From assembly GCA_020845475.1 (NCBI GenBank), contig JADLFN010000072.1, positions 2,849 to 66,848 of the forward strand: a stretch of DNA of 64,000 nucleotides, written 5' to 3'. Origin of the DNA: Planctomycetota bacterium. Lineage in GTDB: Bacteria > Planctomycetota > UBA8742 > UBA2392. Under the pieces are notes generated by a model. That model was given only the letters and a program-made list of their open reading frames with translations, was not told the DNA's origin and searched no databases. Positions 1-64,000 of this stretch are shown in pieces. Numbering within the stretch: the first letter of the stretch is position 1; each line of letters begins with the position of its first letter. A program made the translations under genes and the position numbers.

Positions 1-137
1 AACACCGTTCGGTAGAGCCTGGACGTCTTTCACGCTGCCGACGTAGGTGTATTCGATACTCTCGTCAAACTCCCGTGTCTGCGCCCCCAACGGCGCGGCA
101 CAAACCACGAGAACGAAAACCGTTACTCGCAGAGATG

Positions 138-1214
138 TCAAACGGGCTCGCACCATAGTCGAAACACCACTCCGAACCAGTAGTTCAGGTCCACTTGCCA
201 ATCGATTTTCCACTTCGTCACCAAGTAGGTAACAGTATTTCCATTTGCGTCAGTTTCGGAGGAGTCGCGTTCCCCTGCCGGGTAGGGCGACGTCATTTTC
301 TTGATGGGATTCATGAACTGATAGAAGTAATAGAGCAGCCAAAGCTCATTATTGCAGTGCTCAAGGGGGCACGGCCAGCCGTCCTTGTCGATCTCAAGGG
401 CAACCGCTTCCCTCAAATCATCTTTCAGTTTGGACTGAGACTCATATCGAACGTTTGGCGTTCGTTCGTTGTAATCACGAATACTCGAAATGGCCTTGTC
501 GATTTCGTGGGACAATTGGCCGGCGCGCATCTGCGCCAAGTTCAGCGCGACGGCCGTCATGAATCCTTTGTCCGCTTCAAATCGCCCGTTCTTCTGCACG
601 ATTCGATAGGGCACCTTGACTTCAAACTCCTCATGGCCGTAGTTCTTCAAGGGCAGCATTACGACTGCCGAGAAAGTCCGGTCGAAGTCGCATCCTACGA
701 TGCTCTCCTTGGCAGGCTTGTTCGATTTCCAAGGCGGAAAGTACGTGCCAGGCCAATCCGCCTTTGGAGTGGGATCAGGCGGCGCTTCCGGATGGCCAAC
801 ACCCAGGAGGCTGGGGCTCCCGAAATCCGCGTCACTTGGCGCGAACATCTGGTCGAAAACTACAACGTCCGCTCTGCCGTTCAAACGATTGTCATCACTC
901 CGTGTGAACTGCTGAAGTTTTGGCCCGAACATCCAGGGCACTGCGTCAGCCAGGGTCATTTGCGGCTGAGGTGGGCGCGGCCCAAACAATTCGGGCGCCA
1001 TTTCCGCCAACGTGTACGAGCCGTTGGCATAGGAATTCCGGCCCACACGCAAACCGAGTCGCTCCGCAATTTCGCCGGATGCCGTCGTGGGCTCAGCACC
1101 GAATTGGGCGGGCGGCACGTCTGTCGTGAGCATCTGTCGCCGCGCCGCGTCAAAAACATCCGTGATGAACACCGGCTTGCCAAGCGGGAAACACCCTCTG
1201 CCGTGTTCGCCCAT
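138..1214 (-). CDS. hypothetical protein, no recognisable domain
   Basis: 358-aa ORF in track; high-GC codon bias; no motif recognised. Confidence 0.4.
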   Translation of the reverse strand: MGEHGRGCFPLGKPVFITDVFDAARRQMLTTDVPPAQFGAEPTTASGEIAERLGLRVGRNSYANGSYTLAEMAPELFGPRPPQPQMTLADAVPWMFGPKLQQFTRSDDNRLNGRADVVVFDQMFAPSDADFGSPSLLGVGHPEAPPDPTPKADWPGTYFPPWKSNKPAKESIVGCDFDRTFSAVVMLPLKNYGHEEFEVKVPYRIVQKNGRFEADKGFMTAVALNLAQMRAGQLSHEIDKAISSIRDYNERTPNVRYESQSKLKDDLREAVALEIDKDGWPCPLEHCNNELWLLYYFYQFMNPIKKMTSPYPAGERDSSETDANGNTVTYLVTKWKIDWQVDLNYWFGVVFRLWCEPV

Positions 1215-1346
1215 GATCGTCCTCGCTCAATACTGTCCCTTCTATGTTACCCAGTCACAGTCAACCGCGAAGTCAATTTCATACAAAGGTGCGGCACTGG
1301 TTCTTCTGATTAGTAAACCGACGTTGTCCGCACAGAGACGCAGCTT

Positions 1347-2534
1347 TCAACTCGTGCGTTTACGCGTCGCATTCGCCCGGCATCCGTCGAGCCACGCATA
1401 CAACCCCGCCATCTGTTGCGCGAAGTCGTGGGTATGGCCGTCGAGAGGGTTTTTGAAGAATGGGGCGAGCTGGGCGAGCATGCCGCTTTCGTTGCGTTCC
1501 CAGGCCATGTTGGTTAGACGCACGAGGTCCAGCACGAGTGGCGCGGCCAGGGCGCTGTCGCAGCCTTGCCACGTAAAACTGAGCGTCATTTCGGTGCCGA
1601 GGAAGCCCTTGAAATGCACGAGGTCCCAAGCGGTTTTCCAGTCGCCCAGGCTCGGAACGTACTTGATGTCCGTCTGCACGTGGGCGTCACCGCCGAGCAT
1701 TTCGCGCAGCGCGACGTCCTTCTGGCGAATCTTGCTGTCCTTGGCAGCGGGTGCGTCGAGCGTCTTACCGTCGCTGTTGCCGAGAAAATTATTTCCAACC
1801 CAGCTCATCACACGCAGGTTGCGGGCGATGAACATCGGGCCGAGCACCGTCTTGAGCAAAGTTTCGCCGGTCTTGCCGTCCTTGCCCGCGTGCGGCAGGC
1901 GTGAGTCGCGCGCGATTTTTCTCAGCGCGGGGAGCTCGCTGGCCTGTGAAGGCGTGAAGTTGATAAACGCGCAGCCCTGGCGCAGCGCCGCCAGCGCGTT
2001 GAGAAACGTGTTCGTGCAGAAACCCGCGCCCGCCTTTCCAAGCGCGGCCATCAGCGCCTGCGGCGTATCAAATTCCGGCGTCTCGGCGAAGTGCGGCTCT
2101 GTTGAACTCACGTTGACTACGATCAGGCGTTCGAGCCCGTTCTCGCTACGGAAACGGGCGAGCCTTTCTTCGATGCGCGCCAGCTCTGCCAGATAGCCGC
2201 CCTTGGGCAGCGTGCCGTAAGCGAAACCCTCGATGCGCGCGATGCGCGCGTCCACTTCATCAAGCTGCGCCTTAAGCGGTTCCACAAGCTTGCTCGGGAA
2301 AATGCGAGACTCCCCCACTTCAGCCGCGCGCTGTTTCAAGGGCGTGCGTATGACATCGCACCCGCCCAGCACGAGATCATTCAGCAAAGGCAGCGGCAGG
2401 CCCCTGAACTCCGGGCCTTCCGTGACCATGCCCGTGGCGTCTGCGATGCCGCGCGAAATCGCGAGTGCGCCTACAATGGCGGTCACACCCACGTTGCCGC
2501 ACGCGCCGACCAGATACACACCTGTCTTGCTCAT
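1347..2534 (-). CDS. ino1: myo-inositol-1-phosphate synthase (inositol-3-phosphate synthase)
   Basis: N-term MSKTGVYLVGACGNVGVT Rossmann motif and overall similarity to bacterial/archaeal MIPS; start trimmed to internal Met (MSKTG). Confidence 0.8.
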   Translation of the reverse strand: MSKTGVYLVGACGNVGVTAIVGALAISRGIADATGMVTEGPEFRGLPLPLLNDLVLGGCDVIRTPLKQRAAEVGESRIFPSKLVEPLKAQLDEVDARIARIEGFAYGTLPKGGYLAELARIEERLARFRSENGLERLIVVNVSSTEPHFAETPEFDTPQALMAALGKAGAGFCTNTFLNALAALRQGCAFINFTPSQASELPALRKIARDSRLPHAGKDGKTGETLLKTVLGPMFIARNLRVMSWVGNNFLGNSDGKTLDAPAAKDSKIRQKDVALREMLGGDAHVQTDIKYVPSLGDWKTAWDLVHFKGFLGTEMTLSFTWQGCDSALAAPLVLDLVRLTNMAWERNESGMLAQLAPFFKNPLDGHTHDFAQQMAGLYAWLDGCRANATRKRTS

Positions 2535-2576
2535 ATCTGCCCCTTGTCCCCACACGGGCGACCCGTGGGATCGCCA

Positions 2577-3641
2577 CTACCGGCCCTGCTTGAGTTTTGC
2601 CAGCGCTTCCGCCGCCGCCTGCGCCAGTTCGCGCCGTGCCGCGCTCTGGTCGGACAATGCCGCGCGCGTGTCATCAAAACGTCGGGCATCGTAATCAGGT
2701 GCTGCCTGTAAGTCGTTGTGGCGGCTTTCGCCGGGCTTCGCGTCGCCGCCGCCATCCGTTGGCGAAGAGCTTCTGCCCTTGCTCTCTATCGCCTCTGCAC
2801 GGGCACCCGCCGCCGCTGCAGCAGCTTCCAGTGTTGCAGCAAGTGCCTCGCGCTCGGTTCTGGATGCAGGCACCGCTTGCGGAATCTCGCCGGGAAGCGC
2901 CTTGCCCGCGTTGGCGGCTTCTGCGCGCGCATTGTCGAGACTTTGCTGGCGCTCCGAATCAGCCTTGCTTTCGTCGCGAAGGTCGTTTGCGGCTTTGCTC
3001 AAGGCGTCCTGTTGACGCCGCTCACCCATGGCTTGCTCAAAAGCCGCGACGTCCGCCGCCGCGGGCGCGCTCTGCCTTGAAACCCGATTCGGCTCGGAAA
3101 GGGGCGCGACTGAAACTGCAGAGCCGCCAACGGGCAGACCGGCACTGGCCACCCACAAAACGACGGCTATCAACGCCAAGATGGGCGCCGCAATCAAATG
3201 CCTGGTTGAAACGGCGTCAGACAGACTCAGGGCAGTTGCACCGGAAACAGCCAGCCGCGCCGCGCGCAACACCGGAACCGAGAAATCGCTCTCCATGCTC
3301 AACCCGACCGCAGTGGGCAAAGATCCGTCTGCACTACGCGACTTGCACACCAACGCGCAAACTTCTTCCGTGGGCCAGTGCCATCCTCTGCAACTGCGAA
3401 TCATGCCCCAGACAGCACCGGCGGCGCCCGCCAATCCACAAGCGAAGCCCCCCACGCCTGAGGAATGACCCCACAGAATCCAGGGCAATAAACACGCAAA
3501 GATAAGCGCGACCAACACGCCAATCGCCGCAAACAGCACTGCATGGGCCGCGACGCGCATTGCCTGCCGCGCCACCAACGTGCGCCGCAGCGGCGCCAGC
3601 TCTCGGCTGAGTTCGAGTCTGAGTTGGACGGCGCTTTCCAC
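2577..3641 (-). CDS. membrane protein with several TM helices and Ala/Glu/Arg-rich low-complexity C-terminal half; hypothetical
   Basis: hydrophobic segments in N-terminal half, charged low-complexity tail; 2 nt from next gene. Confidence 0.45.
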   Translation of the reverse strand: MESAVQLRLELSRELAPLRRTLVARQAMRVAAHAVLFAAIGVLVALIFACLLPWILWGHSSGVGGFACGLAGAAGAVWGMIRSCRGWHWPTEEVCALVCKSRSADGSLPTAVGLSMESDFSVPVLRAARLAVSGATALSLSDAVSTRHLIAAPILALIAVVLWVASAGLPVGGSAVSVAPLSEPNRVSRQSAPAAADVAAFEQAMGERRQQDALSKAANDLRDESKADSERQQSLDNARAEAANAGKALPGEIPQAVPASRTEREALAATLEAAAAAAGARAEAIESKGRSSSPTDGGGDAKPGESRHNDLQAAPDYDARRFDDTRAALSDQSAARRELAQAAAEALAKLKQGR

Positions 3642-3643
3642 GT

Positions 3644-4414
3644 TTATCTCTCCGGCTCGAAAACGAGAACAACAGCTGAACCGGCCTGCGGCCTGCCCGG
3701 CGCGTTGGGATTGGGTTCATAGACATCGCTCATCGAGCCATGTTCGTGGCGATTATCAATGATGCAGCTTGCGTCATGCCAGACCGCTGCCAAGTTGCCG
3801 TACTGATCTGCCGAAACAACGCTGCGATTGAGTTCCGGCAGATACTGCTCCTGGCCGCCGGTGAAGACAAACATGCCCGGGGCCGGCGAGGCATTGGTGA
3901 TGCCGTTGAGCAGCCAGTCCTCCACGCGCACCATGGCTTCCTTTCCGTTGTCAGAACGCGTAAAGCGCACACTGATTCGCACGATGTCGCCCTGGGGCGT
4001 CTCGCGATAGCCGCGTCCCGAGAAATGCTCCTTCGCTTCCTTGAGGCCGACGATCTCCAGGCCGCGCTTGATGTGTTCAGCGCGCGCAGTGACAGTGAAC
4101 AACGCTTCGTGCGCAGAGCCGCCAGGCCCGACGATCAGGAACTCAAGGGGCCGACTCTGGCCCCCCAGCACGCGGGCGTCCACCTCCACTCGCTTCAACG
4201 ACGGAAACACCTTAACCCCACCCTCAAAGCTGATGTAGTCGTCGCTCTGGGGTGGGATTTCCATGGTGTGCGACGGCGCCGCCATGTTGGATCGGGCGTT
4301 GGCATGAGCCGGGCCGCCTCCGCGTGGAGGCGGCACATCGCTCGCCTTGCAGCCGGTGATCCACACCAAGGCCATGGCCGTCAGCGTCAATAGAGCATGT
4401 CTCATCGTATGCAA
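3644..4414 (-). CDS. putative lipoprotein (signal peptide, lipobox LVWITGC)
   Basis: N-term MALVWITGCKAS lipobox-like; no catalytic motif recognised. Confidence 0.5.
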   Translation of the reverse strand: MHTMRHALLTLTAMALVWITGCKASDVPPPRGGGPAHANARSNMAAPSHTMEIPPQSDDYISFEGGVKVFPSLKRVEVDARVLGGQSRPLEFLIVGPGGSAHEALFTVTARAEHIKRGLEIVGLKEAKEHFSGRGYRETPQGDIVRISVRFTRSDNGKEAMVRVEDWLLNGITNASPAPGMFVFTGGQEQYLPELNRSVVSADQYGNLAAVWHDASCIIDNRHEHGSMSDVYEPNPNAPGRPQAGSAVVLVFEPER

Positions 4415-4477
4415 GTACCTTTCCTCTGATCCTTATGACGGATTCTAGGCGAAAAAGTGGTGCCGAATACCCGCCGT

Positions 4478-5095
4478 TCAGCGCCTGAAAGCCTCGCGCG
4501 CATCAGCGAACTTGAACGTGACGTTGTACGCGCCCTCTCCGCGCTTCTTCCTATCGACGTTAATGGCGTTAGCGGCGTCGATTGCGAGCGACACAAAGGC
4601 CCACGGGGCCGTGCCTGATCTCGCACCCAAGGTCGCGTCCTTGGCAAAGCTGATTTCAAGTTTGTCAATCGTTGCGCCGCTTTGTGCGATGTACGAGAGG
4701 CACGCCTCTTTCAAGGCGGCATGCGTGCGGGCATAGATTTCGTGCTTGCGCGCAACCTCTGACGGCCCGTCCTGGTCCAGTGGCAGCAGTTCCGTCAGCG
4801 CCACCTGGGAATTGGCGACTGCTTTCCTTCCGCGCGCGCTGATTCCGATCGCGAATTGGCCCTGCGCGGCATCGGCGTCCCACTGGCAGTAAATCGTGAG
4901 CTGTTCCTGCGGCGCCGGCGGCTGGTCGGGTCGAAATCCTTCAGTCGTACTCAAATGAGGCTCAAAGCGGCGCTCTTCCTGCTTGAAGCGCGTGCAAACG
5001 ATGAAGAAGATGAGCAACTGAAACACACAGTCGATCATCGGCGTCATGTCAAAGCTGGGCAGGTTCGGGGCGCGGCGTCTCCGGTTTCTCGACAT
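4478..5095 (-). CDS. exbD: ExbD/TolR family biopolymer transport protein (paralog 3)
   Basis: PSFDMTPMIDCVFQLLIFFIV matches ExbD/TolR N-terminal TM signature; start trimmed to MSRNRRRR. Confidence 0.8.
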   Translation of the reverse strand: MSRNRRRRAPNLPSFDMTPMIDCVFQLLIFFIVCTRFKQEERRFEPHLSTTEGFRPDQPPAPQEQLTIYCQWDADAAQGQFAIGISARGRKAVANSQVALTELLPLDQDGPSEVARKHEIYARTHAALKEACLSYIAQSGATIDKLEISFAKDATLGARSGTAPWAFVSLAIDAANAINVDRKKRGEGAYNVTFKFADAREAFRR

Positions 5096-5207
5096 GGGAA
5101 TCTCCTTAAGAGTTTCCCCGGGATGCGCCTGCAAACGACGCGCTAAGGCACAGGTTCAATAGAAAAGCGCGGCCAGAATTGGCCGCGCCTTTGAAACGGG
5201 TTTGGAC

Positions 5208-5846
5208 TTACTTGCCGCCACCACCAGGCTTGGCGCCGGCATAGGCACCGCGAGCGTCCGAGAACTTGAATGTGACGCTCAATTCAGGCTGGCCCGCAGC
5301 CTTGCGCTTGGCGTTGATTTCAACGGAAGCGTCGATGGCAAGAGACACAAACATCCAGGGTGCAGTGCCGGAGCTTGCGCCGGAACGGGCGTCCTTGGCA
5401 AAGCTGATCTCGAGCTTCTCGATTTTGGCGCCGCTATCCTTGATGTACTGCTCGACTTTGGAGACCAGTGCGCCGTGCACTGAGCGATAGCGCTCCTTCT
5501 TTTCAGCAACGCCGCCCACGCCGTCTTTGTCGAACACGACGAGTTCCAGCAAGCCCATGCGCGAGTTCTCAACCACTTTGCGGCCGCGCGCGCCAATGGC
5601 CACGACGTACTGGTTGGTATTGTCGGCCTCGTTCCAGTCACAGTAGATCGTGATCTGTTCCTTGGGCACGGCGGGCGCTGTGCTCAGACCTTCATCAGTG
5701 GGCAAGTCGGCGCGCATGTTGCGCTCTTCTTGCTTGAAGCGCGTGCACACGATGAAAAAGATGAGCAACTGGAACACGCAATCGATCATGGGCGTCATGT
5801 CGAATGACGGCATGCTGTCCTTGCGTTTTCTCTTCTTGAGGGCCAT
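5208..5846 (-). CDS. exbD: ExbD/TolR family biopolymer transport protein (paralog 2)
   Basis: same FDMTPMIDCVFQLLIFFIVCT TM motif; divergent periplasmic domain. Confidence 0.8.
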   Translation of the reverse strand: MALKKRKRKDSMPSFDMTPMIDCVFQLLIFFIVCTRFKQEERNMRADLPTDEGLSTAPAVPKEQITIYCDWNEADNTNQYVVAIGARGRKVVENSRMGLLELVVFDKDGVGGVAEKKERYRSVHGALVSKVEQYIKDSGAKIEKLEISFAKDARSGASSGTAPWMFVSLAIDASVEINAKRKAAGQPELSVTFKFSDARGAYAGAKPGGGGK

Positions 5847-5857
5847 GTTCGCTCCGG

Positions 5858-6364
5858 TTACTGCGCCATGTCTTTGAGGACGTACACCTTGATCTTGTAC
5901 ATGCGAACTTCGACCATCAGTTCAATCAGCTGCGCGAAGTGACCTGCGGGACAACGCGCATCAACGCGAACCGCAATCAGGTTCTCGCTGCGGTTGTTTG
6001 CTTCACTCCAGCCTTCCAACTTGCGTGAAGGATCAACACGGCGCGCTTCCTGGCCCAGGATGGACTTCATTTCGTCGGGCGATTTGGGTGCCGGGTGCCC
6101 GTAGCAGAACCAGCCAAAATCCTTGGGCAGGTCTTCGTAGGCTCCCTGGTTAGCCGGCGCAATGTGAATGGTGAAAAGCTTCGGCGCCTGCTTGTCATCC
6201 TCGCTCGCCGAAATTGCGTCCGGCAGGCGCAGTGAAACGTTCTCCTGCTGCGTGATCTGCGTGCACACGATGAAAAAGATCAGCAACTGAAACACGCAGT
6301 CGATCATTGGCGTCATGTCAAAGCCAATAGGTGCGTTTTCAGTTTTCTTTCGATTCAGGGCCAT
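5858..6364 (-). CDS. exbD: ExbD/TolR family biopolymer transport protein (paralog 1)
   Basis: same TM motif, shorter periplasmic domain. Confidence 0.8.
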   Translation of the reverse strand: MALNRKKTENAPIGFDMTPMIDCVFQLLIFFIVCTQITQQENVSLRLPDAISASEDDKQAPKLFTIHIAPANQGAYEDLPKDFGWFCYGHPAPKSPDEMKSILGQEARRVDPSRKLEGWSEANNRSENLIAVRVDARCPAGHFAQLIELMVEVRMYKIKVYVLKDMAQ

Positions 6365-6419
6365 GGGCCACTCCCGTTCGGGCGTGGGGCGGGTGTTTCC
6401 CGCCCCACATAAACCTCAA

Positions 6420-7166
6420 TTAGCCCTGCTGCTGAGCCGCGTAGCCCGCGATCGTCTCGAGCATTTCGTCCACCACGAGCGACACGGAATTGACGATGTC
6501 ATTCGCGCGGTTCTTGAAGAACCAGTACGCGACAATGCCGGGAATCGCGATAACCAGGCCCACGACCGTTGACAGCAACGCCAGTGCGATACCGCCCGAA
6601 ACCATTTTCGGGTTGACCTGACCACCGGGCGCGTTCTCAATCGTCGCGAACGTATCCACCATGCCTGTCACCGTGCCGAACAGACCCATCATCGGGCCAA
6701 TGGCCACACAAACCGTGATTGGACCCAAATGGCGATCCAGCTTGTCTCCCTCGATACTGAACTGGAAACTTGCGGCGTCTTTGACCGCCGAGGGGCCGCT
6801 CTGAACCTTGTTCAAGCCCGCGCCGATGGTGCGGGTGAGCATGTTGGGCGCGCTCTCGCAGTACTGCAGCGCACCTTCAAGGTCGCCTTCATCGATGTAG
6901 TTCTGAAGCGCGGCAATGGTTTCTGGAGCGACCAGCTTGTCGCGGCGGACATTCACGAAACATTCAATGATCCAGCCGAACAGGAAGATTGAGGTCAGGA
7001 TGATCAGCGACTGCGTCAAAATTCCGAACCAGCCCGAGGGGATGCCGAGCAGTTTCTCGCCCAACGAGTAGCTCGGCGGATCTTCCGCGAAAAGGGCGGG
7101 CGCCAACACCGCCGCAAAGCCGAACGCAACAATCGTCAGCAACGCGTTTTTGTGCTTCAGGAACAT
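6420..7166 (-). CDS. exbB: MotA/TolQ/ExbB proton-channel family protein
   Basis: three TM helices, conserved C-terminal region (GIALALLSTVVGLVIAIPGIVAYWFFKNR) typical of ExbB/TolQ; immediately upstream of the three exbD genes. Confidence 0.85.
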   Translation of the reverse strand: MFLKHKNALLTIVAFGFAAVLAPALFAEDPPSYSLGEKLLGIPSGWFGILTQSLIILTSIFLFGWIIECFVNVRRDKLVAPETIAALQNYIDEGDLEGALQYCESAPNMLTRTIGAGLNKVQSGPSAVKDAASFQFSIEGDKLDRHLGPITVCVAIGPMMGLFGTVTGMVDTFATIENAPGGQVNPKMVSGGIALALLSTVVGLVIAIPGIVAYWFFKNRANDIVNSVSLVVDEMLETIAGYAAQQQG

Positions 7167-7291
7167 GTTTGCCTCTCAGGCAGGGTTTGAAAATGCGCCG
7201 GCTACGCACGCCGAAGCCGGAATCAAGTCAGGGTTAATCAGCTAAACGGGCGGCCCGAAGCGGGGTTCAAAAAATTCCCTTTGGCGATGCG

Positions 7292-8638
7292 CTACTTGAC
7301 CGTCTTGTAGGTGTCGATCAACTTCGTGATTTCCGGCAAAACAGAGCTGTTCGCCGCCTTGGTGCTGCCAAGCGTTGTGCGCAGCTCAAGCAGGTAAATT
7401 TCTCCCGCCATTGCATGCCTCGCGGCAGCGTCCTTTTCCTTGGTTCCCTTGGCCATCTCAGCGCAGGCCTTGGCGGCACCCAACAAAGCCTGACCACGGA
7501 ACTCGGCATCACCGGCGAACATGCCAATGGAGTTGGCAAAATACCGCAGGGCACCGGCCCACTCAGCGGCGGTCTTGGCGTTGCTGGCGGCAACCATGCC
7601 CAAGCCCAGATAACAGCCCGCAACTTCAAATGAACTGTCGGCGGTAATCCAGTTGTTCTTGGGCTGGTTCTTGTAGTCCTTTTGCTCGTTTTCCCATTCA
7701 CGAATGGGGCCCGAGAAACGGCCCTGGGCACCGCTTGCGTTGCCTTCCTCGATCATCAGCAATCCCACTTTGAGATTGGCTTCAATCGTCTCGCGGCTTT
7801 TCTTGCCGCCCGCGCGCAGCAGGGCCACGTCAGCGAGCTTGACATAAACCTCGCGCGTGCGCTTTGCGACGTCTTTTCGCTCGCCCTGCGAATTCTCGGC
7901 CACGGCGGCCGCTGCCTTGAGCGCGCGCAGGGCCCAATCGTAGTAGTTATACTTGCTCGACTTCTTGGCCAGGCTTGTTGTCAGTTCAACGAGCTTGTCG
8001 TAACCCTTTTTTGCGCCCTCTTCGGCACTGCCGGCGCGCACGTAGGATTCACCCAAACCCTCAAGTGCGTCAAGGTAGAGGCGGTGCAACAAACCGGCTT
8101 CTGCCACTTTGTTGCCCGTGGGCGAGTCAAACGCAACGCCCTTGACGAAGTTCTTGGGATTCCCCGCCTTGCCCTCGCCTTCTTTGGCCTGTGCTTCGCA
8201 CTCTTTGAGGTACTCAAGAAACGAAGACGCAGCGTCAGCGCTGCCCTGAAGAAGCTTTCCGCGGGCAACGTAATACAACGCTGTCAGCTTGATGCGGCGC
8301 TTGTCATCGTCTTCGAAATCTTTGCCGGGGTCGGAAACGTAGATGCCGGCGTCCTTTTCCAACACGTCGCCGCGACCGCTCAGTAGCTTCTTTGACAGGC
8401 TGTTGAACTGATCCATGCCCTTGTACGAATAGCGAACCTGGTCCACATCCCAGATTTCGATGCGAGTGCCGGATTGCTTGGCCGCGTCTTTCCATTCAAT
8501 GCCCGAAAGCGTCTCGGCATCGAGGGACTTGAAGGCCACTGCGTTTCCGTCTTTCTTGGCGACGGAGCCCTCCGGCCGTGCCGCGAACAGTGCCGGAGCC
8601 AGCAGAATCAGCGAAGCAAGCGTGAAGTAGCGAATCAT
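7292..8638 (-). CDS. secreted alpha-helical (TPR-like) repeat protein
   Basis: signal peptide MIRYFTLASLILLAPALFAA; helical repeat composition. Confidence 0.55.
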   Translation of the reverse strand: MIRYFTLASLILLAPALFAARPEGSVAKKDGNAVAFKSLDAETLSGIEWKDAAKQSGTRIEIWDVDQVRYSYKGMDQFNSLSKKLLSGRGDVLEKDAGIYVSDPGKDFEDDDKRRIKLTALYYVARGKLLQGSADAASSFLEYLKECEAQAKEGEGKAGNPKNFVKGVAFDSPTGNKVAEAGLLHRLYLDALEGLGESYVRAGSAEEGAKKGYDKLVELTTSLAKKSSKYNYYDWALRALKAAAAVAENSQGERKDVAKRTREVYVKLADVALLRAGGKKSRETIEANLKVGLLMIEEGNASGAQGRFSGPIREWENEQKDYKNQPKNNWITADSSFEVAGCYLGLGMVAASNAKTAAEWAGALRYFANSIGMFAGDAEFRGQALLGAAKACAEMAKGTKEKDAAARHAMAGEIYLLELRTTLGSTKAANSSVLPEITKLIDTYKTVK

Positions 8639-8654
8639 GGCTGTTCCCTTCCCC

Positions 8655-11600
8655 TTACTTGACCGTCAACTTGAGATCCTTGGCCCTGGCCAGCAGTGAA
8701 TCGGCGCAATCCTTGAGGCCCTTCTTGAACGTCTTTGTTTCGACATCGTCATAGCCGAGGCTGGCGAGGCTCTTGTTGCGGATGATGTCGAGCACCACCT
8801 GAACCTCGTCGCTCAGCTTCTTGAGCGAATCTACATCGACGAGATCCTTGATGCCTTCGCCGGCTTTGCCGTATTTCTTGAGCACGTCGATGGTCAAGTC
8901 GCCCCAGGCGCGCAGGCTCCGGCGCCACTCAGGGCGGAACGGGTGATCGTTCAATTGCGCAAAGCTCGTCCACTGGTCAAAGTGAATGCGACGGGCATGC
9001 CAGAGGTACTCCGCTTCGTTGGCCGGCATTTCCTGCATTTTGACTTTGCCGGACTTGGCGTCCTTGGCCTCGGGATCGAGCCAGATGTTGAACTGGTCAA
9101 CGAAGGGCGGGTAATCCACCTTGGGCGCCTTGAGCACATTGAGCTCAAGGTTGATTGCAATCAGAGTGTCAATGGTGTCGAGGTAGTAGAGTTCAATCTG
9201 CTCCTTGAAAGTCATCGTGAACGTTTTGCCCGAGCGCTGGTTCTTGCCCATCTCATTGGCGTTGCGCAGCAGCACAAAGCAATACGCGCGACGAATCAAA
9301 ACCGCCGCCTTCTTGAGGTTCTCAACGTCTTTGTTCTGTTTGTAGAGTTCAAAGTAAGAGCGTCCGAGCTGATACTTCAGCTCCAGCTCTTCACCGCTCT
9401 TGGTGTTGGCGTCCATCATGCCCTTGGCGGAGAGCCCGGCAGTCATGGACTGTTTGTTCACTGGAATGACGTTTTCGTTGACGAAGAAATTGTCCTTGCG
9501 CAGCAGGTCAAGGCAGCGCTGCAGATAGCCGGCCGCACGCTTGTAATCACGCACACGGAAGAAATTCTTGCCGACTACAAATTGAGAACGGGCCTCGGTG
9601 GCCTGCTGGTTTGCCTTTGTTTCCTGGTAGCGCTCGTAGTATGTCAGCACCTTGGTGAGCATCGGGCGCAGGCGCTCATCCAGGCCGGCGCTGGTTTCTT
9701 CCAGGAAGCCGCCAAATTCGTAAACAAACAGCGTGCCCGTGAAATAGCGCAGGTGCGAAGTATTCAGTGACACCTGGAGCGCCAGCGTTCCAAAGGGGCC
9801 TTCACCTTTGGCCTGCAACTTGTCCACGATTTCGGTGTTGCTGCCAGAGGCCACGAGCTTCTGGGCTTCCGTGCGAATAGCGTCGTAGCTCTTGTCCTTG
9901 ACCAGCGCGTCAAACTCGGCCTTCTGGGCCTCGCCCCAGCGCTTGGGGTACGACTCTGCGAACTCTTCCCACTTCTTCTTGAGTATCGGCAGCACCTCGG
10001 GCCCGACAGTCGCCGCCGGGAACTTCTTCGGATCGCCACCGAGCGTGCGTTCACTCATCCAGAACTTCCAGAAATAATCCGCCATGGCCTTGTCTTTGTC
10101 CAGCGTGGTCTTGGCGTCGGAGAATTTCTTGGCCGCGTCTTTGTCCTGAAGGAACATGGACTCGGTCTGGAACATGCCCAGCTTGAGCTGGTTGAACAGC
10201 GAGCGCAGATTGGTCGAAGCGCTGTTCAGCGCCTGAACCTTCGGGTCAAGCGTATCGAGATAAACGAGGTAGATCTGCGCGATGTAGTACGCGACTTTCT
10301 TCTTACCCTCGTCACTGCTGCCAAACGCGGCTTCATAAGCCTTGAGAATTGCCTCGCAGCCATCGCCGTCTTTTTCGTCGGCCAGGCAGCCGAAAGAGAG
10401 GTTCAACACGGCCTTCTGAACATCAACGTCTTCCTTGGGGAAGTGCGGGCCGAAAAGCTCCCAGTGCGATTTGAGAATGCGAAGTGCCGTCGGACGCCCG
10501 GCGTTGAGCACCGAAGTCATGTTCGGGTCGTTCTTGCGCGGGTTGCGCAGAAGATAAGCCAAACCGTAAGCGGCACGGCCCATGATTTGCAATTCTTCAT
10601 TCGGCTGTCGTGAACGCTCGGGTTGCGCGCGCCAGCGCTGGGCCATGCCGTCAGAAATCATCATGAACGCATCCACGAAATCGTGCTTCTTGACATCAAC
10701 AGAGTCTTTGACTTCTTCCCAGTTGCGAAGCACCACGAAAAGCATGTACTTCTTGAAGAAGTAAAGCGCCTTGTGCCAGATGGCGACATCGCCCTTGAGC
10801 GTTGCGTTGGCCATGGCTTCAAAGTGCGGTGTCTCAACGTTCTCCCACAGTTCTCTGGGAAGCGCGGCAAGATCTTCGCCGTGGCGACGTTTCATTTCTT
10901 CGAAGTACTGCCCGGACTCCTGCTCGAAATCTTCGCCCATGCGGCTGGGGTGGCGCGCCGTCTGGTCATCAAGCTGCGCCATGTAGGCGTTAGCCGCGTA
11001 ATAGAGCGCGAGGCGGAACTTCTTGTAAGTTGGAGGCAGTTTGGCAAAGCGCACCGCTGCGGGGCCGTATAACTTGCCGTTGTACTTTTCGCTGGCCTTG
11101 CCAAAGGCCTGATCGAGCTGGGCGTCCAAACCGCTGAAGAGCGCCTTCAGTTCGTCGGCCTCTTCTTTGATCTTGGCGAACTCGGCGTTCTTGGGATCGC
11201 CGAACTTCGAACTCACAAGCCACCCCGCAACTTTGGCGTAGGCTTTGGACATTTCCGCAGGGAAATCGTACACGGCCTTGGTGTCGACCATCAGGTCGCA
11301 AATGGGTGCGCCGCTCTTGTCCTTCATGTGGGCGGGAATCTCGATGCCCTTTTCCGGCGCGGTGTCGAAGTCCTTGCCGTACTTGCCGCGGAAATAGCCG
11401 GTGCGCAGGCAGGCCTCGCGGTAAATCATGGCCGCGTCCATGTAACGCTGCAGCAGGTCTGAGTAAATGAATCCCAGTTGACGGTAGCACTCGGGCGCAT
11501 AAGACTCAAACGCCTGGACGCTGTTGCACTGCGAGAGCAACACTTGATAAGCGCGCAGCACCTTGAAAATCGGCCCATAGCCGACTACGAGCGCATCCTT

Positions 11601-12734
11601 GAGCACGGCGCGACCGCACTGCAGGCGAGTTTCCGCATCCAGGCCTTCGGAGGCGCCGATGTCTGCAAGCACCGAAAGCGCCTGGCGTTTGAAATTGATG
11701 TCGTTCTCCTGCGCAAGCAGGAACAGATCGCTCAAGGCCACGGAGATGTTTCCACCGAGCTTGATCTGAGCGCCAATCTGGTAAAGCTTGAAGCGCTTGA
11801 ATTCGCTGGCGAGATCTTTGATACCACCGTAGCGCGAAGACGCCTTCTGGTACTGATCGACGCACATCTGAAGGTACTTTTTGTCGTAGCCAAGCTCGCT
11901 GGTCATGATCTCCGCGGCCTTTAACCAGCCGCGCAAAGCCTGGAAACCGATGTCGTAGCCCGGCGGGTAATCGCCCAGCTGGCTGGGAACTTCAAGGTAT
12001 TTCGCCACCGCACCTTCAAAGTTGCGCGACGCCCGCGCAACATCGCCGAGTAACAAGAGCGCGTCCACATACTCCACCGAGATCGGTAGCAGGAAAACTG
12101 CTTCGTTCACGGCGTCTTCACAGCGCTTGAAATGGTCGTTGCGATCCTTGCTGCCTTCAGCGAAGGTGAGGCCGTTGACGTAGTGTGCAACGCAGACGTT
12201 GTAAACACAGGTGCGATAGCGTGCGCCCTCCGCGGCAGCGAAAAACGCTTCGTCGCCCATTTGGCTGCGCGTGCTTTCAAGCAACTTCTGCTCGGCCTCA
12301 AGCACCTCCAGCGCCTTTCCAACGAGGCTGCGCGCACCTTCGGCGTCACTGCGGGCGCGGGCCTTTGCAATCTCCAGGCGCAGGACTGCGAGCTCGACCT
12401 TCTCAGCCGATTTTTCGGGGTCTCCGTATAGGCGCTCAGCCTTTTCGTAGCCTTCGTCGCGATCCTTTTCATTGCCGGACTTGAGGAAGTCGTCGTCGGC
12501 CTTGGCCTTGTACACGCGCGCCAGCGCAGACTTGGCCTTGGACTTCTCGGCGTCGCTGCCGCTATCCATTTGTTTGTTGAGAACGCGCTCGGCTTCTTCG
12601 TACATCTTCAGACGCACGCCGAGGTAGTAGCCGTACTCAGAAAGATCGCGAGCACCTGCCGCCGGTGCAAACGAGCATGCAGCCACCACAACGACCAAGC
12701 AGGACGCGACAAAGGAAAAAAGACGATTGGACAT
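8655..12734 (-). CDS. giant secreted TPR-like/alpha-helical repeat protein (~1360 aa)
   Basis: track ORF 8655..12995 trimmed to internal Met MSNRLFSFVASCLVVVVAACSFA (signal peptide); long helical-repeat composition. Confidence 0.6.
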   Translation of the reverse strand: MSNRLFSFVASCLVVVVAACSFAPAAGARDLSEYGYYLGVRLKMYEEAERVLNKQMDSGSDAEKSKAKSALARVYKAKADDDFLKSGNEKDRDEGYEKAERLYGDPEKSAEKVELAVLRLEIAKARARSDAEGARSLVGKALEVLEAEQKLLESTRSQMGDEAFFAAAEGARYRTCVYNVCVAHYVNGLTFAEGSKDRNDHFKRCEDAVNEAVFLLPISVEYVDALLLLGDVARASRNFEGAVAKYLEVPSQLGDYPPGYDIGFQALRGWLKAAEIMTSELGYDKKYLQMCVDQYQKASSRYGGIKDLASEFKRFKLYQIGAQIKLGGNISVALSDLFLLAQENDINFKRQALSVLADIGASEGLDAETRLQCGRAVLKDALVVGYGPIFKVLRAYQVLLSQCNSVQAFESYAPECYRQLGFIYSDLLQRYMDAAMIYREACLRTGYFRGKYGKDFDTAPEKGIEIPAHMKDKSGAPICDLMVDTKAVYDFPAEMSKAYAKVAGWLVSSKFGDPKNAEFAKIKEEADELKALFSGLDAQLDQAFGKASEKYNGKLYGPAAVRFAKLPPTYKKFRLALYYAANAYMAQLDDQTARHPSRMGEDFEQESGQYFEEMKRRHGEDLAALPRELWENVETPHFEAMANATLKGDVAIWHKALYFFKKYMLFVVLRNWEEVKDSVDVKKHDFVDAFMMISDGMAQRWRAQPERSRQPNEELQIMGRAAYGLAYLLRNPRKNDPNMTSVLNAGRPTALRILKSHWELFGPHFPKEDVDVQKAVLNLSFGCLADEKDGDGCEAILKAYEAAFGSSDEGKKKVAYYIAQIYLVYLDTLDPKVQALNSASTNLRSLFNQLKLGMFQTESMFLQDKDAAKKFSDAKTTLDKDKAMADYFWKFWMSERTLGGDPKKFPAATVGPEVLPILKKKWEEFAESYPKRWGEAQKAEFDALVKDKSYDAIRTEAQKLVASGSNTEIVDKLQAKGEGPFGTLALQVSLNTSHLRYFTGTLFVYEFGGFLEETSAGLDERLRPMLTKVLTYYERYQETKANQQATEARSQFVVGKNFFRVRDYKRAAGYLQRCLDLLRKDNFFVNENVIPVNKQSMTAGLSAKGMMDANTKSGEELELKYQLGRSYFELYKQNKDVENLKKAAVLIRRAYCFVLLRNANEMGKNQRSGKTFTMTFKEQIELYYLDTIDTLIAINLELNVLKAPKVDYPPFVDQFNIWLDPEAKDAKSGKVKMQEMPANEAEYLWHARRIHFDQWTSFAQLNDHPFRPEWRRSLRAWGDLTIDVLKKYGKAGEGIKDLVDVDSLKKLSDEVQVVLDIIRNKSLASLGYDDVETKTFKKGLKDCADSLLARAKDLKLTVK

Positions 12735-12879
12735 AGCAACGTCTCCGTGTTGCCTCGGAGTAAACGAGGTAGCTAACCTCGGTAGGGCCCAGTGAGCCGC
12801 GTTAGAGCGACTCGGTATAGCATCACTAACGCCTGAAACAACCCAAGGTTCGAATGAAGGACTCACCGCCCGCAACTGC

Positions 12880-12917
12880 AGCATCAAAACAAAGCCCCCG
12901 CAGACGCTGCGGGGGCT
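12880..12917 (-). terminator. Rho-independent terminator-like hairpin downstream of secretin gene
   Basis: perfect 10-11 bp GC-rich stem AGCCCCCGCAG/CTGCGGGGGCT followed on minus strand by UUGUUUUGAU. Confidence 0.6.
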
Positions 12918-12936
12918 TACCAACTTGCAGAAAAGT

Positions 12937-15639
12937 CTAGCGATCTTTCGGAGCGCTTGCACCGGATCCAAAGTTGTGGTCGATTTCCTCTTCAAGGTCG
13001 ATGATGCGGGCCGTGACGATGATGATCACGTCCTGACGAACCGTGCTCTTACCCTTACGCTTGAACAGTGAACCGATCAAAGGCAGGTCGGAGAGGATCG
13101 GAATGCCGCTTTCCACGTCAGTCTCGCTCATGGTGCGCATGCCGCCAATCACAAAGCTGCCGCCATCGGGCACGGTGACCGTGGTACGAATACGCTGCAA
13201 AGAGAGCTGCGGAGTCTGGATCGCAACCGGCGCGCCCACGCCGAGCGAAGTGGTGAACGTGGGAATCGGGCGCAGGAGGATGGCCAAAGTCGGGCGCAGC
13301 TCAAGCGTGATGTAACGGCGGTCAGCCGAAACCGTCGGACGCACGTCGAGCACGATACCGTCGCGGATGATGCTTACGACGGGGTCGGCCACGGCGATAC
13401 CCGTTGCAGTGCTGGTGTTGAAGTCCGAAATGTAAGCCACCTCGTTGAGCACGCTCACGTGCGCGCGCTGGGTGTTGTGAACTGTAACGCGAGGTGCCGT
13501 CAACAGCGTGGCACGTTCGCGCTTGCGCACGGCGCGGATGATGGCGTTGATCTCGGGGTTATCGACAAACGCGAGCTGGAAAGAAGCTCCGCCCGAGTTG
13601 GTCAAGCCCAAGCCGCCGCGCGTTCCGCCGAGCGCCTTGTCAAACAGGTTCTCAATGCGCGTGCGCTGGTCAATGCGCACGTTGCCCGAGGGCGGCATAT
13701 CCTGGAAGAACACACCGGCGTCGTTGCCCGTGCCACCGGGGCCGGCGGGATTGGCGTTGTTGCCGAACTGGATGTCGTCAAGCGCGGCCGGAACCGGAGG
13801 TGCGCCGGGCGGCGGAATCTGGGGGCTGCCACCGATGCCGCGGAAATCCAGGCCGATGTCCTCGAGGAAGTCGTCGCGAATCGTGATGAAGCGCGACTCC
13901 ACCGTCACGGTCAAGCCCTGCGAACGGCGCAGGTCATTGAGCAGTTGCGCCACCTTCTCAATGTTGTCCGGGTTGTTCAGGACAATCAGATCCTGCTGAC
14001 GCGTGGAAATACCGTGGCCTTCCTTCGACCACGAATCAGAATCAATGGACTGTTCAATCACGTCCTGCAGCTCGTCAATCGTCAGCGGCGTGGCGTCAGG
14101 AACATCTGTATCCGTACCGAAGCGATCGGTGTCCGTTTGATCGGTGCGCAGGCGCGGCTCATCGCCCTTGAACGTGCGCAGGTTGAGCAGCAAGTCCGCC
14201 ACGTTGAACACGCGGCGTGCCACGTTGCGGCCTTCATCCGAGCCCTTGGCGCCGATGATCACCGCGCCGTGCTGCACGCGCCATGAAAGATCGAGTGAGT
14301 CCGTGATCAGATTCAAGGCCTGGCGCAGTTTCACGCGGCCCACGTCCAGAGTAACCGTGCCATCGCCGGGAACGTCCTTGGCGCGCAACACGTTAATCTT
14401 GCCTTCCTGACGCAGGCGCTTGATTACGTCGTCAAGCGGCTGTTCTTCAAACGAAAGGTTCATGTCCACCGTGTCCAGCGCGCTGCGCACCGCGAGGTCT
14501 TCCTTCGAAAGCGGCGTGCGGCGGGAACGCTCGAGGCGATCCTGGCGATCGAGCGTGCGCTGCCAGTCTTCATAATCCGGCAGGGTTACATCGCCCGTGG
14601 GGAAAGAAGCCGCGTTCACCACCTGGGCCATGACCTGCTTCCAGTTGGAGTTGAAGGCTTCCCACGTGTCGCGGTCTTCTCGGCCGCGCTGCAGGTCGCG
14701 CGCGATGCCCTTGAGCTTGATGACATCCTGGTTGTAAGGATCTTCGCGCAGGATCTGGTTGAGCACGATGATCGTTTCGCCGTATTCACGGCGATCGAAA
14801 AATTCCTTGCTCTTGTTGTACAGGTTGCGGATCTGCTCGCGATAGCGGTTGAGCTCTTCCTGCATCTGCAGCTCGCGGATGCGGCGCTCCTGCTCCTGGG
14901 TGCTGACGTAATCCTTGACGCGGGCGTCTTCTCGCTTGCTGCGGGCTTCCTCGAGCATCAGGCGCGCTTCGCGCTCTTTGGCTTCAGTGTCAAGCATGTA
15001 GCCGGTCCAGCGGATGATGTCGAGAACCTTCTCGAGCTCATCCATGGCCTTGGTGTAATCACCGGCGCGAATCAGACGATCGGCGCGATCAAGACCTGCG
15101 TCGATTTCGTAAATCGCTTCGGCGCGCATCGCTTGATCTTCGTTGCTGCGGGCGCGCGAAATGTTCGCCGCCTCGCCGCGGCGCAGGCCAAGCAGGTTGG
15201 CGACATCATCGCGCACCTGGGCTGCGTTCTTGTTGTCTGGGTCCATCTCCAGCGCGTCGCTGGCGAGTTTGTAGGCCTTCTCGTAATTTGCGTTGCGGTA
15301 ATGCGTGTAGGCTTCATCGGCGTAATAATTCGCCAATGCCTTGATTTCGTCGGCGCTGGCCTTGTTGGAGGCGCCTGCGCCCGAACGGTTGCCGCGCTGA
15401 GCAACGGGCTCAGTCTTGCCTGCATCGGCTGCGTCCGGCTTGGCAGCCGATTCGCGATTGGTTTCGCGCGCAGGCTCACTCTTGCCGTTGGCGCGGAAGT
15501 CAGAAACGTAGTCGTCGCGGGTGGGTTTCACTTCAGCGTCAGCGGCCGGCTTCACCGAGGACGCGCAGGCGGCAATGAAACCAAAAGAAATGGCGGCGGC
15601 AACCAACGCAAAGCGCTTCTGAAGCCAAAGCTTCGTCAT
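12937..15639 (-). CDS. secretin (PilQ/GspD family) with long N-terminal TPR/coiled-coil extension
   Basis: C-terminal secretin signature ...TAPRVTVHNTQRAHVSV...VPDGGSFVIGGM...IPILSDLPLIGSLFKRKGKSTVRQDVIIIVTARII; start trimmed to MTKLWLQKRF signal sequence. Confidence 0.8.
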   Translation of the reverse strand: MTKLWLQKRFALVAAAISFGFIAACASSVKPAADAEVKPTRDDYVSDFRANGKSEPARETNRESAAKPDAADAGKTEPVAQRGNRSGAGASNKASADEIKALANYYADEAYTHYRNANYEKAYKLASDALEMDPDNKNAAQVRDDVANLLGLRRGEAANISRARSNEDQAMRAEAIYEIDAGLDRADRLIRAGDYTKAMDELEKVLDIIRWTGYMLDTEAKEREARLMLEEARSKREDARVKDYVSTQEQERRIRELQMQEELNRYREQIRNLYNKSKEFFDRREYGETIIVLNQILREDPYNQDVIKLKGIARDLQRGREDRDTWEAFNSNWKQVMAQVVNAASFPTGDVTLPDYEDWQRTLDRQDRLERSRRTPLSKEDLAVRSALDTVDMNLSFEEQPLDDVIKRLRQEGKINVLRAKDVPGDGTVTLDVGRVKLRQALNLITDSLDLSWRVQHGAVIIGAKGSDEGRNVARRVFNVADLLLNLRTFKGDEPRLRTDQTDTDRFGTDTDVPDATPLTIDELQDVIEQSIDSDSWSKEGHGISTRQQDLIVLNNPDNIEKVAQLLNDLRRSQGLTVTVESRFITIRDDFLEDIGLDFRGIGGSPQIPPPGAPPVPAALDDIQFGNNANPAGPGGTGNDAGVFFQDMPPSGNVRIDQRTRIENLFDKALGGTRGGLGLTNSGGASFQLAFVDNPEINAIIRAVRKRERATLLTAPRVTVHNTQRAHVSVLNEVAYISDFNTSTATGIAVADPVVSIIRDGIVLDVRPTVSADRRYITLELRPTLAILLRPIPTFTTSLGVGAPVAIQTPQLSLQRIRTTVTVPDGGSFVIGGMRTMSETDVESGIPILSDLPLIGSLFKRKGKSTVRQDVIIIVTARIIDLEEEIDHNFGSGASAPKDR

Positions 15640-15822
15640 AATTGCTCCACAGCGTCGGGGTAGATGGGGACGCGGGAAGAGGGGATCTGCTTGTCGGGGG
15701 CGATGTAAGTGTAACGGAGACAAGGGGTGTGTCAACAGCCAAAGTTTCAGGCCCATAAATCGAAGCTGGGGTTGATGCCTGGACGGCACCAACCCCAGAG
15801 TCTCGCGAGACTTCAGAAGGTG

Positions 15823-17760
15823 CTACTTGTCAACGTAGTAAACGCCCCAGATGTCCATTTTGCCTTCGCCCATGTCGAGCGTTCGCTTTTCGATACCTCC
15901 GTAAATCAGGCCGGTCTCCATGCTGATGGCGCGCAGGCCGAGCTTGTCGGCGTCAGCAGGCACGCCACCGTCGTCAAAGAACTGGATCATGTCCTTGCCC
16001 AGTCCGCCAATGGCAGCCTCGGCATAGCCCACGGTGTCTCCCTTTTTCACGTCCTGGTATGCAACGATCCGGTACCACTGGTTGCCGACTTGCGTCCAGC
16101 GCGTGATCTCAAAGCGAGCGCTGGCGCCACCCTTGCCGACGCAGATCACGCGAACGCCGAGCGGATTGGCCATGCCGCTGGGGTCAACGTTGGCCGCAGT
16201 CGCGGGATCTTTGGTATCGCGCGGCAGCACGAACCTCAATGCGCTGCCTTTCTGTCCAAACTCCATATCAGAGCCCGTGAACTGGTTGAAAATCCATCCC
16301 GTGGCGAAATCCAGAACGTCGCCGGAGGCTTCCAGCGCCTTGTACCACTCAGCGTTGGCTTTGCCTTCTGCGTCAACGACGGCGATCTCATAGCCGCGTC
16401 CCTTCAGAGCTGAGGCCTTGCCGCTCGCGCCGACTTCCTCGCCCTGGCCGACGCTGACAATCACTTCGACCGCACGCCACACGCCACCAATGGGATGGAA
16501 CTTGCGCAACTTGATGCGCGCAAGGTCGGATTTGCCCAGCCAGGACATCTGAATGCGGTTGAAGACAACAACGGGGCGGCCTGCCATTACAGCCGCGTCG
16601 CTGGTATGGTAATCGGCCGCGAAAGTATCGTCGCTCTTGATGCCTTCCTTGAGCTTGCTCTTGGTCGTGGCGCGCACTGCGTAAACGTAAGTGTATTCAG
16701 CCTTGAAGCTAACGTCGGCGAACGTGAGTTCCGTCAGGGGCGTATCGTTGAGACGCTCCCACTCACTGGGCCTGGGCGGCGCAACAGGTTTGACGCGGCC
16801 CTTGGGATCCTTTTCAAAGTCGGGTTCCGACTTGCCTCCATTGCCGGGCAGTGCCTGCCATGCTATGAAATCCTTCCTCCATGCGTCTTCCTTCTTGCGA
16901 TGGGCCGGAAGGTCAACCGTGTTGTAGCGTAGCTCACGGTCCTTTATGTCTGCTTTACTCTTGCGCATGACCCAATAACCCAGGTCAGCCGGAGCATCCT
17001 TCAGGCTCGGTGCCGTCCAGCTCACGTTGATCACGAAGGACTTGGCGTCTGCGGCGGCTTTTACGTCGACCGGAGGCGCGAGGTCGGCGTCAGGGTTCAC
17101 TGTCGGACGAGCGCCGTATTCCACTCGATCCAGGAACTTGTCTTTGTTTTTGTCCTTGTCTTCGAAGTCCGTGTTGCCCGTGCCATTCTCATACTCGACG
17201 CGCGAGAGCTTGCCGTCTTCGTTCGTATCATACTTGTCGAAATCGATGTCCTGTGCGCTCGGATTTGTGTCGTACTCCGTCTTCGTCAGATAGCCGTCCT
17301 TGTTGGTGTCCAGCGTACGGAACTTGATTCCGTCAAGCGACTTCTGCGTGTTGGCATACTCGGCTGGGCTCAGGCGGCCGTCTCCGTCTGCATCACTTCC
17401 TTTAAAGTCGGGTGCTCCGACAGGCGCCTCCAGAAACACACGGAACTGAGTAGGCAGGTCAAGAATCTTGTGCTCATCGGCGATCCTGGACGGAATCTTG
17501 CCGCCCTTCACCACGCCAAAAGCCTGATCTGCGCCGTTGAGACCCTCCGCGGAGAACGCAGGTACGGCTGCGGAAGGCTTGGGGTCGTTCAACTTGCTGT
17601 TAACTTGTGACACAGCGTCGTCAATCTTGCGCTTGGGCGCTTCTGTGTCGCCCAGCACGACTGCGAGCAACACGAACACCACCATCAACAGGCCGCCGCC
17701 GATCCAGGCCGCCATCGGGCCGAACTTGATGAGCGCGCTTTCGTTGGGTGCTTCCGCCAT
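15823..17760 (-). CDS. bitopic membrane protein with four EF-hand-type Ca-binding loops
   Basis: N-terminal TM helix; DADGDGRLSPAEY, DTNKDGYLTKTEY, DTNEDGKLSRVEY, DKDKNKDKFLDRVEY loops. Confidence 0.6.
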   Translation of the reverse strand: MAEAPNESALIKFGPMAAWIGGGLLMVVFVLLAVVLGDTEAPKRKIDDAVSQVNSKLNDPKPSAAVPAFSAEGLNGADQAFGVVKGGKIPSRIADEHKILDLPTQFRVFLEAPVGAPDFKGSDADGDGRLSPAEYANTQKSLDGIKFRTLDTNKDGYLTKTEYDTNPSAQDIDFDKYDTNEDGKLSRVEYENGTGNTDFEDKDKNKDKFLDRVEYGARPTVNPDADLAPPVDVKAAADAKSFVINVSWTAPSLKDAPADLGYWVMRKSKADIKDRELRYNTVDLPAHRKKEDAWRKDFIAWQALPGNGGKSEPDFEKDPKGRVKPVAPPRPSEWERLNDTPLTELTFADVSFKAEYTYVYAVRATTKSKLKEGIKSDDTFAADYHTSDAAVMAGRPVVVFNRIQMSWLGKSDLARIKLRKFHPIGGVWRAVEVIVSVGQGEEVGASGKASALKGRGYEIAVVDAEGKANAEWYKALEASGDVLDFATGWIFNQFTGSDMEFGQKGSALRFVLPRDTKDPATAANVDPSGMANPLGVRVICVGKGGASARFEITRWTQVGNQWYRIVAYQDVKKGDTVGYAEAAIGGLGKDMIQFFDDGGVPADADKLGLRAISMETGLIYGGIEKRTLDMGEGKMDIWGVYYVDK

Positions 17761-17815
17761 GACTGATCTCCACTGCCGATGATGTTCGATGCCTGCCGTT
17801 CAAAAATGCGCCGCG

Positions 17816-18877
17816 CTACTCAGCCGCTGTTGCCGCCGGCTTGGCGATCGCCTTCCAGTCCGGGTTGGCGCGAAGGGCAAACAACTTCAGGTCGTAACGC
17901 AACGGATGGCTGAAGACGAGCTTCTTCTCAAGGTCCGCTGCCACCGCCGCGCGCTTGCCGCTGGAACCGTTTTCGTCCATGCGGTTGGGCTCTTCGTCCT
18001 CGAGCCAGTCCTTTGGAATCTCCCACGCGCCGCGCTCAGCGTTGGTTACTTTGTACTGCGCCACATGAACACGCTCGGGCTGAACGCCCATGAGCGAAAC
18101 CAACGCAAAAGGAAGGCCGTCACGCTTGCCGTCACCCGTGCCCACCGTGGCTTCCGTGGGGCTGAGCAACGCGTCCAGCAATGCAAGACTGAAAGCGGGG
18201 TCCGCATCAAAGCTGAATGTGAACTCGTGCTTGAGCCAGGCTTCCTTGGGATCAGACGCGGCTTCCTGATTAAAGGCGCCGAACTCGAACTTGCGGAACA
18301 GGAACGATGAGCCCTTGAACTCGGCGCTGTTGAGCAGTTTCTCGCACGCGATGCAGACCTCGCGAATAACTTTCAGGCGTGCCTGGGCCTTTGGAATCTC
18401 GGCCGCCTGAAGGCGCTCGCGGCTCATTTCACCCTGCAGCGCAATCCAGAAGTTCTCTGACTCATCTTCTTCCTGGAAGCGTCCGCCCGCAGCAGCAAGC
18501 TTCTCCGGAATTCCGGAGACGTTCTTGAGGCGCGCAAACCGGCCTTTGAGCGCGGGGATTTCCTTGGAGGCCACTTCCGTGTTGAAGTCGTCGCTTGATG
18601 TGAACGTTTTCGTGAATTCAAAGAGTTTGGCGCCTGTTCCCTTTACCAGAGCGTCTTCCATTCCTTTGACTTCAGAAACGAACTTCTGCTGTGAGCCTTC
18701 GACGGCTTTGATGTCTCCGGCGGTAGGCACACCGGACTTCAAGGCGCCTTCCACCTGGGCGGCAGACTGATTTAACTTTTCTTCCGCGCCGGTCTTGGAG
18801 AGCACGCCCACGGCCATCATGACGATGCCCAGAAGGCCCAGCACACCCAGCAGAATGAAATGTAGAGAATCTTTCAT
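17816..18877 (-). CDS. bitopic membrane protein with periplasmic coiled coil (PilO-like position)
   Basis: single N-terminal TM (FILLGVLGLLGIVMMAVGVL) then helical region; sits between PilM-PilN fusion and secretin. Confidence 0.5.
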   Translation of the reverse strand: MKDSLHFILLGVLGLLGIVMMAVGVLSKTGAEEKLNQSAAQVEGALKSGVPTAGDIKAVEGSQQKFVSEVKGMEDALVKGTGAKLFEFTKTFTSSDDFNTEVASKEIPALKGRFARLKNVSGIPEKLAAAGGRFQEEDESENFWIALQGEMSRERLQAAEIPKAQARLKVIREVCIACEKLLNSAEFKGSSFLFRKFEFGAFNQEAASDPKEAWLKHEFTFSFDADPAFSLALLDALLSPTEATVGTGDGKRDGLPFALVSLMGVQPERVHVAQYKVTNAERGAWEIPKDWLEDEEPNRMDENGSSGKRAAVAADLEKKLVFSHPLRYDLKLFALRANPDWKAIAKPAATAAE

Positions 18878-18888
18878 GGTCGGGCCTC

Positions 18889-20940
18889 TTACTTCTGTTC
18901 TGCCGCGGGCGGCATCTCGATGGGCGAAAGTGAAACGGTGACCTGCACCCGGAACGGAGAAACGTAGCGCTTCAACGGCGTGGGCTTGGTTGCACCGAAA
19001 TTGTTACCGAGCAACGTGCGCACACCGACAGCCTTGTCCGCTTCCATGGAAACGTTGTCATAGGCCGTCTTGACCGTAAGCCCTGACCACTTGATCGCGC
19101 CGATTTCCGCTTCGCTCAAATCCTTCAACTGGCCGCGTACTTTCAACTCAGCGAGCAACGCAGCCTTTAACTTCGCATGCAGGAGACCGCCGTTGCCCTC
19201 GCTGCCGCCGACGAGATCGAACTCCGCTTTGTCGTAGGGCTCGCGCAGGCGCTGTTCCGTGGGTGCCGCGCGCTCCGTGCCCATGACCAGTCCCGACAGG
19301 GATGCCTCATAGCGGAATTCGCGCTTTACGGTGTGATAGCCGGATTGTTCTGCGGCGTCCGCCCCTGCCTCGCCCAATTGCACCCAGTTGCTCTCATTGG
19401 TGCTGGGCTTGATCATGAGCGCGATTTCTCCACCGCTCTCGGCCAGTTTGTTTACACGGAAATACTGGTGTTCCGGTGTAGCCTTGGCGAATTCCACAAG
19501 CGCTTCATCTGTGACACGCGCGATCAGTCCAGGCAAAATTGCCGCCGGCAACTCCAGGTGGCGCGTGACCTTGACGGCCTCTCCACCTTCGGCGGCGGGA
19601 GGAATCGTGTGCTCGGTGGAACCTACACGCCCCACCGTGACGTTGCGCAGACTCAAAGCCAGGAGCGCATTGGCGTCATTGGCCTGGGCCGCGGTGACCT
19701 TGGCTTTGGCCGCCGTGACGTCACCGGCTGATTTCGTCGCGGCTGCGGTTTTATCGTCCACTCCGCCACCGGCGCTGATACCAAGCAGCATGGCAACAAG
19801 ACCGCCGGCGAAAATCATGCCGCCCGCGGCGATCATGGGAACCTTGAGCCGCGCTTTGGCGCGGGCTTCAAGCCGCTCACGCGGCATCAGGTTAATGGTG
19901 TTCAGACCGGCGACACCGAGACCTTCAAGCGCAAGGCCGATGGCGACGGTGAGGCTCTGGATGTTGTCCTGAACCTCGGCGGGATCAACGCTGCGCGAAA
20001 GCTGCATGCGTGCGGGCGTTTCAACCTTGTGAACCTTGTATTGAAGCTGCTGCTCAAAGAACTTCTGGATGTTGATGAGCTTGGAGCCGTTGCCCATCAT
20101 CACCAGCTGGTTGATATTGGCGGCTTCATTCTGGCTCTTGTAGAAGCCCACCGCGCGGTAGATTTCGCCCACCATTTCCTTCAACGGCGGCTTCATGGCT
20201 TCGAAGACTGCCGCCGCGTCCTTGCTCTTGGCCGCGCGGCGCTTGAGTTTTTCGGCGTCATCGTCAGAAAGCTTGAAGCGCGCCTTGAGGGCTTTGGTGA
20301 TGTCGTTGCCGGCCACGGGCACCACGCGCACGTATGTCTTCTGGCCGTCGATGACAACGAGGTCGGTGTTCTCGGCTCCGATATCGATGGCGACGCAGCA
20401 GTTGGAAATGCCCTCGTCCAATTCAAACTTGACGTAGTTGTAGATACCCAGCGGTGCGACCTGAATGCCGGTGATTTCGAGGTTGGCGCTTTCGCACGCA
20501 TCGACGATTTCTTCAACGGCCTGGCGCTTGGCTGCGTAAAGGTTGACTTTGCGCTCATCGACTGCGCCGGGATCGTCGATCGTCTGGTAATCCCACACCG
20601 CCTGTTCCAGCGGAATCGGCACCTGTGACTTGGCCTCGTTCTCGATCGTCTCGCGAACCTTTTCGTCAGAAACCGGCGGCAGGCTGATAATGCGGCCGAG
20701 GGTGTTCTGACCCTTGATCGAGACGTAAACAACGTCGCCGCTCTTGACGCCATTCGCCACTCGGAAGGCACTGAGCGCCGCAGCCGTGGCGTCATTGACG
20801 CTCGTGCCGCTGCCCAACCCGTAATCGGAGAGGCTGATGATGGAAATCGCGTCAATGGTGACGGAACCGCGGTCTTCACTCAGTCGGACCGCTTTGATGC
20901 TCGATGTGCCGAGCTCAATACCCCAAGCTGTTTTCGCCAT
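18889..20940 (-). CDS. pilM: type IV pilus-like assembly protein, PilM (actin-fold ATPase) fused to PilN-like bitopic domain with extended periplasmic C-terminus
   Basis: N-term WGIELGTSSIKAV and actin-fold PilM similarity; residue ~355 INLMPRERLEARAKARL + TM helix resembles PilN N-terminus; start trimmed to MAKTAWG with GAGGAA RBS. Confidence 0.75.
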   Translation of the reverse strand: MAKTAWGIELGTSSIKAVRLSEDRGSVTIDAISIISLSDYGLGSGTSVNDATAAALSAFRVANGVKSGDVVYVSIKGQNTLGRIISLPPVSDEKVRETIENEAKSQVPIPLEQAVWDYQTIDDPGAVDERKVNLYAAKRQAVEEIVDACESANLEITGIQVAPLGIYNYVKFELDEGISNCCVAIDIGAENTDLVVIDGQKTYVRVVPVAGNDITKALKARFKLSDDDAEKLKRRAAKSKDAAAVFEAMKPPLKEMVGEIYRAVGFYKSQNEAANINQLVMMGNGSKLINIQKFFEQQLQYKVHKVETPARMQLSRSVDPAEVQDNIQSLTVAIGLALEGLGVAGLNTINLMPRERLEARAKARLKVPMIAAGGMIFAGGLVAMLLGISAGGGVDDKTAAATKSAGDVTAAKAKVTAAQANDANALLALSLRNVTVGRVGSTEHTIPPAAEGGEAVKVTRHLELPAAILPGLIARVTDEALVEFAKATPEHQYFRVNKLAESGGEIALMIKPSTNESNWVQLGEAGADAAEQSGYHTVKREFRYEASLSGLVMGTERAAPTEQRLREPYDKAEFDLVGGSEGNGGLLHAKLKAALLAELKVRGQLKDLSEAEIGAIKWSGLTVKTAYDNVSMEADKAVGVRTLLGNNFGATKPTPLKRYVSPFRVQVTVSLSPIEMPPAAEQK

Positions 20941-21093
20941 GGATTCCTCAGGTACTGCGCCGCGCATCCGGCGTTTTGGGCCAGAATCAGCTATCGCTTC
21001 AACGGCACGAAGCTGCCAAAAATGAGTGGCAGCGCGTCGCGCGAAACAGGAACCTTGGGGGTAGCCATAGCATGGCCAAGGCTTGCGCCGAAA

Positions 21094-21921
21094 TCAAGAC
21101 TTCGTTTCACGCACTATGGGCGCGCTGCCCAGCAGTTCCACGGCCAGCAGCACGTCGCTATGGACCTTCTTGCGCGTGTCCATGGTGTAATTGCGCAGCA
21201 GGTAGGCCGGGTGATAGGTGCAAACCACCTTCCTTCCTTTGTAGTCGAAGGCCTTGCCACGCAATTGCCCGATTGCGAGCTGGCTGTTGGCGAGCCACTG
21301 CGCCGGAAAGCGACCCACGGCCAGGATAACGTCCGGGTTGATTATCTCGATCTGGCTCTCAAGGTATCCGCGGCAGGCCTCGATTTCGTCCGGCTCCGGA
21401 TTGCGGTTTTCCGGCGGACGGCACTTGAGCACGTTGGCGATATACACATCGGCGCGCTTGTACTTCATCCCCTTCTCGATGATCTCGGTCAATAGCTGCC
21501 CCGCGCGGCCAACAAAGGGTTTGCCCTGCACGTCTTCATCGCCACCGGGCGCTTCCCCGACAACCATGAGCCGCGAATTCGGGTTCCCCGTTCCGAACAC
21601 CGTTTGAGTGCGGGTCGCACAGAGGCGGCACGCGCCGCACACTCGCACTCGCTCGGCAGCCTTTTCCAGCTCTCGTGCAGGCCGGCCTTCATGTTGCTTC
21701 AATTCGTCCAGCGCCACACTGGCGACGATCACTGGCTTGAGCGCGGCCTTGGCCGGTTTTGCGGCGGGGACAGCAGCCTGTCTCGCCAAAGGCGCGGCCT
21801 GTGGCGCACCAACCTGTGTCGGCTTGCGCTTGACAGCGATATGCGTCAGACCGCCTGCGCGCAGGAGCTCTGCGTGGCCGCGAAGTTGGCGAGCGAGTTC
21901 GGCCTTGGTGGGTCGCGCCAT
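21094..21921 (-). CDS. udg: uracil-DNA glycosylase, family 4 (4Fe-4S type)
   Basis: motifs CGACRLC...GEAPGGDED...GKPFVGRAGQLL...HPAYLLR. Confidence 0.85.
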   Translation of the reverse strand: MARPTKAELARQLRGHAELLRAGGLTHIAVKRKPTQVGAPQAAPLARQAAVPAAKPAKAALKPVIVASVALDELKQHEGRPARELEKAAERVRVCGACRLCATRTQTVFGTGNPNSRLMVVGEAPGGDEDVQGKPFVGRAGQLLTEIIEKGMKYKRADVYIANVLKCRPPENRNPEPDEIEACRGYLESQIEIINPDVILAVGRFPAQWLANSQLAIGQLRGKAFDYKGRKVVCTYHPAYLLRNYTMDTRKKVHSDVLLAVELLGSAPIVRETKS

Positions 21922-21923
21922 AA

Positions 21924-22250
21924 TTACTGGACGAGTTTGGGACCCTGTGGTTTGGGCCCGTGATCGTGGCCTTCATGCCCATGATCATGGCCCTCGTGGT
22001 CATGATCGTGGGGCATGGCCTGGAGCAATCCCGACTGCTGCCCCAACTGCACCGCAACCTCCAGCGCCTGCGAAGCCACAGCCAACACGGCATCGCAGGG
22101 CGCGGCCGCGCCGCCGGGCACTTGCAATCGCGAACGATATGGCGAAACCGTGACGGCTGCCAGTCGAAGCGAATTGATTGCTGAAAGGTAAAGCTCAAGG
22201 GCAATGGAAGCCGCGTGGTCTTGAGGAGTGATCTTCGGTTCGTCGGCCAT
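21924..22250 (-). CDS. small protein with His-rich C-terminal tail (HDHDHEGHDHGHEGHDHG); possible metal-binding protein
   Basis: internal Met MADEPKITP of track ORF 21924..22496; 3 nt upstream of udg; high GC3. Confidence 0.4.
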   Translation of the reverse strand: MADEPKITPQDHAASIALELYLSAINSLRLAAVTVSPYRSRLQVPGGAAAPCDAVLAVASQALEVAVQLGQQSGLLQAMPHDHDHEGHDHGHEGHDHGPKPQGPKLVQ

Positions 22251-22438
22251 TTTTCTCTCTTTGGAGTGCGCCGGCTTGCCGGCGCTGTGTTTTCCCACAC
22301 TAGTACAGTCGCAGTGCGGCGAATAGAGCAGAGTGCCGTTGCGCCCGACGGAGTTCAAATTCGTACCGTTGCGCAGCGCGGAGCCGGAGTGCGGTGTGAG
22401 TGCGACAGTGCGCCGGCAAAGTCGGCGCACTCCAGGGA

Positions 22439-23482
22439 TCAGCAAATGATTGCGCCGCCAGTTTTGGCCAGAGTGGCGGTCAGAACGCGCTCGCATTCTG
22501 CAAGTATCTCACGCTCGACTTCGGCGACAGGCCTCCCCACCACTTGGAGCCCAGCCGCGCGCATATGGCCGCCGCCGCCGAACTTCGCCGCGATCTCGTT
22601 GACGCGCACCTGGCCTTCGCTGCGCAGTGAACACTTGAGCAAAAGCGGCTCCATTTCGTGGAACATTACGCACACCATGCCGCCTTCTATGGATTTCGGG
22701 ATCGTGACGGTCTCGGCCGCGTCCATGACGTCGCAGCCGGTTTTCTGCAGCATCTCCGCCGTCACTCGCGCGGCGATGATCTTGCCATCAAGCCGCGCTT
22801 CGATGGTTTCGGCGACCATGGCCTCAAGCTTGATGCGCCCGAGGCTCTTGCTGCGGTACAGCTTCTGCGTGAGTTCCGAAATCTTGAGGTCGAACTCTTC
22901 TATTAAGGAAGCCACCACTCGCAGGCTGTCCGGCGTGCTGTTGCTGTGGTTGAAACGGCCCGTGTCGGTCACGATGGCCACAAACAGCGCGACTGCCGCC
23001 TTGGAGTTGAGCGCGACGCCGGCTTCCTTAAGCACGTGATAAACCACTTCTCCCGTGCTGCTCGCTTCGGGCAGCACAACGCTGGCGTCGCCAAAGCCCG
23101 GGTTGTCAATATGGTGATCCAGGTTGATCACGCGCGTGCCTGGCGCAAGCCTTTCCAGCAATCTGCGCGCGCGGCTTTGCGCACCGACGTCAAGGATCAC
23201 GGCCGTGTCGTAGCCATCGAGGCGGGCGGGCAACTGGTCCAGCGACGTCAGCGCCTCACCAGCCTGCATGAACGCATATTTGCCGGCATCGACATCCTGG
23301 GTCAGGGCGAGCACGTCCTTGCCGGCTGCGCGCAGCGCGTGCGCGAGCGTGAACACGCTGCCAAGTGCATCGCCGTCCATCAGAGGGTGAGCGCCTAGCA
23401 CCACACGCTTGGAGGCCCGCAACACAGCAGCCGCGGCCACGATGTGCGCGCGCGTTGCTTCATCTTTGTATGTGTCGTGCAC
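22439..23482 (-). CDS. nrnA: DHH-family phosphoesterase, NrnA-like (oligoribonuclease/pAp phosphatase)
   Basis: DHH motif region (NLDHH) and DHHA1 GGGGHMRAAG motif. Confidence 0.8.
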   Translation of the reverse strand: MHDTYKDEATRAHIVAAAAVLRASKRVVLGAHPLMDGDALGSVFTLAHALRAAGKDVLALTQDVDAGKYAFMQAGEALTSLDQLPARLDGYDTAVILDVGAQSRARRLLERLAPGTRVINLDHHIDNPGFGDASVVLPEASSTGEVVYHVLKEAGVALNSKAAVALFVAIVTDTGRFNHSNSTPDSLRVVASLIEEFDLKISELTQKLYRSKSLGRIKLEAMVAETIEARLDGKIIAARVTAEMLQKTGCDVMDAAETVTIPKSIEGGMVCVMFHEMEPLLLKCSLRSEGQVRVNEIAAKFGGGGHMRAAGLQVVGRPVAEVEREILAECERVLTATLAKTGGAIIC

Positions 23483-23488
23483 TTTGGC

Positions 23489-24352
23489 CTATCGTTTGAC
23501 AACCCTGTTGCGCAGCAAGCCCACACTTTCAACTTCGCATTCAACTGTATCGCCCTCAGCCAGCTTGCCTACGCCCGCGGGCGTACCCGTTGATATCACG
23601 TCGCCGGCCTCCAGTGTCATGTAACGCGAAAACACGGCAATCAATTTCGCAACCGGGTGAATCATCTGCTTCGTGCTGCCGTTCTGCCGCACCTCGCCAT
23701 TGACGCGGCATGAAATCGCCAGCGCCTGCGGATCGGGGATTGCGGCGGCGGCAACCAGACATGGGCCAAAGGGCGTGAACGTGTCAAAGTTCTTGCAACG
23801 CAGCCACGGGTGCTTGTTCTCGCGGTCGGACTTTTGCAGATGCCGCGCGCTGACGTCGTTCATGATGGAATAGCCGGCGACGTACTCGAGCGCTTTCTCC
23901 GGGGCAATTTCCTTGCCGCTGCGCCCCAGGATTACTGCCAGTTCGACTTCATGGTCAACGCGGCTTTCAAGCCACGAGGGCAGTACGATTTCGCTCTCGT
24001 GCGCGGCCAGCGAAGTACTGAGTTTTGAAAACCACACAGGCTCCGGTGGCGCAGTCGCGCCAAATTCCGCTGCGTGGTCCTGGTAATTCTGCACCAGAGC
24101 AATGATCTTGTGCGGCCGCTTCAGCGGCAGCGCCCAGGCGAAGCCGGGCGCGAGTTCTTTCAATCGGGCGACGCTGGCGGCCACCGCCTGCGCAGCATCG
24201 TTCAGTCTGCCGGTTTCAACCAGCGGCATCAGGCTTTGTGTGTGGTAGCGCTCCGCCAGAAAACCGGTCGCATCAAGCAGGCGGCCATTCACTTCGGCGC
24301 CCAAGCCCGGCGTGCGGCCGCGCTCGTAGGCAAACAGGCGGGCGAAGGTCAC
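23489..24352 (-). CDS. fumarylacetoacetate hydrolase (FAH) family protein
   Basis: FAH-fold similarity throughout; GTG start chosen because it gives a GTGA overlap with coaB stop (alternative ATG at 24466). Confidence 0.7.
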   Translation of the reverse strand: MTFARLFAYERGRTPGLGAEVNGRLLDATGFLAERYHTQSLMPLVETGRLNDAAQAVAASVARLKELAPGFAWALPLKRPHKIIALVQNYQDHAAEFGATAPPEPVWFSKLSTSLAAHESEIVLPSWLESRVDHEVELAVILGRSGKEIAPEKALEYVAGYSIMNDVSARHLQKSDRENKHPWLRCKNFDTFTPFGPCLVAAAAIPDPQALAISCRVNGEVRQNGSTKQMIHPVAKLIAVFSRYMTLEAGDVISTGTPAGVGKLAEGDTVECEVESVGLLRNRVVKR

Positions 24353-25107
24353 TTGTCGCCCCCCGCAGATGACGCCGCGCCGTTGCCCGCGGGCTTGGCC
24401 TTGTCGGCAAAGCACGAGATCAGCGCCGGGAGTTTGCCGGCAAGCAAGTCGGCGAGCATCAGGCAAATGCGTTCCGCCAGCTCCGTCTTCGATGACGGCG
24501 GTACTTCCGCGATTACGCCTTGCGCGTTGATGATGCGCACCGCTTCGCGCGATTCGCCGAAATGCGCGGGCGTGGTCACGACCATCACGTCACAATTCTT
24601 CTTCTCGAGCTTCCCGCGCGCGTAATCAAGCGCGTTGTCCACCTCCAGGGAGAAGCCGACGATCTTCTGGTTCGGTTTGCGGCGCTGGCCCATTTGTTGC
24701 AGCACATCCGGGTTGCGCACCAGCTTCAGCTCCATCGTGTCCTGCTTCTTCTTGAGCTTGCCTTGCTGGCGCGCTTCGGGGCGGTAGTCACTGACGGCAG
24801 CCGTGGCCACAAAAACATCACAATCGGCAAAGCGCTCGTCCACGGCAGCCAGCATGTCTTCGGCACTGACCACGGGTATCAAGCGCACAGCTGGCGGCGG
24901 CGTGATATGCGTGGGCCCGCATACGCAAGTTACCGTCGCTCCCATCTTCTGCGCGATGCGTGCAAGCTCAAGACCCATGCGCCCCGTGCTCGGGTTGCCG
25001 ATAAAGCGCACATCATCGATGTACTCGTGCGTCGGGCCCGCAGTCACGAGCAGTCTCACGCCCGCGAGCACCTGAGGCAACTCTATGATTCGCGTTTGGC
25101 GAGCCAT
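24349..25107 (-). CDS. coaB: phosphopantothenate-cysteine ligase domain protein (CoaB, stand-alone)
   Basis: VTAGPTHEYIDDVRFIGNPSTGRMG Rossmann motif of CoaB/DFP family; no CoaC domain. Confidence 0.8.
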   Translation of the reverse strand: MARQTRIIELPQVLAGVRLLVTAGPTHEYIDDVRFIGNPSTGRMGLELARIAQKMGATVTCVCGPTHITPPPAVRLIPVVSAEDMLAAVDERFADCDVFVATAAVSDYRPEARQQGKLKKKQDTMELKLVRNPDVLQQMGQRRKPNQKIVGFSLEVDNALDYARGKLEKKNCDVMVVTTPAHFGESREAVRIINAQGVIAEVPPSSKTELAERICLMLADLLAGKLPALISCFADKAKPAGNGAASSAGGDK

Positions 25108-26105
25108 GACTCGATCTCTTCCTTATTCATGTCTGCGCCCAGCGCGGCCATCAGCAATAACCTTACCTTGTGGCCGGGCAGCCCCGGAAAGAAAAGCACT
25201 CCCGCCTCCTTCAGGCGGGCACCACCTCCGTCATAACCATAAGTGCCGCTCACGCGCCCTCCCCAGCAGCGCGTGGTGAGCGCCACCAGTACCCCCGCCT
25301 TGACAGCCTTGGCGGCAGATGCCGCAAGCGGCGGCGGCAGATTGCCGCGCCCGAGCGCCTCAATTACGATCGCTTTCTCACCGCGCTCAACCAGAAAATC
25401 GATCAAGCTGCCATCCATGCCTGCCGCCGCAATCAGCAGCGCGACATCGTTCACAAGTTTGTCGGACTTCAAACGACGAAGCGAAACCGGCGCTCGATAG
25501 AAAATCACTTCTCCCCCGTCCACGATACCCATTGGCCCCGTCTCGGGCGATTGATAGGTGTCGATGGCTTCGGTGTAGGTCTTGGTCACTTCCCACGCCG
25601 CATTGATGGTCGAGTTCATCACGACCATCGCGCCCTTGCCGCGCGATTGCGGGTGCGCGGCTACCTGACACGCCTGGTAGAGGTTCACCGGCCCATCCCA
25701 CGAGAGCATGGAGCTGGTGCGCATCGCGCCCACAAAGACCACCGGCTGTACGTGGGCATTGAGGATATCAACAAGGAATGCTGACTCTTCCAGCGTATCA
25801 GTGCCGTGCGTGACTACCGCGCCGTCAAATCCATCCTTGAATGTCTTGTCGATCAGCTTGGCCAGTTCCAGCATGCGCACCGGTGTCATGTGCGGGCCGG
25901 GCAGTTGACCGAAATCGTGGACTTTGGGTTGGCAGAAGGTCTCCAGACCAGGCACGTCGCGCAGGATGTCGGCGCCGGCAAGCTTCGGCACCGCACCTTT
26001 GCCGGCGTCGTCGCGCATGGAAATTGTGCCGCCGGTGAATATCAGTTTGAGTCGTGGAAGCGTAGCCATGCAGGCACGATAGCCATTTTCCGCCTGCTGT
26101 TGCAA
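25083..26105 (-). CDS. ansA: L-asparaginase, type I
   Basis: LIFTGGTISM...VVTHGTDT motifs; alternative start at internal Met 26069. Confidence 0.85.
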   Translation of the reverse strand: MQQQAENGYRACMATLPRLKLIFTGGTISMRDDAGKGAVPKLAGADILRDVPGLETFCQPKVHDFGQLPGPHMTPVRMLELAKLIDKTFKDGFDGAVVTHGTDTLEESAFLVDILNAHVQPVVFVGAMRTSSMLSWDGPVNLYQACQVAAHPQSRGKGAMVVMNSTINAAWEVTKTYTEAIDTYQSPETGPMGIVDGGEVIFYRAPVSLRRLKSDKLVNDVALLIAAAGMDGSLIDFLVERGEKAIVIEALGRGNLPPPLAASAAKAVKAGVLVALTTRCWGGRVSGTYGYDGGGARLKEAGVLFFPGLPGHKVRLLLMAALGADMNKEEIESWLAKRES

Positions 26106-26164
26106 TCAGGATGCAGCGCCCATCAGAGCTTACGTCATAAGCTTAATTCCATTATGCTGCGTCC

Positions 26165-27196
26165 ATGCACACCATTTCCGATTTCCGCTCTGACACCGTC
26201 ACCAAACCCACGCCCGAGATGTACGAGGCCATGGCCCGCGCAGAACTCGGCGATGACGTGCTGGGCGATGACCCCACCGTCAATCGGCTGGAGCAGATCA
26301 CTGCCGATATGCTGGGCAAGGAGGCCGGCCTGTTTGTTTCCAGCGGCACGCAGGGCAACCAGATTGGCCTCGCGATCCACTGCAGGCCCGGTGACGAACT
26401 GATCTGCGAATTTGGCGCGCACACTTACAACAACGAAAGCGGCGCCATGGCGCGCATCGCGTGCGCGCAGCCGCGCCCGATCAAAGGCAAGGCCGGCGTG
26501 ATGGATCCTGCCGAGGTTGAAAGCCTGATCCGGCCCAACAACATCCACAACCCTCGCACAGCGCTGGTCACCGTTGAGAACACGCACAACGGCGCAGGCG
26601 GCACGATTGTGCCGCTGGAAAACATCCGTGCGATTGGCGAGGTCGCCAAGCGCCGCAACATCAAGTATCACCTCGATGGCGCGCGGCTATGGAATGCGCA
26701 CGTGGCCACAGGCATCTCGCTCAAGGAATGGTGCCGCGAATTTGACACCGTCAGCGTGTGCTTGAGCAAAGGCCTGTGTGCGCCCGTGGGCAGCGTGCTT
26801 TGCGGCAATAAGTCGGATATTGAGCGCGCGCGCTATTTGCGCAAGCAACTCGGCGGCGGCATGAGGCAAGTGGGAATCCTCGCGGCCTGCGGCATCATCA
26901 GCGTCACAAAGATGGTCGCAAGGCTCGCCGAAGACCACGCCAACGCCCGCAAGCTGGCCGAAGGTCTCGCAGCCATGAAAGGCGTGCAGCTTGATCTTGC
27001 CACCGTGCAAACCAACATTGTCTTCTTCTCGCTGCCCGGCCGCGAAAGAGAACTGCCGGCGCTGATCGAGAAGCTCCAGGCGCAAAAGGTGTTGGCTATG
27101 GCGTTGGGAGGCCGCGTGCGCATGGTGACGCACCACGAAGTGGACGAAGAGGACGTCGAACGAGCGCTAATGGCCTGGAAAACAGTTCTGGCCTAA
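26165..27196 (+). CDS. ltaE: low-specificity L-threonine aldolase
   Basis: FRSDTVTKPT N-terminus, PLP-fold similarity. Confidence 0.85.
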   Translation: MHTISDFRSDTVTKPTPEMYEAMARAELGDDVLGDDPTVNRLEQITADMLGKEAGLFVSSGTQGNQIGLAIHCRPGDELICEFGAHTYNNESGAMARIACAQPRPIKGKAGVMDPAEVESLIRPNNIHNPRTALVTVENTHNGAGGTIVPLENIRAIGEVAKRRNIKYHLDGARLWNAHVATGISLKEWCREFDTVSVCLSKGLCAPVGSVLCGNKSDIERARYLRKQLGGGMRQVGILAACGIISVTKMVARLAEDHANARKLAEGLAAMKGVQLDLATVQTNIVFFSLPGRERELPALIEKLQAQKVLAMALGGRVRMVTHHEVDEEDVERALMAWKTVLA

Positions 27197-27396
27197 ATTT
27201 GCATGATCTGCGCGCCAAGTTCGTTCTCAATCTGCCCAGCCAGGCGCCGTAGTTCCGACCGAGACTCGGCTCCAAGGTTTATCACCCCATAACGACGTGA
27301 GTGCCCGTCCTCAAATTCATCCGTGGGCGAGAGCGCTTCGCCTTCTTTGAACCCCCACCAGATGATCGTACCCGGGTGCGCGGCTTTGGCTCTTGC
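27194..27396 (-). pseudogene. 3' fragment (~65 codons) duplicating the C-terminus of the ATP-grasp gene at 28173..29432
   Basis: minus-strand translation ...AAHPGTIIWWGFKEGEALSPTDEFEDGHSRRYGVINLGA... vs full gene ...AAHPGTIVWWECKEGEVLSPTDEFEDGHSRRYGVINLGA...; ~92% nt identity over ~130 nt (27268-27394 vs 28256-28384); no start codon, lies in-frame behind vapC stop. Confidence 0.55.
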
Positions 27397-27399
27397 TAC

Positions 27400-27822
27400 T
27401 CAGCCCTTGCTCGGATTGAGCACCTTTGCGCCGCAGCGCGTCATGTCTTCTTCGTTCAGGGTCACCACCGTTAGCCCGTGCACGATGGCTGTCGCGGCGA
27501 TCAGCGCGTCAATGACCGGTAACGGTTCGCCCCGCAGTTCAGACTCGGCGGTAATTTTGCCCCAGCGCTCGGCAACTTCTGCCGTGATCGGCAACACCGC
27601 GCCTTGGAACTCCTCGCGCAACATGCGGTCAAACCATCCCAGCAGGTCGGCCCGTTTCCGGGCGTCTGCAAGCTTGTGGAAGCCCTTGTGCAACTCGCCG
27701 ACCGTCAACACGCTCAGGTGCAGAGATTGGGCGTCCTGTGCATCGAGCCACGCGGCGACCTTGGCATTCGGACGCTTCTTCGTGCTCTCAGAAATGATGT
27801 TCGTGTCGATCAGCCAGCTCAT
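27400..27822 (-). CDS. vapC: PIN-domain toxin VapC (type II toxin-antitoxin)
   Basis: MSWLIDTNIISE...acidic PIN residues; 4-nt overlap with upstream antitoxin. Confidence 0.85.
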   Translation of the reverse strand: MSWLIDTNIISESTKKRPNAKVAAWLDAQDAQSLHLSVLTVGELHKGFHKLADARKRADLLGWFDRMLREEFQGAVLPITAEVAERWGKITAESELRGEPLPVIDALIAATAIVHGLTVVTLNEEDMTRCGAKVLNPSKG

Positions 27823-28112
27823 GCGTCACGGTCCGAGAAGTCAGGTACGTGCCGGCCAATATCGCGCACACGGTATAGGTCTAGCTTGAGGCCCACCATG
27901 GGCGATTGCCGCAGGAGCTTGAACAGGCTCTTTCTTCCTGGCTTCTTCTTCAACTTGTCGAAATCTTCGGCGGAGATGACGATAGCCGCGCGCTTGCCGT
28001 GAACGGTAATGGTCTGCGGGCCGTCTTCCTGCGCTCGATGCACAACTTCACTGAGCTTGTTCTTGGCTTCCTGAATCTGCCATTCACGGATGTGTTCACT
28101 GGTTTTTGTCAT
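27819..28112 (-). CDS. vapB: Phd/YefM-family antitoxin
   Basis: MTKTSEHIREWQIQEAKNKLSEVV...ITVHGKRAAIVISAEDF typical Phd/YefM; start trimmed to MTKTSEH. Confidence 0.75.
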   Translation of the reverse strand: MTKTSEHIREWQIQEAKNKLSEVVHRAQEDGPQTITVHGKRAAIVISAEDFDKLKKKPGRKSLFKLLRQSPMVGLKLDLYRVRDIGRHVPDFSDRDA

Positions 28113-28172
28113 CGCGCATCCTCGAAGCAATCTGGACAGTCTAGACAGATTGTACGACGCCCCCGTCCCCAG

Positions 28173-29432
28173 TCAAGTCACCGCAAACCGCACCCCAAGC
28201 GCCATCTCTACATCGTGGGCCGCCGCTGCCAGCCCAGCCCTTGAAGCTGCCCCGAGGTTGATCACCCCGTAGCGTCGCGAATGGCCGTCCTCAAATTCAT
28301 CCGTGGGCGAGAGCACTTCGCCTTCTTTGCACTCCCACCAGACGATCGTACCCGGGTGCGCGGCTTCGACTTCCGCGATGCGTTGCTCACTTGGCACGCG
28401 CACCACTCGTGTTTTTTGGAACACGCGCAGCGGCACGCTGGCCGCGCATGTGAATGCACCGCTTCCTTTGCGAAACGCAGGCTTCTCCCCCACCGCCACG
28501 CAAAACGAAGCCTCGAACCCGTTGAGGCCATCCGCCTTCTCGTAGAGGTCGGCAAACTGGCTGGCCTTGCGCGGGTTGATCTCGATGATCGAGATGGCGT
28601 CTTCGCCCGCGTCGTAAGACAGCTCCACGTTCCAAAGCGTATTGTCCAGGCCCACCCGCTTTACGACACGTTCGCAAACCTCGGCCATGCGCGCCTGCAC
28701 GCTTTGCCGCAGTGCCGAAGGATACTCGAACCGCACGAAGCTACGCGTGCCGGGCTGCATGATGGAGTCCGTCACGCCAATCACGCCTACTTCGCCGCGT
28801 GAGACCCAACCCTCGACCGTCACTTGTTCACCTGTGAGCACTCCCTCGGCCAGCACGCAATTGCCGTCGTGCGCGAAATTAGTAAGCGCACGGCACATCT
28901 CGTTGAACGTGCGCAGATAGTCGCGGCCGTAGCGCGCCAGAAACGGCTGCTGCAAGTAGGCGCGCAACTCTTCGCGCGAGCGCATCATGCCTGAGAGCAC
29001 TGAAAACGTGCCCTTGACCGGCTTGACGAAACACGGGTAGCCAAAGGCGGGATCACGAAAGTCCTTGCCAATCTCGAGCAACTCAAAGGGCGGCGTCGCC
29101 TCCGGCGCGGCTTCCCTGCACGCCAGCCGCGCGTAGTACTTGTGGGCACACGCCATTGATGCCGGCAGCGGACATCCGGGCAATCCAAGCCGCGCTGCCA
29201 CACCCGCGGCCGCCTGCGCACCAGGATAATCGCTGGAACTCACAACGCCATCGACGCGACCCGCGAACTCATGCGCCGCGCGGTCAATGTAGCCGACGGC
29301 ATCAAAGTCCTCGGGGCATTCTTCATTTGAGGGCGAAGCTTCAATCACCTCAAAGCGCTCACGCCACTGCGACGAGTGCGCCAGTTGCAGCCGCGCCCAG
29401 TAGTCGGGCAGAACGATCAGGATGCGTTTCAC
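28173..29432 (-). CDS. ATP-grasp domain protein (carboxylate-amine ligase-like)
   Basis: ATP-grasp fold similarity in central region (YPCFVKPVKGTFSV...); function not assignable. Confidence 0.65.
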   Translation of the reverse strand: MKRILIVLPDYWARLQLAHSSQWRERFEVIEASPSNEECPEDFDAVGYIDRAAHEFAGRVDGVVSSSDYPGAQAAAGVAARLGLPGCPLPASMACAHKYYARLACREAAPEATPPFELLEIGKDFRDPAFGYPCFVKPVKGTFSVLSGMMRSREELRAYLQQPFLARYGRDYLRTFNEMCRALTNFAHDGNCVLAEGVLTGEQVTVEGWVSRGEVGVIGVTDSIMQPGTRSFVRFEYPSALRQSVQARMAEVCERVVKRVGLDNTLWNVELSYDAGEDAISIIEINPRKASQFADLYEKADGLNGFEASFCVAVGEKPAFRKGSGAFTCAASVPLRVFQKTRVVRVPSEQRIAEVEAAHPGTIVWWECKEGEVLSPTDEFEDGHSRRYGVINLGAASRAGLAAAAHDVEMALGVRFAVT

Positions 29433-29457
29433 GCCCGCACGATAACGGTGAAAAAGC

Positions 29458-29485
29458 GTAGGGGCGACATATATGTCGCCCCTAC
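29458..29485. repeat. 28-bp perfect palindrome GTAGGGGCGACATATATGTCGCCCCTAC (REP-like element copy 1)
   Basis: intergenic between ATP-grasp start and stop of cytochrome c peroxidase gene; same core at 34171, 40201, 48940. Confidence 0.8.
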
Positions 29486-29501
29486 GTCTGATAGACGATT
29501 G

Positions 29502-31193
29502 CTAGTTCTGATCTACGGCAAGGCCTGATGGCACCGTAGCCGGGATCTCTTGCAGGCGCTGAACGAACTGCGGGTCCGTCAACGCGCTCATGAAGGCCAC
29601 CATGTCGTCGCGTTCCTGCTGGCTCAGGTTGTTTGGCACCTGCAGGAACAGCGGCGAGAGATTCTGCGTCACGAGGTTCGCCGGCAGCAGCGTGGGCGCC
29701 AGTTGCGCGCCCTGCAGCATGTTCGTGCCGGTGTATGCCTGCGTGAACGCGGCTTTGTCGCGATAGAACAACATCAGTTCATCGAGGCTGGAGATCGCAC
29801 CGTTGTGCATCCAAGGGCCGGTAACGGCCACGTTGCGCAGAGGCGGCACGCGGAACTGATAACGGTTCTGCGGATTGCCCGTCACGTTCTGAAAGCCGAA
29901 ATCTTCGCGGCCGCTGGGCCCGTTGCCCTGTCCGGGACCGAATTGCGGCACGCCCTCGTTGTGCGTCGAGAAATTGCTCAGCATGGGCCCGCTGTGGCAG
30001 GCATCGCAGGCGCCGCGGCCGAAGAACACCAGCGCGCCGCGCTTTTGCTGCTCTGCCATGGCGGTGGAATCGCCGCGCAGGTAGCGATCCCAGGGCGAAT
30101 CAATGAATGTCAGCGAACGCTCGTACTGCGCAATGGCGCGGCCAATATTGTTCACCGTCAGGCCCACTTCCGCTGAACCAGCGGGGAACGCTGCGTTGAA
30201 AAGCGTGACGTACTGAGGAATCGCCTGCAGGCGTGCCACGAGCGCCTGACGGTAGTCGGCGTTGCTCAGACCGTCGAGCGAGTGGCCCGTGCCGCGCATT
30301 TCGGTGATGTTCACCAGCGGGAAAAGGGCCTGCGCTTCATCGGGGGCAAGCTGCATCTGGCCTTCGGGCGTGTTGACAAAATTCGGCGGAGGCGGAGGGG
30401 GCGAGCCGGGAGGCGGAGGAGGCGGCAGTGGCCGCTCAATGCGTTTGTCCCAGAACATCGCTGGCATCAGGTGCGTTGCGAACACTGGCTGGGCATTTCG
30501 GGGCACAAACGTGTTGCTGGGGTGCGTGCGGCCCGGGCCAACGTTGCCCTGGCCGGCACCGCCGACGCCGCCCACGCCAATCGAGAGATTGAGCGAATCG
30601 CCCATATTCTCGGACGGGTGGTGGCAGGTCGCGCAAGCAACGTCCAAGTTGCCGCTGAGGATCTTGTCGAAAAACAGCATGCGGCCCAATGCCAACTGCG
30701 CCGTATTCAGGGCCGGAAGCTGCGCGGCAGTCAGGCCTGTGATGTTTTTGTTGGCGATGACCTGACGCAGTGCGCTCTCGGAGCCGGGCCCTACGTTGAG
30801 TGTGAACTGTCGAAACGCGCTTCCCGCAGCGTCGGCCACCGTAATCGTGAACGTGAATGGACCCTGCGACGTAGGCGTGCCGCTGAGCGTGGTGCTGGCC
30901 GTCGTGCTTGACGTGTCCAGCGCAAGGCCCGCCGGCACGCTGCCGGTGATCGTCCATGAATAGGGCGCCGTGCCGCCGCTTGCATCCAGGTTGGTCGTAT
31001 AAGCCGCGCCGACTTGCGCGTTAGGCAGCGTCGTCGTGACAAGGGCAATCGTGCTTCCGCCGCCGCCGCCACCTCCTCCGCCACCGGAGCCTCCAGAACT
31101 GGAGCCGGAATCGCCAGGCCCTTCAAAACAGCCGGTCGCGAGCATGCAGAACAAGCCGCTCAGCGCGAAAAACGCAAAGCAAAGGTGTCTCAT
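29502..31193 (-). CDS. ccp: di-haem cytochrome c peroxidase family lipoprotein with N-terminal Gly/Ser linker and Ig-like domain
   Basis: two CxxCH motifs (CATCHH, CDACHS), CCP/MauG-like regions, lipobox LATGC, poly-Gly linker, Pro-rich insert. Confidence 0.8.
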   Translation of the reverse strand: MRHLCFAFFALSGLFCMLATGCFEGPGDSGSSSGGSGGGGGGGGGGSTIALVTTTLPNAQVGAAYTTNLDASGGTAPYSWTITGSVPAGLALDTSSTTASTTLSGTPTSQGPFTFTITVADAAGSAFRQFTLNVGPGSESALRQVIANKNITGLTAAQLPALNTAQLALGRMLFFDKILSGNLDVACATCHHPSENMGDSLNLSIGVGGVGGAGQGNVGPGRTHPSNTFVPRNAQPVFATHLMPAMFWDKRIERPLPPPPPPGSPPPPPPNFVNTPEGQMQLAPDEAQALFPLVNITEMRGTGHSLDGLSNADYRQALVARLQAIPQYVTLFNAAFPAGSAEVGLTVNNIGRAIAQYERSLTFIDSPWDRYLRGDSTAMAEQQKRGALVFFGRGACDACHSGPMLSNFSTHNEGVPQFGPGQGNGPSGREDFGFQNVTGNPQNRYQFRVPPLRNVAVTGPWMHNGAISSLDELMLFYRDKAAFTQAYTGTNMLQGAQLAPTLLPANLVTQNLSPLFLQVPNNLSQQERDDMVAFMSALTDPQFVQRLQEIPATVPSGLAVDQN

Positions 31194-31271
31194 CGCGTGA
31201 TCCCTTGGGGAGGGATAGGGGTTTCAAGACACTCACGATCCGAAAGCCCCGCACTTCACGCGGAAAATAAA

Positions 31272-32276
31272 CTATGTCCCGACCCAGCGCGCGTATGCCG
31301 CGCGGGCGCGGGCGAGGTCGGCTGTGCCGTGCACCAGCGCGCGGCCATCGGCGAAGAGCGTGATTTCGAGCGCGCCCTCGACGAAACGCAACAGGAACTC
31401 ATTTTCGGCACTGACCTTGGCCGCCGCCGCGATGCGCTTGCGCGCGGCCCCAAAGTCAAACTTGCCCGGGGCGCGGATATGCACGGCGTTGCGACCGCAC
31501 AGGGCTTCGCCGCCGCCCGCTTTGGCGTCAAGATACTCAAAGCGGCGCTGGCCACACACCGGGCAGCCTTCGCGGGGCCTTGACGCGTCAATTCCTGTGC
31601 GCTCCCCGGTCCAGATATCAACCGTCAGCATTTTGCGCAGCAGCGCCTTCTGATTGCCGCTGAGAATCTTCAGCGCAACAACGCTCGCCCACGCCACGGC
31701 CTGGAACACCGCGGGCATGATGATGCCACTGGTCTCGCAGGTTTCGCCCCCGGTCTCGGGCGCGTCCTCGAGCAGGCAGCGCAGGCACGCCCCGCCGGGC
31801 ACCACGGGCATGGCCGCCACGCGCGAGCCAATGCAGGCCGCGTAAACCCAGGGCACACCCAGCTTGACAGCCACGTCGTTGATCAGGAACCGCGTTTCGA
31901 AATTGTCGGTCGCGTCGAGAATCAGGCTTTGACCTCGTGCCAGCTTCTCTGCGTTGGCGGGCGTGAACTCTCCAACGATCGCGTTTACCATCAGGCCGGA
32001 GTTGATCTCGCCCAGATGTCGGCGCGCGGCCTCTGCCTTCGGCAGGGCTGAATGCAGGTCGGATTCAGTGAAGAGCGATTGCCGCTGGAGGTTGCTTTCA
32101 TCCAGCACGTCGCGATCGATCAACGTCAGTTCGCCAACACCGGCGCGCGCACAGAACTCCGCGAGATGAGTACCCAAAGCGCCACAACCCACCAATAGTA
32201 CGCGCGAGGCCGCAATCCGGGTCTGGCCCTTGGGGCCGATGGGTGCAAACATCTCCTGGCGTGAGTAGCGCGACAT
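31272..32276 (-). CDS. ThiF/MoeB/HesA-family adenylyltransferase (E1-like)
   Basis: MSRYSRQ N-terminus, LVGCGALGT nucleotide-binding motif, CxxC pairs. Confidence 0.8.
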   Translation of the reverse strand: MSRYSRQEMFAPIGPKGQTRIAASRVLLVGCGALGTHLAEFCARAGVGELTLIDRDVLDESNLQRQSLFTESDLHSALPKAEAARRHLGEINSGLMVNAIVGEFTPANAEKLARGQSLILDATDNFETRFLINDVAVKLGVPWVYAACIGSRVAAMPVVPGGACLRCLLEDAPETGGETCETSGIIMPAVFQAVAWASVVALKILSGNQKALLRKMLTVDIWTGERTGIDASRPREGCPVCGQRRFEYLDAKAGGGEALCGRNAVHIRAPGKFDFGAARKRIAAAAKVSAENEFLLRFVEGALEITLFADGRALVHGTADLARARAAYARWVGT

Positions 32277-32283
32277 GGCCCGA

Positions 32284-32880
32284 TTATGCCTCGCGCGCCG
32301 CCGGCGCGCGCTGGGCGGCCAAGACCACGCGAACGTAAGGCACGATCGAGGCGACGCTCACGAACGCCGCTACGGCGAACATGCCGAGGTTGAGCCAGCG
32401 ATGGAAGCCCGCAAACCACGGCCAATAGAGCGCGATTTCCTCGCTGATGCAGATCGCCACCAGCACGACGCACTGGATGACGGTTTTCATCTTGCCCCAC
32501 ATGTTCGCCGCCAGCACCACACCAAAGACCGCGGCTGTGGGCCGCAAGTACACATGCTGGACAAACTCGCGCGCTAGAAAGGGAATGCTCAGCCATAGCG
32601 GAATGTAGCCCGCAAGGCCAAGGCACACGATCACAACCAGAAAGAACACGGCGTCGGCTAAAGGGTCAAAGATCTTGCCGAGGTCGCTCACGCCGCCATG
32701 TTTGCGCGCGAAGTAGCCGTCAAGATAGTCGGTGATCATCGCAAAGCCGGCCGTCCAGCCGCCGGCCCACAGTCCCCACTCTTGACGCGTCAACAGCATG
32801 GCCCCCACCACCGGCGCCAACAGAAAGCGCAGGAACGTGAAAAAGTTGGCTAGTGTCCAGAAAGAAGTCGGGCGGCTCAT
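32284..32880 (-). CDS. pgsA: CDP-alcohol phosphatidyltransferase (PgsA-like)
   Basis: DYLDGYFARKHGGVSDLGKIFDPLAD = D-G-AR-G-D-D signature. Confidence 0.8.
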   Translation of the reverse strand: MSRPTSFWTLANFFTFLRFLLAPVVGAMLLTRQEWGLWAGGWTAGFAMITDYLDGYFARKHGGVSDLGKIFDPLADAVFFLVVIVCLGLAGYIPLWLSIPFLAREFVQHVYLRPTAAVFGVVLAANMWGKMKTVIQCVVLVAICISEEIALYWPWFAGFHRWLNLGMFAVAAFVSVASIVPYVRVVLAAQRAPAAREA

Positions 32881-33197
32881 TGCGCCACAACTTCGCTATT
32901 TGCGGGGCTCGCTTCAAGCACCCAGATTTTGCCGTCGCCTTGCCGACCCGTGCGCGCGGCCTGCAAGAGCACATCAAGGGTCTCCTTCAGTTTCTCACGC
33001 AGCACGGCAAACTCAAGACGCACCTTAGGCAGAAACGCCACCGCAAAGCGGTCATCCTTGTAATCAGCCAAGTGATCCTTCTGCCGTCCATAGCCGCGCG
33101 CTTCGCAAACGTAGACGTCACTTACACCCACACCGCGCAGGGCATTGACGCAGGCTTGCGCCTTGAAAGGACGGATGACAGCGACGACGAGTTTCAT
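32877..33197 (-). CDS. P-II (GlnB/GlnK) family signal-transduction protein
   Basis: MKLVVAVIRPFK...GYGRQKD...FLPKVRLE...ARTGRQGDGKIWV aligns with P-II fold hallmarks; start trimmed to MKLVV. Confidence 0.7.
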   Translation of the reverse strand: MKLVVAVIRPFKAQACVNALRGVGVSDVYVCEARGYGRQKDHLADYKDDRFAVAFLPKVRLEFAVLREKLKETLDVLLQAARTGRQGDGKIWVLEASPANSEVVAQ

Positions 33198-33685
33198 GCT
33201 TGCTTGCCCTCCGGGTTCATCCCGCGAATGGGGAATCTCGAAATAACTGAGTCGCAACTTGCGATAATTCCCGGGAGGTAGCTTTGGTCGATTTCGAACT
33301 CAAAACTGTGCGTCTGATGCAGGTGGTCGGGTGTTAGCGAAATAGAGGCGGCAATGTGTCCCAATTCATCGATCTTTCTAAGCTCGATCAGCAGGTTCGG
33401 CTCCATGCAGGGCAAACATGCAATGGGTGCTTTCTCCTCGTAAAGCAACTTGCATTGGACCGCGAAAGCGGCGATCTCCGACAAATGGACCAACGCACCG
33501 CTTGCCTTGACTTTGCCGCCTGGAAACTCGCAACAAGCCAAGACATTGACCCAGTTTCCGTCCCAATAATCTTCCGCGTCGGAGTTGGCATAGTTCTCTA
33601 CCCAAAGGCCGAATCCCTCAATCTTCAGGTCTGAATCACGCACTGAAACATAACAGAACCATCGGGCGCCCAGTGCAAGCATCAA
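33194..33685 (-). CDS. hypothetical protein
   Basis: 163-aa ORF, 4-nt overlap with downstream gene; no motif recognised. Confidence 0.4.
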   Translation of the reverse strand: MMLALGARWFCYVSVRDSDLKIEGFGLWVENYANSDAEDYWDGNWVNVLACCEFPGGKVKASGALVHLSEIAAFAVQCKLLYEEKAPIACLPCMEPNLLIELRKIDELGHIAASISLTPDHLHQTHSFEFEIDQSYLPGIIASCDSVISRFPIRGMNPEGKQA

Positions 33686-33814
33686 ACGCCTGCCAATGCG
33701 GCATGACTCCGTTCATTTCTGTCAGTCCGACAGCCACTTTGTGCGTAAGCCCAATGACACAAGGGCTTGTGGCGGCGTGGCATATCCTTTGCTCTCTTCG
33801 CGGCGGAGATTGCC

Positions 33815-34174
33815 ATGTCCCGCCGGGCGGTGCTTTTGGTTGATGACAACGTGGCTTTCCGCGAGAGTCTGGCCTGCCTTCTGGCCGATGACGGCGCGGA
33901 AATCTGCGAGGCTTCAAATGGGCGTGAGGCGCTGGATAAGGCCCGAGATCGCGCCTTGGATTTGGCCATCCTTGACTTGAATCTGCCGGATACCACCGGC
34001 GTTCAGGTCTACACCGAACTGATGCGCGAGAAGGCCACGCCCTGCATTTTCATGACGGCGGAAGCCGAAGCCGCGCTGGTGGATGAGGCTAAGGCGCTCA
34101 ATCCCCTTGATGTCCTGCGCAAGCCTTTTGAGCTTGCGCTGTTCAGGACGCTGGTGCGGCGAGTGCTTTTGTAG
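33815..34174 (+). CDS. single-domain response regulator (CheY-like receiver)
   Basis: VLLVDDN...DLAILDLNLPD...receiver motifs; start trimmed to MSRRAVLL. Confidence 0.7.
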   Translation: MSRRAVLLVDDNVAFRESLACLLADDGAEICEASNGREALDKARDRALDLAILDLNLPDTTGVQVYTELMREKATPCIFMTAEAEAALVDEAKALNPLDVLRKPFELALFRTLVRRVLL

Positions 34175-34198
34175 GGGCGACATATGTGTCGCCCCTAC
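34171..34198. repeat. 28-bp palindrome GTAGGGGCGACATATGTGTCGCCCCTAC (REP-like copy 2)
   Basis: directly after response-regulator stop. Confidence 0.8.
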
Positions 34199-34210
34199 GT
34201 GAGACGAACG

Positions 34211-34636
34211 ATGGAAAACAGGACGAACAAGTTCGAGCAACCAGAACTGCCCAAGGGCTCACCCGTGAAGACGATTCACGCGGTGCAAACGCCCTTTGGC
34301 ACGTTCCAGGTGGTGATCGCGCTTGTTCCCGGCCAGCCTGATCCGCTGGCATTTTGCCTCTCCGCTTTTCAGGAAGCAATCAAGGCCGGCGCCGAAGATC
34401 CCCTGCACGCCACATTGTTGCGCTTGCGCGAAATGGCCCGCGGTGGAATCTCGCAGCCGCTGGAGGCGGGCCTGGAACTGCTGAAACAGATGTGTGCGGC
34501 AAACGTGCTTGAGCCGCTGGACGTATTGCTGGCCAACGCGGGTTTTGGCGCGGATGAAATCGCGCAACTGACGGGCGGCCAGAAGGGCGTGCTGGACAGT
34601 GTCATACGGCGAGCCGACAAGCCTGACTTGAATTAG
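34211..34636 (+). CDS. hypothetical protein
   Basis: ORF with high GC3; start trimmed to MENRTNKF. Confidence 0.4.
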   Translation: MENRTNKFEQPELPKGSPVKTIHAVQTPFGTFQVVIALVPGQPDPLAFCLSAFQEAIKAGAEDPLHATLLRLREMARGGISQPLEAGLELLKQMCAANVLEPLDVLLANAGFGADEIAQLTGGQKGVLDSVIRRADKPDLN

Positions 34637-34741
34637 TGTTGAACCGGCGTACTGGCTCTGGCGCTTTGTCGCGCCCAAGCCACAATCCGCGCCCTTGAAT
34701 TGGACTCGCGTGCGAAGCACGCATTGACGGAGAGCAGAGCA

Positions 34742-35035
34742 ATGGCAGCCAAGATTCGTCCCCTCAACGACAAGATCCTGATTGAACGCTCCAAGGCCGA
34801 TGAAAAGACCAAGGGCGGCATCATCCTGCCCGAGGGCGCCAAGGAAAAGCCGAAGGAAGGCGTGGTGGTTTCCGTCGGCGACGGCCGCATCACCGAAGAC
34901 GGCACGCGCATTCCCTTCCAGGTGAAGAAGAACGACCGCGTACTCTTCAAGAGCTACAGCGGCACCGACGTCAAGCTCGACGGCAAGGAATACATCCTGA
35001 TGAGCGAAGACGACATCCTGGCCGTAATTGAATAG
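34742..35035 (+). CDS. groES: co-chaperonin GroES
   Basis: MAAKIRPLNDKILIERSKADEKTKGGIILP... canonical GroES. Confidence 0.9.
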   Translation: MAAKIRPLNDKILIERSKADEKTKGGIILPEGAKEKPKEGVVVSVGDGRITEDGTRIPFQVKKNDRVLFKSYSGTDVKLDGKEYILMSEDDILAVIE

Positions 35036-35146
35036 CGAGATCGTCGGTAGCCAGTCGCCGGTCGTCGGTGAAAACCACTGACCGGGGACGGAGTACCGAC
35101 GACTTAATTCCGACTACCGACGACCCGACTACCGGAAAGACCAATC

Positions 35147-36823
35147 ATGTCCGCCAAGAAAATCATCTTTGAACAGGACGCCCGCGAGCAGATCAAGGCC
35201 GGCGTCAAGGGCCTTGCCCGCGCCGTCAAAATCACGCTCGGCCCGCGCGGCCGCAACGTGGTGATCGAAAAGTCCTACGGCGCTCCGCTCGTTACCAAAG
35301 ACGGTGTGACCGTGGCCAAGGAAATCGAGTTCGAGAACGCCTGGGAGAACATGGGCGCTCAACTCGTGCGCGAAGTAGCGAGCAAGACTTCTGACCTCGC
35401 CGGCGACGGCACCACCACGGCCACCATTCTCGCCGAAGCCGTGCTTGAAGAAGGCCTGAAGAACGTAGCCGCCGGCGCTAACCCCATTGGCGTGCGCGAC
35501 GGCATTCTCAAGGCCGTTGAAGTCGTCACCAAGGCCATCGAAAAGAAGGCGCGACCGGTTGAAGGCACTAAGGAGATAGAGCAGGTCGGTGCGATTGCCG
35601 CCAACAACGATTCCGAAATCGGCAAGATGCTCGCCCAGGCCATGGACAAGGTCGGCAAGGACGGGGTCATCACCGTGGAAGAAGGCAAGAGCCTGACCAC
35701 CGAAGTCGAAGTCGTTGACGGCATGCAGTTCGACAAAGGCTACGCCAGCCCCCACTTCGTCACCAACAAGGCGGAGATGAAGGTCGAACTCGCTGATCCC
35801 TACATCCTCATCTACGACAAGAAGCTGACGTCGCTCAAAGACCTCATGCCCGTCCTCGAGAAAATCGCGCGCTCGGGCAAGCAATTGCTCGTGATCGCCG
35901 AAGACGTCGAGGGAGAGGCCCTTGCCACGCTCGTGGTCAACAAGCTGCGCGGCGTGCTGCACGCCTGCGCGGTCAAGGCCCCCGGCTTTGGCGACCGCCG
36001 CAAGTCCATGCTCGAAGACATCGCCACGTTGACCGCAGGCAAGCTGATCTCCGAAGAGACCGGCATGTCGCTCGAGAACGTGGACGTTGATTCACTCGGC
36101 CGCGCCAAGAACGTGGTCATCGACAAAGACAACACCACGATCATCGAAGGTGCGGGCACCGAGAAGGACATCAAGTCACGTATCGACGCGCTCAACCGCG
36201 AAATCGACCGCACCACCAGCGACTACGACCGAGAAAAACTCCAGGAGCGCGTGGCCAAGCTCGCCGGCGGCGTCGCCAAGCTCAAAGTTGGCGCGGCTAC
36301 CGAAGTTGAAATGAAAGAAAAGAAAGCCCGCGTCGAAGACGCCCTGCACGCCACGCGCGCAGCCGTTGAGAGCGGCATTCTTCCCGGTGGCGGCGTGGCT
36401 CTGCTGCGCCTGGCCAAGGAACTGGACAAGGCCGAGGGCACGCACGACGAAAAAGTCGGCATCGACATTGTCAAGCGCGCATTGAGCGCCCCGATCAAGC
36501 AGATCGCCGCCAATGCCGGCCTCGACGGCAGCGTGGTGGTCATGAAGGTGCTTGAAAAGAACGACTTCAGCTATGGCTACAACGCGGCCACGGAAGTGTA
36601 CGAAGACCTCGTGAAGGCCGGCGTGGTGGATCCCGCCAAAGTCACCATCACCGCCCTGCGCAACGCGGCATCCGTAGCCTCGCTGCTCTTGACGACGAAT
36701 GTCGCCATCTCCGACATCCCCGAGAAGAAGAAAGCCGGAGGCGGCATGCCCGGCGGAATGGGAGGCATGGGTGGTATGGGCGGCATGGGAGGAATGGGCG
36801 GCATGGGCGGTATGGATATGTGA
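35147..36823 (+). CDS. groEL: chaperonin GroEL (Gly-Met repeat C-terminal tail)
   Basis: canonical GroEL sequence throughout; C-terminus [16 protein letters not shown]... Confidence 0.95.
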
Positions 36824-36848
36824 TTCGGCGCTGTCCGCGCCGAATCAC
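36823..36848 (+). terminator. hairpin immediately after groEL stop (ATTCGGCGC-TGTCC-GCGCCGAAT)
   Basis: 9-bp perfect stem; no U-tract, so terminator function is uncertain. Confidence 0.4.
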
Positions 36849-36949
36849 CCACCGAAGCCAAAGGCGAAGGTGGGTCCCCACGGCAACGTGAAATCAATCA
36901 GAGCCCGTCGCGCAAGCGATGGGCTCTTGCATTTCGGATGGAGAAAGGA

Positions 36950-37582
36950 CTAGCGCAGGCTCTTGATACGTTCCGCGTAATCACCGCCAAACACGTAGCT
37001 TCCCGCAACGAGCACGTTGGCGCCCGCCGCCACCGCCAGCTTCGCCGTCTCCGCGTTGATGCCGCCATCGATTTCGATGTCGAGTTCGGGCGCGAGCTTG
37101 CGCGCAGCTTTGACGGTATCCAACACCTGCGCGATGAACTTTTGGCCGCCAAACCCGGGCCACACGCTCATGATCAGCAGCATGTCGATCTTGGAAAGAT
37201 AAGGCGCGGCTGCGTCGATGCGCGTTTCGGGATTGAGCACCAGGCCGGGCTTTACGCCCGCTTTGCGAATCGCCTCGATCGTTTCGCCCAGCGGCGCATT
37301 GGCCTCCACATGAATCGTAATGTAGGCCGCGCCGGCTTTGGCGAACTCGGCCACGTAGCGCTGCGGATCCGTCATCATCAGGTGGCAGTCGAGCGGCTTC
37401 TTGGCAACGCGTTTGATCGCTGAAACTACGGGCGGACCAATCGTCAAGTTCGGCACGAAGTGGGCATCCATCACGTCAACGTGCAGCAAGTCAGCACCCG
37501 CGGCCTCAACGGCCTCCACCTCGCGCTGGATGTTGGCGAAGTCGCAGGACAACAAGCTCGGGGCTATTTTGATGTCAGGCAT
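36950..37582 (-). CDS. rpe: ribulose-phosphate 3-epimerase
   Basis: MPDIKIAPSLLSCDFANI...HVDVMDAHFVPN motifs. Confidence 0.85.
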   Translation of the reverse strand: MPDIKIAPSLLSCDFANIQREVEAVEAAGADLLHVDVMDAHFVPNLTIGPPVVSAIKRVAKKPLDCHLMMTDPQRYVAEFAKAGAAYITIHVEANAPLGETIEAIRKAGVKPGLVLNPETRIDAAAPYLSKIDMLLIMSVWPGFGGQKFIAQVLDTVKAARKLAPELDIEIDGGINAETAKLAVAAGANVLVAGSYVFGGDYAERIKSLR

Positions 37583-37603
37583 CGTTCACCTCGGACGGCA
37601 CTA

Positions 37604-37690
37604 AAGGCAATCCACAGATTACGCAGATTGCGCAGATAACTGCTATGGAGTTTCTACATCTGCGTCATCTGCGACATCTGTGGATTGCAG
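37604..37690. promoter_or_regulatory. long imperfect palindrome with triplicated GCAGAT units between pgk stop and rpe start
   Basis: CACAGATTACGCAGATTGCGCAGAT ... ATCTGCGTCATCTGCGACATCTGTGGATTG inverted arms. Confidence 0.45.
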
Positions 37691-37691
37691 T

Positions 37692-38897
37692 TCAGCGCAC
37701 CAATGCTTCAAGGCCCGGCATCGAGCCGCCTTCAAGCAGCGTCAGCGAAGCGCCGCCACCCGTTGAAACGTGGCTCATCTTCTTCTCCATCTTGAACTGC
37801 TCGACGGCCGAGGCGCTGTCGCCGCCGCCCACCACCGAGTAAGCGCCCTTGGCTGTGGCGTCTGCAATGGCGTTGATCACTGCGCGGGTGCCATTTGAGA
37901 AGCGCTCCTTCTCGAACACCCCCACCGGGCCGTTGAACAGAATCGTCTTGGCGCGCGCGATCGCGTTCGAAAACGCCTTGGCCGTGTGGTCGCCGATGTC
38001 AAAAGCCGCCATGCCCTCGGGCACGTCGCCGCGCACCTGGTGCGCCGATTCGTCGTCCATGCTCTTGGCGCAGACATGGTCGCTCGGAAGGTGGATGACC
38101 ACGTCGAGTTCTTTGGCCTTGAGCAGCACGGCTTCGGCCGTTTTGAGCGAGCCTTCATCGAGCAGAGACTTGCCGATTTTCACGCCCTTGGCCTTGAGGA
38201 ACGTGTAAGCCATACCGCCGCCAATGCACACTTCATTCACGCGCGCGAGCAGGTTGTTCAGCAGCGGAAGCTTGTCCTTCACTTTCGCGCCGCCCACAAT
38301 TGCAAGCATGGGCTTTTGCGGCTTTTCAAGCACGCGCGCCATGGCCTCCACTTCCGCGCGCACAAGCTCGCCCGCGCACGACTTCAGCAGCTTCGCGGGC
38401 CAGGTCATGCTGGCGTCGCCGCGATGGCAGGTGCCAAAGGCATCGTTCACATAGAACTCAGCAAGCGTTGACAGGCCGCGCCCAAACGTCTCGTCGCCCA
38501 TTTGCTCCTCGGCGTGGAAACGCAGGTTCTCCATGAGCACCGCTCTGCCCGCGACAAGCTGCATGGCGTAGCCGCGCATTTGCTCGGCGCTGCCGTGGGA
38601 CCAGAGCTTGACCTCAAAGCCAAGCAACTCGCTAAGGCGCTTGGCCACGGGCTTGAGCGAGAATTCCTTTTCGACGCCCTTACCCTTGGGCCGGCCCAGG
38701 TGGCTCATGAGAATGACCTTGGCGCCCCTTTCGAGCAGCCATTTGATGGTGGGCAGCGAGCTTGTGATTCGCAAATCGCTGGTGATGTTGCCCGCGTCAT
38801 CAAGCGGCACATTGAAATCCGCACGCACCAGCACGCGCTGGCCCTTGATGTCACCCAGTTTTGCCAGAGTTGGAATCTTCGAGAGGTTGACGGCCAT
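37692..38897 (-). CDS. pgk: phosphoglycerate kinase
   Basis: RADFNVPLD...HLGRPKG motifs; start trimmed to MAVNLSK. Confidence 0.85.
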   Translation of the reverse strand: MAVNLSKIPTLAKLGDIKGQRVLVRADFNVPLDDAGNITSDLRITSSLPTIKWLLERGAKVILMSHLGRPKGKGVEKEFSLKPVAKRLSELLGFEVKLWSHGSAEQMRGYAMQLVAGRAVLMENLRFHAEEQMGDETFGRGLSTLAEFYVNDAFGTCHRGDASMTWPAKLLKSCAGELVRAEVEAMARVLEKPQKPMLAIVGGAKVKDKLPLLNNLLARVNEVCIGGGMAYTFLKAKGVKIGKSLLDEGSLKTAEAVLLKAKELDVVIHLPSDHVCAKSMDDESAHQVRGDVPEGMAAFDIGDHTAKAFSNAIARAKTILFNGPVGVFEKERFSNGTRAVINAIADATAKGAYSVVGGGDSASAVEQFKMEKKMSHVSTGGGASLTLLEGGSMPGLEALVR

Positions 38898-39001
38898 GGT
38901 GGTCTCCTTGCGAAGCACCAATTACCAATTACCAATTGCCAAATACCAATGAAAAAGCTGCGTGAGAGGCTGCTACAATCCGCCGGATCTATATCTGGGG
39001 A

Positions 39002-40183
39002 ATGACAATGCTCAATCGCACGATCGTTGCGCTTTCTATTCTGGCGGTGCTGGCGCTGGGCGCGAGTGCCGAAGACGCCAAGCGTGACTACGACGCAAAG
39101 ATTGAAGGCGACTCCGCCGAGAACGTGAAGATCAAGATCGTCGCCAACAAGCCCGCCGACCAGACCTCGGCAAGGGCGACGGTCGAAACCTACAACCGCC
39201 TGCTGGGTTTCATCGGCGACCTCTTTTTCTACGAGGAATACCGCGAATTCAAGGAGAAGGCCGAGGCCATTGGGGAAAAGGTTGAACGCAGGGTCTGCGG
39301 CACGATCATCACTGAGGCCTGTCTCGATGAGATGTCCTTGCTGAAGAAGAAGCAGGAAGCCGAGCGCAAAGAAAAGGAAGCCGCGGACATCAAAGACGGC
39401 ATGACGCCCCGCCGCCGCATCCCCGCGAAAGTGACGGCCGAGAAGACAGATGGCGCTCACACGGTGATCGAAGTCGAGGAGGGCAGCGAATACTCTATGA
39501 AGAACCGCGACGGCAAGTGGGAAACAAAGTCCACGATCAACCAGCTGCGCTTCTACTGCGCCGCCAAGGACGGTGTGTGGCAGATTGACCGCGCTGAGAA
39601 GTTTGCCACCGATTACAGCGGCAAACCCGACAAAGACGGCAGATACCCGCAGGTGTGGAAGGAAGAAAAGATCATGGCCGGCATGCTTGGCTTCTTTGCA
39701 AGGCATGCCAACCTGGCCCCAGTTGCACCCGAAATTGATACGCCCGAGAAGTTGGCCCGCGCGGCTATCACCTGGTTGGGTGAAGCACGCCGCGCATCCA
39801 CCGATGGCCTGGCCCAGAATCTCTATGGTCAGGTTCTCGACCTGTTCAAACCGCTGTTCAGCGAGCGCAACCTGAAAGACAGCATGGCGGAAGCCGAGAA
39901 GCAGGGCGCAGAAGAAGCCAAGCGCCGGGAGCAGGAAGCCAAAGAAGATGCCGAGCGCAAGATTACGATCAAGGAAGCCGAGGGCGGTTGGCAGGCAATC
40001 ATAGCCGCGCGCGGCAAGTGGAGCCCTGAGATCGTGCTGACGATTGCGAAGACCGACAAGGGCCTGCGCATTTCCAAGGCGGCGCTGCGCCGCATGGAAA
40101 CGAAATACGACGACAAGGGCAATGCGACGGAGACAGAGAAACTGGAGCCATTCAACTCGCCCAGCCAGTTCGACTGGAACTAG
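39002..40183 (+). CDS. secreted hypothetical protein (signal peptide, Lys/Glu-rich)
   Basis: MTMLNRTIVALSILAVLALGASA signal peptide. Confidence 0.5.
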   Translation: MTMLNRTIVALSILAVLALGASAEDAKRDYDAKIEGDSAENVKIKIVANKPADQTSARATVETYNRLLGFIGDLFFYEEYREFKEKAEAIGEKVERRVCGTIITEACLDEMSLLKKKQEAERKEKEAADIKDGMTPRRRIPAKVTAEKTDGAHTVIEVEEGSEYSMKNRDGKWETKSTINQLRFYCAAKDGVWQIDRAEKFATDYSGKPDKDGRYPQVWKEEKIMAGMLGFFARHANLAPVAPEIDTPEKLARAAITWLGEARRASTDGLAQNLYGQVLDLFKPLFSERNLKDSMAEAEKQGAEEAKRREQEAKEDAERKITIKEAEGGWQAIIAARGKWSPEIVLTIAKTDKGLRISKAALRRMETKYDDKGNATETEKLEPFNSPSQFDWN

Positions 40184-40200
40184 AGGTCCGTCCTTGAAGC

Positions 40201-40227
40201 GTAGGGGCGACGCATGCGTCGCCCTAC
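40201..40227. repeat. palindrome GTAGGGGCGACGCATGCGTCGCCCTAC (REP-like copy 3)
   Basis: between convergent gene ends. Confidence 0.75.
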
Positions 40228-40661
40228 CGGTTGAAGGTGGAGCTACCACCAACGAGGTCGGCCGTAACGATCAAATCGCGAGGCTCGCTGTCGTATACTC
40301 CGACGCATTTGGCTTTCCACTCGTTGTGCCGGCCGCCGAGCACGACGTAGTCAGCCGGTTGAAACTCTGAACCGGCCAACGCACCGCGCGGCATGTCGAG
40401 TTCCGCCATCGTCTGCGGAATTTTACCCGTGCGTTGATACACAACGCGGGCGCGGTCCTTCATCGCGCCCAGCGCCGCCCGGGCCTCGCTGGGGCGCGGC
40501 TCCTCTACACCGCTGGGCTGAATCGGCCAAAAGGCCATGAACCCGACCGCCGGCACAACCAAGCCGAGGATGAGCACTAACGGAATCCAGTCCGTCCACT
40601 TCACAACGTAAGCGGACCGAACTGTCGCGTGTACACCAGAAATCTGTTGTTCGTCCGCCAC
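40224..40661 (-). CDS. small bitopic membrane protein, pilin/pseudopilin-like paralog family (member 4)
   Basis: TM helix then conserved SEARAALGAMKDRARVVYQRTGK, C-terminal FNR; see findings. Confidence 0.6.
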   Translation of the reverse strand: MADEQQISGVHATVRSAYVVKWTDWIPLVLILGLVVPAVGFMAFWPIQPSGVEEPRPSEARAALGAMKDRARVVYQRTGKIPQTMAELDMPRGALAGSEFQPADYVVLGGRHNEWKAKCVGVYDSEPRDLIVTADLVGGSSTFNR

Positions 40662-40664
40662 CGC

Positions 40665-41093
40665 TCACCTATTGAACCGAGCCTCGCCTGTCTTGAGGTT
40701 GCATTCAAGCCGCAAATGACGCGGCTCTGCCGAATAGACATTGTGGCACTCCGCCCACCACGATTCCGGCGTGCCGCCGCAGGAGTAGTCGTTGTTCTTG
40801 AAGTATGTGCCGTCAAGTTCCGTTGCACCAAGCCCCAGGTCTTCCTTGCGGATTTCGGTCAGTTCGGGTCGTCGCTGACAGATGACGCGTGCGCGATCCT
40901 TCATGGCGCCCAGAGCGGATCTCGCTTCACTCGCATTGGGCGGGTCACCATTCTGGATCAGCGGAACTTGGCTGAGGACAACCACTCCAATCACCAGTAC
41001 CAACACAAACGCAATCGCCAGGTACTCGAGGCAGCTCGCAATCCTGCTCAGGATCGTTCTGGGGGCAGCAACAGTGTTCGCAGGCGCGGTCAT
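40665..41093 (-). CDS. small bitopic membrane protein, pilin/pseudopilin-like paralog family (member 3)
   Basis: TM helix, SEARSALGAMKDRARVICQRRPELTEI, C-terminal Cys pairs, ends ARFNR. Confidence 0.6.
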   Translation of the reverse strand: MTAPANTVAAPRTILSRIASCLEYLAIAFVLVLVIGVVVLSQVPLIQNGDPPNASEARSALGAMKDRARVICQRRPELTEIRKEDLGLGATELDGTYFKNNDYSCGGTPESWWAECHNVYSAEPRHLRLECNLKTGEARFNR

Positions 41094-41096
41094 GGC

Positions 41097-41573
41097 TTAC
41101 CTGTTGAACGACGCCGATCCCTGAACCAGGTTTGCCTCGATACGCAAATAGCGCGGCTCGGATTCATAGACGTTGTCGCACTGGGCCCACCATTTTTCCG
41201 GCGTGCCGCCGCAGGTGAAGTTCTCGCTGCTGAAGTAACTCCCGCTTAGCTCAATCTTGCCCATGCCGAGATCATCAAACGAGATCTCCTTCAGGGTCGG
41301 GTTTTTCTGGTACACAACCCGTGCACGGTCCTTCATTGCCCCCAGTGCGGCGCGAGCTTCTGCAGCTCTGACCTCGTCGCTCGGATGCCGCAATTGGTAC
41401 TCTTTGTAGGCAAAGCCAAGGCCCCAAAGCACGAGGAACAAGCCTACGGCAATCAACGCCAGCTTCCCCGGCCCGCCGATGGTGCGGTGCCAACCCGCCC
41501 CGCCGGCGCGACCACCATCTTGCGAGGCATCGGCATTCAATCGGGCAGGCTGTGTTGTCGACTTCGGTTCCAT
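41097..41573 (-). CDS. small bitopic membrane protein, pilin/pseudopilin-like paralog family (member 2)
   Basis: TM helix, AEARAALGAMKDRARVVYQKNPTLKEI, CGGTPEKWWAQCDNVY, ends ASFNR. Confidence 0.6.
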   Translation of the reverse strand: MEPKSTTQPARLNADASQDGGRAGGAGWHRTIGGPGKLALIAVGLFLVLWGLGFAYKEYQLRHPSDEVRAAEARAALGAMKDRARVVYQKNPTLKEISFDDLGMGKIELSGSYFSSENFTCGGTPEKWWAQCDNVYESEPRYLRIEANLVQGSASFNR

Positions 41574-41576
41574 GGG

Positions 41577-42191
41577 TCACCTATTGAAGCTCGTTCTGCC
41601 GGTAGCCAGATCGGCCGTCACAATCAGTTCCCTGGGCGAGGCCGAATACACACTGCTGCAGTGGGCCGTCCAACGCTCGGGGCTGGCGTTCGTGATGCGA
41701 TAGTGGCTTGCGTCGAAGTAGCTTCCGCGCAACTCCACATCGGTCAAACCCAGTTCCTTAAGCGTCGCGGGCGCTTTGCCGGTGCGCTGATAAACCACGC
41801 GCGCGCGATCTTTCATGGCGCCCAAAGCCGCGCGCGCTTCGCTGCTTCTGGCCTCGCCGCCGCTCGACGACCGAAGCGGAATCGCCGCAAGAGTGAGCAA
41901 CCCCAGCAGCAAGAGCACAAAAACCCACTGCAACGGAGTGCCGCCCAGCAAGCGCCCAACGAAACGACCCAAACGTCGCGCGGAGGGGACATGGACGACA
42001 TACCCATCAAATAGCGGTGGCGCGGCTTCGGCCCCGGGCTGCAAGCGGCTTCCCGCCCAGCGATAGGGCACCCCTCCCCGTGGTTTCCGCGCCACCGCCA
42101 TGCCGCGCGCCTTGCCGTACTTCATCCGCGCGGCCAGTTGATCGATCCAAATCAGATCCGTATCGCTGCGCATGCCGCCCCCAGAGCCCAT
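41577..42191 (-). CDS. small bitopic membrane protein, pilin/pseudopilin-like paralog family (member 1)
   Basis: TM helix, SEARAALGAMKDRARVVYQRTGKAPATLKEL, ends TSFNR; true start may be internal. Confidence 0.55.
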   Translation of the reverse strand: MGSGGGMRSDTDLIWIDQLAARMKYGKARGMAVARKPRGGVPYRWAGSRLQPGAEAAPPLFDGYVVHVPSARRLGRFVGRLLGGTPLQWVFVLLLLGLLTLAAIPLRSSSGGEARSSEARAALGAMKDRARVVYQRTGKAPATLKELGLTDVELRGSYFDASHYRITNASPERWTAHCSSVYSASPRELIVTADLATGRTSFNR

Positions 42192-42299
42192 TCCGGCACG
42201 TCATAATCATGTCATGCGTCCGTCATGTCCATAACATACCCCTTGGGCCGACGCCCGTCAAACGACTGCGCACGAAATTCCGCAAAGTAGGCTCGCGAC

Positions 42300-42905
42300 A
42301 TGAAGCGGCGCCTGAAACTGATTCGAGCAGCGTGCATGGTGTTGGCACTCTGCTTCGCGGCGTCAACATTGGCGCTCGTCAGCATGGGTGCGGACGAAAG
42401 CGAAGGTGCAAAAGCCGACTGCATTTTCGTTCCCGGCATGGCTGTGTACGGCGAACGCAAGCCAGGGGTTGGGCTGCAAGCACGCCTCGAACGCGCGCTT
42501 GAACTATGGAAAGAGAAGCGCGCACCGCTGATCGTTGTCAGCGGAGGCAACAAAGGCAATTTCAACGAAAGCGAAGTGATGGTCGAGTGGCTGCGCGATC
42601 ACGGCGTGCCAGGCGACGCCATCATCGCCGAGTCGCGCTCACGCTCCACACGCGAGAACGCAATCTACAGTGCGCCATTGATGCACCAGCGCGGCATCAA
42701 GCGTGCGCTGATCGTCAGCCAGAACATGCACCTGCCGCGCGTGCAAATCTGCCTGCACGACGAAGGCATCGAAACGATCAACGCCCCATCCAAAGGCACG
42801 CCATCATTCGACGTCGTCATCCCGTTCGCGCGCGAAGCGTTGTTGATGCCGCTGCACGCAGTGAGAGCGGATCGCCCGTTCGTAGCTGTAGCCTCCGGCC
42901 ATTGA
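42300..42905 (+). CDS. DUF218/YdcF-SanA family protein
   Basis: signal/TM then ...LIVVSGGNKGNFNESEVM... typical DUF218 core. Confidence 0.65.
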   Translation: MKRRLKLIRAACMVLALCFAASTLALVSMGADESEGAKADCIFVPGMAVYGERKPGVGLQARLERALELWKEKRAPLIVVSGGNKGNFNESEVMVEWLRDHGVPGDAIIAESRSRSTRENAIYSAPLMHQRGIKRALIVSQNMHLPRVQICLHDEGIETINAPSKGTPSFDVVIPFAREALLMPLHAVRADRPFVAVASGH

Positions 42906-42919
42906 ATCTGCGACGCATC

Positions 42920-43666
42920 CTAGAGATCGAACTCAAGTCCAAGCGTCGCATGGTGGCCCGCAATGCGCCCTGTGCCGATGTACCAGTAGCCAACGACAAT
43001 TCCTACGGGCAGGAACGGGCGACCAATGGACAGCTTCGCACGAAGTTCGAAACCAGTTTTGGATCCGGTCGCAAATGGAATGTTAAGTGCCGCGCCGCCC
43101 TCGACGTGAACGATGAAGGCTCCCGCACCAGCCCACGCTTCAAGCCGCAAAGCGTCGAGCGTGGAAGCCGCGTCACGTCTGGCCGCGCGCTCAGTTGCGT
43201 CAGCATGGATCCAACCTGCCGCAGCGCCAGCCGACCATGAACCAACGTCCAACCGCCACCAGGGGTATTGATCCGCCCGTCGCGTCGAGAATGGCACATA
43301 TGTGCCTCGGTTGAATTCACCTCCAAAAGTGTAGCAGGCCATGACGCCGTAGCGGCGCGGGTTTGGACTGATGCTCCAGCCCTGCTCAAAAAACGCAGAA
43401 CCGCCGAGCGCGTGGCGCGAATCAGCGCCCGTCGAGCAAGACAGCCGGCTCCAAGGCACCCGAAACATCGCCTGTCCAAACGTCCATGCAACCCGGCTCG
43501 AAAACCGAAAGCTGGCATCGAAGTCCAGCAGCACCGGCGGGCCATCGCTGGATGAAATCGAACGGTCGGCGAATCGCCGGCTTGGGGACTCAGCTTCGGC
43601 AGCTCCTAATGCAGCGGCCGCACTGAGGAACAAAAGTATCGACAGGAGTTGCCAGCTAAAAGCCAT
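42920..43666 (-). CDS. secreted protein, probable outer-membrane beta-barrel (ends ...LGLEFDL)
   Basis: signal peptide; alternating hydrophobic pattern; C-terminal aromatic-x-hydrophobic. Confidence 0.45.
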   Translation of the reverse strand: MAFSWQLLSILLFLSAAAALGAAEAESPSRRFADRSISSSDGPPVLLDFDASFRFSSRVAWTFGQAMFRVPWSRLSCSTGADSRHALGGSAFFEQGWSISPNPRRYGVMACYTFGGEFNRGTYVPFSTRRADQYPWWRLDVGSWSAGAAAGWIHADATERAARRDAASTLDALRLEAWAGAGAFIVHVEGGAALNIPFATGSKTGFELRAKLSIGRPFLPVGIVVGYWYIGTGRIAGHHATLGLEFDL

Positions 43667-43671
43667 AGTGG

Positions 43672-44289
43672 CTACTCCGCGTCAAACAACTCCTTGACGT
43701 TCACCGCAAAACCCGGGAGCAGCTTTGAAATGGCGACATCGCCGCGCTTGCTGGTGCAATGCTCGACGTACTTCTTGCCCTTGAGCGCGAGCACGGTAAC
43801 CGTGCCCCTTTCGAAATCAGCGATCCAGTACTCGGAAATGCCTGCCGCGGCGTATTCTTCGCGCTTCGTTTCCAGATCCCGTTCTTCTCCGCCGGCGCTG
43901 ACGGCTTCGAATGCCAGGTCTGCGCCTTGCCATGCATCGTTGTGCCTCTTCGCGCCATTCTCACGCTTCAGAAACACAACATCCGGCAAGCGGATTGCAC
44001 CGGGCCGCGTTCGCACTCGCAGTCCCTCAAAGTGCACAATTCCAAGCTTGTAATTCGACACAAACAAGTTGAGTGCCAGAAAAAAGAACTTGGTAATCGC
44101 CTGGTGTTTTTCAGTCGGCATGGGAAGGAACTCCAGGCATCCGTCAACAAATTCTACGCCAACCTTGAAATCACGGCGCAGAAACTGGCCCTCAGTCCAG
44201 CAGCCCTGCAACGGGTACTCTATCTCGGCAAGCTCCCATACAGGCTCGCCGCGTTTGCTTCGATTGCGATAGTCAGTGGTTCCGGCCAT
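43672..44289 (-). CDS. Uma2-family (DUF820) putative restriction endonuclease-like protein
   Basis: EYWIADFE... motif and length typical of Uma2 family. Confidence 0.65.
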   Translation of the reverse strand: MAGTTDYRNRSKRGEPVWELAEIEYPLQGCWTEGQFLRRDFKVGVEFVDGCLEFLPMPTEKHQAITKFFFLALNLFVSNYKLGIVHFEGLRVRTRPGAIRLPDVVFLKRENGAKRHNDAWQGADLAFEAVSAGGEERDLETKREEYAAAGISEYWIADFERGTVTVLALKGKKYVEHCTSKRGDVAISKLLPGFAVNVKELFDAE

Positions 44290-44312
44290 GCCGCCATTCT
44301 ACGCGGCTTTGC

Positions 44313-45494
44313 CTACCTGTCCACCTCGCCCATCACGATGTCGATGGAGCCGATGATGGCGACGAGGTCTGCGACGAGCGCGCCCTTGGACATGTGATCC
44401 AAAATCGAGATGTTGCAGTAGGCGGGGCTGCGCACTTTGCAGCGGACGGGCTTGGGGCCTTTGCCGTCGCTGATGATGTGGAATCCAAGTTCGCCGCGCG
44501 GGTTCTCCACGGCAAGATAGACCTCGCCGGCGGGCGCCTTGAAGCCGAGCTGCTGCTTGGCGATCTTGGCGTCGTTGACGGGCAGATTGTCGGGATTGTC
44601 GGCACCGCCGGGCAAATCTTTGATCGCCTGGCGGATGATCTTGACGCTTTCGAGCATCTCCCAGACGCGAACGTAATAGCGGTTCCAGCAGTCGCCGATC
44701 ACGCCCTCTTCACCCTTGGCCGTGATCACGTTGAAACTGAACCTGTCGTAAATCGAGTAAGGGTTGTCGCGGCGCAAATCGCGGTCGATGCCGCTGCCGC
44801 GCAGCACGGGGCCTGTGAGCCCCCAGGCAATCGCCATCTCGGGCGGAATCACGCCCACGCCGCATGTGCGCTCAAGGAACACGCCGTTGCCGGTGAGCAG
44901 CTCGTTGTACTCGGGAACTTTCTTCTCGAACCAATCGAGGAAGTTGAGAATCTTCGGGATCAGGTAGGGCGGGAAGTCGCGCTTCACGCCGCCGATCGAG
45001 ATGTAGTGGTAATTCAGGCGCTGCCCGCACATATCCTCAAGCAGGCGCAAAATCATCTCGCGCTCGCGGAAGCAGTGCAAAAATGGCGTGATCGCGCCGA
45101 CGTCCAGGCCGTAAGTGCCCACACTCATCAGGTGCGATGCGATGCGGCTCAATTCCGCCGCGATGATGCGCAGATACTGGCCGCGCTCGGGCACGGCTTC
45201 TCGTACGCCGGCAAGTTCCTCCACGGCGAGACAGTAGCCGAGATTGTTGCACATGGCCGCAAGGTAATCCATGCGGTCGGTGTAGGGCACGTACTGGATG
45301 TATGTGACGTTCTCGGCGATTTTTTCGGCGCAACGATGCAAAAAGCCGCAATGGCTTTCGCTTGAGAGCACCATTTCACCGTCGGTGCGGATGATGACCT
45401 TGAAAACGCCGTGCGTAGAAGGGTGCTGCGGGCCCATGTTGAGCAGCAGCTCTTCGGTCTTGATGTCCGCCGGAAGATTTTTCGTACCAGCCAT
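44313..45494 (-). CDS. nuoD: NADH-quinone oxidoreductase subunit D (49 kDa / NuoD family)
   Basis: ELLLNMGPQHPSTHGVFKV N-terminus and full-length NuoD similarity; not in a nuo operon here. Confidence 0.8.
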   Translation of the reverse strand: MAGTKNLPADIKTEELLLNMGPQHPSTHGVFKVIIRTDGEMVLSSESHCGFLHRCAEKIAENVTYIQYVPYTDRMDYLAAMCNNLGYCLAVEELAGVREAVPERGQYLRIIAAELSRIASHLMSVGTYGLDVGAITPFLHCFREREMILRLLEDMCGQRLNYHYISIGGVKRDFPPYLIPKILNFLDWFEKKVPEYNELLTGNGVFLERTCGVGVIPPEMAIAWGLTGPVLRGSGIDRDLRRDNPYSIYDRFSFNVITAKGEEGVIGDCWNRYYVRVWEMLESVKIIRQAIKDLPGGADNPDNLPVNDAKIAKQQLGFKAPAGEVYLAVENPRGELGFHIISDGKGPKPVRCKVRSPAYCNISILDHMSKGALVADLVAIIGSIDIVMGEVDR

Positions 45495-45574
45495 TCAAAT
45501 TCCTCGCGCGGCGGACGATAGCAAGGAAGCCGCGCGGCTTCCAGAGCGTGCAAGAACGGAGCACGTCGATTCCG

Positions 45575-46831
45575 TTACTTACCTCGCATAACCTCAGAGC
45601 GGAGCTTCCTCAGCAGAAATGACCAATTCGCGTGATCCACCTGGAGTTGCCTGCGCCCCGGATCTGCCCGCCCGTAGTCTGTCTGGGTCACGCGCACGAC
45701 CGCGTCCTCGCCCTCGGCGCGAAAACTGAGGGTAGTGCGGCCCGCCAGCAGGCCATCGGGCGCAACGTTCCACCTGCCGACGAATTCAATTTCGTTGGGG
45801 CCTGTCCCCTGTTTACGAACACCTTCGAATCGGAGAGGCGCTGGTTCGAACTCGGCGTTCAGTCCATCGTTTTCCAAGATTACGGGCCCTTCGTCATCGG
45901 GCGACAGGCTGGATTTTGCCCCCAGCCATTTCGCGAGCAGGCTGGCATCGTCCCAGAACTTACGAGCTCTATCAACTGACGTTGATTTGAGCGTAATTTC
46001 GAGCGTCATATAGTATCCACTGTCATTCGCAGGGCGTACGCCGAACGAATAGAGAAACGGATCATTGCTCGGTCGTTCACATCGCAGCCATTTCTCTTGT
46101 CCCTTGAGGTATTGCACCGGCCCAATCGTCGGTGAAATCCAGATCGTCTCTCTGGCGCTCTCCTGACCCACTGCGGCAATCTCGATTCGCCAGCAGCTAC
46201 GTGTCGTGCCGAAAACCTCGACCGCCGCTTGCTCTTCGCAAATAGCGCGAATTCGACCTGCATCCGTGAAGCCCTGGGTTTCGTCGAACAGGCGCCGCGT
46301 CCAGCTGACTCCGGACTCATGAGGTACGCCCGTGGCGGCGAACGGAAACAACTGGCTGATGCAATCGTCGCTCCAAGCGAGGTTCACAACTCCCATGCGC
46401 CCGCTATTGTCGCGCGCCTCAAACTTTGGTGATGACCCGGTGCCGTCAAAGTGAGAAACCAACTCTCCGTCCTTTGCGTATGTGGCACGCTCCATTTTCA
46501 GCATGGGGTCCATTCGCAGGCGCTGAAACGTGCGAATCTCGACACCAGCGGATCGGCGAAAGACCTCAAGTGTGATCTTCCGAATGTCCATGCTCAGGCG
46601 CGCAAAGCCGCGGCCGGCCCGTTCCGTTGGGTCGGTGATCCTAAACCAGCAAACACCAACAGGGAAATCACGGAACTCTTCAACGCGTAATTCTCGCAAG
46701 GGCTTTGGCGCCGGTGCACTGTTTGCCGGATGTTCAACACAGGGAGAAGGCAGTTCGGCTGGCCGTGTTCCGCCTTCGCTTACGCAGGCAGCCAGAAGCA
46801 GCACCAGTATCATCACAACGCAGCCACGCAT
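45575..46831 (-). CDS. putative lipoprotein, hypothetical
   Basis: MILVLLLAACVSEG lipobox-like signal. Confidence 0.5.
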   Translation of the reverse strand: MRGCVVMILVLLLAACVSEGGTRPAELPSPCVEHPANSAPAPKPLRELRVEEFRDFPVGVCWFRITDPTERAGRGFARLSMDIRKITLEVFRRSAGVEIRTFQRLRMDPMLKMERATYAKDGELVSHFDGTGSSPKFEARDNSGRMGVVNLAWSDDCISQLFPFAATGVPHESGVSWTRRLFDETQGFTDAGRIRAICEEQAAVEVFGTTRSCWRIEIAAVGQESARETIWISPTIGPVQYLKGQEKWLRCERPSNDPFLYSFGVRPANDSGYYMTLEITLKSTSVDRARKFWDDASLLAKWLGAKSSLSPDDEGPVILENDGLNAEFEPAPLRFEGVRKQGTGPNEIEFVGRWNVAPDGLLAGRTTLSFRAEGEDAVVRVTQTDYGRADPGRRQLQVDHANWSFLLRKLRSEVMRGK

Positions 46832-46925
46832 CTCGACATCTTACTAGGTCTGAGCAGCCACCAGCGCAGACAAACCCTGCTCGACTCTTGCGTTCGTTCA
46901 AGCTAGAACAAAGCGAGGAGCACTC

Positions 46926-47405
46926 ATGACAGACTCACTCTACGCGCTCAAGACCAAGACGCTCGATGGCAAGGACTTTGACCTAGGCTCGCTCAAGGGC
47001 AAAGTCACGCTCGTCGTGAACGTCGCCAGCTACTGAGGGCACACGCCGCAATACTCCGGTCTGGAGAAACTGCACGGCGAACTCAAAGCCAAGGGCTTTT
47101 CGGTGCTCGGCGTTCCCTGCAACGACTTTGGCAAACAGGAACCGGGCAGCGCGGCCGAGATCCGCGAGTTCTGCGACACCAAATACAAAGTAACGTTCCC
47201 CCTGCTCGAAAAGCAGCAAACGAAGGAAGGTGCAGGCCAATCGCCGCTCTACGCCTTCTTCAAGCAGCAGAGCGGCGAGCTGCCCAACTGGAACTTCTGC
47301 AAGTATCTCGTGGGCAAAGACGGCAAAGTGGTCAAGTTCTATCAGAGCAAGGTCAAACCGGACGACGCCGACTTGCGCAAGGCCATCGAAGCGGCACTCA
47401 AATAA
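46926..47405 (+). CDS. gpx: glutathione peroxidase with in-frame TGA (putative selenocysteine) at catalytic position
   Basis: MTDSLYALKTKTLDGKDFDLGSLKGKVTLVVNVASY-TGA-GHTPQYSGL...LGVPCNDFGKQEPG...WNFCKYLVGKDG; TGA at 47034-47036 replaces catalytic Cys/Sec; same frame continues as track ORF 47103..47405. Confidence 0.6.
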
Positions 47406-47686
47406 TGGGCATTCACCACGACAACAGCCACGAATTGCGGGACTTCACCGTGGTCATTGACGCGGCTGACGGCTCCTTGATCATCGGCCGCTTCAAGGAG
47501 CAGGACGACACCCACGCTGTGCTGCAGGACGCCGACACACACCAAGAGGGCAAAGGCGGCAAGAGCAACGCGGAGTGGCTGGAAGCCGCGGCCAAATGGG
47601 GTCATTGGCCACGGATCAAGCAGTTGCGCGTGCCGCTGGCGGACATCAAGCAGCTCAGGCGTCTTGGTGATATCGCAAAGGCTTGA
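47405..47686 (+). CDS. hypothetical small protein (93 aa)
   Basis: TAATG overlap with gpx stop; high GC3. Confidence 0.45.
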   Translation: MGIHHDNSHELRDFTVVIDAADGSLIIGRFKEQDDTHAVLQDADTHQEGKGGKSNAEWLEAAAKWGHWPRIKQLRVPLADIKQLRRLGDIAKA

Positions 47687-48260
47687 GCTTGCCGCGATGG
47701 CTCACCCACGCCGTATCCGCCGCCGCAAAGCGCCACAGTGCGTTTCGGTCACGCGGCCTGGCGTAATCCACGCCGATGCGCCGACCGCAAAGCAGGCGTG
47801 CGGGCGCTATGCCTTCAAGCACTTCAAGGTCGCCTCCGCCGAACAACGGCCAGCCTGACATTGACCTATCAAGAGCCAGCGCCTGACCGACCTTGCCGGG
47901 CCCCGTGAGCAGCACCGGGCCCTCAAGGCCGCCTCGGCGCTTGCTCACCAGCGCGTAGCCCTTCACGATTTCACAGGAGCGAATCAGAACAGCTGCGCCG
48001 ACCCCCTCGCGCTCAGTCACGAAATTCAGCATCTGGTGCATGCCGTAGCAGAGATAAACGTAGGCATGGCCGCCCGGGCCGAACATTACTCGCGTTCGGG
48101 GCGTCAAGCCGCGCGCGGCATGGCAGGCGGAATCGCCGGGCAGATACGCTTCCGTTTCGGTGATGCGCAGCGTTACGGGGCCGCGCCGCACCAGCGCCCC
48201 CACCAGCTCGCGCGCGACGGTAATCGTTGGTCGCAGATAGAACTCTTGTGGCAGGTGCAC
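47655..48260 (-). CDS. mpg: DNA-3-methyladenine glycosylase (AAG/Mpg family)
   Basis: LRITETEAYLPGDSACHA...GPGGHAYVYLCYGMH motifs. Confidence 0.85.
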   Translation of the reverse strand: MHLPQEFYLRPTITVARELVGALVRRGPVTLRITETEAYLPGDSACHAARGLTPRTRVMFGPGGHAYVYLCYGMHQMLNFVTEREGVGAAVLIRSCEIVKGYALVSKRRGGLEGPVLLTGPGKVGQALALDRSMSGWPLFGGGDLEVLEGIAPARLLCGRRIGVDYARPRDRNALWRFAAADTAWVSHRGKLKPLRYHQDA

Positions 48261-48261
48261 G

Positions 48262-48912
48262 CTACTCCTTCACGGCGCACCACATGCCGTCTCCTACCGG
48301 CACGATCAGGCCGTGGAGTTCTTTCTTCGTGGCCATGTAATCGTTGAAGGCCTTGATTGCGGGTGTTTCGCGGTCTTCGGGCTTCTTGGCGAAGAGTTCG
48401 CCGAACGCAAATGCGTTGTCCACCATGAACAGGCCGCCCTTGCGCACGATCTTGAGGCAGGCATCGAGATACTTCGGATAGCTCACTTTGTCAGCGTCGA
48501 GAAAACAGGCATCGGCGGAGTCCGCCTTAAACTTCGGCAGCACATCCACACCCGCGCCGACATGAACCTCGACTCGATCTGCCACATCGGACTTCGCGGC
48601 CCACGCCCGTGCGAAATCGGCGTGCTTGGGCAGGTACTCAATCGTGTGCACTTTGCCGCCCTTGGGAAGCGCGCGGGCCATGGCAATTGCCGAATAGCCC
48701 GCAAGCGTGCCGACTTCGATCACGGTCTTGGCGCCGATCAATTTCAAGAGAATCTGCATCAGGCTGGCCTGGTGCCACGAAACGTTGATCGGCGGAATGC
48801 CGGCTTTGCGTGCCTCGATCTTCAGCTCGCGCAAAAACGCGTCCTCGGGGCGGGTGCGCTCGGTGATGTACTTGAAGTGATCTTCCGTAACGAGTGTGGG
48901 GCTGTCGGACAT
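48262..48912 (-). CDS. class I SAM-dependent O-methyltransferase (caffeoyl-CoA OMT-like family)
   Basis: VIEVGTLAGYSA SAM motif; start trimmed to MSDSPTLV. Confidence 0.75.
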   Translation of the reverse strand: MSDSPTLVTEDHFKYITERTRPEDAFLRELKIEARKAGIPPINVSWHQASLMQILLKLIGAKTVIEVGTLAGYSAIAMARALPKGGKVHTIEYLPKHADFARAWAAKSDVADRVEVHVGAGVDVLPKFKADSADACFLDADKVSYPKYLDACLKIVRKGGLFMVDNAFAFGELFAKKPEDRETPAIKAFNDYMATKKELHGLIVPVGDGMWCAVKE

Positions 48913-48939
48913 GGCGATCTCCTTGGCCGCGCATCCTAT

Positions 48940-48967
48940 GTAGGGACGACGCATATGTCGCCCCTAC
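48940..48967. repeat. palindrome GTAGGGACGACGCATATGTCGCCCCTAC (REP-like copy 4)
   Basis: between methyltransferase start and phosphatidyltransferase stop. Confidence 0.75.
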
Positions 48968-49551
48968 TCACGCCGCATCGCGGTTGCGCGCCAGGCATAT
49001 TGGACCACTGAAAGCGCACCCAGCACCGCCGCCAGCCACGCCCACGGCACAACGTTGCCGCCAACCATCAGGACACACAGTGCAATGAACTGTGCCAGCG
49101 TCGTGGCCTTGCCCAAATAAGCAGCCTTGAAGTTGTAACGCCTGCCGTGCCCCAACCCCAGCAGCAGTGCCATCAGCGGAAGCTGGAGAATCTCGCGCAG
49201 CGCGATCAGCACAACGATCAGCGTCTGAGGCTGCCACTGCCAGACCAGCGCGGCTGCGACCGAGAGGATGAACACTTTGTCGCACAGCGGGTCAAGCCAC
49301 GCCCCGCGGCCCTCGACTTTCAGCCGCCGGGCAATGGCGCCGTCAAGCAAGTCAGTGATGGCGGCAACGACCATCAGCGAGAACAAAGGCAAAGGCCAAG
49401 CGGCAAGCAGCCACGCCAGCGCCCCCATCGGCACACGCGAAAGTGTCAGTGTGTCAGGCAACCACCAGAGGAAGGGGCGCGGCTCAGTCACCAAAGCATC
49501 GTAGCGTGGCACGGGCGAGGACGCCCGCAACACAAGGGCGAGGACGCCCAT
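48964..49551 (-). CDS. CDP-alcohol phosphatidyltransferase family protein
   Basis: DLLDGAIARR...GAWLDPLCDKV signature; track ORF N-terminus overlaps tRNA so start trimmed to MGVLAL. Confidence 0.7.
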   Translation of the reverse strand: MGVLALVLRASSPVPRYDALVTEPRPFLWWLPDTLTLSRVPMGALAWLLAAWPLPLFSLMVVAAITDLLDGAIARRLKVEGRGAWLDPLCDKVFILSVAAALVWQWQPQTLIVVLIALREILQLPLMALLLGLGHGRRYNFKAAYLGKATTLAQFIALCVLMVGGNVVPWAWLAAVLGALSVVQYAWRATAMRRE

Positions 49552-49634
49552 GCCACAAGAGTTTTCCCCAAACACGAAAGTGTGGCCTGCCAGACGAAGC
49601 TCGCAATCGGCTTTGCCGATTGCGAGGCGAAGTA

Positions 49635-49710
49635 TGGTGGGCGTAGAGGGATTCGAACCCCCAACATCCTGCGTGTAAGGCAGGCGCTCTAACCGTTGAG
49701 CTATACGCCC
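49635..49710 (-). tRNA. tRNA-Val (anticodon TAC), CCA encoded
   Basis: revcomp GGGCGTATAGCTCAACGGTTAGAGCGCCTGCCTTACACGCAGGATGTTGGGGGTTCGAATCCCTCTACGCCCACCA; cloverleaf with GTTCGAATC T-loop; anticodon loop CTTACAC. Confidence 0.85.
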
Positions 49711-49765
49711 CTTGAAGAATGCAAAATTCAAAATTCAAAATGCAAAAGTGGAAGGAGGGAGCGGC

Positions 49766-51112
49766 CTACTTTCGGTGCAATTCCAACAAGAGCAGTTCGG
49801 CCGCCTTTAGCAGGCGTGGGTCCGTGCTCGTGGTGCAAAGCGGCAGAAGGTTCTCGCGCGTGGCCTTTTTGTATTGCGCGATGTGCTCGGCGCCCTTGCC
49901 TGACTTAGGCAGCGAGCGCAGGTTATGCACTCGATCGCAGATTTTTACGGCGCGCAGCCAGCTTGGTGCTCCCCTCAGGCCTTCGTAGTAGCGGCGCAGG
50001 CCCAACTCCTTGGGCGTGCCATCTCGCTTGTACATTTTCGTCAGCGTCACGGCCGCCTCGGCCACCACGGGCCCGAACCTGTCCTCGATGTCCTTGGGCG
50101 TGGTGGGCAGGTGGTCTTCGAGAACATCGTGCAGAAGCGCCGATATCACTTCTTCGCGTCCGCGCATTTTGCATTCCTCAACCGCAATCAGCGCTACCTC
50201 CAACGGGTGCGTGGCGTAGGGCGTGCCTTCGTCGCGCGTCTGGCCGGCGTGCGCTCGATACATGACCTCAAGCGCGCGCGTGACGTCACGCTTGATCGCG
50301 GCATCAATCTGCCGCAGCAGACGTTCTTCAAGCGCAAGGCAGCCTTCAGGGCGGGAGATTTTCAGTTCCGGCTCGTGTTCTTCGGCCATGCGCGCGGCCA
50401 CTTCTTTCTGCGTAAGCCTGCCCGTTGTGGGCGAGCCGCCTTTCTTGTGGTGGCGCTCCTCCATCACGCGGCGCAGGTCTTCGAGGCTGATCTCGCGCTG
50501 CACCATCAGCACCATCAGGTGGTAAACGAGGTCGCACATCTCCCCGACCAGCGCGGCCCTGTCTTCACCCTTGGCGGCGATAATCGTTTCCGTCGCTTCC
50601 TCGCCGAGTTTCTTGAGGATCTTGTCGATGCCTGCCTTGAAAAGGTATGTGCTGTAGCTGCCCTCGGGCATTTCCTGCTTGCGCGTCTGTAGCAGCGTGC
50701 GCACCTGCTCCATCAATTCGCCCAGCCGCGCGCCGAAGCCAACTTGCTGCTCGGGTTTGGCAGCCTCCGCCAACACAGCTTCGCTGCGGTGAATCGTCGT
50801 GAAGAAGCAGTCGTTCTCGCCGGTATGGCAGGCGGGACCGGCCGGAATCACGCGTGCGACAAGCGCGTCGCCATCGCAGTCAAGGCGCATTTCGGCTACG
50901 CGCATGGTGTTGCCGGAAGTTTCGCCCTTGCGCCAGAGTTCCTTGCGCGAGCGAGACCAGAACACGATCTGGCCTGTGCGCAGCGTTTCGGCGAAGGACT
51001 CCGCGTTCATGTAGGCAAGCGTGAGCACTTCGCCCGTAGCCGCGTTCTGCAGCACGCACGGCAAAAGCCCGTTCTTGTCCCACTTTATGCCCTTGGCGGG
51101 ATCTTCGTTCAT
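49766..51112 (-). CDS. hisIE: tri-domain fusion: phosphoribosyl-AMP cyclohydrolase (HisI) / phosphoribosyl-ATP pyrophosphatase (HisE) / SpoT-RelA-type HD hydrolase domain
   Basis: HisI: [14 protein letters not shown]...ETSGNTM...CDGDAL; HisE: [12 protein letters not shown]; C-terminal HD: [20 protein letters not shown]...[10 protein letters not shown]...[12 protein letters not shown]; ATGA overlap with hisF stop. Confidence 0.75.
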
Positions 51113-51879
51113 GACACCAGCTCCTCGGCGGGCCGCATGTTGATGCCGTGTGTGCGCATGAATTCCTTGGCCTGGCGCACCGTGTATTTGCCGAAGTGGA
51201 ACATGCCCGCGGCAAGCACCGCCGAAGCGCCCGCCTCCAGACCTTCGCACAAATGCTCAAGCGTGCCCGCGCCGCCTGACGCAATGACGGGCAGCTTCAC
51301 GATCTGCGAAGCTCGACGCGTCAAGTCCAGGTCGAAGCCGTTCCCGGTGCCGTCGCGGTCCATGCTCGTAAGCAGGATTTCGCCCGCGCCGAGCGCGGCC
51401 GCCGACCGGATCCAATCCAATGCGTTACGGCCGGTATCGGTGCGGCCGCCGTCAACGAACGTGTTCCATGATGCGCCGACTTTGCGCGCATCCACGGCCA
51501 GCACTACGGCCTGAACACCAAAACGATTTGCGCACTCGGAGATCAGTTCCGGCCGTCGCACGGCCGCGCTGTTGATGGCGACTTTGTCGGCGCCGGCGCG
51601 AAGCAGCGCCTCGAAGTCCGCCACAGTGCGCACGCCGCCACCGATGGTGAACGGAATCGAAAGCTCCTGCGCACAGCGGCGCGCAAGTTCAATGGCGGTG
51701 TTGCGTTTTTCGTGGCCGGCGGTGATGTCGAGGAACACCAACTCGTCGGCTTCCTCGGCGTCGTAGCGCAGCGCGCACTCCACGGGATCGCCCGCGTCGC
51801 GCAAGCCGACGAAATTGACGCCCTTGACGACGCGGCCGTCTTTGACGTCAAGGCAAACAATCAATCGCTTGGCCAACAT
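51109..51879 (-). CDS. hisF: imidazole glycerol phosphate synthase cyclase subunit
   Basis: [20 protein letters not shown]... canonical HisF; start trimmed. Confidence 0.9.
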
Positions 51880-51895
51880 GCTGCCCGCCTGTCTG

Positions 51896-52669
51896 CTACT
51901 TACGTTCTTTGAGCCCCGCCGCCGCAGCTTCCAACGCCTGCGCGTAGGTAAACGTGCCTGAGGCCAGTGCCTTGCCGACCAGCGCCCCGGTAACACCTTT
52001 GATTGCCGCACACGCCCTGATGTCGGCGAGCTGATTGACGCCCCCGGCGATAATCACTTCGACGCCCAGTTCACCCATGCGCTTGGCGGGATCGAGTACG
52101 AGTCCGCCGCCGGCGTCGCTTTGCACGTCCTGGTAAATGAACGCTTTCACGCCGGCGGTTTTCATGTGGCGCGCGAGTTCTTCCACGCGCATCTCTTTGA
52201 CCTTGACCCACTCCTGGCTTACACACATGCCGTTCTTTCCATCGATGGCGGCAACCACCGCGTCCGCGTTCAGTTTCACCGCGTTACGCACGAGTTCGGG
52301 GTTGCGCATAGCTGCGTTGCCCAGTGCCACGCGCTTGATGCCCAATGAAAGCACTTTCATGATGCTATTTAGATCGCGCAATCCGCCGCCGAACATAAGG
52401 GGCGTCTTCACACCCTTGGCGATTTCCGCAATCACCTCAAGGTTCTTGTTCGCCCCGGCGAGCACACTGCCGGAGTGTTCGCTTTCGCCCACCAAAAACG
52501 GCCCGTCGAGATTGACGAGGTGAATCAAAGGCGCCCCGGCCTTCTCGTACTCCTTGGCCAGCCTGACGGCATCGACGCGATTGGCGCGTGTGCCCATGCC
52601 GAGGTTCTCGTAGCGCAGTCCCATGCCGCCGCGCAATTCGATCGCTGGGTAAACGTTGAATGTGCTCAT
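51896..52669 (-). CDS. hisA: HisA-family (beta/alpha)8 isomerase, divergent second copy
   Basis: [15 protein letters not shown]... and HisA-like phosphate-binding motifs; tandem to canonical hisA. Confidence 0.7.
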
Positions 52670-52671
52670 GC

Positions 52672-53394
52672 CTATTTCCTGTTGAATGCCAGTGCTTCTC
52701 TTAGTGTAAATCGCCGCTCGTATAAAGCTTTACCTACAATCAAGCCTTCCGCGCCCGATTCGGCCGCGGCCTTGATGTGCTCCAGGCTGCCCACGCCGCC
52801 GGAAAGAATGACTTTTGCGCCCATCTCGCACAGGCGTTTGCCACCCTCCACATCGGGGCCGACCATCATGCCGTCACGCGCGATGTCCGTGTAAATGAAG
52901 CGCTCAACCCCAATATCCATCATCTGTTTCACCAGGAAATCCGCGCGCACGCCTGTGGTTTCGACCCAGCCCTCGATGGCCACTTTGCCATTGCGCGCGT
53001 CAATACCCACGGCGATGCGATCCGCCCCGTACTTCTTTACGGCTTCTGCCACCACTTCAGGCTTGCGCAGCGCAACCGTGCCCAGCACCACGCGCGCCGC
53101 GCCGGCCGCCATTGCGAACAGTATCCCGGTGGCGTCGCGCATGCCGCCACCGAACTGCACCAGCATGTGGGCCTTTTCAAGGATCTTGCCCATCTTGGTG
53201 TAGTTGCGCTGGGCATCGCCAAAGGCGCCGTCAAGATTGACCACGTGAATCCAGAGTGCACCCTGTTCGCGAAAGCCCTGCGCCACGGCCACGGGATCAT
53301 CGGCATAGACGGTGACCTGCGAGGCTTCGCCCTGCTGCAACCGGACGACCTTGCCCTTGCGCAGATCAATGGCCGGATAAACGGTGAATGTCAT
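52672..53394 (-). CDS. hisA: 1-(5-phosphoribosyl)-5-[(5-phosphoribosylamino)methylideneamino]imidazole-4-carboxamide isomerase
   Basis: [19 protein letters not shown]... canonical HisA; ATGA overlap with hisH stop. Confidence 0.85.
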
Positions 53395-53999
53395 GCTTGC
53401 CCCAGGAAATTGCGCAACAGACGCTGCCCCGCGCGCTGGCTCTTTTCAGGATGCGCCTGCACCCCCCACACGTTTTCGCGCCGCATCACGCTGCAGAACG
53501 TCTCGCCGTACTCCGTCGTCGCCAGCACATCGGCCGCAACGCGCGGCACGCAAACATAGCTGTGCACGAAGTACAGGTAGCGGCCGTTCACACCCTCAAG
53601 CAGCGGGTCTGGCCGCGTCGCCTTGATCGAATTGAATCCCATGTGCGGCACGCTTTGCCCTTGCGCATCCATGGCGCGAACGCGACCTGGCACCAGGCCG
53701 AGCCCCTGGGTCAGTTCAAACTCGTCGCCCTCGTCCAGCATCAGTTGCATGCCCAGGCACACGCCGAGCACCGGCTTGCCCTTGGCCGAAAAGCGCGTAA
53801 TCGCTTCACACAAGCCGCGCGCTTGAAGCGATTTCATGCCGGCGGGAAAGCTGCCCACTCCGGGCAGGACAAGACGCGAGGCCTGGGCAATGTCAGCCGC
53901 CTTTGTCGCCACCGACACCTCGCCGCCTGCGCGCTCAAGCGCGCGTGCGATCGAGGCCAGGTTGCAGATGCCGGAATCAATGATGGTGACGGCAGGCAT
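53391..53999 (-). CDS. hisH: imidazole glycerol phosphate synthase glutamine amidotransferase subunit
   Basis: C-terminal 202 aa of track ORF 53391..55202: [13 protein letters not shown]...GVCLGMQ...HSY.. class-I GATase triad; upstream part of that ORF is antisense to DUF444 gene. Confidence 0.85.
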
Positions 54000-54065
54000 G
54001 AGGTTGCGAAGTGTAGCGAGAATCAACCTGCTGCCAACGCACCAGCGCGCGGCTACAATAACTCC

Positions 54066-55175
54066 ATGGCCACGCAGCACAAAATTGAGGGTGACCACTC
54101 GCGCTTCCGCCAGATTGTGCGCGGCAAGATCCGCAAGGAGCTGCGCAAGTTCATCACCAAAGGCGAACTGGTGGCGCGCAAGGGCAAGGGCACGGTCAGC
54201 ATTCCCTTGCCGCAGATTGACATTCCGCGCTTTCGCTTTGGGCAGAAGCAGACCGGCGGCGTGGGCCAGGGAGAGGGTGAAATCGGGCAATCGCTCGGCT
54301 CCGACGGCGAGCCCTCCACGGGCGAGGCGGGTGACAAGCCCGGCGACCACGTTCTGGAAGTGGATGTTTCGCTCAAGGAACTCGCGGAGATTCTGGGCGA
54401 GGAACTGGAACTCCCGAACATCCAGCCCAAGGGCAAACACACGGTGCTGACCGAGCGCTCGCGCTACGTGGGCATTCGCAACGTTGGCCCGGAATCGCTG
54501 CGCCATTTCAAGCGCACGTTCAAGCATGCGCTGCTGCGCCAGATTGCCAGCGGCATCTACGATCCGCTCAACCCGGTGATCATTCCCGAGCGCCAGGACA
54601 AACGCTTCCGCAGCTGGGAAGTGCGCCCCGTTCCGGAAAACAGCGCCGTCATCGTTTACATGATGGACGTGTCCGGCAGCATGGGCGAGGAACAAAAGGA
54701 GATTGTGCGCATCGAGAGCTTCTGGATCGATACGTGGCTGCGATCGCAGTACAAAAACATCCAGAGCGTTTACATCGTGCACGACGCCGAGGCTAAAGAG
54801 GTGGACGAGCACACGTTCTTTCATTTGCGTGAGAGCGGCGGCACAAAGATCAGCAGCGCATACAGGTTGTGTGTGCAGTTGATCAAAGAACGGTTCAACC
54901 CCGCGGAGTGGAACATTTATCCGTTCCATTTCTCTGACGGCGATAACTGGGGCGCGGATGACACAGAGGAATGCTTCCGCGTGCTTGATGGCGAATTGCT
55001 GCCGGCCAGCAACATGTTCTGCTATGGCCAGGTGCGCAGCGCCTACGGCAGCGGAAAGTTCAAGGACGACCTCGATGGCCGCTACGCGGCCGATGATCGC
55101 GTGATCACTAGCGACATCGCCAGCGTTGAGGGCATCCTGACCTCGATTCGCGATTTCCTTGGCAAAGGCCGATAG
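54066..55175 (+). CDS. DUF444 (YeaH/YhbH) family protein
   Basis: [31 protein letters not shown]-terminus and vWA-like region typical of YeaH. Confidence 0.7.
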
Positions 55176-55232
55176 GCGATTCAAATGAAACCGGCCCCGC
55201 ATTGCGGGGCCGGTTCGCTTACGCAGACCTTG

Positions 55233-56777
55233 CTAGTCGTCGTGGTCGTCGCCGGTGAACACGGGCACCGGGCGCTTCACGCCATCTGTGGCACGCTTGA
55301 GGAACAAGAGAGCGTAACAGGTGTTGTAAATGTGCGCGGGCTCCACTTCGTTGCCCACTTTCGTCCAGCCGCCGTCGGCGTCCTGCTGTTCGAGCATCAC
55401 TAAGGCACCTTCGTAGTACCAGTCGTGCTTGCCGATGTAGTCCAGGCCGCCCAACATGGCCAGGCGTTCGAGCGCGTAAAGGTAGTAGTAGAAGCGATAC
55501 ATGCCGCGCGCAGGATTGTTCTTCACGCTCCAGTTGGCGACCATCCACGCCAAACCGTCAGCGATGGCCTGGTTACACTTGGCGTCCATGTCCTTGGTGT
55601 ACTTGGACGCCATGGTCGGGTCGTCGATTAATTCATCGCGAAGCACGGTCAGGCCGCAGATGCCGGCGCAGGTCATGCTGCCATAAGAGATTTCGTCTCC
55701 CTTGGCATGGATGTCTTTACGGCAATAACCCCAGCCACGGGCGCGATCCTTGGCCTTGGGCTTGTACTCGCGCACCTTGGTGCCTTTGTCCGGATCCTTC
55801 TTGGGCTTTTCTTCTTCCTTCTTTTCCTCTTCGCCTTCTTTCTTTTCTTCACGGGCCACGGCCGGGCCGTCCTTGTCCTGTTCGGCCAAGAAGAACTTGT
55901 AGGCATCAACCAGACAGTCTTTCTTGTAAGCAATGCCCAGACGGCTTGCGGCGCCAAAGCCCAGCATCGCGTACTGCGTGGCCGAGACGTCAATCTTGGG
56001 GCCGGGGTTGCCATCGGGGTTGTTGTAACGCCAGCCGCCCGTTCCGTAGGCGCCCTTCTGGAAGGCTTCAATCAGCGCTTTGGTGGCGCGCTCAGCGAGC
56101 TTGCGATCCTTGGGGTCGAGTGTGAGCTTGCGGTCCTTCTTCTTCTTCTTGGCGCCTTTCTCTTCGGTGCCCCAGCGCGTGATCGGAATCGGCTTGCCGT
56201 TGGCGTCCTTCATCACCTTGCCATCGGCGTCGCGCTTGACGCGGTTCTTGGGGTTGTCGAGCTTTGCGTCAATGGCCTCCCACTTGGAGATGTAATAGGC
56301 CTCAATCGCGTTGACGACGCAGGCATTCTCGTAGGTGCACCAGCTCGGGTTCGGAGCCGGGGGCTGCGGCGCCCACGCCTCGTAATTCTTGCGCAGCCAG
56401 TTCATCGCTTTTTCAATGGCGGGGTCATCAGCAAACACGCCGGATTTGCACAACGCCCAAATCGGGAATGCGCTGCGGCCCACTTCATACTTGTGGGGCG
56501 TTCCGCCGCCGTAGGTCGGGTTGGTGCCGTCTGGCCAAAGCCCGTTCTCCAACTGCTGCTTCTTGAGCCAGTCACAGCCGCGCTCGACGGCGTCTTCGAC
56601 TTTGCCCTCGAAAGAGCCCGGCGCGGCCTGGAAATCGAGCTCTGAAACGTCGGCCACCTCGGGCGCGCGCGCCTTGGGCGCTTCCTGGGGTTCAGCAGCC
56701 GACGTCGGCCGCGTCACCGCAAGAACGGCCAAAGCTACGGCGCATGCCGCAATAAGCTTTCGCATGGAATACCTCAT
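55233..56777 (-). CDS. secreted protein with prenyltransferase/squalene-oxidase-like (alpha-alpha toroid) repeats and Lys/Glu-rich insert
   Basis: signal peptide; repeat motifs around GGW/WGY...; alternative start MRKLIAAC 12 nt inside. Confidence 0.55.
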   Translation of the reverse strand: MRYSMRKLIAACAVALAVLAVTRPTSAAEPQEAPKARAPEVADVSELDFQAAPGSFEGKVEDAVERGCDWLKKQQLENGLWPDGTNPTYGGGTPHKYEVGRSAFPIWALCKSGVFADDPAIEKAMNWLRKNYEAWAPQPPAPNPSWCTYENACVVNAIEAYYISKWEAIDAKLDNPKNRVKRDADGKVMKDANGKPIPITRWGTEEKGAKKKKKDRKLTLDPKDRKLAERATKALIEAFQKGAYGTGGWRYNNPDGNPGPKIDVSATQYAMLGFGAASRLGIAYKKDCLVDAYKFFLAEQDKDGPAVAREEKKEGEEEKKEEEKPKKDPDKGTKVREYKPKAKDRARGWGYCRKDIHAKGDEISYGSMTCAGICGLTVLRDELIDDPTMASKYTKDMDAKCNQAIADGLAWMVANWSVKNNPARGMYRFYYYLYALERLAMLGGLDYIGKHDWYYEGALVMLEQQDADGGWTKVGNEVEPAHIYNTCYALLFLKRATDGVKRPVPVFTGDDHDD

Positions 56778-56880
56778 CAGTGTCAGAAAAGGCTAGCCCA
56801 GCCCGTGTACCAGAATACGACGGATACTGACCGAATTCCCTCAAAAAACTGTCACGAAGCAGTCAGCGCCGGTTTTCAGG

Positions 56881-57408
56881 CTATTCGATGCGGCGAACCA
56901 CATGGTAGCCGTAGGTCAGCTTTTCCGGCGCAACCATCGTGATGCGCACCTTGCCGACGGCGGTTTCAAGGGCGGTGTCTTTGAATTCCTGCACCAGGCC
57001 CGCGCTCGGCGTCACGTCGTAAACGTTATGCACATTGCCGCTGTCCTCGTTGTACTGGACTTGCAACTCTTTCCAGACCTTGTCCTTGTCCGCGTCCGGG
57101 GCTGCGTTGTATTTCTGCCAGATTTCCTCGGCCAGCTTCTTGGCCTGCTCCTGGGTGCGATTGGGATCCTTCGGCTTGACGCTGCCCTTGCCTTTCCACG
57201 ACAGCAGAATGTGCGTGACTTTGGCCTTGGCCACGCGCGGGATCGCGTCGCGGGAGTGGTCGTAGGCGACATCCTTGGGATCGACGTTCATCTTCTCCGG
57301 GGGCGGAGTGTAATTGGGGTTCACCAGAATGATGCCCGCAAGCAGGCCCACGGCGATCGCTGAAAGAACAATTCCCAACCACGCTGTTGTGTTGCTTTTC
57401 TTGGCCAC
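56881..57408 (-). CDS. membrane-anchored parvulin-type peptidyl-prolyl cis-trans isomerase (PpiC family)
   Basis: THILLSWKGKG...YNEDSGN...TYGYHVVRRIE parvulin pattern; GTG start preceded by AGGAG RBS (track ORF extends further but would overlap upstream gene). Confidence 0.6.
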   Translation of the reverse strand: MAKKSNTTAWLGIVLSAIAVGLLAGIILVNPNYTPPPEKMNVDPKDVAYDHSRDAIPRVAKAKVTHILLSWKGKGSVKPKDPNRTQEQAKKLAEEIWQKYNAAPDADKDKVWKELQVQYNEDSGNVHNVYDVTPSAGLVQEFKDTALETAVGKVRITMVAPEKLTYGYHVVRRIE

Positions 57409-57421
57409 GGCGACTCCTGCC

Positions 57422-57724
57422 TTATGCTTTGAAAGTGCTCTCGAAGACTTCGTATTGCTCCAACACGGGATGGCCCGCGAACATGCCCGGGTGCCGCTTG
57501 GCGTGCCCCTTTGCAAACGCCTCGGATTTCGTCCAGGCCACGAAATCCGCCTCACTTCTCCAGCGCGACATGGAAATGAACGCGCCCGCCCCCACCGGCT
57601 TGAGCACATCGAGACCCAGGAAACCCGGCACGCCGTCAATGGCCTTGGCGCGACCCGAGAACGCCTCCACGAAATCCTGCTCGCGGCCCGGCGTCACGGT
57701 GAAGCGATTCATAACGATAAACAT
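57422..57724 (-). CDS. antibiotic-biosynthesis-monooxygenase (ABM) domain protein
   Basis: C-terminal 100 aa of track ORF starting MFIVMNRFTV...; typical ABM length and pattern. Confidence 0.6.
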   Translation of the reverse strand: MFIVMNRFTVTPGREQDFVEAFSGRAKAIDGVPGFLGLDVLKPVGAGAFISMSRWRSEADFVAWTKSEAFAKGHAKRHPGMFAGHPVLEQYEVFESTFKA

Positions 57725-57766
57725 GGCGGCCTCGTTTCCGTGCGGCAAGCTCGATACTCTAAGAGC

Positions 57767-58099
57767 ATGATTCCCGCAATCCAGAGGCTGACTCAAGAGA
57801 TGGGATGGCGCGAGTTCGCCGACGCGCCCGGCGTAAGCTACAAAACGCTGCGCAAGGGCGAGGATGGCTCTTTGACTTTGCTGCTGAAATTCGCACCCGG
57901 CGCGGCTTACCACGCGCACCGCCACCCCGCCGGTGAGGAATATTTCGTGATCGAGGGTGAGCTGGAAGATCTTGGCAGGGCGTGGCCCGCTGGCAGCTAC
58001 CTTTGGCATCCGCCGCAAAGCGCGCACAGGCCTCGCAGCGGCAAGGGCGCCGTGGTGCTTGTGGTATTGCCAAAGCCGGTGGAGCTGCTGAAGATTTAA
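57767..58099 (+). CDS. cupin domain protein
   Basis: ...HRHPAGEEYFVIEGELED... cupin motif; start trimmed to MIPAIQRL. Confidence 0.55.
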   Translation: MIPAIQRLTQEMGWREFADAPGVSYKTLRKGEDGSLTLLLKFAPGAAYHAHRHPAGEEYFVIEGELEDLGRAWPAGSYLWHPPQSAHRPRSGKGAVVLVVLPKPVELLKI

Positions 58100-58350
58100 A
58101 AAAGGCGAGTCTTGTCGCTGTTGTTGGCTTTGTTCTGGTTGCGCACCTGCTCCCACGAAGCCACGTTGAGTGCCGACGCCAGTACCGAGAGCACTTCGCC
58201 GGTGGCCGATAGCCGCACCAGGCAGTTCCCCTGTTCGTTTACGCCTAGCAACTGGCCGCACTCACCCGACTTCTCCAACGTGACGTTCTGCCCCACAACC
58301 AGCTTGACACCCTTCTTGTCCAAGACGCGCGTCGTTGTTTTGGCTGTCAT
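58096..58350 (-). CDS. hypothetical small protein
   Basis: 84-aa ORF, 4-nt overlap with cupin gene end. Confidence 0.35.
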   Translation of the reverse strand: MTAKTTTRVLDKKGVKLVVGQNVTLEKSGECGQLLGVNEQGNCLVRLSATGEVLSVLASALNVASWEQVRNQNKANNSDKTRLF

Positions 58351-58476
58351 TGCAAGCCCCAGAAATCGCCCTTACAGCCGCCCGTTATGACCACCTGGTC
58401 ATATTCGTACCCCGTGCCACAGTGCTTGTCAAATCCTTACCACGTGAAAACTTGCAAATTGTTCGCGTGTAACGCC

Positions 58477-59889
58477 TTACGCGCCGAGGTTTGCGATATT
58501 GCTCACTTCGCTTCGATTGCCCGCGAAGTCGTAGGCTTGAACTCTGTAGGCGTAACTTATGCCCGGAATGGCACCGGCATCGTGGTACTGCGTGATGCCA
58601 CTGGGCAATGCACTCAATCGGCGCCATTGGCCAAGTTCCTCCCGCCACACGTCGTAGCCATACACGGCTTCGTTGTCTGTCGCAGGGTTCCAGTGCAGCA
58701 CGACGCGTCCGTGTTCACGCGCGGCGCTGAGCGAAGCTCCTTCTGCGGGCCACACGGGCGCAACACTGTCGTCGCTCTGCGGCGCTTGCTTTGCGCCCTT
58801 GGGCCAGAGAAAGCAACTCACTGTCTGAAAGTGTTCATCTCTGGCTTTGCACACGTTGGCGTAGCAACAGCGAATGACTTTGTCGAAACGTCCCTCGCGC
58901 GTTTTTTTCGGCCACATCGGGTCGGCGAGAATCGGTCGCGCAATCCCAATTAAGTCGGCGTGTCCCTCGCGAAGCACCCGTTCGGCCAGTTCCGGCGTGC
59001 CGATTTTTCCAGTGGCAAGAACGGGCGTTTTCACACCGTGCGCGCGCAGGTAGGCCTTCACGCCTTCCGCCATGTACAGGTTGGCGCCATCGGGATAGCT
59101 CGCGCCGGGCATGGTGCGCTCGCCGGAGTATCCCGTGTAGGGATAGAGCGGTTCCCCTTCACGCGCCTGGGCGTCCTCAAACTTGCCGCCCGCCGACAGC
59201 GAAAGCCAGTCGGCGCCGACCTGCGCGAGCCTCAATGCAATGGCGCGGCTTTCCTCCACTGTGTAGCCGCCTTTGATGCACTCGTCGGCGTCGAAGCGAA
59301 TGCCGACTGCAAAATCGCGCCCCACGGCCGCGCGCACTGCCGCGAGCACTTCAAGCGGCGCGCGCAGGCGATTTTCGAGCGAGCCGCCGTAATCGTCGCG
59401 CCGCGCGTTGAGCCGCGATAGAAAACTCGAAAGCGTGTACGCGTGAGCCATGTGCAGCTCAACGGCGTCAAAGCCGCACTCTCGCGCACGAAGCGCGGCC
59501 TGCGCATACTCGCGCACGATCTGCTTGATGTCGCCGATGCTTAGATCGCTAACTTTCTGTCGCCAGCCCGATCGTGATATCTTCAGGAAGTGAATGATTT
59601 GCGGTGCGACTTTGCTGGGTGAGATAGCGTGCATTTTTCGCGCCAACTCACTCAAGCCCGGCTTGAATTCATCGCCGCAGATGCGCAAAAGCGGGCCAGA
59701 CTTGCTGCGGTGCACGGCCATCGCTTCAACCACGATCAAACCCGCCTCACCGCGCGCAAATGCCATGTAGCGGTCAGTGATATCCGCGTTAACGAACCCG
59801 TCTTCGCCGCACAGTCGCGTCACCATCGCCGGCACGCAAATGCGATTGGGAAGCGTGAGGCCGTTGAGGGTAAGGGGATCGAAGAGCAT
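58477..59889 (-). CDS. NADH:flavin oxidoreductase (Old Yellow Enzyme family) with C-terminal fibronectin type III-like domain
   Basis: MLFDPLTLNGLTLPNRICVPAM OYE N-terminus, TIM-barrel motifs; C-terminal ~100 aa ...VLHWNPATDNEAVYGYDVWRE...YAYRVQAYDFAGNRS FN3-like. Confidence 0.7.
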   Translation of the reverse strand: MLFDPLTLNGLTLPNRICVPAMVTRLCGEDGFVNADITDRYMAFARGEAGLIVVEAMAVHRSKSGPLLRICGDEFKPGLSELARKMHAISPSKVAPQIIHFLKISRSGWRQKVSDLSIGDIKQIVREYAQAALRARECGFDAVELHMAHAYTLSSFLSRLNARRDDYGGSLENRLRAPLEVLAAVRAAVGRDFAVGIRFDADECIKGGYTVEESRAIALRLAQVGADWLSLSAGGKFEDAQAREGEPLYPYTGYSGERTMPGASYPDGANLYMAEGVKAYLRAHGVKTPVLATGKIGTPELAERVLREGHADLIGIARPILADPMWPKKTREGRFDKVIRCCYANVCKARDEHFQTVSCFLWPKGAKQAPQSDDSVAPVWPAEGASLSAAREHGRVVLHWNPATDNEAVYGYDVWREELGQWRRLSALPSGITQYHDAGAIPGISYAYRVQAYDFAGNRSEVSNIANLGA

Positions 59890-60038
59890 GAGGATTTGAA
59901 CGCAAAACGATAAACGCAAAACGCAAAAGGAATACTCCAGTAAGACGAGGTGCACGGTGCGTGGTAGGACGACAGTCAACCAGCCAAACGAAACGGGCTG
60001 ATACTTTTGCGTTTAACCTTTTGCGTCTTGCGTTGCCG

Positions 60039-60413
60039 TCAGGCTCCTCCCACCGGGTTCACTTTGCCGCTGTCTTTGGGGAGCATGGGGTGCATGCGCA
60101 GGCGCTCGACGGGCTTGCCGTTGACCAGGTGGCTCTGCACGATTTCGTCCACGTCGGCCACGGCCACGCGCTGGTACCAGACTGCCTCGGGGTACACCAC
60201 GACACTCACGCCCGTTTCGCAGGTGTCCAGGCAGCCGCACTTCTGCGCGCGGATCTTGGGCTTGAGCTTCATTTGATCGACGAGATCCTTGAAGCGCTGC
60301 AACACCTGCTCGGCGCCGCGCGCTTTGCATGAGCCGCGCGGATTGTCGGCCGGACGCTCATTCGTGCAGATGAACACATGACGCTCATAGGGCGGATACT
60401 GGGGCATGGTCAC
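60039..60413 (-). CDS. thioredoxin-like [2Fe-2S] ferredoxin domain protein
   Basis: HVFICTNERP...C...CGCLDTC cysteine pattern. Confidence 0.65.
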   Translation of the reverse strand: MTMPQYPPYERHVFICTNERPADNPRGSCKARGAEQVLQRFKDLVDQMKLKPKIRAQKCGCLDTCETGVSVVVYPEAVWYQRVAVADVDEIVQSHLVNGKPVERLRMHPMLPKDSGKVNPVGGA

Positions 60414-61534
60414 TCCTCTAGCATGTCGCGGGCAACAACCAGTTGCTGCACTTCGCTTGCGCCTTCATAAATGCGCAGCGGGCGGATTTCGCGGTACAGG
60501 CGCTCAAAGATGCTGCCGCGCAGCACACCCTTGCCGCCGGCGAACTGCAGCGCCTGGTCGATGATCCACTGGGCGTTTTCCGTGGCCTGCCATTTGGCCA
60601 GCGCGATCTCGCGCGGGGCGCGCCCTTCCTTGGCATGATCCATGGCCCACGCGGCGCGGTAAACCAACAGTCTTGACGCGTCAAGACGTGCCTGCATCTC
60701 CGCCAATTTAGCCTGCGCCAGCGGCTGCTCGGCCAGTGTGCTGCCAAACATCTTGCGCGACTTGCAATGTGCCAGCGCCTCATCCAGCGCACGCTTTGCA
60801 AAGCCGCACGCCGCGGCCCCCACCGTAGCGCGGCATCGCTCCAGCGTCATCAAGGCAAGCTTGAGACCTTCGCCTTCGCTGCCGAGCCTTGCCGAAGTGG
60901 GCACTTGCACTTCTTTGAAGCGCACAATACCCAGCGGGTGTGGTGCGCTGGGCGTTTGTTTCTCGACGCTGAGGCCTGGCGCTTTCGCATCCACGATGAA
61001 CGCGGAAATGCCCTTTTTGCCATCGCCGGTGCGCGCAAACACTGAGTAGTAATCGGCCACGCCCGCGTTGGTGATCAGGTGCTTGGTGCCGGTGATGCGG
61101 TAGCCATTGTCGTGGCGCGCGACCGTGCTCAACGCGGCTACATCAGATCCCGCCTCGGGCTCGGAAAGCGCGAGCGCCATGCAAGCCTCGCCATTGGCAA
61201 CTTTTGGCAGGATCACGCTCTTGGTGGACTCGCTGCCCATGAGCTGCACCGGCAGCGAGCCAAGCAGCTGCATCACATAGGCCAGATCAGCCATGCCGCT
61301 GTGGTAAGCCAGCGTCTCGCGCGCGAGCACATTCACGGTCAGGCTGTAGGGCTGCGCCACCGTGTGTTTGAGCGTGCCCCAACTCGCGAGGGTGGTCAGC
61401 GCCGAGCGCAGCGCCAGGGCGTCGTCGGCGTCGGGGTCAGCCCAGCGCTGCGCACGTGCTCTCGCGTCCAGGTCACGCACAAAGGCGCGATCGGCGTCGG
61501 AGAACAGCGGAAGTTGCAGCAGGTCGCTATCCAA
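60410..61534 (-). CDS. acyl-CoA dehydrogenase
   Basis: ACAD motifs (..[11 protein letters not shown].., ..IYEGASEVQ..); TTG start chosen (GGGAG RBS, 2 nt after upstream stop) because track ORF N-terminus would overlap enoyl-CoA hydratase by 118 nt. Confidence 0.8.
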
Positions 61535-62315
61535 ACTTCGGCTCCCGCTTTTCCTTCCAGGCGTTGTAGCTTTCTTTGAAATCCGGGTGCTGCATGCAGA
61601 TGGCCTGTGCCTGCGCTTCCGCTTCGAGCGCGGTTTCCAGGTCAAAGCTCATGGCCTTGTTGAGCAGTTCCTTGGTGATGGCGATGCCAAAAGCCGGGCC
61701 CTTGTTCAGTTTTTGCGCCACTTCGTTTGCGCGCGTCATCAAGTGCTCTTGAGTGACCACTTCGTTGTAAAGGCCGATCCTTGCCGCTTCCTGCGCCGAA
61801 ATGAAATCGCCCAGCATCAGCAGCTCTGTGGCCTTGGTCAAACCCACCACGCGCGGCAGCAGGAAACACGCGCCCATGTCCGCACCGCTGAGCCCTACTT
61901 TCGTGAACAGAAACGCACACTTGGCGCTTTCGCTGGCGATACGCATATCGCAGGCCAGTGCGATAGCCGCGCCGGCGCCGCAGGTGGTGCCGTTGAGCGC
62001 GCCTATGATTGGCTTGCGCAGCGTGCGCATGGAGCGGATCAGGTCGACCGTCAGGCGCGTGAAATCCAGCAGCCCCTTCATGTCGCGCGCGAATAACTCG
62101 CCAATGATGTCCTCGACGTCGCCGCCGCTGCAAAAGGCGCGGCCCGAGCCGGTGATCACCACGGCGCGGCAGGATTCACGCGTGGCGAGATGGCGAAAGA
62201 AGGCAGCCAGCTCCGCGTAAATGGCAAACGTCAGCGCGTTGAGGCGCTCGGGGCGGTTGAGCGTGATCGTGCCCACGCCGTCTTGTTCGGAGTAAAGAAA
62301 GCCTTTCGGTGTCAC
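61527..62315 (-). CDS. enoyl-CoA hydratase/isomerase (crotonase family)
   Basis: ITLNRPERLNAL...FCSGGD...GAGAAIALACD motifs. Confidence 0.85.
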   Translation of the reverse strand: MTPKGFLYSEQDGVGTITLNRPERLNALTFAIYAELAAFFRHLATRESCRAVVITGSGRAFCSGGDVEDIIGELFARDMKGLLDFTRLTVDLIRSMRTLRKPIIGALNGTTCGAGAAIALACDMRIASESAKCAFLFTKVGLSGADMGACFLLPRVVGLTKATELLMLGDFISAQEAARIGLYNEVVTQEHLMTRANEVAQKLNKGPAFGIAITKELLNKAMSFDLETALEAEAQAQAICMQHPDFKESYNAWKEKREPKFG

Positions 62316-62469
62316 GCCTGCTCCCGCCTGTTCTGCATGGGTGAGGCCAAAAAGGATGGATACTGAGCCAACATTTGACTGACGAAATCCGAAAACAGGA
62401 CGAGCGAGCCAAAGTTCTTGGAAACGCCTAAATTATGTTTCATGGACCCTACTGTTCTGAACAACTCGC

Positions 62470-62784
62470 TTATTGCCTCTGATTACGCTTCGATTCCGTT
62501 CGTCCGGGAAACTCGAACGCAACAGAAATTACGCAACAGACGAGGGCTAACGCACCGACAAGAACGCCAACTATGTGTATGTACAACTTCTCGAAATTCG
62601 AACCCAGGACAAACAATCCAATCGAAATCAGCCCCAACAAGAGCCCTACAAGCAGGAATTCCGGAGTTGACTTCATTAGGTACTCACAAGCTATTCGGCC
62701 GGTAGAGAGCGAATTGCGTATGCCGCCAATGTCGCCGAATGTCCCCGCTCCAGCACAAGCTGATCGCAGCCGGGGCTGAATCAA
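62470..62784 (-). CDS. small membrane protein in lower-GC islet (possibly 68 aa from internal MKSTPEF at 62676)
   Basis: two predicted TM helices; local GC ~50% vs ~65% surroundings. Confidence 0.4.
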   Translation of the reverse strand: MIQPRLRSACAGAGTFGDIGGIRNSLSTGRIACEYLMKSTPEFLLVGLLLGLISIGLFVLGSNFEKLYIHIVGVLVGALALVCCVISVAFEFPGRTESKRNQRQ

Positions 62785-63293
62785 TGGTGATCGGAGTCGT
62801 GGCTGTGGTCAAAACCCGCGTCGAGATGTTTGCGCAGGTCGGCCAGCCCCACGCGCAGCATGTCCACGGTTTCGGGTTTCAGCCCGCTGAAAATCTTCAC
62901 CAGGTCGCGCTCGTGCTGGGGGATGATCTCGGCGCATGTTTCCTGGCCCTTGGGCGTCAGCTTGATGAATGTTTCGCGCCGATCCTTGGGGTTGATCTCG
63001 CGCCGCACCAGCCCTTGCTGCTCAAGCCGGTCAATAATGCCCGTAAGGTTGCCCGCCGTAACGAGCAACTTCTTTGAAAGCTCAGAGAACGTCAGCCCTG
63101 TTGCCTCAGAGCGCTTGAGCTGCGAAAGCACGTCAAACTGCGGCAGCGTGCGTTCTTCTTTCAGGCTTGCGCGCACTTCTCGCAGCGCAAGGTTGTAGCA
63201 CTTTGCCAGTCTAAGCCACATGCCAACCAATGCTCGCTCGGCCGGCTGGAGAACCAGTTGGCCGTGCGCCTGTGTGTCGGATTGCTGTTTCAA
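62781..63293 (-). CDS. MarR-family transcriptional regulator
   Basis: winged-helix region ...LTFSELSKKLLVTAGNLTGIIDRLEQQGLVRREINPKDRRE... Confidence 0.8.
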   Translation of the reverse strand: MKQQSDTQAHGQLVLQPAERALVGMWLRLAKCYNLALREVRASLKEERTLPQFDVLSQLKRSEATGLTFSELSKKLLVTAGNLTGIIDRLEQQGLVRREINPKDRRETFIKLTPKGQETCAEIIPQHERDLVKIFSGLKPETVDMLRVGLADLRKHLDAGFDHSHDSDHH

Positions 63294-63303
63294 GGTGTCC
63301 CCT

Positions 63304-63753
63304 CTAGTCTGGTACTACGCCCGTTGCTTCAACTTCAATAACGCCGCCTTCTTCCAGCAGCCCCTTCACTTCCACCAGCGACATGGCCGGATAGTGCGCA
63401 CCCATGACATCGCGCCAGGCGCGCCCAAGCTCGCTTCGCGCCGCCAAGTATGCCTCCTTGTCGATCACGTAAAGCGTCATACGCCCAATGAACTCAACAT
63501 CGCTGCCGGCCGCTCGCGCGCAGGCCACGATGTTCTTCAACGCCTGCCGGAACTGGCCAACGATTTCCGGACTGACCATTTTCTCGCTCTCGTCCCAGCC
63601 CACCATGCCCGCGATAAACAGCGGCCGACCGTGCGGCAACACCACCACGTTGGAATAGCCCTTGGGACGCGGCCAGCCATCGGGCGTGAAAATGTCCGTG
63701 CTTTCTTCAACGTCGTCGTCGGGGCGCTTGCCTGGCACGCTATTTCCTTTCAA
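63304..63753 (-). CDS. ridA: RidA/YjgF/endoribonuclease L-PSP family protein
   Basis: YjgF-fold similarity, ...MTLYVIDKEAY...LVEVKGLLE... Confidence 0.7.
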   Translation of the reverse strand: MKGNSVPGKRPDDDVEESTDIFTPDGWPRPKGYSNVVVLPHGRPLFIAGMVGWDESEKMVSPEIVGQFRQALKNIVACARAAGSDVEFIGRMTLYVIDKEAYLAARSELGRAWRDVMGAHYPAMSLVEVKGLLEEGGVIEVEATGVVPD

Positions 63754-64000
63754 TGCTCGATCTCGCCGCCGTCAATGGTCAATGCCTGGCCATTGATGCC
63801 TTGGGCGTCATCGCTCAGAACAAACCGCACCAGCTTGGCGACCTCGCCTGGCTCAAACACGCGATTCTGCGGGCTGAGCGCCGCGAGCTTCTGCTGCGCG
63901 CCCGCTTTGTCGAGCTTGGCCTTGGACGCAATGTTCTCCAGCGTTTGCTCAAACATTTCCGTGCGCACATAGCCGGGGCAGACCGCGTTGAACGTGATGC
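63750..64000 (-). CDS. short-chain dehydrogenase/reductase (SDR), 3' part only; gene continues beyond window end
   Basis: C-terminal SDR tail ...VRFVLSDDAQGINGQALTIDGG... Confidence 0.6.
   Translation of the reverse strand, partial: ITFNAVCPGYVRTEMFEQTLENIASKAKLDKAGAQQKLAALSPQNRVFEPGEVAKLVRFVLSDDAQGINGQALTIDGGEIEH

Follow-up and report, generated by a model that had tools for sequence, protein, structure and literature searches.

The locus examined here raises the question of whether ten adjacent genes of an uncultured Planctomycetota lineage (UBA8742; UBA2392) encode one trans-envelope machine or two systems that happen to be neighbors. The window, the whole stretch of DNA that was analyzed, comprises 64,000 nt of contig JADLFN010000072.1 (assembly GCA_020845475.1), and ten open reading frames (ORFs) lie in a row on its minus strand at positions 4478 to 20967. 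Pfam matches were judged against curated cutoffs and NCBIfam models against their own cutoffs. The proteins of 1359, 448, and 353 aa are called the giant, p448, and p353, respectively. In gene order, the block contains the following features.

18889 to 20940, minus strand: PilM actin-like domain, one transmembrane (TM) helix, and a periplasmic region of ~300 aa in a 692-aa ORF (PilM_2, TIGR01175, TM prediction)
17816 to 18877, minus strand: p353, bitopic, in the PilO position; 353 aa with an N-terminal TM helix, long helices, and then an alpha/beta region
15823 to 17760, minus strand: EF-hand protein, bitopic, in the PilP position; 645 aa; carries four calcium-binding EF-hand loops and an FN3-like segment, and its beta-rich C-terminal region is conserved
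12937 to 15639, minus strand: secretin lipoprotein; 900 aa with an N-terminal TPR/coiled-coil extension, STN, N-domains, and a C-terminal secretin domain
8655 to 12734, minus strand: the giant, a secreted protein of a rare family; 1359 aa with a signal peptide
7292 to 8638, minus strand: p448, a secreted protein and the constant partner of the giant; 448 aa with a signal peptide
6420 to 7166, minus strand: ExbB/TolQ-type subunit of a proton channel; a signal-like segment at the N terminus and three more hydrophobic helices (MotA_ExbB)
5858 to 6364, minus strand: short ExbD of 168 aa whose canonical ExbD domain is complete (59.6 bits, profile positions 8-124 of 128)
5208 to 5846, minus strand: long ExbD; 212 aa with an ExbD TM segment carrying the conserved Asp and a non-ExbD-like periplasmic alpha/beta domain
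4478 to 5095, minus strand: the other long ExbD, of 205 aa; shares 57% identity with the one above (ExbD, 34.6 bits, N-terminal part only)

This run of ten minus-strand genes agrees with the initial annotation, whose PilM, EF-hand, Secretin, MotA_ExbB, and three ExbD calls all exceed the curated Pfam cutoffs. In the PilM fusion, PilM_2 scores 137 bits (cutoff, 27) over residues 16-348 of the 692-aa protein, a single TM helix spans residues 374-392, and ~300 residues follow in the periplasm. The ORF reaches 20967; translation probably begins with the Met at 20940, and tblastn alignments of the protein in relatives start at residues 7-10. The gene had been described as a PilM-PilN fusion; its PilM domain, TM helix, and ~300-aa extension stand, but no PilN match was found and the PilN label reflects position and topology. 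The second gene product, p353, has no Pfam or NCBIfam match. PilO and PilN profiles matched neither the 18 members of its family nor any window protein, and a search of PDB sequences with the family profile matched neither Amuc_1100 nor any other entry. The protein is bitopic, as had been claimed, whereas its PilO identity derives from position and topology. K2, L5, and H6 are invariant in the family alignment, and the N-terminal TM helix carries this His6; a single-sequence AF2 model was unusable (pLDDT, 38.6). The bitopic protein with four EF-hand loops was confirmed by EF-hand_5 (41.9 bits against 25.9; E = 5.4e-11), by four DxDxDG-type loops in the window sequence, and by its topology. EF-hand families match 17 of the 17 family members scanned, and a PDB search with the family profile retrieves EF-hand proteins at an E value of about 1e-6.

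The three bitopic proteins have periplasmic parts of about 300, 325, and 610 aa, and none of them is matched by the PilN, PilO, or PilP profiles. The lack of such matches argues against a less likely but still serious rival reading, namely, that the block is two ordinary neighboring systems: a pilMNOPQ-like set that uses PilB, PilC, PilT, and pilins encoded elsewhere and a divergent Tol/Ton-like module for outer-membrane maintenance or nutrient uptake. The first four genes do follow the order of the type IVa pilus alignment subcomplex, with a cytoplasmic PilM, bitopic inner-membrane proteins, and an outer-membrane secretin, and in the MSHA series MshI-MshJ-MshK-MshL, MshI is itself a PilM-PilN fusion. 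The block differs from both in its much larger periplasmic parts, its EF-hands, its lipoprotein secretin with a TPR extension, and the ExbBD module that follows.

The secretin domain passes its Pfam threshold (106 bits against 27.5), whereas STN falls short of its own (24.9 bits against 28.4); TPR_14 scores 26 bits. The protein carries a lipoprotein signal with the lipobox FIAAC, and gene callers give it 900 aa in near-identical contigs. Its N-terminal TPR/coiled-coil extension is present, but the reported length of ~600 aa fits neither boundary, since the extension measures ~420 aa to STN and ~700 aa to the secretin domain. The next two proteins had been called secreted TPR giants. Both have signal peptides, while neither has a TPR match at Pfam thresholds: the best model for the giant is TPR_7 (19.5 bits against 27.9), and p448 has no Pfam match. 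The p448 family profile finds weak TPR matches at E values of 0.0025-0.03, among them CTPR (E = 0.0025) and CpoB (E = 0.03). CpoB is a Tol-associated TPR protein, and this weak contact favors two ordinary systems. A phmmer search among 1.84 billion representatives returned just 31 relatives of the giant at E values of ≤0.001; with so few relatives, a phmmer-detectable relative in Akkermansia is unlikely. In four of the ten proteins, namely, p353, the giant, p448, and the EF-hand protein outside its EF-hands, no sequence kinship to characterized proteins was detected.

One ExbB and three ExbD genes complete the block, as proposed. MotA_ExbB scores 88 bits (cutoff, 22.9), with the TolQ and ExbB equivalog models of NCBIfam far below their cutoffs on this gene, and the three ExbD genes score 59.6, 46.8, and 34.6 bits (cutoff, 25.4). 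Near-identical contigs have the second long ExbD annotated with 205 aa. Paralogue and family alignments show little or no variation in the ExbD TM segment or in its Asp. The block resembles Ton and Tol-Pal systems in pairing a MotA/ExbB-family channel and ExbD/TolR-family TM-Asp subunits with periplasmic helical-repeat proteins. It differs from them in having three ExbD paralogues and in its linkage to a secretin in place of TonB-dependent receptors. Neither in the cluster nor next to it did Pfam and NCBIfam searches find TonB (TonB_C), TolA, TolB, or Pal domains, so that the motor has no conventional client there, which also weighs against an ordinary Tol/Ton-like module.

The absence of PilB, PilT, PilC, and pilin genes from the locus had been taken to leave ExbBD as the only energy transducer. 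The absence itself was borne out: their Pfam domains occur neither among the flanking ORFs nor among the remaining large ORFs of the 64-kb window, nor just past its left end in a near-identical contig. Canonical pilMNOPQ operons, however, normally lack these genes. Their absence is therefore weak evidence, and the argument built on it is weak too; two ordinary systems would predict the same absence. That proton motive force (PMF) would drive the block is suggested by its domain content.

Transcription signals also favor separate systems. Gaps of 2-125 nt and a single hairpin terminator had been reported, but two gaps measure ~183 and ~202 nt when the gene-caller starts from near-identical contigs are used (secretin, 900 aa; giant, 1352-1359 aa), and two strong minus-strand hairpins were found.

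15766 to 15798, minus strand: GC-rich hairpin of 14 bp, downstream of the EF-hand gene; 15 relatives have a comparable hairpin here, though not of this sequence
15735 to 15708, minus strand: sigma-70-like promoter-like site, TTGACA-16-TACACT, after this hairpin and upstream of the secretin start
12892 to 12918, minus strand: intrinsic-terminator-like hairpin of 12 bp with 9 GC pairs, then the T-run TTTGTTTTG, after the secretin stop codon

GC-rich hairpins follow the EF-hand gene and the secretin in nearly all relatives (after the secretin, in 17 of the 17 examined) and often follow p448. The strong terminator-like hairpin and ~200-nt gap that separate the secretin from the giant, both here and in every relative examined, would fit two adjacent systems. 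The block is probably several transcription units and not one operon, the hairpins cutting it into three or four.

The gene order was nevertheless conserved when related genomes were compared. The PilM fusion, p353, the EF-hand protein, the secretin, the giant, p448, ExbB, and two to four ExbD genes occur in this order in ~20 species-level Planctomycetota metagenome-assembled genomes (MAGs), with identities to the window proteins of 32-57% for the giant, 25-47% for p353, and 26-46% for the EF-hand protein. The upstream flank varies by subclade (DHH-UDG versus RpiB-DUF6687). Two neighbors of uncertain membership lie downstream.

3644 to 4405, minus strand: YdjY-like lipoprotein
2577 to 3641, minus strand: Ala-rich 354-aa protein with two TM helices

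Both directly follow the last ExbD gene in essentially all relatives. Since the next genes (inositol-1-phosphate synthase, LDH, and rhodanese) are likewise conserved, this linkage may be general synteny. The metabolic flank is as syntenic as the block itself, which again suits two neighboring systems, and part of the block's conservation may be inherited synteny rather than selection. Two distant lineages, L030 and L031, bear on this point. In every locus seen, both of these included, a p448 homologue comes after the giant. Neither lineage has ExbBD next to the giant and p448, as separate systems would allow, and in one of them the secretin is not next to that pair either. In L031, however, the gene directly upstream of a giant of 22% identity and a p448-like gene encodes a secretin from this subfamily, with 47% identity that extends over the N-terminal extension, while every other neighbor differs, a linkage that speaks against two unrelated systems.

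The device had been called undescribed, but Akkermansia muciniphila has two known loci that together are a close analogue. MUL2 runs from the secretin Amuc_1098 to the PilM-like protein Amuc_1101 and includes Amuc_1102; MUL1 (Amuc_0543-0550) encodes Amuc_0544 (Mul1A), a large periplasmic TPR protein of 121 kDa, the uncharacterized 37-kDa Amuc_0543, and Amuc_0546 (annotated as a biopolymer transporter) and Amuc_0547 (ExbD), both counted as ExbD genes. Mucin import requires both loci, so that in Akkermansia two kinds of module serve one phenotype, a point against two ordinary systems. The first four planctomycete genes (module A) match the order of MUL2, which comprises a PilM-like protein with a membrane anchor (Amuc_1101), the ~34-kDa bitopic Amuc_1100, the uncharacterized Amuc_1099, and the ~97-kDa secretin Amuc_1098. 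The top NCBIfam models for the PilM fusion and the secretin are Amuc_1101_fam (197.8 bits) and Amuc_1098_fam (121 bits), both far below their cutoffs of 650 and 750. For the PilM fusion, this score nonetheless exceeds that of the generic PilM model TIGR01175 (150.5 bits, above its cutoff of 133), which also speaks against an ordinary pilus set. The remaining genes (module B) resemble MUL1 by annotation, with a large TPR protein, a smaller protein, and ExbD-type genes. There are differences as well. The Akkermansia modules lie at separate loci, whereas those of the planctomycete are contiguous; the latter has no Amuc_1102-like pilin, and EF-hands occur in the product of its third gene. The two periplasmic proteins, large and small, appear in reversed order, and two of the three ExbD genes have a non-ExbD-like periplasmic domain.

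We give about an even chance to the block being one trans-envelope machine of the MUL2-plus-MUL1 kind, probably for macromolecule import. Domains, topology, gene order in ~20 MAGs, the L031 linkage, the MUL model scores, and the MUL1 content support it; it is weakened by the hairpins, the unlinked ExbBD in distant lineages, the failure of p353 to match Amuc_1100, and the lack of an Amuc_1102-like pilin. Overall, the main domains, topology, and conserved block of the initial annotation held up, whereas its hairpin number, gap sizes, PilN, PilO, and TPR labels, claim of novelty, and sole-transducer argument did not. Within the literature searched, a single locus that combines the two modules, and does so in another phylum, appears to be new.

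In such a machine, module A would be a type IV pilus-style scaffold and channel made of the PilM-anchor fusion, two bitopic inner-membrane proteins, and the outer-membrane secretin, whose N-terminal TPR lipoprotein extension may stand in for a separate pilotin. Module B would be a PMF motor of ExbB with short and long ExbD proteins whose TM helices, with their protonatable Asp, are nearly identical. The giant and p448, as helical periplasmic proteins, might replace TonB or TolA and let the motor act on the secretin or on the secretin's cargo, a physical coupling of the two modules that we infer. The most likely job would be to bind macromolecules, either glycans or glycoproteins, on the cell surface and to bring them into the periplasm. 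Polymers accumulate in the periplasm in the PVC group, Akkermansia and Planctomycetota included, and the polysaccharide import mechanism of Planctomycetota has been described as unknown. If the reading is right, the block is a candidate for the planctomycete polymer-uptake machine, its module pair resembling the two loci that Akkermansia needs for mucin import.

Transport would probably be inward. Improbably, a single machine could instead work outward or in motility, its PMF motor driving a fiber, adhesin, or polysaccharide through the secretin or powering surface translocation, by analogy with the gliding complex AglRQS-Glt of Myxococcus or the GldLM motor of type IX secretion. Secretins normally pass material outward, the EF-hands in the periplasm could tie assembly to calcium, and the conservation of the block fits this reading as well as import. 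In Myxococcus xanthus, AglR, AglQ, and AglS, one TolQ/ExbB-like and several TolR/ExbD-like subunits, drive a non-Ton, non-Tol trans-envelope complex with TPR proteins and envelope-spanning Glt proteins, and one ExbB with several ExbD genes recalls that architecture. The block differs in its secretin and PilM scaffold; Pfam and NCBIfam searches found no Glt- or Gld-type domain, and no pilin, fiber-subunit, adhesin, or polysaccharide-synthesis gene was found in the cluster or its conserved flanks. The nearest characterized analogue, MUL of Akkermansia, is tied to import. For the motor of an import machine, the ExbD proteins may act as heterodimers: in four relatives, the ExbD genes are doubled as short-long pairs, suggesting that a short and a long ExbD form the unit.

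Ten consecutive genes occupy the minus strand in this region of the window. The gene set proposed in the initial annotation held in part: the ten genes are present, and the PilM, EF-hand, secretin, ExbB and three ExbD assignments all pass their Pfam cut-offs. There is, in our judgment, an even chance that the block encodes a single machine spanning the envelope, of the MUL type represented in Akkermansia muciniphila by MUL1 (Amuc_0543-0550) and MUL2 (Amuc_1098-1102). The features are as follows, in the order of transcription.

18889-20940, minus strand: PilM fusion, 692 aa; residues 16-348 match PilM_2 (PF11104) at 137 bits (Pfam cut-off, 27)
17816-18877, minus strand: p353, a protein of 353 aa
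15823-17760, minus strand: EF-hand protein, 645 aa; EF-hand_5 at 41.9 bits (Pfam cut-off, 25.9)
15798-15766, minus strand: strong GC-rich hairpin, followed by a TTGACA-16-TACACT site
12937-15639, minus strand: secretin, 900 aa; Secretin (PF00263) at 106 bits (Pfam cut-off, 27.5) and STN at 24.9 bits, below its cut-off of 28.4
12918-12892, minus strand: strong GC-rich hairpin, followed by a T-run
8655-12734, minus strand: the giant, 1359 aa
7292-8638, minus strand: p448, a protein of 448 aa
6420-7166, minus strand: ExbB; MotA_ExbB at 88 bits (Pfam cut-off, 22.9)
5858-6364 (short), 5208-5846 and 4478-5095 (both long), minus strand: three ExbD proteins; ExbD at 59.6, 46.8 and 34.6 bits (Pfam cut-off, 25.4)

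The topologies first assigned to the PilM fusion, p353, the 645-aa EF-hand protein, the secretin, the giant and p448 are borne out by a hydropathy scan. The PilM fusion has a single transmembrane (TM) helix at residues 374-392 with about 300 periplasmic residues after it, p353 and the 645-aa protein are both bitopic, the secretin carries a lipoprotein signal, and the giant and p448 both carry signal peptides. The PilM fusion also passes the NCBIfam model TIGR01175 (150.5 bits; cut-off, 133), and EF-hands were found by profile scan in 17 of 17 members of the EF-hand protein family. The PilN-like and PilO-like labels did not fare as well. No PilN, PilO or PilP model from Pfam or NCBIfam matches the three bitopic proteins of the window at an E value of ≤0.01, nor do these profiles match any of 18 p353-family or 17 EF-hand-family members at an E value of ≤0.1. 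Such labels are therefore positional only, the agreement being one of position and topology.

Three residues of p353, K2, L5 and H6, lie at the cytoplasmic edge of the TM helix (window 18860-18877, alignment A9) and are invariant in the 18 family members. The histidine in this TM anchor resembles TonB H20 and TolA H22, with the complete SHLS motif absent. After its EF-hands, the 645-aa protein carries an FN3-like signature (…VTW…P…, …TYTYAV…) split by a variable helical insert (alignment A10, columns ~240 to 460), and C-terminal to this part lies a conserved beta-rich region matched by no profile.

The secretin scores 106.9 bits against the PilQ subfamily model TIGR02515, below the cut-off of 284. 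Gene calls on near-identical contigs place its start later than that of the longest open reading frame (ORF), giving 900 aa; the giant, called as 1352 to 1359 aa on near-identical contigs, likewise starts later than its longest ORF. The label of tetratricopeptide repeat (TPR) protein proposed for the giant and p448 is unsupported at Pfam thresholds, and the p448 family profile gives weak TPR matches. The giant family is rare: a word-indexed search returned 8 relatives, and phmmer, run exhaustively over 1.84 billion representatives, returned 31, with no relative detected beyond this small family. For distant loci of the giant family, two metagenome scans were empty and a profile search gave two proteins only. 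Internal paralogy among the large proteins was sought and none was found.

ExbB scores far under the curated cut-offs of the TolQ and ExbB equivalog models of NCBIfam. A stretch of 21 residues, FDMTPMIDCVFQLLIFFIVCT, is identical in all three ExbD proteins; its DNA shows synonymous differences among the copies. The stretch includes the TM aspartate, which is invariant in 121 homologues. In the short ExbD (168 aa) the ExbD domain is complete, whereas in the long ones (205 to 212 aa) the Pfam match is limited to the TM part, and long and short forms can be aligned over the first 41 to 49 residues only. In an AlphaFold model of a long ExbD, built from 121 sequences (pLDDT, 81.6), the periplasmic domain has an alpha/beta fold; its top 60 matches included neither ExbD nor TolR chains, and Foldseek returned nothing significant. 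Relatives carry one to four detected ExbD copies. In four genomes (loci L015, L017, L024 and L025, ~16300 to 18800 in each), the ExbD genes alternate short-long-short-long, as though a pair of one short and one long gene had been duplicated together, an order that hints that one short and one long ExbD may form a unit inside ExbB.

An identical ExbB occurs on a contig of 191 kb assigned by binning to Planctomycetota g_UBA2392; several metagenome contigs also have it, with the same neighbours. A scan with the giant alignment, taking one genome per species, gave 20 loci, 19 from genomes titled Planctomycetota metagenome-assembled genomes (MAGs) and one from a genome titled as an uncultured bacterium. 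The initial annotation had suggested comparing gene order in related genomes, and by tblastn the full order of PilM fusion, p353, EF-hand protein, secretin, giant, p448, ExbB and then two to four ExbD genes is conserved in essentially all 20. Identity to the window proteins is 64 to 81% for the secretin, 65 to 88% for ExbB, 32 to 57% for the giant, 25 to 47% for p353 and 26 to 46% for the EF-hand protein. The genes before the PilM gene are DHH, p190 and UDG in the window and its closest relative and RpiB and DUF6687 in the other subclade, and the upstream boundary of the block is real; the uracil-DNA glycosylase gene lies no more than about 125 nt from the PilM fusion. The downstream side tells less, since LDH and rhodanese genes are conserved there as well. 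Because downstream metabolic genes are conserved too, inherited synteny contributes to the pattern.

Essentially every relative also has, after the last ExbD gene, genes for two possible further members of the machine, a YdjY-like lipoprotein and the 354-aa protein p354 (window 2577-4405), and then for inositol-1-phosphate synthase (1347-2534). p354 is alanine rich with two TM helices; considered as a TolA- or TonB-like transducer, it offered no motif in support.

The main rival to a single machine holds that the block consists of two ordinary systems that are merely neighbours, which we regard as possible but rather unlikely. Separation of the units by hairpins is one argument for it. The block had been described as having short gaps and a single hairpin; once the later secretin and giant starts are adopted, two gaps measure about 183 and 202 nt, with a strong GC-rich hairpin in each. 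In nearly all relatives GC-rich hairpins follow the EF-hand gene and the secretin gene, and in several another follows p448, with unrelated sequences. With these recurring hairpins the block is three or four conserved units in succession, not one plain operon. Across the gaps of loci L007 to L031 they are perfect and GC rich, with stems of 10 to 14 bp, and many have no clear U-tail; they could act in attenuation or mRNA stability instead of as full terminators. Rfam gave no match within the cluster.

Distant lineages, where ExbBD is unlinked, also favour two systems. Locus L031 has a secretin that shares 47% identity with the secretin of the window, N-terminal extension included; a giant (22% identity) and a p448-like gene come immediately after it, and neither ExbBD nor a PilM gene adjoins. 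At the second distant locus, L030, the only block members that stand together are a giant and a p448-like gene. These contexts identify the giant/p448 pair as the core. The pair has kept its link to this secretin through deep divergence, and its link to ExbBD is documented only inside a clade of about 20 species. For the reading as one machine, the joined locus in environmental Planctomycetota would be independent genomic evidence that both modules are parts of a single apparatus.

Comparison with known envelope systems yielded parts of several. The PilM actin-like protein and the secretin of the type IVa pilus PilMNOPQ set are found in the window, whereas its PilN, PilO and PilP domains are not matched. 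No PilB/PilT, PilC or pilin gene was detected in the 64-kb window or in ~6 kb past its left end; these genes are normally missing from pilMNOPQ operons, which again suits the two-systems explanation. The ExbB and ExbD of Ton systems are present above Pfam cut-offs, and no TonB_C domain or TonB-dependent receptor was found in the cluster or on its flanks, nor among the remaining large ORFs of the window. In Tol-Pal systems, TolA, TolB and Pal are encoded with TolQ/TolR; the cluster and its flanks contain no TolA, TolB or Pal domain, and here a YdjY-like lipoprotein and a two-TM protein lie downstream instead.

The closest counterpart is found in Akkermansia, where mucin import into internal compartments needs both MUL1 and MUL2. 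MUL2 contains a PilM-like protein, Amuc_1101, and a secretin, Amuc_1098 (97.5 kDa). Among NCBIfam models, Amuc_1101_fam scores best on the PilM fusion (197.8 bits, 3.6e-58, residues 62-431, versus 150.5 bits for generic PilM); the score falls far short of the equivalog cut-off, 650, and the match leaves out the periplasmic part. The secretin likewise finds its best match in Amuc_1098_fam (121 bits, below the cut-off of 750, mostly over the C-terminal secretin domain), with the MshL and PilQ models at ~107 bits. The content of MUL1 was pieced together from published proteomics and transcriptome work: Amuc_0543 is a 37-kDa uncharacterised protein, Amuc_0544 (Mul1A) is a TPR_2 repeat protein of 121 kDa, Amuc_0547 is an ExbD, and the description given for Amuc_0546 is biopolymer transporter. 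There, Amuc_0543/0544 are followed by ExbD genes, and in the window the giant and p448 are followed by ExbB and three ExbD genes, a likeness of architecture. The case for homology to MUL proteins covers PilM, the secretin and ExbB/ExbD; the giant, p448 and p353 are candidate counterparts. MUL2 differs in having a pilin-like gene, Amuc_1102 (MUL2A), upstream of PilM, whereas UDG stands there in the window and DUF6687 in relatives. MUL1 and MUL2 are separate in Akkermansia, and the window joins the same two kinds of module at one locus in another PVC phylum.

In size and topology, p353 (353 aa, bitopic) resembles Amuc_1100, a 34-kDa protein with a membrane prediction. A sequence relationship between them was sought among PDB sequences, Amuc_1100 being one of the proteins of solved structure; neither the single sequence nor the 18-member profile gave anything, and the profile matched no PDB chain at an E value of <3. 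An AlphaFold2 model of p353 made without an alignment (pLDDT, 38.6) was too poor for a fold search.

Of the coupled machine originally proposed, the coupling is plausible and conserved, but the device is not undescribed, since Akkermansia MUL is a known, mechanistically unresolved kind, and the drive by proton-motive force (PMF) is something that we only infer. In a single machine, the conduit would be a PilM-anchored scaffold with a self-piloting secretin, and the ExbB/ExbD proton motor would act via the giant and p448, replacing TonB or TolA. Macromolecule import would be the likeliest task; it fits the phenotype seen in Akkermansia as well as the "selfish" and unexplained way in which Planctomycetota take up polysaccharides. 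An outward-acting or motility machine, the second rival, seems quite improbable. A more specific version, which we put forward as speculative and rather unlikely, is a machine for "selfish" polymer uptake into an enlarged periplasm in Planctomycetota and the wider PVC group. It would have a PilM-type scaffold, be secretin gated and ExbB-ExbD powered with no pilus ATPase, and use short/long ExbD heterodimers acting on two periplasmic helical proteins as a TonB substitute.

The locus bears on how large glycans and glycoproteins pass the outer membrane of PVC bacteria. For Planctomycetota the literature calls this mechanism unknown, and a recent paper states that characterising the MUL mechanism would be "paradigm shifting." As candidate components of a system in which PMF would drive import through a secretin, the locus offers the giant, p448, the EF-hand protein and the long ExbD. 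Among aquatic Akkermansiaceae a 2026 study detected no synteny with MUL1, and it suggested that MUL1 is a gut-specific adaptation; the joined locus would suggest a design older and wider than the gut, extending beyond gut Verrucomicrobiota.

Some further observations concern the ExbD copies. In the subclade of the window, the short ExbD and its long paralogues have one and the same TM helix (DMTPMIDCVFQLLIFFIVCT; window 5721-5846, 6239-6364 and 4970-5095), and in the other subclade about five or six positions of the short type are different (…VVFQLIIFFMVVT; loci L012 to L028 compared). The identity in one subclade suggests concerted evolution or gene conversion. In one MAG, for which two contigs of the assembly were compared (L009:7597-10591, JADLAK010000044.1, and L027, JADLAK010000103.1), the cluster has just one short and one long ExbD, and an additional long-type ExbD lies away from the cluster, adjoining a 779-aa protein without a Pfam match. 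Elsewhere in the 64 kb, a lone tRNA-Val(TAC) at 49635-49710 is the sole Rfam/ARAGORN match.

Follow-up and report, generated by a model that had tools for sequence, protein, structure and literature searches.

Four tandem genes in the window, that is, in the whole 64-kb stretch of planctomycetal DNA that was analysed, encoded proteins (g1-g4) that are, judged from their sequences, homologous to genuine type IV pilins. In the reading that we prefer, and to which we assign a probability of roughly 55%, the four proteins are membrane-tethered, non-polymerising pilin heads derived from the major pilin of the lineage.

The initial annotation had described four consecutive minus-strand paralogs of 204, 158, 142 and 145 aa, and exactly these reading frames were recovered. 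Namely, g1 (41577..42191, 204 aa), g2 (41097..41573, 158 aa), g3 (40665..41093, 142 aa) and g4 (40224..40661, 145 aa, with a GTG start) were all located on the minus strand and were separated by 3 nt from one gene to the next. The orthologs of g1 began at its Met7 (window position 42173), and g2 was identical to the NCBI MAG protein IT461_14615 (Planctomycetes bacterium). The last Arg codon of g1 and its stop codon formed a Shine-Dalgarno-like element AGGTGA (41577..41582, minus strand) 4 nt before the start of g2; similar elements on the same strand preceded g3 (AGGTAA, 41097-41102) and g4 (AGGTGA, 40665-40670). The end of g4, the last gene of the array, read CGG TAG in place of an AGGTGA-type element. 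Judged from these elements, the four genes are translationally coupled and make up one operon. The divergent intergenic region of 108 nt that precedes g1 contained two overlapping sigma-70-like promoter matches (42203..42261, minus strand), but these were matches to the consensus only (2 found versus 0.6 expected). On the other side of the array, a perfect 20-nt palindrome, GGGCGACGCATGCGTCGCCC (40205..40224), overlapped the g4 stop codon between convergent genes and is likely to be a bidirectional terminator hairpin, although it had no T-run.

The proteins fitted a planctomycetal pilin-head family, 'EARAALGAMKDRARV...FNR', with its alpha1-C motif, invariant Cys and FNR end (E-values from 1e-73 to 1e-30). 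This family was unnamed and had no Pfam model. It had not been recognised in the initial annotation either and, accordingly, no Pfam or NCBIfam model matched any of g1-g4 even at E<=10; literature searches on planctomycetal or signal-less pilin-like proteins yielded no account of it. A GspG-type major pseudopilin identity (Pfam T2SSG) was rejected since g1-g4 did not show the combination of T2SSG domain and class III signal that defines it. The family comprised 47 clusters among 1.84 billion representatives, and a scan of GTDB representative genomes returned three loci only, all in Planctomycetota MAGs. One canonical homolog (P0054) was labelled 'Gammaproteobacteria bacterium'; since it came from a contig of only 1.3 kb, this label was treated as unreliable.

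A profile search collected 101 proteins, about 30 of which (125-128 aa) carried the PF07963 (N_methyl) domain and the sequence M..KGFTLIELLIVVVIVGILALAAIPLI, and after it the alpha1-C motif and the FNR end. Among known systems, the type IVa major pilins PilA/PilE were the relevant comparison, and these uncharacterised canonical Planctomycetota pilins (for example P0040, P0067 and L002 9962-10348) were their nearest representatives. Homology to them extended along the entire mature part of the array proteins (45-55% identity), where the alpha1-C motif and the FNR end were the same; the predicted alpha1 and four-stranded sheet were shared too, as was the presumed single-span N-in/C-out arrangement before processing. 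Unlike them, the array proteins lacked the PF07963/IPR012902 signal (no PF07963 match at E<=10) and had cytoplasmic N-terminal extensions of 22-85 aa; their alpha1-N was not conserved, and positions 23-34 formed a Pro/Gly linker. The genomic context differed as well. In the MAGs PLA1, Bin_91R and GCA_964267665.1 the canonical gene headed the cluster, with a minor pilin, PilM and secretin immediately downstream of it, whereas the array genes had no adjoining pilus machinery. The genome GCA_964267665.1 possessed both the canonical pilin gene and a syntenic leader-degenerate array.

The class III signal peptide is the defining trait of type IV pilins and the means by which genome surveys detect them. 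The prepilin site G-F-T-L-I-E, initially reported to be lacking in the four genes, was absent from every real ORF of the 64-kb window. The single TM helix described for each protein was also confirmed as one strongly hydrophobic 19-residue core (mean Kyte-Doolittle 2.2-2.9), located on the minus strand at 41406-41462 in g2, 40965-41021 in g3 and 40530-40586 in g4. In g1 the TM segment, or former alpha1-N (41871..41942, minus strand), still had Gly14, Pro22 and LAAIPL in the canonical pilin register. All four proteins were richer in K+R on the N-terminal flank of the TM core, and their predicted topology is N-in/C-out. Glu5 was lacking throughout: g1 had Gln at this position and g2 Ala or Ile, and neither g3 nor g4 had an acidic residue in register. 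Only g1 had Gly-1 in register with the canonical members (LLGG-TPLQW). The boundary of g2 (GPGK-LALIAVG) had Lys at -1 and Gly only at -2, that of g3 read IAS-CLE(Y) where its orthologs had IAG-CLE, and g4 (KWTDW-IPLVL) had neither Gly nor Ala between the cytoplasmic part and the TM segment. From N to C, g1 thus consisted of a conserved cytoplasmic extension of about 85 aa, a degenerate prepilin site, the TM helix, the alpha1-C motif and the pilin head. With Gly-1, Gly14 and Pro22 in register and Gln for Glu5, it is by sequence the least degenerate copy and the one most likely to be still processed.

Such features would also fit bona fide type IV pilins whose leaders of 22-85 aa are cleaved by prepilin peptidase after the boundary Gly. 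These would then be Glu5-less subunits of a type IV filament, where the four could form a set for the tip or for priming, or else act as alternative subunits. A class III signal has been described as a hydrophilic leader ending in Gly or Ala right before a hydrophobic stretch; leader length is no defining limit, Glu5 is often but not always present, tip-located minor pilins without Glu5 are known, and minor pilins occur in fours (PMC10191384). In addition to Gly-1, Gly14 and Pro22, g1 had Thr2 in exact canonical register, and among about 17 g1-type sequences GG was missing only from P0044, which had RDFAEIG. Several other subfamilies had Gly or Gly-Phe at the boundary between cytoplasm and membrane. 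Overall, the boundary Gly was kept in about half of the non-canonical subfamilies (GG-TPLQW, SG-FPTW, RG-FGI, IAG-CLE and AG-TLALIAVG), and this is the pattern to be seen if cleavage persisted despite very long leaders. Moreover, one contig encoded, at array position 1, a g1-type head with a canonical leader. However, the boundaries of g2 and g4 spoke against cleavage, and the Ser of g3 in place of its orthologs' Gly suggested that the site was seemingly not constrained. The alpha1-N, a run of 20-25 hydrophobic residues that is the most conserved segment of all pilins including minor ones, was hydrophobic in g1-g4 as well but just 11-21% identical between them. Across the family, its identity (positions 1-28) was 90% among 31 canonical members versus 18% among 54 N-extended members, while that of the head was similar in both sets (51% and 46%), as was that of alpha1-C (89% versus 82%). 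Pro/Gly-rich linkers also interrupted alpha1: the mean Pro+Gly count at positions 23-34 was 0.26 in canonical and 2.7 in N-extended members, and the g4 linker IQPSGVEEPRPS was Pro-rich. The missing PF07963 match and the distance of the array from pilus machinery count against processing as well. The window genes that were scanned, which covered part of the window ORFs, included no prepilin peptidase gene. The known Glu5-less tip minor pilins and pseudopilins (the GspK and PilK/PilX class) and four-gene minor pilin operons have cleavable class III signals and a conserved alpha1-N, and the members of one set are mutually very divergent, whereas g1-g4 were close paralogs of the major pilin with degenerate signals. 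Taken together, we consider continued processing rather unlikely, and least so for g1.

The pilin-like fold suggested earlier was borne out by AF2 models, which showed a pilin lollipop with alpha1-C packed on an antiparallel, four-stranded beta-sheet and a helix that was broken at the Pro/Gly-rich linker. The g1 head was predicted with pLDDT 90-96, and its extension was mostly below 50. When the g1 cytoplasmic extension alone (89 aa) was used in a word-index homology search, there were no matches, although this search also missed its own orthologs.

The four paralogs were 43-47% identical and shared 34 invariant columns, including E-A-R-x-A-L-G-A-M-K-D-R-A-R-V and the C-terminal F-N-R. The alpha1-C motif was located on the minus strand at 41799..41840 in g1 (EARAALGAMKDRAR, invariant), 41319-41360 in g2, 40887-40928 in g3 and 40446-40487 in g4; these were its only four occurrences in the 64-kb window, all on the same strand. 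The near-invariant motif that had been proposed was therefore real, but its start was not always SEAR, as g2 read AEAR. Likewise, of the proposed (S/R)FNR end only FNR was invariant (the endings were SFNR, SFNR, RFNR and TFNR). The Cys pair of the CGGTPE.WWA.C type was present in g2 and g3, the two members for which it had been noted, while g1 and g4 had a single Cys, which was the family-invariant one. The likeness to the disulfide of the pilin D-region did not hold, since the pair occurred only in g2 and g3 and sat in the first beta-hairpin, and canonical members had one Cys. Synonymous sites of the motif differed freely between the paralogous array copies as well as between orthologs, and recent gene conversion or a DNA-level element behind the invariant motif was therefore ruled out.

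Purifying selection was evident in ortholog pairs of g1-g4, with dN/dS of 0.14-0.33 (0.19-0.28 for g1 against its orthologs, 0.20-0.33 for the g1 extension and 0.14-0.24 for g4). The exception was a full-length g2 pair with 0.53, where the 5' part was unrelated and the homologous part gave 0.13. For alpha1-C, seven ortholog comparisons were made; five gave dN/dS of 0.03-0.09 and two gave 0.16-0.23. The array was syntenic in the genus UBA2392, with a copy number of 4-6 and the same flanking genes (PGK, DUF218 and NuoD) in the window and five relatives. Some relatives had shortened copies (127 and 115 aa in L009, 98 aa in L005), as would be expected if the genes were decaying pilin pseudogenes or annotation artefacts without function. 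Against this stood the selection on g1-g4 and on the g1 extension, the synteny in at least five genomes and the confidently predicted heads; pseudogenes were rejected by dN/dS and translational coupling, and decay is extremely improbable.

Neither the window nor the five relatives had pilus machinery beside the array. The initial annotation had regarded the proteins as a lineage-specific expansion of pilin-like subunits, possibly substrates or fibre subunits for a secretin locus. This interpretation was partly supported: they were relatives of the lineage's own type IV pilin, but the link to the secretin found no support. The PilM-secretin locus (12.9-21 kb in the window) lacked a nearby pilin gene and was of unusual make-up (a 692-aa PilM fusion, an EF-hand protein and a TPR-STN secretin), and it could in principle use the array products as fibre or pseudopilus subunits. 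Yet 19 kb of housekeeping genes (UDG, DHH, FAA hydrolase, GroEL, Rpe and PGK) lay in between, and the arguments against polymerisation hold here too, which makes such a role very unlikely.

The array also bore traces of recombination. The 5' module of g2 was unrelated to that of g2 in the closest relative (L007), with 94% nucleotide identity from the first motif codon on. The g3 gene corresponded to the 5' part of gene 4 of this relative fused to the 3' part of its gene 5, a fusion that by its sequence arose by unequal crossover. In L012, the gene at array position 1 combined a canonical N-terminus with a g1-type head, with the crossover within motif codons 46-58, and a g1-type head was also found on the Sec-fusion protein P0053. 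This mosaicism at the motif, together with the variable copy number and the fused gene, would be consistent with a reservoir of pilin-head cassettes like Neisseria pilS, with the alpha1-C coding stretch as the recombination junction into the expressed canonical pilin gene and with variation of the pilus surface as the result. As in pilS, there were tandem pilin-head copies without the canonical N-terminal coding region and with breakpoints at conserved segments. Unlike pilS, the array copies were complete coupled ORFs under purifying selection, and their junction was not homogenised at the nucleotide level, synonymous sites of the motif included. Every copy had a start codon, Shine-Dalgarno-like coupling and its own TM segment, and dN/dS was below 0.35 over the homologous length of every ortholog pair; thus, these were expressed proteins rather than silent cassettes. 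The pilS type of cassette, untranslated and devoid of start codon and promoter, was ruled out by the start codons, the coupling and the dN/dS including N-terminal parts. Furthermore, the canonical/array chimera was seen once only, on a 755-nt metagenome contig, and in an NJ tree of the heads the canonical ones mostly clustered away from those of the array, except that the SGFPTW N-extended group was inside the canonical clade and P0015 inside the g1 clade. A reservoir function is thus quite doubtful. A somewhat less improbable, still speculative variant is that the pilin head is a mobile module with alpha1-C as its splice point, exchanged by homologous recombination among the expressed canonical major pilin, the tethered array copies and Sec or lipoprotein fusions. 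The array would then serve as functional membrane proteins and, at the same time, as a donor pool for diversifying the pilus surface.

Returning to tethered heads as the preferred explanation, the operon of paralogs would trace back to the type IV major pilin of the lineage itself. The pilin head, i.e. alpha1-C and the four-stranded sheet, would have been retained, while a longer cytoplasmic N-terminus and a generic TM helix, followed by the Pro/Gly-rich linker, would have taken the place of the class III signal peptide. Insertion would presumably proceed through Sec in the N-in/C-out orientation, as for prepilins, but with no cleavage by prepilin peptidase and no entry into a filament. Since the N-terminal signal for processing and polymerisation was lost, the proteins probably stay in the membrane, and the end state would be heads in the periplasm anchored in the cytoplasmic membrane. 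The alpha1-C face EARAALGAMKDRARVVYQ was conserved as in the canonical pilin and is therefore a probable functional surface; it may bind the canonical pilin's own partner, either the assembly machinery or a pilin. The near invariance of alpha1-C could equally reflect filament contacts. The head also occurred without the TM helix, as part of lipoprotein, Sec-secreted and multi-TM fusions, and thus functions outside filaments. Modular type IV pilins such as S. sanguinis PilB combine a pilin module with other modules (PMC8179133). In these the class III signal is intact and the extra modules are C-terminal, whereas in the array family the signal was lost or replaced, and relatives had their heads grafted onto lipoprotein, Sec-secreted or multi-TM scaffolds.

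Thus, a single lineage, with the canonical members at hand, would present a pilin head that remained under strong selection after the loss of its signal and polymerisation helix. Should the tethered heads bind pilin or the pilus machinery, they would constitute a novel type of regulator or accessory for type IV filaments. If heads are instead exchanged at alpha1-C, Planctomycetota would have a pilE/pilS-like variation system whose 'silent' cassettes are expressed. Pilin leaders are not known to exceed roughly 30 aa, and array proteins that were still processed would have leaders of 22-85 aa, far beyond this length. Whether tethered or processed, either outcome would widen what counts as a pilin.

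The array comprised four minus-strand paralogous genes, namely g1 (41577-42191, 204 aa), g2 (41097-41573, 158 aa), g3 (40665-41093, 142 aa) and g4 (40224-40661, 145 aa), with 3 nt between neighbors. Their products were 43-47% identical pairwise and shared 34 invariant alignment columns, including the terminal FNR and the motif EARxALGAMKDRARV, which the 64-kb window contained in exactly four copies. Pfam and NCBIfam scans of g1-g4 returned no match, even at E<=10, and an NCBI MAG protein (IT461_14615, 'Planctomycetes bacterium') was identical to g2. The single TM helix previously assigned to each protein was recovered as a strongly hydrophobic segment preceded by a K/R-enriched flank and followed by acidic residues, implying an N-in/C-out topology. 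The family-invariant C-terminal Arg was encoded by AGG in g1-g3, where together with TGA or TAA it formed an SD-like AGGTGA/AGGTAA (minus strand, 41577-41582, 41097-41102 and 40665-40670) located 4 nt ahead of the next start codon; the terminal gene g4 ended with CGG TAG. A perfect 20-nt GC-rich palindrome, GGGCGACGCATGCGTCGCCC (40205-40224), lay between convergent genes, where it overlapped the stop codon of g4, and was a probable bidirectional terminator, although it had no T-run. Two sigma-70-like matches were found upstream of g1. The convergent gene (39002-40183, plus strand) encoded a 393-aa signal-peptide protein without a Pfam match; it was kept beside the array at the related loci L007, L009 and L011 (391 aa) and was missing in L005. 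The interval from DUF218 to a stand-alone NuoD-like gene (44313-45494) was variable among relatives; in the window it contained genes for a Uma2-family putative endonuclease (43672-44289, minus) and a 248-aa signal-peptide protein (42920-43666, minus).

A profile search with g1-g4 found 101 relatives. About 30 of them were 125-128 aa long, carried PF07963, started with M..KGFTLIELLIVVVIVGILALAAIPLI(A/Q)SNTEEARSSEARAALGAMKDRARVVYQ and ended with SFNR. These canonical members are textbook type IV prepilins, and they shared 45-55% identity with g1-g4 across the mature region. Thus, the pilin-like reading proposed in the initial annotation was borne out by homology. In three Planctomycetota MAGs or assemblies, PLA1 (L002), Bin_91R (L001) and GCA_964267665.1 (L006), the canonical gene belonged to a pilus-type cluster in the order canonical pilin, 175-aa ORF, PF07963 minor pilin, ~565-aa ORF, PilM, three small ORFs and secretin. 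In a PDB profile search, the motif aligned with helix alpha1 of pilins from Geobacter, Myxococcus and Neisseria. Structure prediction, a check suggested earlier, agreed: the AlphaFold2 model of g3 (pLDDT 80) had a TM helix, a break, a helix at residues 52-74 and four strands, and in the g1 model the head (alpha1-C, the C-terminal half of the pilin helix, plus the beta-sheet domain) reached pLDDT 90-96, while the N-terminal 85 residues were mostly below 50 except for two short helices. Some family members already carried the COG labels PulG or PilE from JGI, so the pilin similarity of the family is known to annotation pipelines.

The class III signal consists of a hydrophilic leader ending in Gly/Ala followed by 20-25 hydrophobic residues, often including Glu5, whose partner in the filament core is the neighboring subunit's N-terminal amine (PMC10191384). 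None of the real ORFs in the window had a GFTLIE-type canonical site; for the four proteins, the initial annotation had already stated this. When all sequences were anchored on the motif, g1 lined up with canonical pilins without any shift in register (LLG-G-T-P-L-Q-W...G14...LAAIP22L): Gly-1, Thr2, Gly14 and Pro22 were retained, while Gly took the place of Phe1 and Gln that of Glu5. The TM boundaries of the others were GPGK-LALIAVG (g2), IAS-CLEY (g3; IAG-CLE in its orthologs) and KWTDW-IPLVL (g4), and Glu5 was present in none of the four proteins in this alignment. In the TM half of the helix, alpha1-N (positions 1-28), identity was 90% across 31 canonical members, against only 51% in their heads; it was 18% across 54 N-extended members (heads 46%) and 11-21% among g1-g4. 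The alpha1-C motif, on the other hand, was 89% and 82% identical in the same two groups. Positions 23-34 contained on average 0.26 Pro+Gly in canonical and 2.7 in N-extended members (2, 1, 4 and 4 in the window proteins), coinciding with the predicted helix break. The cytoplasmic N-terminus was 22-85 aa long in the window proteins versus 5-7 aa in canonical members.

In combination, the lost Glu5, the lost alpha1-N conservation and the broken alpha1 argue that g1-g4 no longer polymerise. The main rival is that the boundary Gly, kept in g1 and several other subfamilies, still directs prepilin-peptidase cleavage and yields Glu5-less pilins with exceptionally long leaders; we regarded this as rather unlikely, with g1 the best candidate for continued cleavage. 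We slightly favored (probability about 0.55) a model in which g1-g4 would insert into the membrane like prepilins and then stay uncleaved as membrane-tethered heads, with the conserved alpha1-C face serving as their working surface.

The four genes are real and under selection. In five related assemblies (one named Planctomycetota_g_UBA2392), DUF218 and PGK flanked the array, which contained 4-6 genes: 204, 166, 144, 142, 159 and 145 aa in L007/L008 and 198, 166, 159, 98 and 127 aa in L005, with other lengths in L009/L010 and L011. Ortholog pairs had dN/dS of 0.14-0.33; for g2 and its L007 counterpart, whose 5' parts were unrelated, it was 0.53 at full length and 0.13 in the homologous part. 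Of seven ortholog comparisons for alpha1-C, five gave 0.03-0.09 and two gave 0.16-0.23; for the g1 extension the value was 0.20-0.33 against the three more distant orthologs. Synonymous positions within the motif varied freely between copies, therefore its invariance reflected protein-level constraint. Truncated family copies were seen in L009 (9521-9904, 127 aa; 10484-10831, 115 aa), L005 (11126-11422, 98 aa) and L006 (10001-10255, 84 aa), one being the canonical pilin of GCA_964267665.1, which stopped at SYFTSR; they could be genuine pseudogenes or reflect sequence errors in the MAGs. The same assembly had a lone 196-aa member (L004, 10001-10591) whose N-terminus was a ~65-aa low-complexity stretch rich in Pro, Gln and Tyr; after it came SGFPTWAIV..., in which Gly-Phe was kept, Glu5 was lost, alpha1-N carried a 6-residue insertion and the canonical LIASNTDEARSS linker was retained.

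The array was also prone to recombination. It was compared with its closest relative (L007, whose flanks were ~92% identical at the nucleotide level). g1 was collinear; g2 matched at 93.7% between its first motif codon (41360) and its end, with 213 unrelated nt on the 5' side; g3 fused the 5' segment of L007 gene 4 with the 3' segment of gene 5; and L007 gene 3 had no counterpart in the window. A 755-nt contig (L012, ENA ERZ27258543 k141_42028) encoded a canonical prepilin N-terminus (MSRHGFTLIELL...) with a g1-type head, followed after 3 nt by a g2-type gene; the similarity switched within the conserved motif. The contig may represent a natural recombinant or an ancestral arrangement, and is less likely an assembly chimera. 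In a neighbor-joining head tree, canonical P0015 and the Sec-fusion P0053 were nested in the g1 clade. A pilS-like donor role for the array, compatible with either tethered heads or cleaved pilins, was considered improbable. Another junction at the motif edge was seen in P0101 (162 aa, 2.2-kb ENA contig), where a PDZ domain came right after VVYQRTP of a canonical leader and motif; this protein may be an assembly chimera.

The proposed partnership with the secretin locus (8655-20967, minus) found no support. Housekeeping genes filled the 19 kb between locus and array, and the identity of the locus to the canonical-pilin cluster of relatives was only 24% (PilM) and 31% (secretin). Atypical for a type IV pilus or T2SS-like system and lacking an adjoining pilin gene, the locus encoded on the minus strand a 692-aa PilM fusion (18889-20967) with a ~340-aa C-terminal region containing a TM segment, a bitopic protein (353 aa), an EF-hand protein (645 aa), a TPR- and STN-domain secretin (951 aa, 12937-15792) and a TPR protein (1446 aa).

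Our literature search turned up no account of planctomycetotal pilin paralogs that lack the signal or have an extended N-terminus. A degenerate signal and relaxed alpha1-N, together with a conserved alpha1-C and reuse of the head as a module, form a combination that appears undescribed. Among 1.84 billion representative proteins, a head-only profile matched only 47 clusters at E<=0.001 (31 at E<=1e-10). Besides canonical prepilins and N-extended single-span forms, the head occurred with a lipoprotein signal (P0105), with a signal peptide and coiled coil as two heads (P0102), as two heads alone (P0021), after a signal peptide and a ~230-aa domain (P0053, P0094, P0103 and L003 9242-10237, the last from PLA1, the MAG that also carries the canonical pilin L002), and between a signal peptide and a C-terminal multi-TM domain (P0114, P0121, P0126). 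All these named proteins, apart from canonical L002, lacked a class III signal. Since the head is found in signal-less lipoprotein, Sec and multi-TM architectures, it works outside filaments in this planctomycete lineage.

Follow-up and report, generated by a model that had tools for sequence, protein, structure and literature searches.

A glutathione peroxidase gene of a Planctomycetota bacterium, with an in-frame UGA at the catalytic codon, probably encodes a selenoprotein

The window analysed here, i.e. the whole stretch of 64,000 nucleotides from a Planctomycetota bacterium, carries a glutathione peroxidase (GPx) gene that reads through one TGA codon (Table 1). The frame translates as ...VTLVVNVASY*GHTPQYSGLEKL...LGVPCNDFG...NWNFCKYL..., and this TGA, in the context VTLVVNVAS-Y-TGA-G-H-T-P-Q-Y, is its sole internal stop. 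The preliminary description of the stretch had followed the same frame from its ATG through the TGA into the open reading frame 47103..47405, and the coordinates it gave are exact. When Cys is put at the TGA codon, the product matches the Pfam profile GSHPx (PF00255) over positions 1–108 of 108 (2.2e-35, 120.9 bits, for a gathering threshold of 27).

Table 1. Features of the GPx locus (positions are those of the window)
Feature	Position	Strand	Remarks
Shine-Dalgarno-like GAGGAG	46915..46920	+	5 nt before the ATG; read from sequence
GPx gene, 159 codons (160 with TAA)	46926..47405	+	translation, Pfam GSHPx
ATG start	46926..46928	+	read from sequence
In-frame UGA, predicted Sec codon	47034..47036	+	peroxidatic residue, NVAS-Y-U-G-H-T, UxxT motif
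bSECIS-like stem-loop, 36 nt	47044..47079	+	fold -12.0 kcal/mol, z = -1.9
Upper stem CUCC/GGAG	47054..47057 / 47063..47066	+	4 bp, the minimum allowed
Apical loop GGUCU	47058..47062	+	Gly45-Leu46 codons GGU CUG
Lower stem	within 47044..47079	+	CGCC/GGCG and GCA/UGC; interrupted by internal loops
TAA stop	47403..47405	+	read from sequence
93-aa ORF, function unassigned	47405..47686	+	ATG overlaps the GPx stop (TAATG)

The TGA codon is aligned to a Cys in all the full-length homologues inspected and to the peroxidatic Cys36 of yeast Gpx3, so that it does occupy the catalytic Cys/Sec codon to which it had been assigned at first reading. Yeast Gpx3/Orp1 is also the best match among solved structures (PDB 3cmi, 4e-38): the peroxidatic position, the Gln of QEPG, the Trp and Asn of WNF and the resolving Cys all align. 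The key residues of the window protein are U37, C65, Q71, C83, W122, N123 and C125, and the catalytic tetrad (Sec/Cys, Gln, Trp, Asn) is found complete, as U37, Q71 (KQEPG) and W122-N123 (NWNF), in register with that of Gpx3. C83 (EFCDTKYKVTFP; EFCDTKY) aligns with C82, the resolving Cys of the yeast enzyme (QFCQLNYGVTFP), in the alpha-2 “Cys block”; this would place the protein among the Gpx3/Orp1-like 2-Cys GPx and predicts that it uses thioredoxin. The two proteins differ at the peroxidatic residue itself, predicted to be Sec in the window and Cys in yeast. An extra Cys, Cys65 (VPCNDFG), distinguishes the window GPx from its nearest planctomycete Cys-type homologues, which have a Ser there. 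As in bacterial selenoprotein genes, the UGA is aligned with the redox-active Cys of homologues, and the coding sequence is conserved on both sides of it.

The 93-aa open reading frame that follows has no match in Pfam or NCBIfam. The TAATG overlap suggests that it is probably co-transcribed and translationally coupled with the GPx gene. It lies downstream of the Sec-type GPx in all contigs of the window lineage, and a protein 41% identical is encoded in the Planctomycetota MAG SJ126 (locus L011, 3803–4075, minus strand). It diverges faster than the GPx: between the window and contig L001, identity is 80% for the 93-aa protein versus 97% for the GPx.

The same TGA was found again in other assemblies, by two routes. 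Starting from a C-terminal fragment with 98% identity (P0014 of the protein collection), two metagenome contigs bearing it were reached, and the downstream 93-aa protein gave six further contigs, five from Logan and one from NCBI (GCA_963204935.1), all split alike. In the nine independent assemblies, which represent five haplotypes, the TGA is invariant, without any frameshift or second stop. The polymorphic codons of these haplotypes, synonymous versus non-synonymous, number 4 and 3 upstream of the TGA, 13 and 4 downstream; codons +2 to +10, corresponding to the core of the hairpin described below, do not vary, and synonymous changes occur at codons +1, +11, +12 and +14. The invariance of the TGA, the lack of a second lesion and a polymorphism that is mostly synonymous show that both halves are maintained as coding in one frame.

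A small hairpin, CUCC-GGUCU-GGAG, had been noticed about 20 nt downstream of the TGA in the preliminary description, and it lies exactly where it was placed, as the upper part of a 36-nt stem-loop. The published bSECIS model (PMC13188914) allows an apical loop of 3–9 nt, an upper stem of 4–16 bp, a G in the first two loop positions, a distance of 16–37 nt from the UGA and a minimum free energy of -7.5 kcal/mol or below; the window element fits it, with its GGUCU loop of 5 nt, its stem of 4 bp, its spacing of 21 nt and its -12.0 kcal/mol. The model alone is nevertheless not discriminating, since 60% of the Cys-type control genes (see below) hold some G-loop hairpin of at least 4 bp in the allowed range. 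The stability of the fold does not set it apart either: 14 of 200 shuffles fold as well as the 13-mer (z = -1.6) and 10 of 200 as well as the 36-nt element (z in Table 1), the z score for a region of 62 nt is -0.43, and 37% of the synonymous-codon resamplings of the same peptide match or exceed the stability of the hairpin. By itself, the hairpin is thus weakly better than chance. Rfam returned no SECIS match in the region, either at gathering thresholds or at permissive E-values, and we regard the weak permissive matches (CRISPR-DR23, ArcZ and others) as noise. Stability being uninformative, we relied instead on the conservation of the hairpin register, compared with Cys-type genes.

Scanning one genome per species for the pattern V-N-V-A-S-x-TGA-G-x-T-x-x-[YF] yielded at least 120 loci. 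All the readable loci among the matches listed are GPx open reading frames that run through the TGA, with intact frames and a conserved N-terminal part. The matches listed belong mostly to Acidimicrobiia (Ilumatobacteraceae), the others to Gammaproteobacteria (Pseudomonadales/Halieaceae), Myxococcota, Binatia, Limisphaerales and Clostridium tunisiense, and to three Planctomycetota MAGs (loci L011, L054 and L108). As controls we took Cys-type genes from a metagenome scan for the peptide context TPQY-x-GLE with TGH at the catalytic codon: the codon is TGC or TGT in 120 of the 120 matches listed, which provided 113 distinct full-length genes, 91 of them with a G+C content of at least 55%.

In the register test, consecutive pairs are counted outward from the loop formed by the Gly-Leu codons. 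Among the matches listed, a stem of at least 4 bp is found at this register in 119 of 122 distinct Sec-type sequences, and it reaches 7 bp in 108. At the opposite, the longest stem at this register in the Cys-type controls is 2 bp, and 0 of 113 have 4 bp or more; in Cys-type genes from viral contigs the figure is 3 of 46. The Gly codon of the loop follows the same division: in the 122 Sec-type genes, again among the matches listed, it is GGU in 108, GGG in 13 and never GGC, versus GGG in 43, GGC in 41, GGA in 17 and GGU in 12 of the 113 Cys-type genes. The hairpin register is specific to UGA-containing GPx genes. Comparing the window gene directly with its Cys-type planctomycete relatives (P0001–P0120) leads to the same distinction: they are 70–75% identical over the full length and share the context TPQY-x-GLEKL, but they have a Cys encoded by TGC or TGT, are for many of them extended at the N-terminus (up to 254 aa), and show no stem at the Gly-Leu register. 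The alignment with Sec- and Cys-type homologues proposed at first reading thus finds the TGA at the Cys position, and at least 120 further bacterial GPx genes have a TGA there too; together with the Sec-specific register, these genes uphold the initial suggestion of a probable selenoprotein.

In about 100 of the Sec-GPx genes listed, the codons for Gln-Tyr-Ala-Gly-Leu-Arg-Thr form GUACGCA-GGUC-UGCGUAC, a perfect stem of 7 bp whose GGUC loop starts 21 nt after the UGA. The hairpin of the window, and those of L054 and L108, stand at the same place, on Ser-Gly-Leu-Glu codons. The window protein, about 40% identical to this large clade from Acidimicrobiia, Gammaproteobacteria and Myxococcota, differs from it by its element, a 4-bp CUCC/GGAG stem with a GGUCU pentaloop where the clade has the 7-bp GUACGCA/UGCGUAC stem with a GGUC tetraloop; because of the pentaloop, the 3' pairing register is shifted by one nucleotide. 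The core CUCC-GGUCU-GGAG is identical in L054 and L108, whose proteins are 59% and 50% identical to that of the window, and no covariation is seen in its stem because it is the same in the three lineages having it.

Several observations were made on the 7-bp element itself. It is almost invariant across several phyla (L003–L122; e.g. L005, 4594–4660, plus strand), the few compensatory changes being UAU/CAU in L076 and UCC/AGU in L114. It fixes the peptide Q-Y-A-G-L-R-T/A, the Cys-type genes having Q or E in place of R. Its apical 10 nt (GCAGGUCUGC) are those of the E. coli fdhF SECIS. Such uniformity means that the element could serve as a simple and specific search pattern.

The likeness of the window hairpin to the fdhF element, put forward in the preliminary description, holds for the loop; the spacing differs by 3 nt. 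In E. coli fdhF, 18 nt separate the TGA from GGTCT; the match is 100% in 5,420 genomes, where the gene carries the annotation of a selenocysteine-containing fdhF. Both genes thus have an identical GGUCU apical sequence and a short G+C-rich stem within the coding region after the UGA; the loop is 18 nt from the UGA in fdhF and 21 nt in the window, one codon further. The fdhF element has a bulged U in its upper stem, which is absent from the CUCC/GGAG stem, and the lower stem of the window element is broken by internal loops.

The machinery for selenocysteine insertion was looked for in the vicinity. None of SelA, SelB and SelD was found with Pfam among about 50 larger open reading frames of the window, about a dozen smaller predicted ones being left out; no tRNA-Sec was found in its 64 kb, where the sole tRNA is a tRNA-Val. 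Scans with ARAGORN and with motifs, in which SelA and SelD were represented by ad hoc regular expressions, covered the window and loci L001–L202 (120 metagenome loci left out) and gave no SelA, SelD or tRNA-Sec. In the literature, which includes PMC4807772, full selA/B/C/D sets are described in two Porphyra-associated isolates, Gemmata obscuriglobus and Isosphaera pallida, and the machinery is absent from some other Planctomycetes; the trait is thus plausible for the present lineage, but not guaranteed.

Altogether, this GPx almost certainly has selenocysteine as its catalytic residue, specified by a recoded UGA. As a whole, the gene very probably encodes a cytoplasmic, monomer-type peroxidase of GPx fold whose peroxidatic residue 37 is a selenocysteine inserted through SECIS/SelB decoding. 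Taking fdhF as the paradigm for SelB recognition and Sec insertion, and the 2-Cys GPx for the reductant, we infer the following scheme. The GGUCU apical loop would be presented to SelB during translation, and SelB would deliver Sec-tRNA(Sec) to the UGA located 21 nt upstream, in competition with release factor 2. The selenolate of Sec37 would then reduce hydroperoxides, giving a selenenic acid; by homology, this is most likely resolved by Cys83 into a selenenylsulfide, whose recycling would depend on thioredoxin rather than glutathione.

Other readings of the interrupted frame have nevertheless to be considered. The gene could be a decaying pseudogene, derived from a Cys-type GPx (TGC or TGT) by a nonsense mutation with loss of function: its closest full-length homologues, at 70–75% identity, are all Cys-type, gene callers report two fragments, and neither the window nor loci L001–L202 revealed any Sec machinery. 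However, the stop sits on the single codon where Sec is known in the GPx family; it is fixed in the five haplotypes, where the polymorphism flanking it on either side is mostly synonymous and no further lesion is present; downstream of it come the Sec-specific register of the hairpin and a GGU codon for Gly; and the same arrangement recurs in at least 120 other species. Such a decay is therefore very unlikely.

The UGA could also be read without Sec, by a near-cognate Trp or Cys tRNA or by leaky termination, to give a weakly active or inactive enzyme, the hairpin merely slowing the ribosome. The fact that no Sec machinery was seen among the larger open reading frames scanned in the 64-kb window and a hairpin that is short and of ordinary stability go in this direction. 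On the other hand the loop has the SelB-binding GGUC(U) motif of fdhF, at a spacing common to more than 100 Sec-GPx genes; an enzyme with Trp as its peroxidatic residue would be catalytically dead, which does not fit the conservation observed; and other predicted open reading frames of the window end in TGA, indicating that this organism uses UGA as a normal stop codon. We give this mode of reading very little credit, and keep to the insertion of selenocysteine.

Public annotation follows yet another reading. The gene calls of JGI, NCBI, ENA and Logan split the GPx into a product of 36–41 aa labelled “glutathione peroxidase-family protein” and one of 100–111 aa labelled “glutathione peroxidase” or “phospholipid-hydroperoxide glutathione peroxidase”; in the window these are 46926–47036 (36 aa) and 47103–47405 (100 aa). 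The flanking proteins are numbered MCC6151487 and MCC6151489, which leaves one accession number free between them, and no full-length record of the window GPx was present among the matches of the protein homologue search. That the locus holds two real small genes, as the products called by JGI, NCBI and Logan would have it, is however extremely improbable: neither piece has the complete GPx fold, the C-terminal one misses the catalytic residue, both are in one frame with the TGA and the SECIS region alone between them, and the start of the second varies with the haplotype (GTG at 47103 versus an upstream TTG, hence 100 or 111 aa), as is usual for an artefact of gene calling. Finally, a sequencing or assembly error turning TGC or TGT into TGA, a prior possibility raised in the preliminary description to which we found nothing to add, is refuted by the nine independent assemblies and five haplotypes, since the TGA is common to ENA, Logan and NCBI assemblies of different samples that differ at about 3% of other positions.

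Sec-containing GPx (PF00255, UxxT) is an established bacterial selenoprotein family, “predicted with high confidence” according to a 2026 review, and was reported in Treponema denticola (WP_010957027.1) and in five Sargasso Sea sequences. The window protein shares with these GPx the fold, the Sec at the same NVAS-x-U-G-x-T position and the coding-region SECIS immediately downstream. The family is thus already known and the window gene is a newly found, mis-annotated member of it, i.e. a routine extension and not a new mechanism. No Sec-GPx appears among the planctomycete selenoprotein candidates of PMC4807772. With at least 120 loci for one genome per species, Sec-GPx are much more widely distributed than the few sequences cited in the selenoproteome literature would suggest. 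As for the window, a gene that we take to be functional is yet recorded as two fragments in public data, so that the peroxide-defence capacity and the selenium dependence of this planctomycete lineage are under-called.

The relationships between Sec and Cys forms bear on the origin of the element. The nearest full-length proteins to the window GPx are Cys-type planctomycete GPx (70–75% identity); among the Sec forms, identity is 66% for L011, 59% for L054, 50% for L108 and about 40% for the large Sec clade. From these nearest-neighbour identities one could imagine that Sec arose independently, by convergence, in each of the planctomycete lineages; this idea was downgraded, because the rooted tree suggests a basal Sec grade. 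In this neighbour-joining tree, a rough one rooted on the large Sec clade and without bootstrap support, about 60 Cys-type sequences form a crown, below which the Sec forms diverge in the order L108, L054, the window lineage and L011, the last being nearest to the crown. Such an order is consistent, tentatively, with an ancestral Sec form having been replaced by Cys.

Outside the window lineage, the nearest Sec-type relative is L011, from MAG SJ126 (TGA region at about 4480–4540, minus strand). It retains GGU CUG, but the CUCC/GGAG pairing is lost (CACC...GCAG) and the region folds instead into an alternative hairpin, UGCAG-AAG-CUGCA. Either this gene has another kind of SECIS, or it is heading to inactivation or to Cys replacement. 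It is conceivable, if somewhat doubtful, that planctomycete GPx have their own minimal SECIS class, with a CUCC/GGAG stem of 4–5 bp and a GGUCU pentaloop, and that the series captures a Sec-to-Cys replacement. This minimal class, carried by Ser-Gly-Leu-Glu codons, may be distinct from the 7-bp GGUC-tetraloop form, although in both the SelB-binding loop would fall on the Gly-Leu codons. If true, the amino acids next to the loop (Ser/Glu here, Ala/Arg in the large Sec clade) would be imposed by the RNA element.

The neighbours of the GPx are housekeeping genes: NuoD, an O-methyltransferase, histidine biosynthesis, PGK, GroEL and the type IV pilus PilM/secretin. The records of the neighbours include NuoD (MCC6151486.1), the hypothetical proteins IT461_14645 and IT461_14655 and an MPG glycosylase (MCC6151490.1). 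Between NuoD and the GPx, a hypothetical gene (45575–46831, minus strand) is called as 418, 412 or 309 aa depending on the assembly; contig L124 does not have it, NuoD being there directly upstream of the GPx, which represents a strain-level insertion/deletion.

A heuristic search of the window for genes with an in-frame TGA gave the GPx as the only candidate without overlapping genes. Two other matches, at 21096 and 40667 on the minus strand, were rejected as adjacent separate genes sharing a frame by chance.

A second peroxide-related gene of the window lies about 16 kb from the GPx (29502–31193, minus strand); its 563-aa product carries a domain of di-haem cytochrome c peroxidase (CCP_MauG) and shows, close to the N-terminus, a weak PKD-like match. 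Besides, four paralogous genes are found in tandem at 40224–42191 (minus strand), encoding proteins of 145, 142, 158 and 204 aa with gaps of about 3 nt between them. Each of these proteins starts with a hydrophobic helix and ends with a conserved domain of about 95 aa (SEARAALGAMKDRARVVYQ ... FNR-stop); they are 43–60% identical to one another and have no match in Pfam. We presume that their motif resembles the helical part of type IV pilin-like proteins.

Follow-up and report, generated by a model that had tools for sequence, protein, structure and literature searches.

In the window (the whole 64,000-nt stretch of DNA that was analysed), the minus strand carries a histidine biosynthesis cluster with the gene order hisH-hisA-hisA′-hisF-hisIE, exactly as the first-pass annotation had read it (Table 1). 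The last gene, hisIE::HD, starts with an ATG at position 51112, ends with a stop codon at 49766–49768 and encodes 448 aa with no internal stop codon. Its start codon overlaps the stop codon of hisF in the tetranucleotide ATGA, as read from the sequence. For hisH, a GATase Pfam match was seen on a 99%-identical gene at locus L045. The tRNA-Val(TAC) gene, 55 nt downstream of hisIE::HD and likewise on the minus strand, delimits the his cluster on this side and was all that an Rfam scan for riboswitch or leader elements returned.

Table 1. Positions of genes, protein domains and other features at the his locus, numbered along the window
Feature	Position	Strand	Basis or remark
hisIE::HD gene	49766..51112	(-)	single ORF, 448 codons plus stop; terminal cistron of the his cluster
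HisI (PR-AMP cyclohydrolase) domain, aa 5–112	50777..51100	(-)	PF01502, E 1e-32
HisE (PR-ATP pyrophosphohydrolase) domain, aa 133–222	50447..50716	(-)	PF01503, E 1e-21
Flexible tether, aa 223–250	50363..50446	(-)	low identity, gaps, low pLDDT
RSH-type hydrolase domain (HD_4, SAH-like), aa 251–448	49769..50362	(-)	HD_4, motifs, pLDDT, Foldseek, dN/dS
hisF	51109..51879	(-)	TIGR00735, 329.5 bits (cut-off 294.6)
hisA′, clade-specific diverged HisA paralogue	51896..52669	(-)	TIGR00007, 132.8 bits (cut-off 229)
Canonical hisA	52672..53394	(-)	TIGR00007, 244.6 bits (cut-off 228.95)
hisH, with which the cluster begins in this genome	53391..53999	(-)	translation, tblastn map
Sigma-70-like promoter match immediately 5′ of hisH	54010..54037	(-)	9/12 consensus positions; weak, consensus match only
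tRNA-Val(TAC)	49635..49710	(-)	ARAGORN; Rfam tRNA, 76 bits

The 448-aa protein, encoded by the terminal his gene in one uninterrupted reading frame, joins HisI and HisE to a SpoT/RelA-type HD domain, confirming the fusion proposed earlier. Specifically, Pfam assigns PRA-CH to aa 32–104 (E 1e-32), PRA-PH to aa 136–221 (E 1e-21) and HD_4 to aa 280–405, the last with 53.4 bits against a gathering cut-off of 27.2, which places the domain in HD_4; HD_4 and HD are the only Pfam matches of the C-terminal domain. The N-terminal 225 aa match the NCBIfam HisIE equivalog NF002747 with 246 bits (cut-off 187), and the HisE domain matches TIGR03188 with 97 bits (cut-off 42.7). This equivalog match, the catalytic motifs and the his-operon context identify the N-terminal part as a bifunctional HisIE. 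The RelA/SpoT model TIGR00691 aligns through its positions 1–122 only, the hydrolase end, with 65 bits against a cut-off of 499. The first-pass annotation put the C-terminal extension at ~190 aa; it comprises ~226 aa, of which ~28 aa form the tether and ~198 aa the HD domain. The HD signature motifs that it recognised in this extension are present, as stretches of 20 aa at 288–307, 10 aa at 325–334 and 12 aa at 390–401, and the RSH motifs are invariant.

Six RSH hydrolase motifs, HD1–HD6, have been defined (PMC9293644), and all of them (R293, H302, H328-D329, E332-D333, D393-R394 and N397) are invariant in 32 homologues of the fusion. They include the metal-binding motifs (HD2 His, HD3 His-Asp and HD5 Asp with Arg/Lys), the catalytic Glu-Asp pair of HD4, and the base-binding HD1 Arg and HD6 Asn; the metal-binding His and Asp residues, proposed earlier as a check, are thus intact in the 32 sequences and the domain is not degenerate. 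The spacing between HD1 and HD2 is nine residues, as in RelSeq, and a Ser or Thr is retained at the position of RelSeq T151. The equivalent of RelSeq K45, a residue that hydrogen-bonds the substrate (PMC9293644), is Asp, Glu or His and never Lys or Arg, a deviation outside the six motifs that may point to a different nucleotide as the substrate. A helix at the N-terminus of the hydrolase domain, K-x-S-R-P-x-G-C-x-x-L-E-x-R-L-L, is also conserved. In the HisIE part, the HisI metal-ligand motifs LDCDGD and GPACHTG..C (D78-C79-D80-D82, C95-H96 and C102) and the HisE acidic residues E171, E172, E175, E191 and D194 are invariant in the same number of sequences (32).

Mean pairwise identity is 0.75 for HisI, 0.75 for HisE and 0.72 for the HD core, against 0.25 for the tether. 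The dN/dS of the HD domain (0.04–0.23) falls in the same range as that of HisIE in the same gene, and the HD domain is under purifying selection. AlphaFold models aa 255–448 with a pLDDT of 90–98, and the modelled domain adopts the all-helical SAH/MESH1 fold (TM 0.80–0.83). In a Foldseek search, it matches the human MESH1-NADPH complex (5vxa) with a TM of 0.83 and Pseudomonas PaSAH (6yvc) with a TM of 0.82, and also Rel and SpoT structures with bound (p)ppGpp. By sequence, the best matches among solved structures are the hydrolase domains of Rel and SpoT together with SAHs (E 5e-15 to 3e-10).

The tether varies from 12 to 40 aa among homologues, with 44% gaps and 25% identity, and is predicted to be disordered (AlphaFold pLDDT <50 for residues 223–251). 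The whole-protein model has a pTM of 0.50 and gives no support to a defined HisIE-HD interface. A disordered, variable tether and a pTM of this size together give no sign of rigid or allosteric coupling between the two halves; the leash points to co-expression and co-localisation, not to rigid allostery.

The HisI-HisE-HD architecture is found in 39 independent protein clusters (90% identity) from NCBI, JGI, ENA and Logan assemblies, and HD_4 is precomputed on all 39 homologous clusters. The survey of related genomes that had been suggested at the outset places the fusion in 20 GTDB species representatives among those sampled, all of them uncultured Planctomycetota. Carriers of the fusion include the assemblies GCA_030834465.1 and GCA_028377865.1 and the contigs JACKID010000001.1, JADJRK010000001.1, JAOSKM010000001.1 and JADKGX010000002.1. 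Because the same three-domain protein recurs in 39 clusters and 20 species genomes, a frameshift or a chimeric assembly is excluded, and the hidden stop or frameshift against which the first-pass annotation had cautioned does not exist. Public records label the fusion protein "HisIE" only, so that automated annotation conceals the HD domain, and the literature searched holds no report of such a fusion, in line with the earlier remark that no described example was known. Two long "HisIE" entries, P0040 and P0041, were considered as remnants of the fusion and rejected; their internal duplications are assembly artefacts.

The HD domains form an isolated clade: in a profile search, the sequences of the clade score 185–354 bits versus 149 bits for the best outside match, and only eight representatives reach E ≤ 1e-30. 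Other long matches to the HD profile were considered as further His fusions and rejected, as none contains His domains; they are tandem HD_4 proteins, HD_4-TPMT proteins, or proteins in which HD_4 follows a long N-terminal region without a domain match. In some of them, this N-terminal region appears hydrophobic by eye. A profile scan of metagenome contigs with the HD alignment, dominated by the generic pattern LLHDVLED, returned among the matches listed only ordinary Rel and SAH genes with at most 43% identity. The only hisF neighbour among these, at L053, was rejected as chance, being a normal 697-aa Rel 3 kb away.

In relatives, the operon takes the form hisZGDCBHAA′F-IE::HD or hisHAA′F-IE::HD, and the fusion gene is last in every operon. 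The 10-gene operon, hisZ-G-D-C-B-H-A-A′-F-IE::HD, encodes all steps of the pathway except histidinol-phosphate phosphatase, its HisB being an IGPD only (196–201 aa), and it contains exactly two extra elements, HisA′ and HD. The HisA′ family comprises 37 clusters, all from the same Planctomycetes assemblies as the fusion, and beyond these identity drops to 35%. Its sequence has AIEL in place of AIDL, YQDxxxDA in place of YTDIxRDG, and a 12-aa insert after NLDG in the β2-α2 loop. At the end of strand 1, 32 of 32 family members have Glu instead of the catalytic Asp (S. enterica D7, PriA D11), and neither this residue nor the equivalog score is that of a canonical HisA. The HisA′ model is a confident TIM barrel closest to PriA/HisA (TM 0.84). 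At loci L019 and L020, whose species fall within the fusion clade in trees, the canonical his genes are absent and hisA′ adjoins a stand-alone HD gene (the two stand-alone cases are CAZNBU01 and CAZZBH01); at L003, the fusion is kept and hisA′ is absent from the operon. The most constant genomic partner of HD is HisA′, not HisIE.

RSH enzymes and (p)ppGpp are considered near-universal in bacteria; the textbook exception is the Planctomycetes-Verrucomicrobia-Chlamydiae group. Planctomycetes were reported to have no RSH enzymes by Atkinson et al. 2011 (PMC3153485) and in a 2021 review (PMC8118318), and the PVC superphylum as a whole is reported as RSH-free in the same two papers. Seven long RSH proteins served as phmmer queries to look for a (p)ppGpp synthetase in every ORF of 701 kb of sequence, made up of the window and further loci including 22 loci of clade relatives and covering a small fraction of each genome; they found HD domains only. 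With P0207, the long RSH that matched best, as query, a protein search retrieved an HD_4-RelA_SpoT-TPR family of other phyla and no planctomycete. With the phylum reported RSH-free and the 701-kb sample small, any native (p)ppGpp pool is putative, which counts against an alarmone substrate. So does MESH1, which has the same motifs and acts physiologically on NADPH (PMC8118318, PMC9293644). A strongly conserved, alarmone-type hydrolase that appears active is informative in a planctomycete lineage either way: the lineage may handle nucleotides resembling (p)ppGpp or (p)ppApp, or else the fold may have taken on a new job, as in animal MESH1.

These results modify the functional proposal of the first-pass annotation. 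The idea that the fusion physically couples the stringent response to the entry steps of histidine synthesis is not supported in that form, given the disordered tether, the pTM of 0.50, the reported absence of RSH enzymes from the phylum and the position of HisA′ as the most constant partner. Its premise, the classical control of the his operon by ppGpp, is enterobacterial knowledge that is not simply transferable to Planctomycetota. The best explanation, to which we give about an even chance, is that HD is an active alarmone-type 3′-pyrophosphohydrolase expressed in parallel with the his operon, with HisA′ as its probable partner; its substrate, activity and role are what we infer from sequence, modelled fold and gene context. 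One polypeptide holds the HisI-HisE enzyme and, on a leash of ~28 residues, a complete RelA/SpoT-type hydrolase that is predicted to be competent. HD would most likely use Mn2+ to strip a (p)ppGpp- or (p)ppApp-type purine nucleotide of its 3′-pyrophosphate (or of a 2′/3′-phosphate). As the last and translationally coupled his cistron, the gene would supply hydrolase in fixed proportion to the histidine enzymes, so that switching on the pathway would bring with it a sink for nucleotide alarmones. Such a sink could dampen a starvation signal by negative feedback, or free the pathway from inhibition by nucleotides. A partnership of the hydrolase with HisA′, the lineage-specific paralogue whose active site is remodelled, is very probable; HisA′ itself may serve as an isomerase or sense a ProFAR-like ligand.

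A different chemistry is possible, if somewhat doubtful: HD may have been recruited with HisA′ in a (p)ppGpp-free lineage to dephosphorylate a compound of the histidine pathway or a related phosphoribosyl compound, to perform the histidinol-phosphate phosphatase step, or to act on NADPH. A functional link is classically signalled by fusion with an enzyme of the pathway, the PVC superphylum is reported RSH-free, MESH1 uses this active site for phosphomonoesterase action on a substrate other than an alarmone, and the K45 equivalent is acidic or His, all of which would suit such a role. The 10-gene operon, which has exactly HisA′ and HD as extras and no histidinol-phosphate phosphatase, also speaks for it. 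The lack of a histidinol-phosphate phosphatase gene in the operon is weak evidence, as this gene commonly lies elsewhere than in a his operon. A PHP gene near the operon at L047 was considered as the missing phosphatase and rejected, as it scores as a 3′,5′-nucleoside-bisphosphate phosphatase/RNase AM type, unlike HisK-type proteins, which leaves room for the proposal. The C-terminal domain lies outside the known histidinol-phosphate phosphatase folds (HAD HisB-N, PHP HisK/HisJ and IMPase HisN); an HD domain that carried out this step would represent a fourth, new type. Against this stand the residues that stack on or bind the purine in Rel and SAH enzymes (HD1 Arg, HD6 Asn, S/T400 and the PY Tyr), whose invariance is unexpected for a small substrate such as histidinol phosphate, and the persistence of HD and HisA′ at L019 and L020 without his genes at the locus, a retention that fits a role independent of neighbouring pathway enzymes. 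In a bolder form, which we consider unlikely, HisA′ and HD would be a two-part module born in the his operon of one Planctomycetota lineage, perhaps (p)ppGpp-free, in which the RSH fold was re-used. The module might either process a phosphorylated ribosyl intermediate bound or isomerised by HisA′, possibly as the fourth type of histidinol-phosphate phosphatase, or pair a flux sensor with a nucleotide hydrolase in replacement of the stringent response.

Protection against foreign toxins that synthesise (p)ppApp or other alarmones (Tas1-like, toxSAS) would account for an alarmone hydrolase in a lineage without a housekeeping RSH, the housekeeping operon providing constitutive expression and the link to histidine being incidental. 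SAHs counteract toxic alarmone synthetases and break down (p)ppApp (PMC7229694, PMC9293644), and some toxSAS subfamilies are reported in Planctomycetes. We nevertheless judge this role quite improbable: no toxin or synthetase gene adjoins HD in any of ~25 loci examined, immunity genes are normally toxin-adjacent and patchy whereas HD is vertically conserved across the clade with low dN/dS, and the co-inheritance of HisA′ is left unexplained. That the fusion is an artefact of assembly or annotation, or HD a decaying functionless remnant, has virtually no probability left. Nothing supports an artefact, the only related ones being in the unrelated HisIE entries P0040 and P0041, and it is refuted by the recurrence of the architecture in 20 species genomes and in 39 clusters drawn from four independent data sources; the invariant catalytic motifs, the dN/dS of about 0.1 (range 0.04–0.23) and the high-confidence modelled fold refute a remnant.

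The nearest known counterparts of HD include SAHs (PaSAH, RelH and metazoan MESH1), of which Jimmy et al. 2020 reportedly distinguished 11 subfamilies. HD shares with them a lone RSH hydrolase domain of ~190 aa without a synthetase, the six HD motifs and the all-helical fold. SAHs are free proteins, whereas HD makes up the C-terminus of a biosynthetic enzyme; it lacks the insertion described between HD1 and HD2 of bacterial SAHs, having the nine-residue loop of long RSH proteins, and differs further in its non-basic K45 equivalent and its conserved extra N-terminal helix, RPxGCxxLExRLL. The motifs and the loop spacing are common to HD and the N-terminal hydrolase domains of Rel and SpoT. Long RSH proteins also carry SYNTH, TGS, helical and ACT/RRM domains, none of which is present in hisIE::HD: no RelA_SpoT or TGS Pfam domain was found in the protein, and no SYNTH domain in the window or the related loci. 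The known intramolecular and ribosome-dependent modes of RSH regulation therefore cannot apply.

With bifunctional HisIE enzymes, the protein shares the metal-binding motifs and the his-operon setting, to which the fusion adds a domain of ~198 aa. In fungal HIS4 (hisIE-hisD), too, HisIE is followed by a variable linker and then by a further catalytic domain (PMC1963479). The five catalogued his fusions (e.g. hisNB, HIS7 hisHF and HIS4) join pathway enzymes, whereas the partner here is a signalling-nucleotide hydrolase domain with no known pathway step, making this the first his-gene fusion found to a domain other than a pathway enzyme. A dual-domain small alarmone synthetase of Mycobacterium smegmatis (reviewed in PMC7591505) is reported to follow the same principle of a lone RSH catalytic domain on a housekeeping enzyme; there, a synthetase is fused to a nucleic-acid enzyme, whereas here a hydrolase is fused to an enzyme of amino-acid biosynthesis.

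In the window, the start codon of hisIE::HD and the stop codon (TGA) of the upstream gene overlap in the sequence ATGA, an arrangement that is the usual sign of translational coupling. The Pfam models PRA-CH (residues 32–104, E = 1e-32), PRA-PH (residues 136–221, E = 1e-21) and HD_4 (residues 280–405, 53.4 bits; gathering score 27.2) all match the encoded protein. Residues 1–223 match the NCBIfam HisIE equivalog (246 bits against a cut-off of 187), and the NCBIfam RelA/SpoT family model is matched at positions 1–122 only, its hydrolase end. Among solved structures, the C-terminal 200 residues most closely resemble the hydrolase halves of Rel and SpoT (E = 5e-15 to 3e-10), followed by the Pseudomonas small alarmone hydrolase (PaSAH, E = 4e-10) and MESH1 (E = 3e-9). 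The first-pass annotation had described HisI-HisE fused to a SpoT/RelA-type HD domain at the end of the his block, and the reading frame, domain models, structure matches and gene order bear it out in every particular; the three motifs that it singled out lie at residues 288–307, 325–334 and 390–401.

Hydrolases of the RelA/SpoT homologue (RSH) family carry six motifs: HD1 Arg (base stacking), HD2 His, HD3 His-Asp, HD4 Glu-Asp, HD5 Asp-Arg/Lys and HD6 Asn (PMC9293644). Their counterparts here are R293, H302, H328-D329, E332-D333, D393-R394 and N397; neither these residues nor Y299 vary among 32 aligned fusion proteins, so that the metal-binding and other catalytic residues show no degeneration; the equivalent of T151 in the reference Rel, RelSeq, is retained as Ser or Thr. 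The spacing between HD1 and HD2 is nine residues, as in RelSeq (R44–H53), and the HD1–HD2 insertion described for bacterial SAHs is absent. The one standout difference concerns the residue following HD1, K45 in RelSeq, which forms a hydrogen bond to the substrate: usually a Lys or Arg (PMC9293644), it is Asp, Glu or His in the fusion proteins.

An AlphaFold2 model built from the family alignment is confident for residues 255–448 (pLDDT 90–98) and disordered in character for residues 223–251 (pLDDT <50), with a whole-protein pTM of 0.50, indicating no confident inter-domain packing. Foldseek searches of the PDB match the HD part to human MESH1 with NADPH (TM 0.83), PaSAH (TM 0.82) and Rel/SpoT hydrolase domains with bound (p)ppGpp, and the N-terminal half to HisIE structures. 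By sequence and modelled fold, the HD domain is thus placed with the RSH hydrolases and SAHs, with which it shares the model score, the six motifs, the fold and the lack of a synthetase; the fusion protein is not a long RSH. Mean pairwise identity is 0.72 in the HD core and 0.75 in both HisI and HisE, and falls to 0.25, with 44% gaps, in the tether (residues 223–249). Nei-Gojobori dN/dS ratios for eight pairs, some with dS near saturation, are 0.04–0.23 for HD and 0.03–0.22 for HisIE, showing that purifying selection acts equally on the HD domain and the biosynthetic part. The protein is a HisIE enzyme with an intact RSH hydrolase domain flexibly tethered to it.

From 5.8 billion clustered proteins, a search recovered 39 clusters (P0001–P0039) of 405–452 residues, with 55–98% identity over 94–100% of the query, from NCBI, JGI, ENA and Logan assemblies. 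PRA-CH, PRA-PH and HD_4 are present in every one; the named entries are all 'HisIE', the NCBI names also giving a planctomycete source. Matches beyond these clusters are ordinary HisIE proteins of ~250 residues that cover half of the query. In a survey of one genome per GTDB species, close relatives of the HD part (56–81% identity) occur in 22 species, all uncultured Planctomycetota MAGs, as a fusion in 20 and as a stand-alone gene in two, past which identity drops to 37% (Sumerlaeota) and lower. The fusion therefore recurs across related genomes, no hidden frameshift or stop splits it, and an artefact is excluded. When 1.84 billion 50%-identity representatives were searched with an HD profile, 28,652 relatives were returned, only eight with E ≤ 1e-30; the fusion clade is represented there by one full-length and two short sequences, one clearly a fragment, and scores 185–354 bits against 149 bits for the best outside match.

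Among the other long proteins found with the HD profile there is no His fusion; they comprise tandem HD_4 proteins (such as the double HD_4 of protein P0123), HD_4-methyltransferase fusions (P0164, TPMT-type) and HD_4 behind long N-terminal regions without a domain match (P0208 and P0227, in which ~200 residues have no Pfam match and appear hydrophobic by eye). Two ENA 'HisIE' entries of ~300 residues, P0040 and P0041, were rejected as domain extensions; in both, the HisI-HisE junction is repeated exactly within the protein, and they are probably assembly artefacts.

In the related loci mapped by tblastn, the fusion is always the final his gene. The full order hisZ-hisG-hisD-hisC-hisB-hisH-hisA-hisA′-hisF-hisIE::HD is present in 17 loci (16 GTDB-species loci and L047) and in three contigs found via HisA′ (L048–L050); locus L003 has the same order minus hisA′, an unrelated ORF taking its place with the fusion retained. 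The block is hisH-hisA-hisA′-hisF-hisIE::HD in the window, in L045 (a near-identical relative), and in L017 and L018; the cluster in the window begins at hisH, and hisZ-G-D-C-B, 5′ of hisH in most relatives, are not found within the 64 kb. The fusion is thus the last, coupled cistron of a his operon. A simple scan detected no terminator-like site between the fusion gene and the downstream tRNA-Val(TAC), which may be co-transcribed with it.

Positions of features in the window and in related loci
Feature	Sequence	Position	Strand	Remarks
hisIE::HD ORF	window	ATG 51112, stop 49766–49768	−	448 codons, uninterrupted
hisA′	window	51896–52669	−	
DUF444 (YeaH-like) gene	window	54063–55175	+	divergent, precedes hisH
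tRNA-Val(TAC)	window	49635–49710	−	55 nt downstream of fusion gene, same strand
1446-aa ORF	window	8655–12995	−	no Pfam match
Secretin gene	window	12937–15792		
EF-hand protein gene	window	15823–17760		
PilM-like gene	window	18889–20967		
137-aa ORF	L003	5899–6312		between hisA and hisF
PHP-domain gene	L047	15994–16806	−	5 kb from operon
hisA′ + stand-alone HD gene	L019	2856–4276		'uncultured Planctomycetaceae' MAG
hisA′ + stand-alone HD gene	L020	7169–8594		'uncultured Planctomycetaceae' MAG

The ten-gene operon covers all steps of histidine synthesis except histidinol-phosphate phosphatase, its hisB encoding imidazoleglycerol-phosphate dehydratase only (~197 aa), and has two elements beyond ordinary his operons, HisA′ and the HD domain. 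In L047, a PHP-domain protein encoded near the operon was considered as a HisK phosphatase and rejected, as by model scores it is not HisK-type; it scores as a 3′,5′-nucleoside-bisphosphate phosphatase or RNase AM type, under the cut-offs of both models.

HisA′ scores 132.8 bits against the HisA equivalog cut-off of 229, which the neighbouring canonical HisA passes with 244.6 bits. Its family comprises 37 clusters of 233–259 residues (nearly all 255–259; 50–100% identity) from the same Planctomycetes assemblies as the fusion, named 'hypothetical protein' by NCBI; outside it, identity drops sharply to 35% (ordinary HisA). HisA′ is modelled confidently as a (βα)8 barrel (pLDDT 88, pTM 0.88), closest to PriA and HisA (TM 0.84). 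All HisA′ proteins retain both phosphate-binding glycine motifs and differ from canonical HisA in having Glu for the strand-1 catalytic Asp (AIEL for AIDL), the position altered in the PDB entries 'HisA D7N' and 'PriA D11N', YQDxxxDA for YTDIxRDG, and a conserved 12-residue insert following NLDG, which in the model sits in the β2-α2 loop on the catalytic face. The HD domain is in the same operon in every HisA′ context examined: HisA′ is clade-specific, matches the HD domain in distribution and is co-inherited with it, L003 being the one exception.

At L019 and L020, the loci of the two species with the stand-alone gene, no canonical his genes are present and the order is ABC-ATPase, cytochrome c, hisA′, a stand-alone 209-residue HD gene, and DNA glycosylase plus methyltransferase. 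The first two genes also lie upstream of the full operon in L047, and downstream of the fusion the last two recur in the window, L045 and L049. The stand-alone protein begins ~10 residues ahead of the conserved helix RKIxRPxGCxELEQRLL, so the helix belongs to the HD domain. In neighbour-joining trees without bootstrap, the deepest HD branch is the fusion carrier L047, and L019 and L020 are nested among fusion carriers in the HisA′ tree. A secondary fission that kept exactly the two non-canonical parts is therefore the simplest account of the stand-alone state.

No RSH was found in Planctomycetes, Verrucomicrobia and Chlamydiae, Rel being present in all major bacterial groups bar this superphylum (Atkinson et al. 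2011, PMC3153485), and a 2021 review says likewise (PMC8118318). Some toxic small synthetase subfamilies are present in Planctomycetes (2021 preprint), which means that RSH domains are not wholly absent from the phylum; we found no synthetase domain in 701 kb (the window and all retrieved loci, 22 of the latter from this clade), a small sample of each genome. The classical ppGpp control of the his operon invoked by the first-pass annotation is enterobacterial and is not to be assumed in a phylum reported as RSH-free. The five catalogued his-gene fusions (hisA/F, hisIE, hisHF, hisNB and hisIE-D) all join pathway enzymes, and no description of a histidine-alarmone-hydrolase fusion was found in the literature searched. 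New here are the conserved architecture and gene partnership in which a known catalytic domain is found, and its occurrence in a phylum from which its family was thought absent.

To our knowledge, hydrolysis of (p)ppGpp/(p)ppApp-class purine nucleotides, at least in vitro, is common to all characterised proteins that share these motifs and this fold, which suggests that the HD domain is a Mn2+-dependent 3′-(pyro)phosphohydrolase for such nucleotides. Its amount would track his-operon expression, making it a pathway-linked sink for them, and HisA′ may work with it, either isomerising a ProFAR-like compound or sensing a ligand as its partner. We give this proposal as a whole an even chance. Alternatively, the lineage may make no (p)ppGpp and have re-used the fold for pathway-linked non-alarmone chemistry, as MESH1 has been re-used for NADPH; we consider this rather unlikely, though it is the main rival. 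In a specific version, the HD domain would supply the missing histidinol-phosphate phosphatase step, but the base-stacking and nucleotide-binding residues are conserved without a break, which speaks against a substrate as small as histidinol phosphate. A role as anti-toxin or immunity protein against (p)ppApp synthetases is improbable, since it accords badly with a domain that is inherited vertically and conserved throughout the clade, has no toxin genes as neighbours and is linked to HisA′.

Elsewhere in the window, the 1446-aa ORF adjoins the secretin, EF-hand protein and PilM-like genes and may encode an uncharacterised pilus or secretion component.
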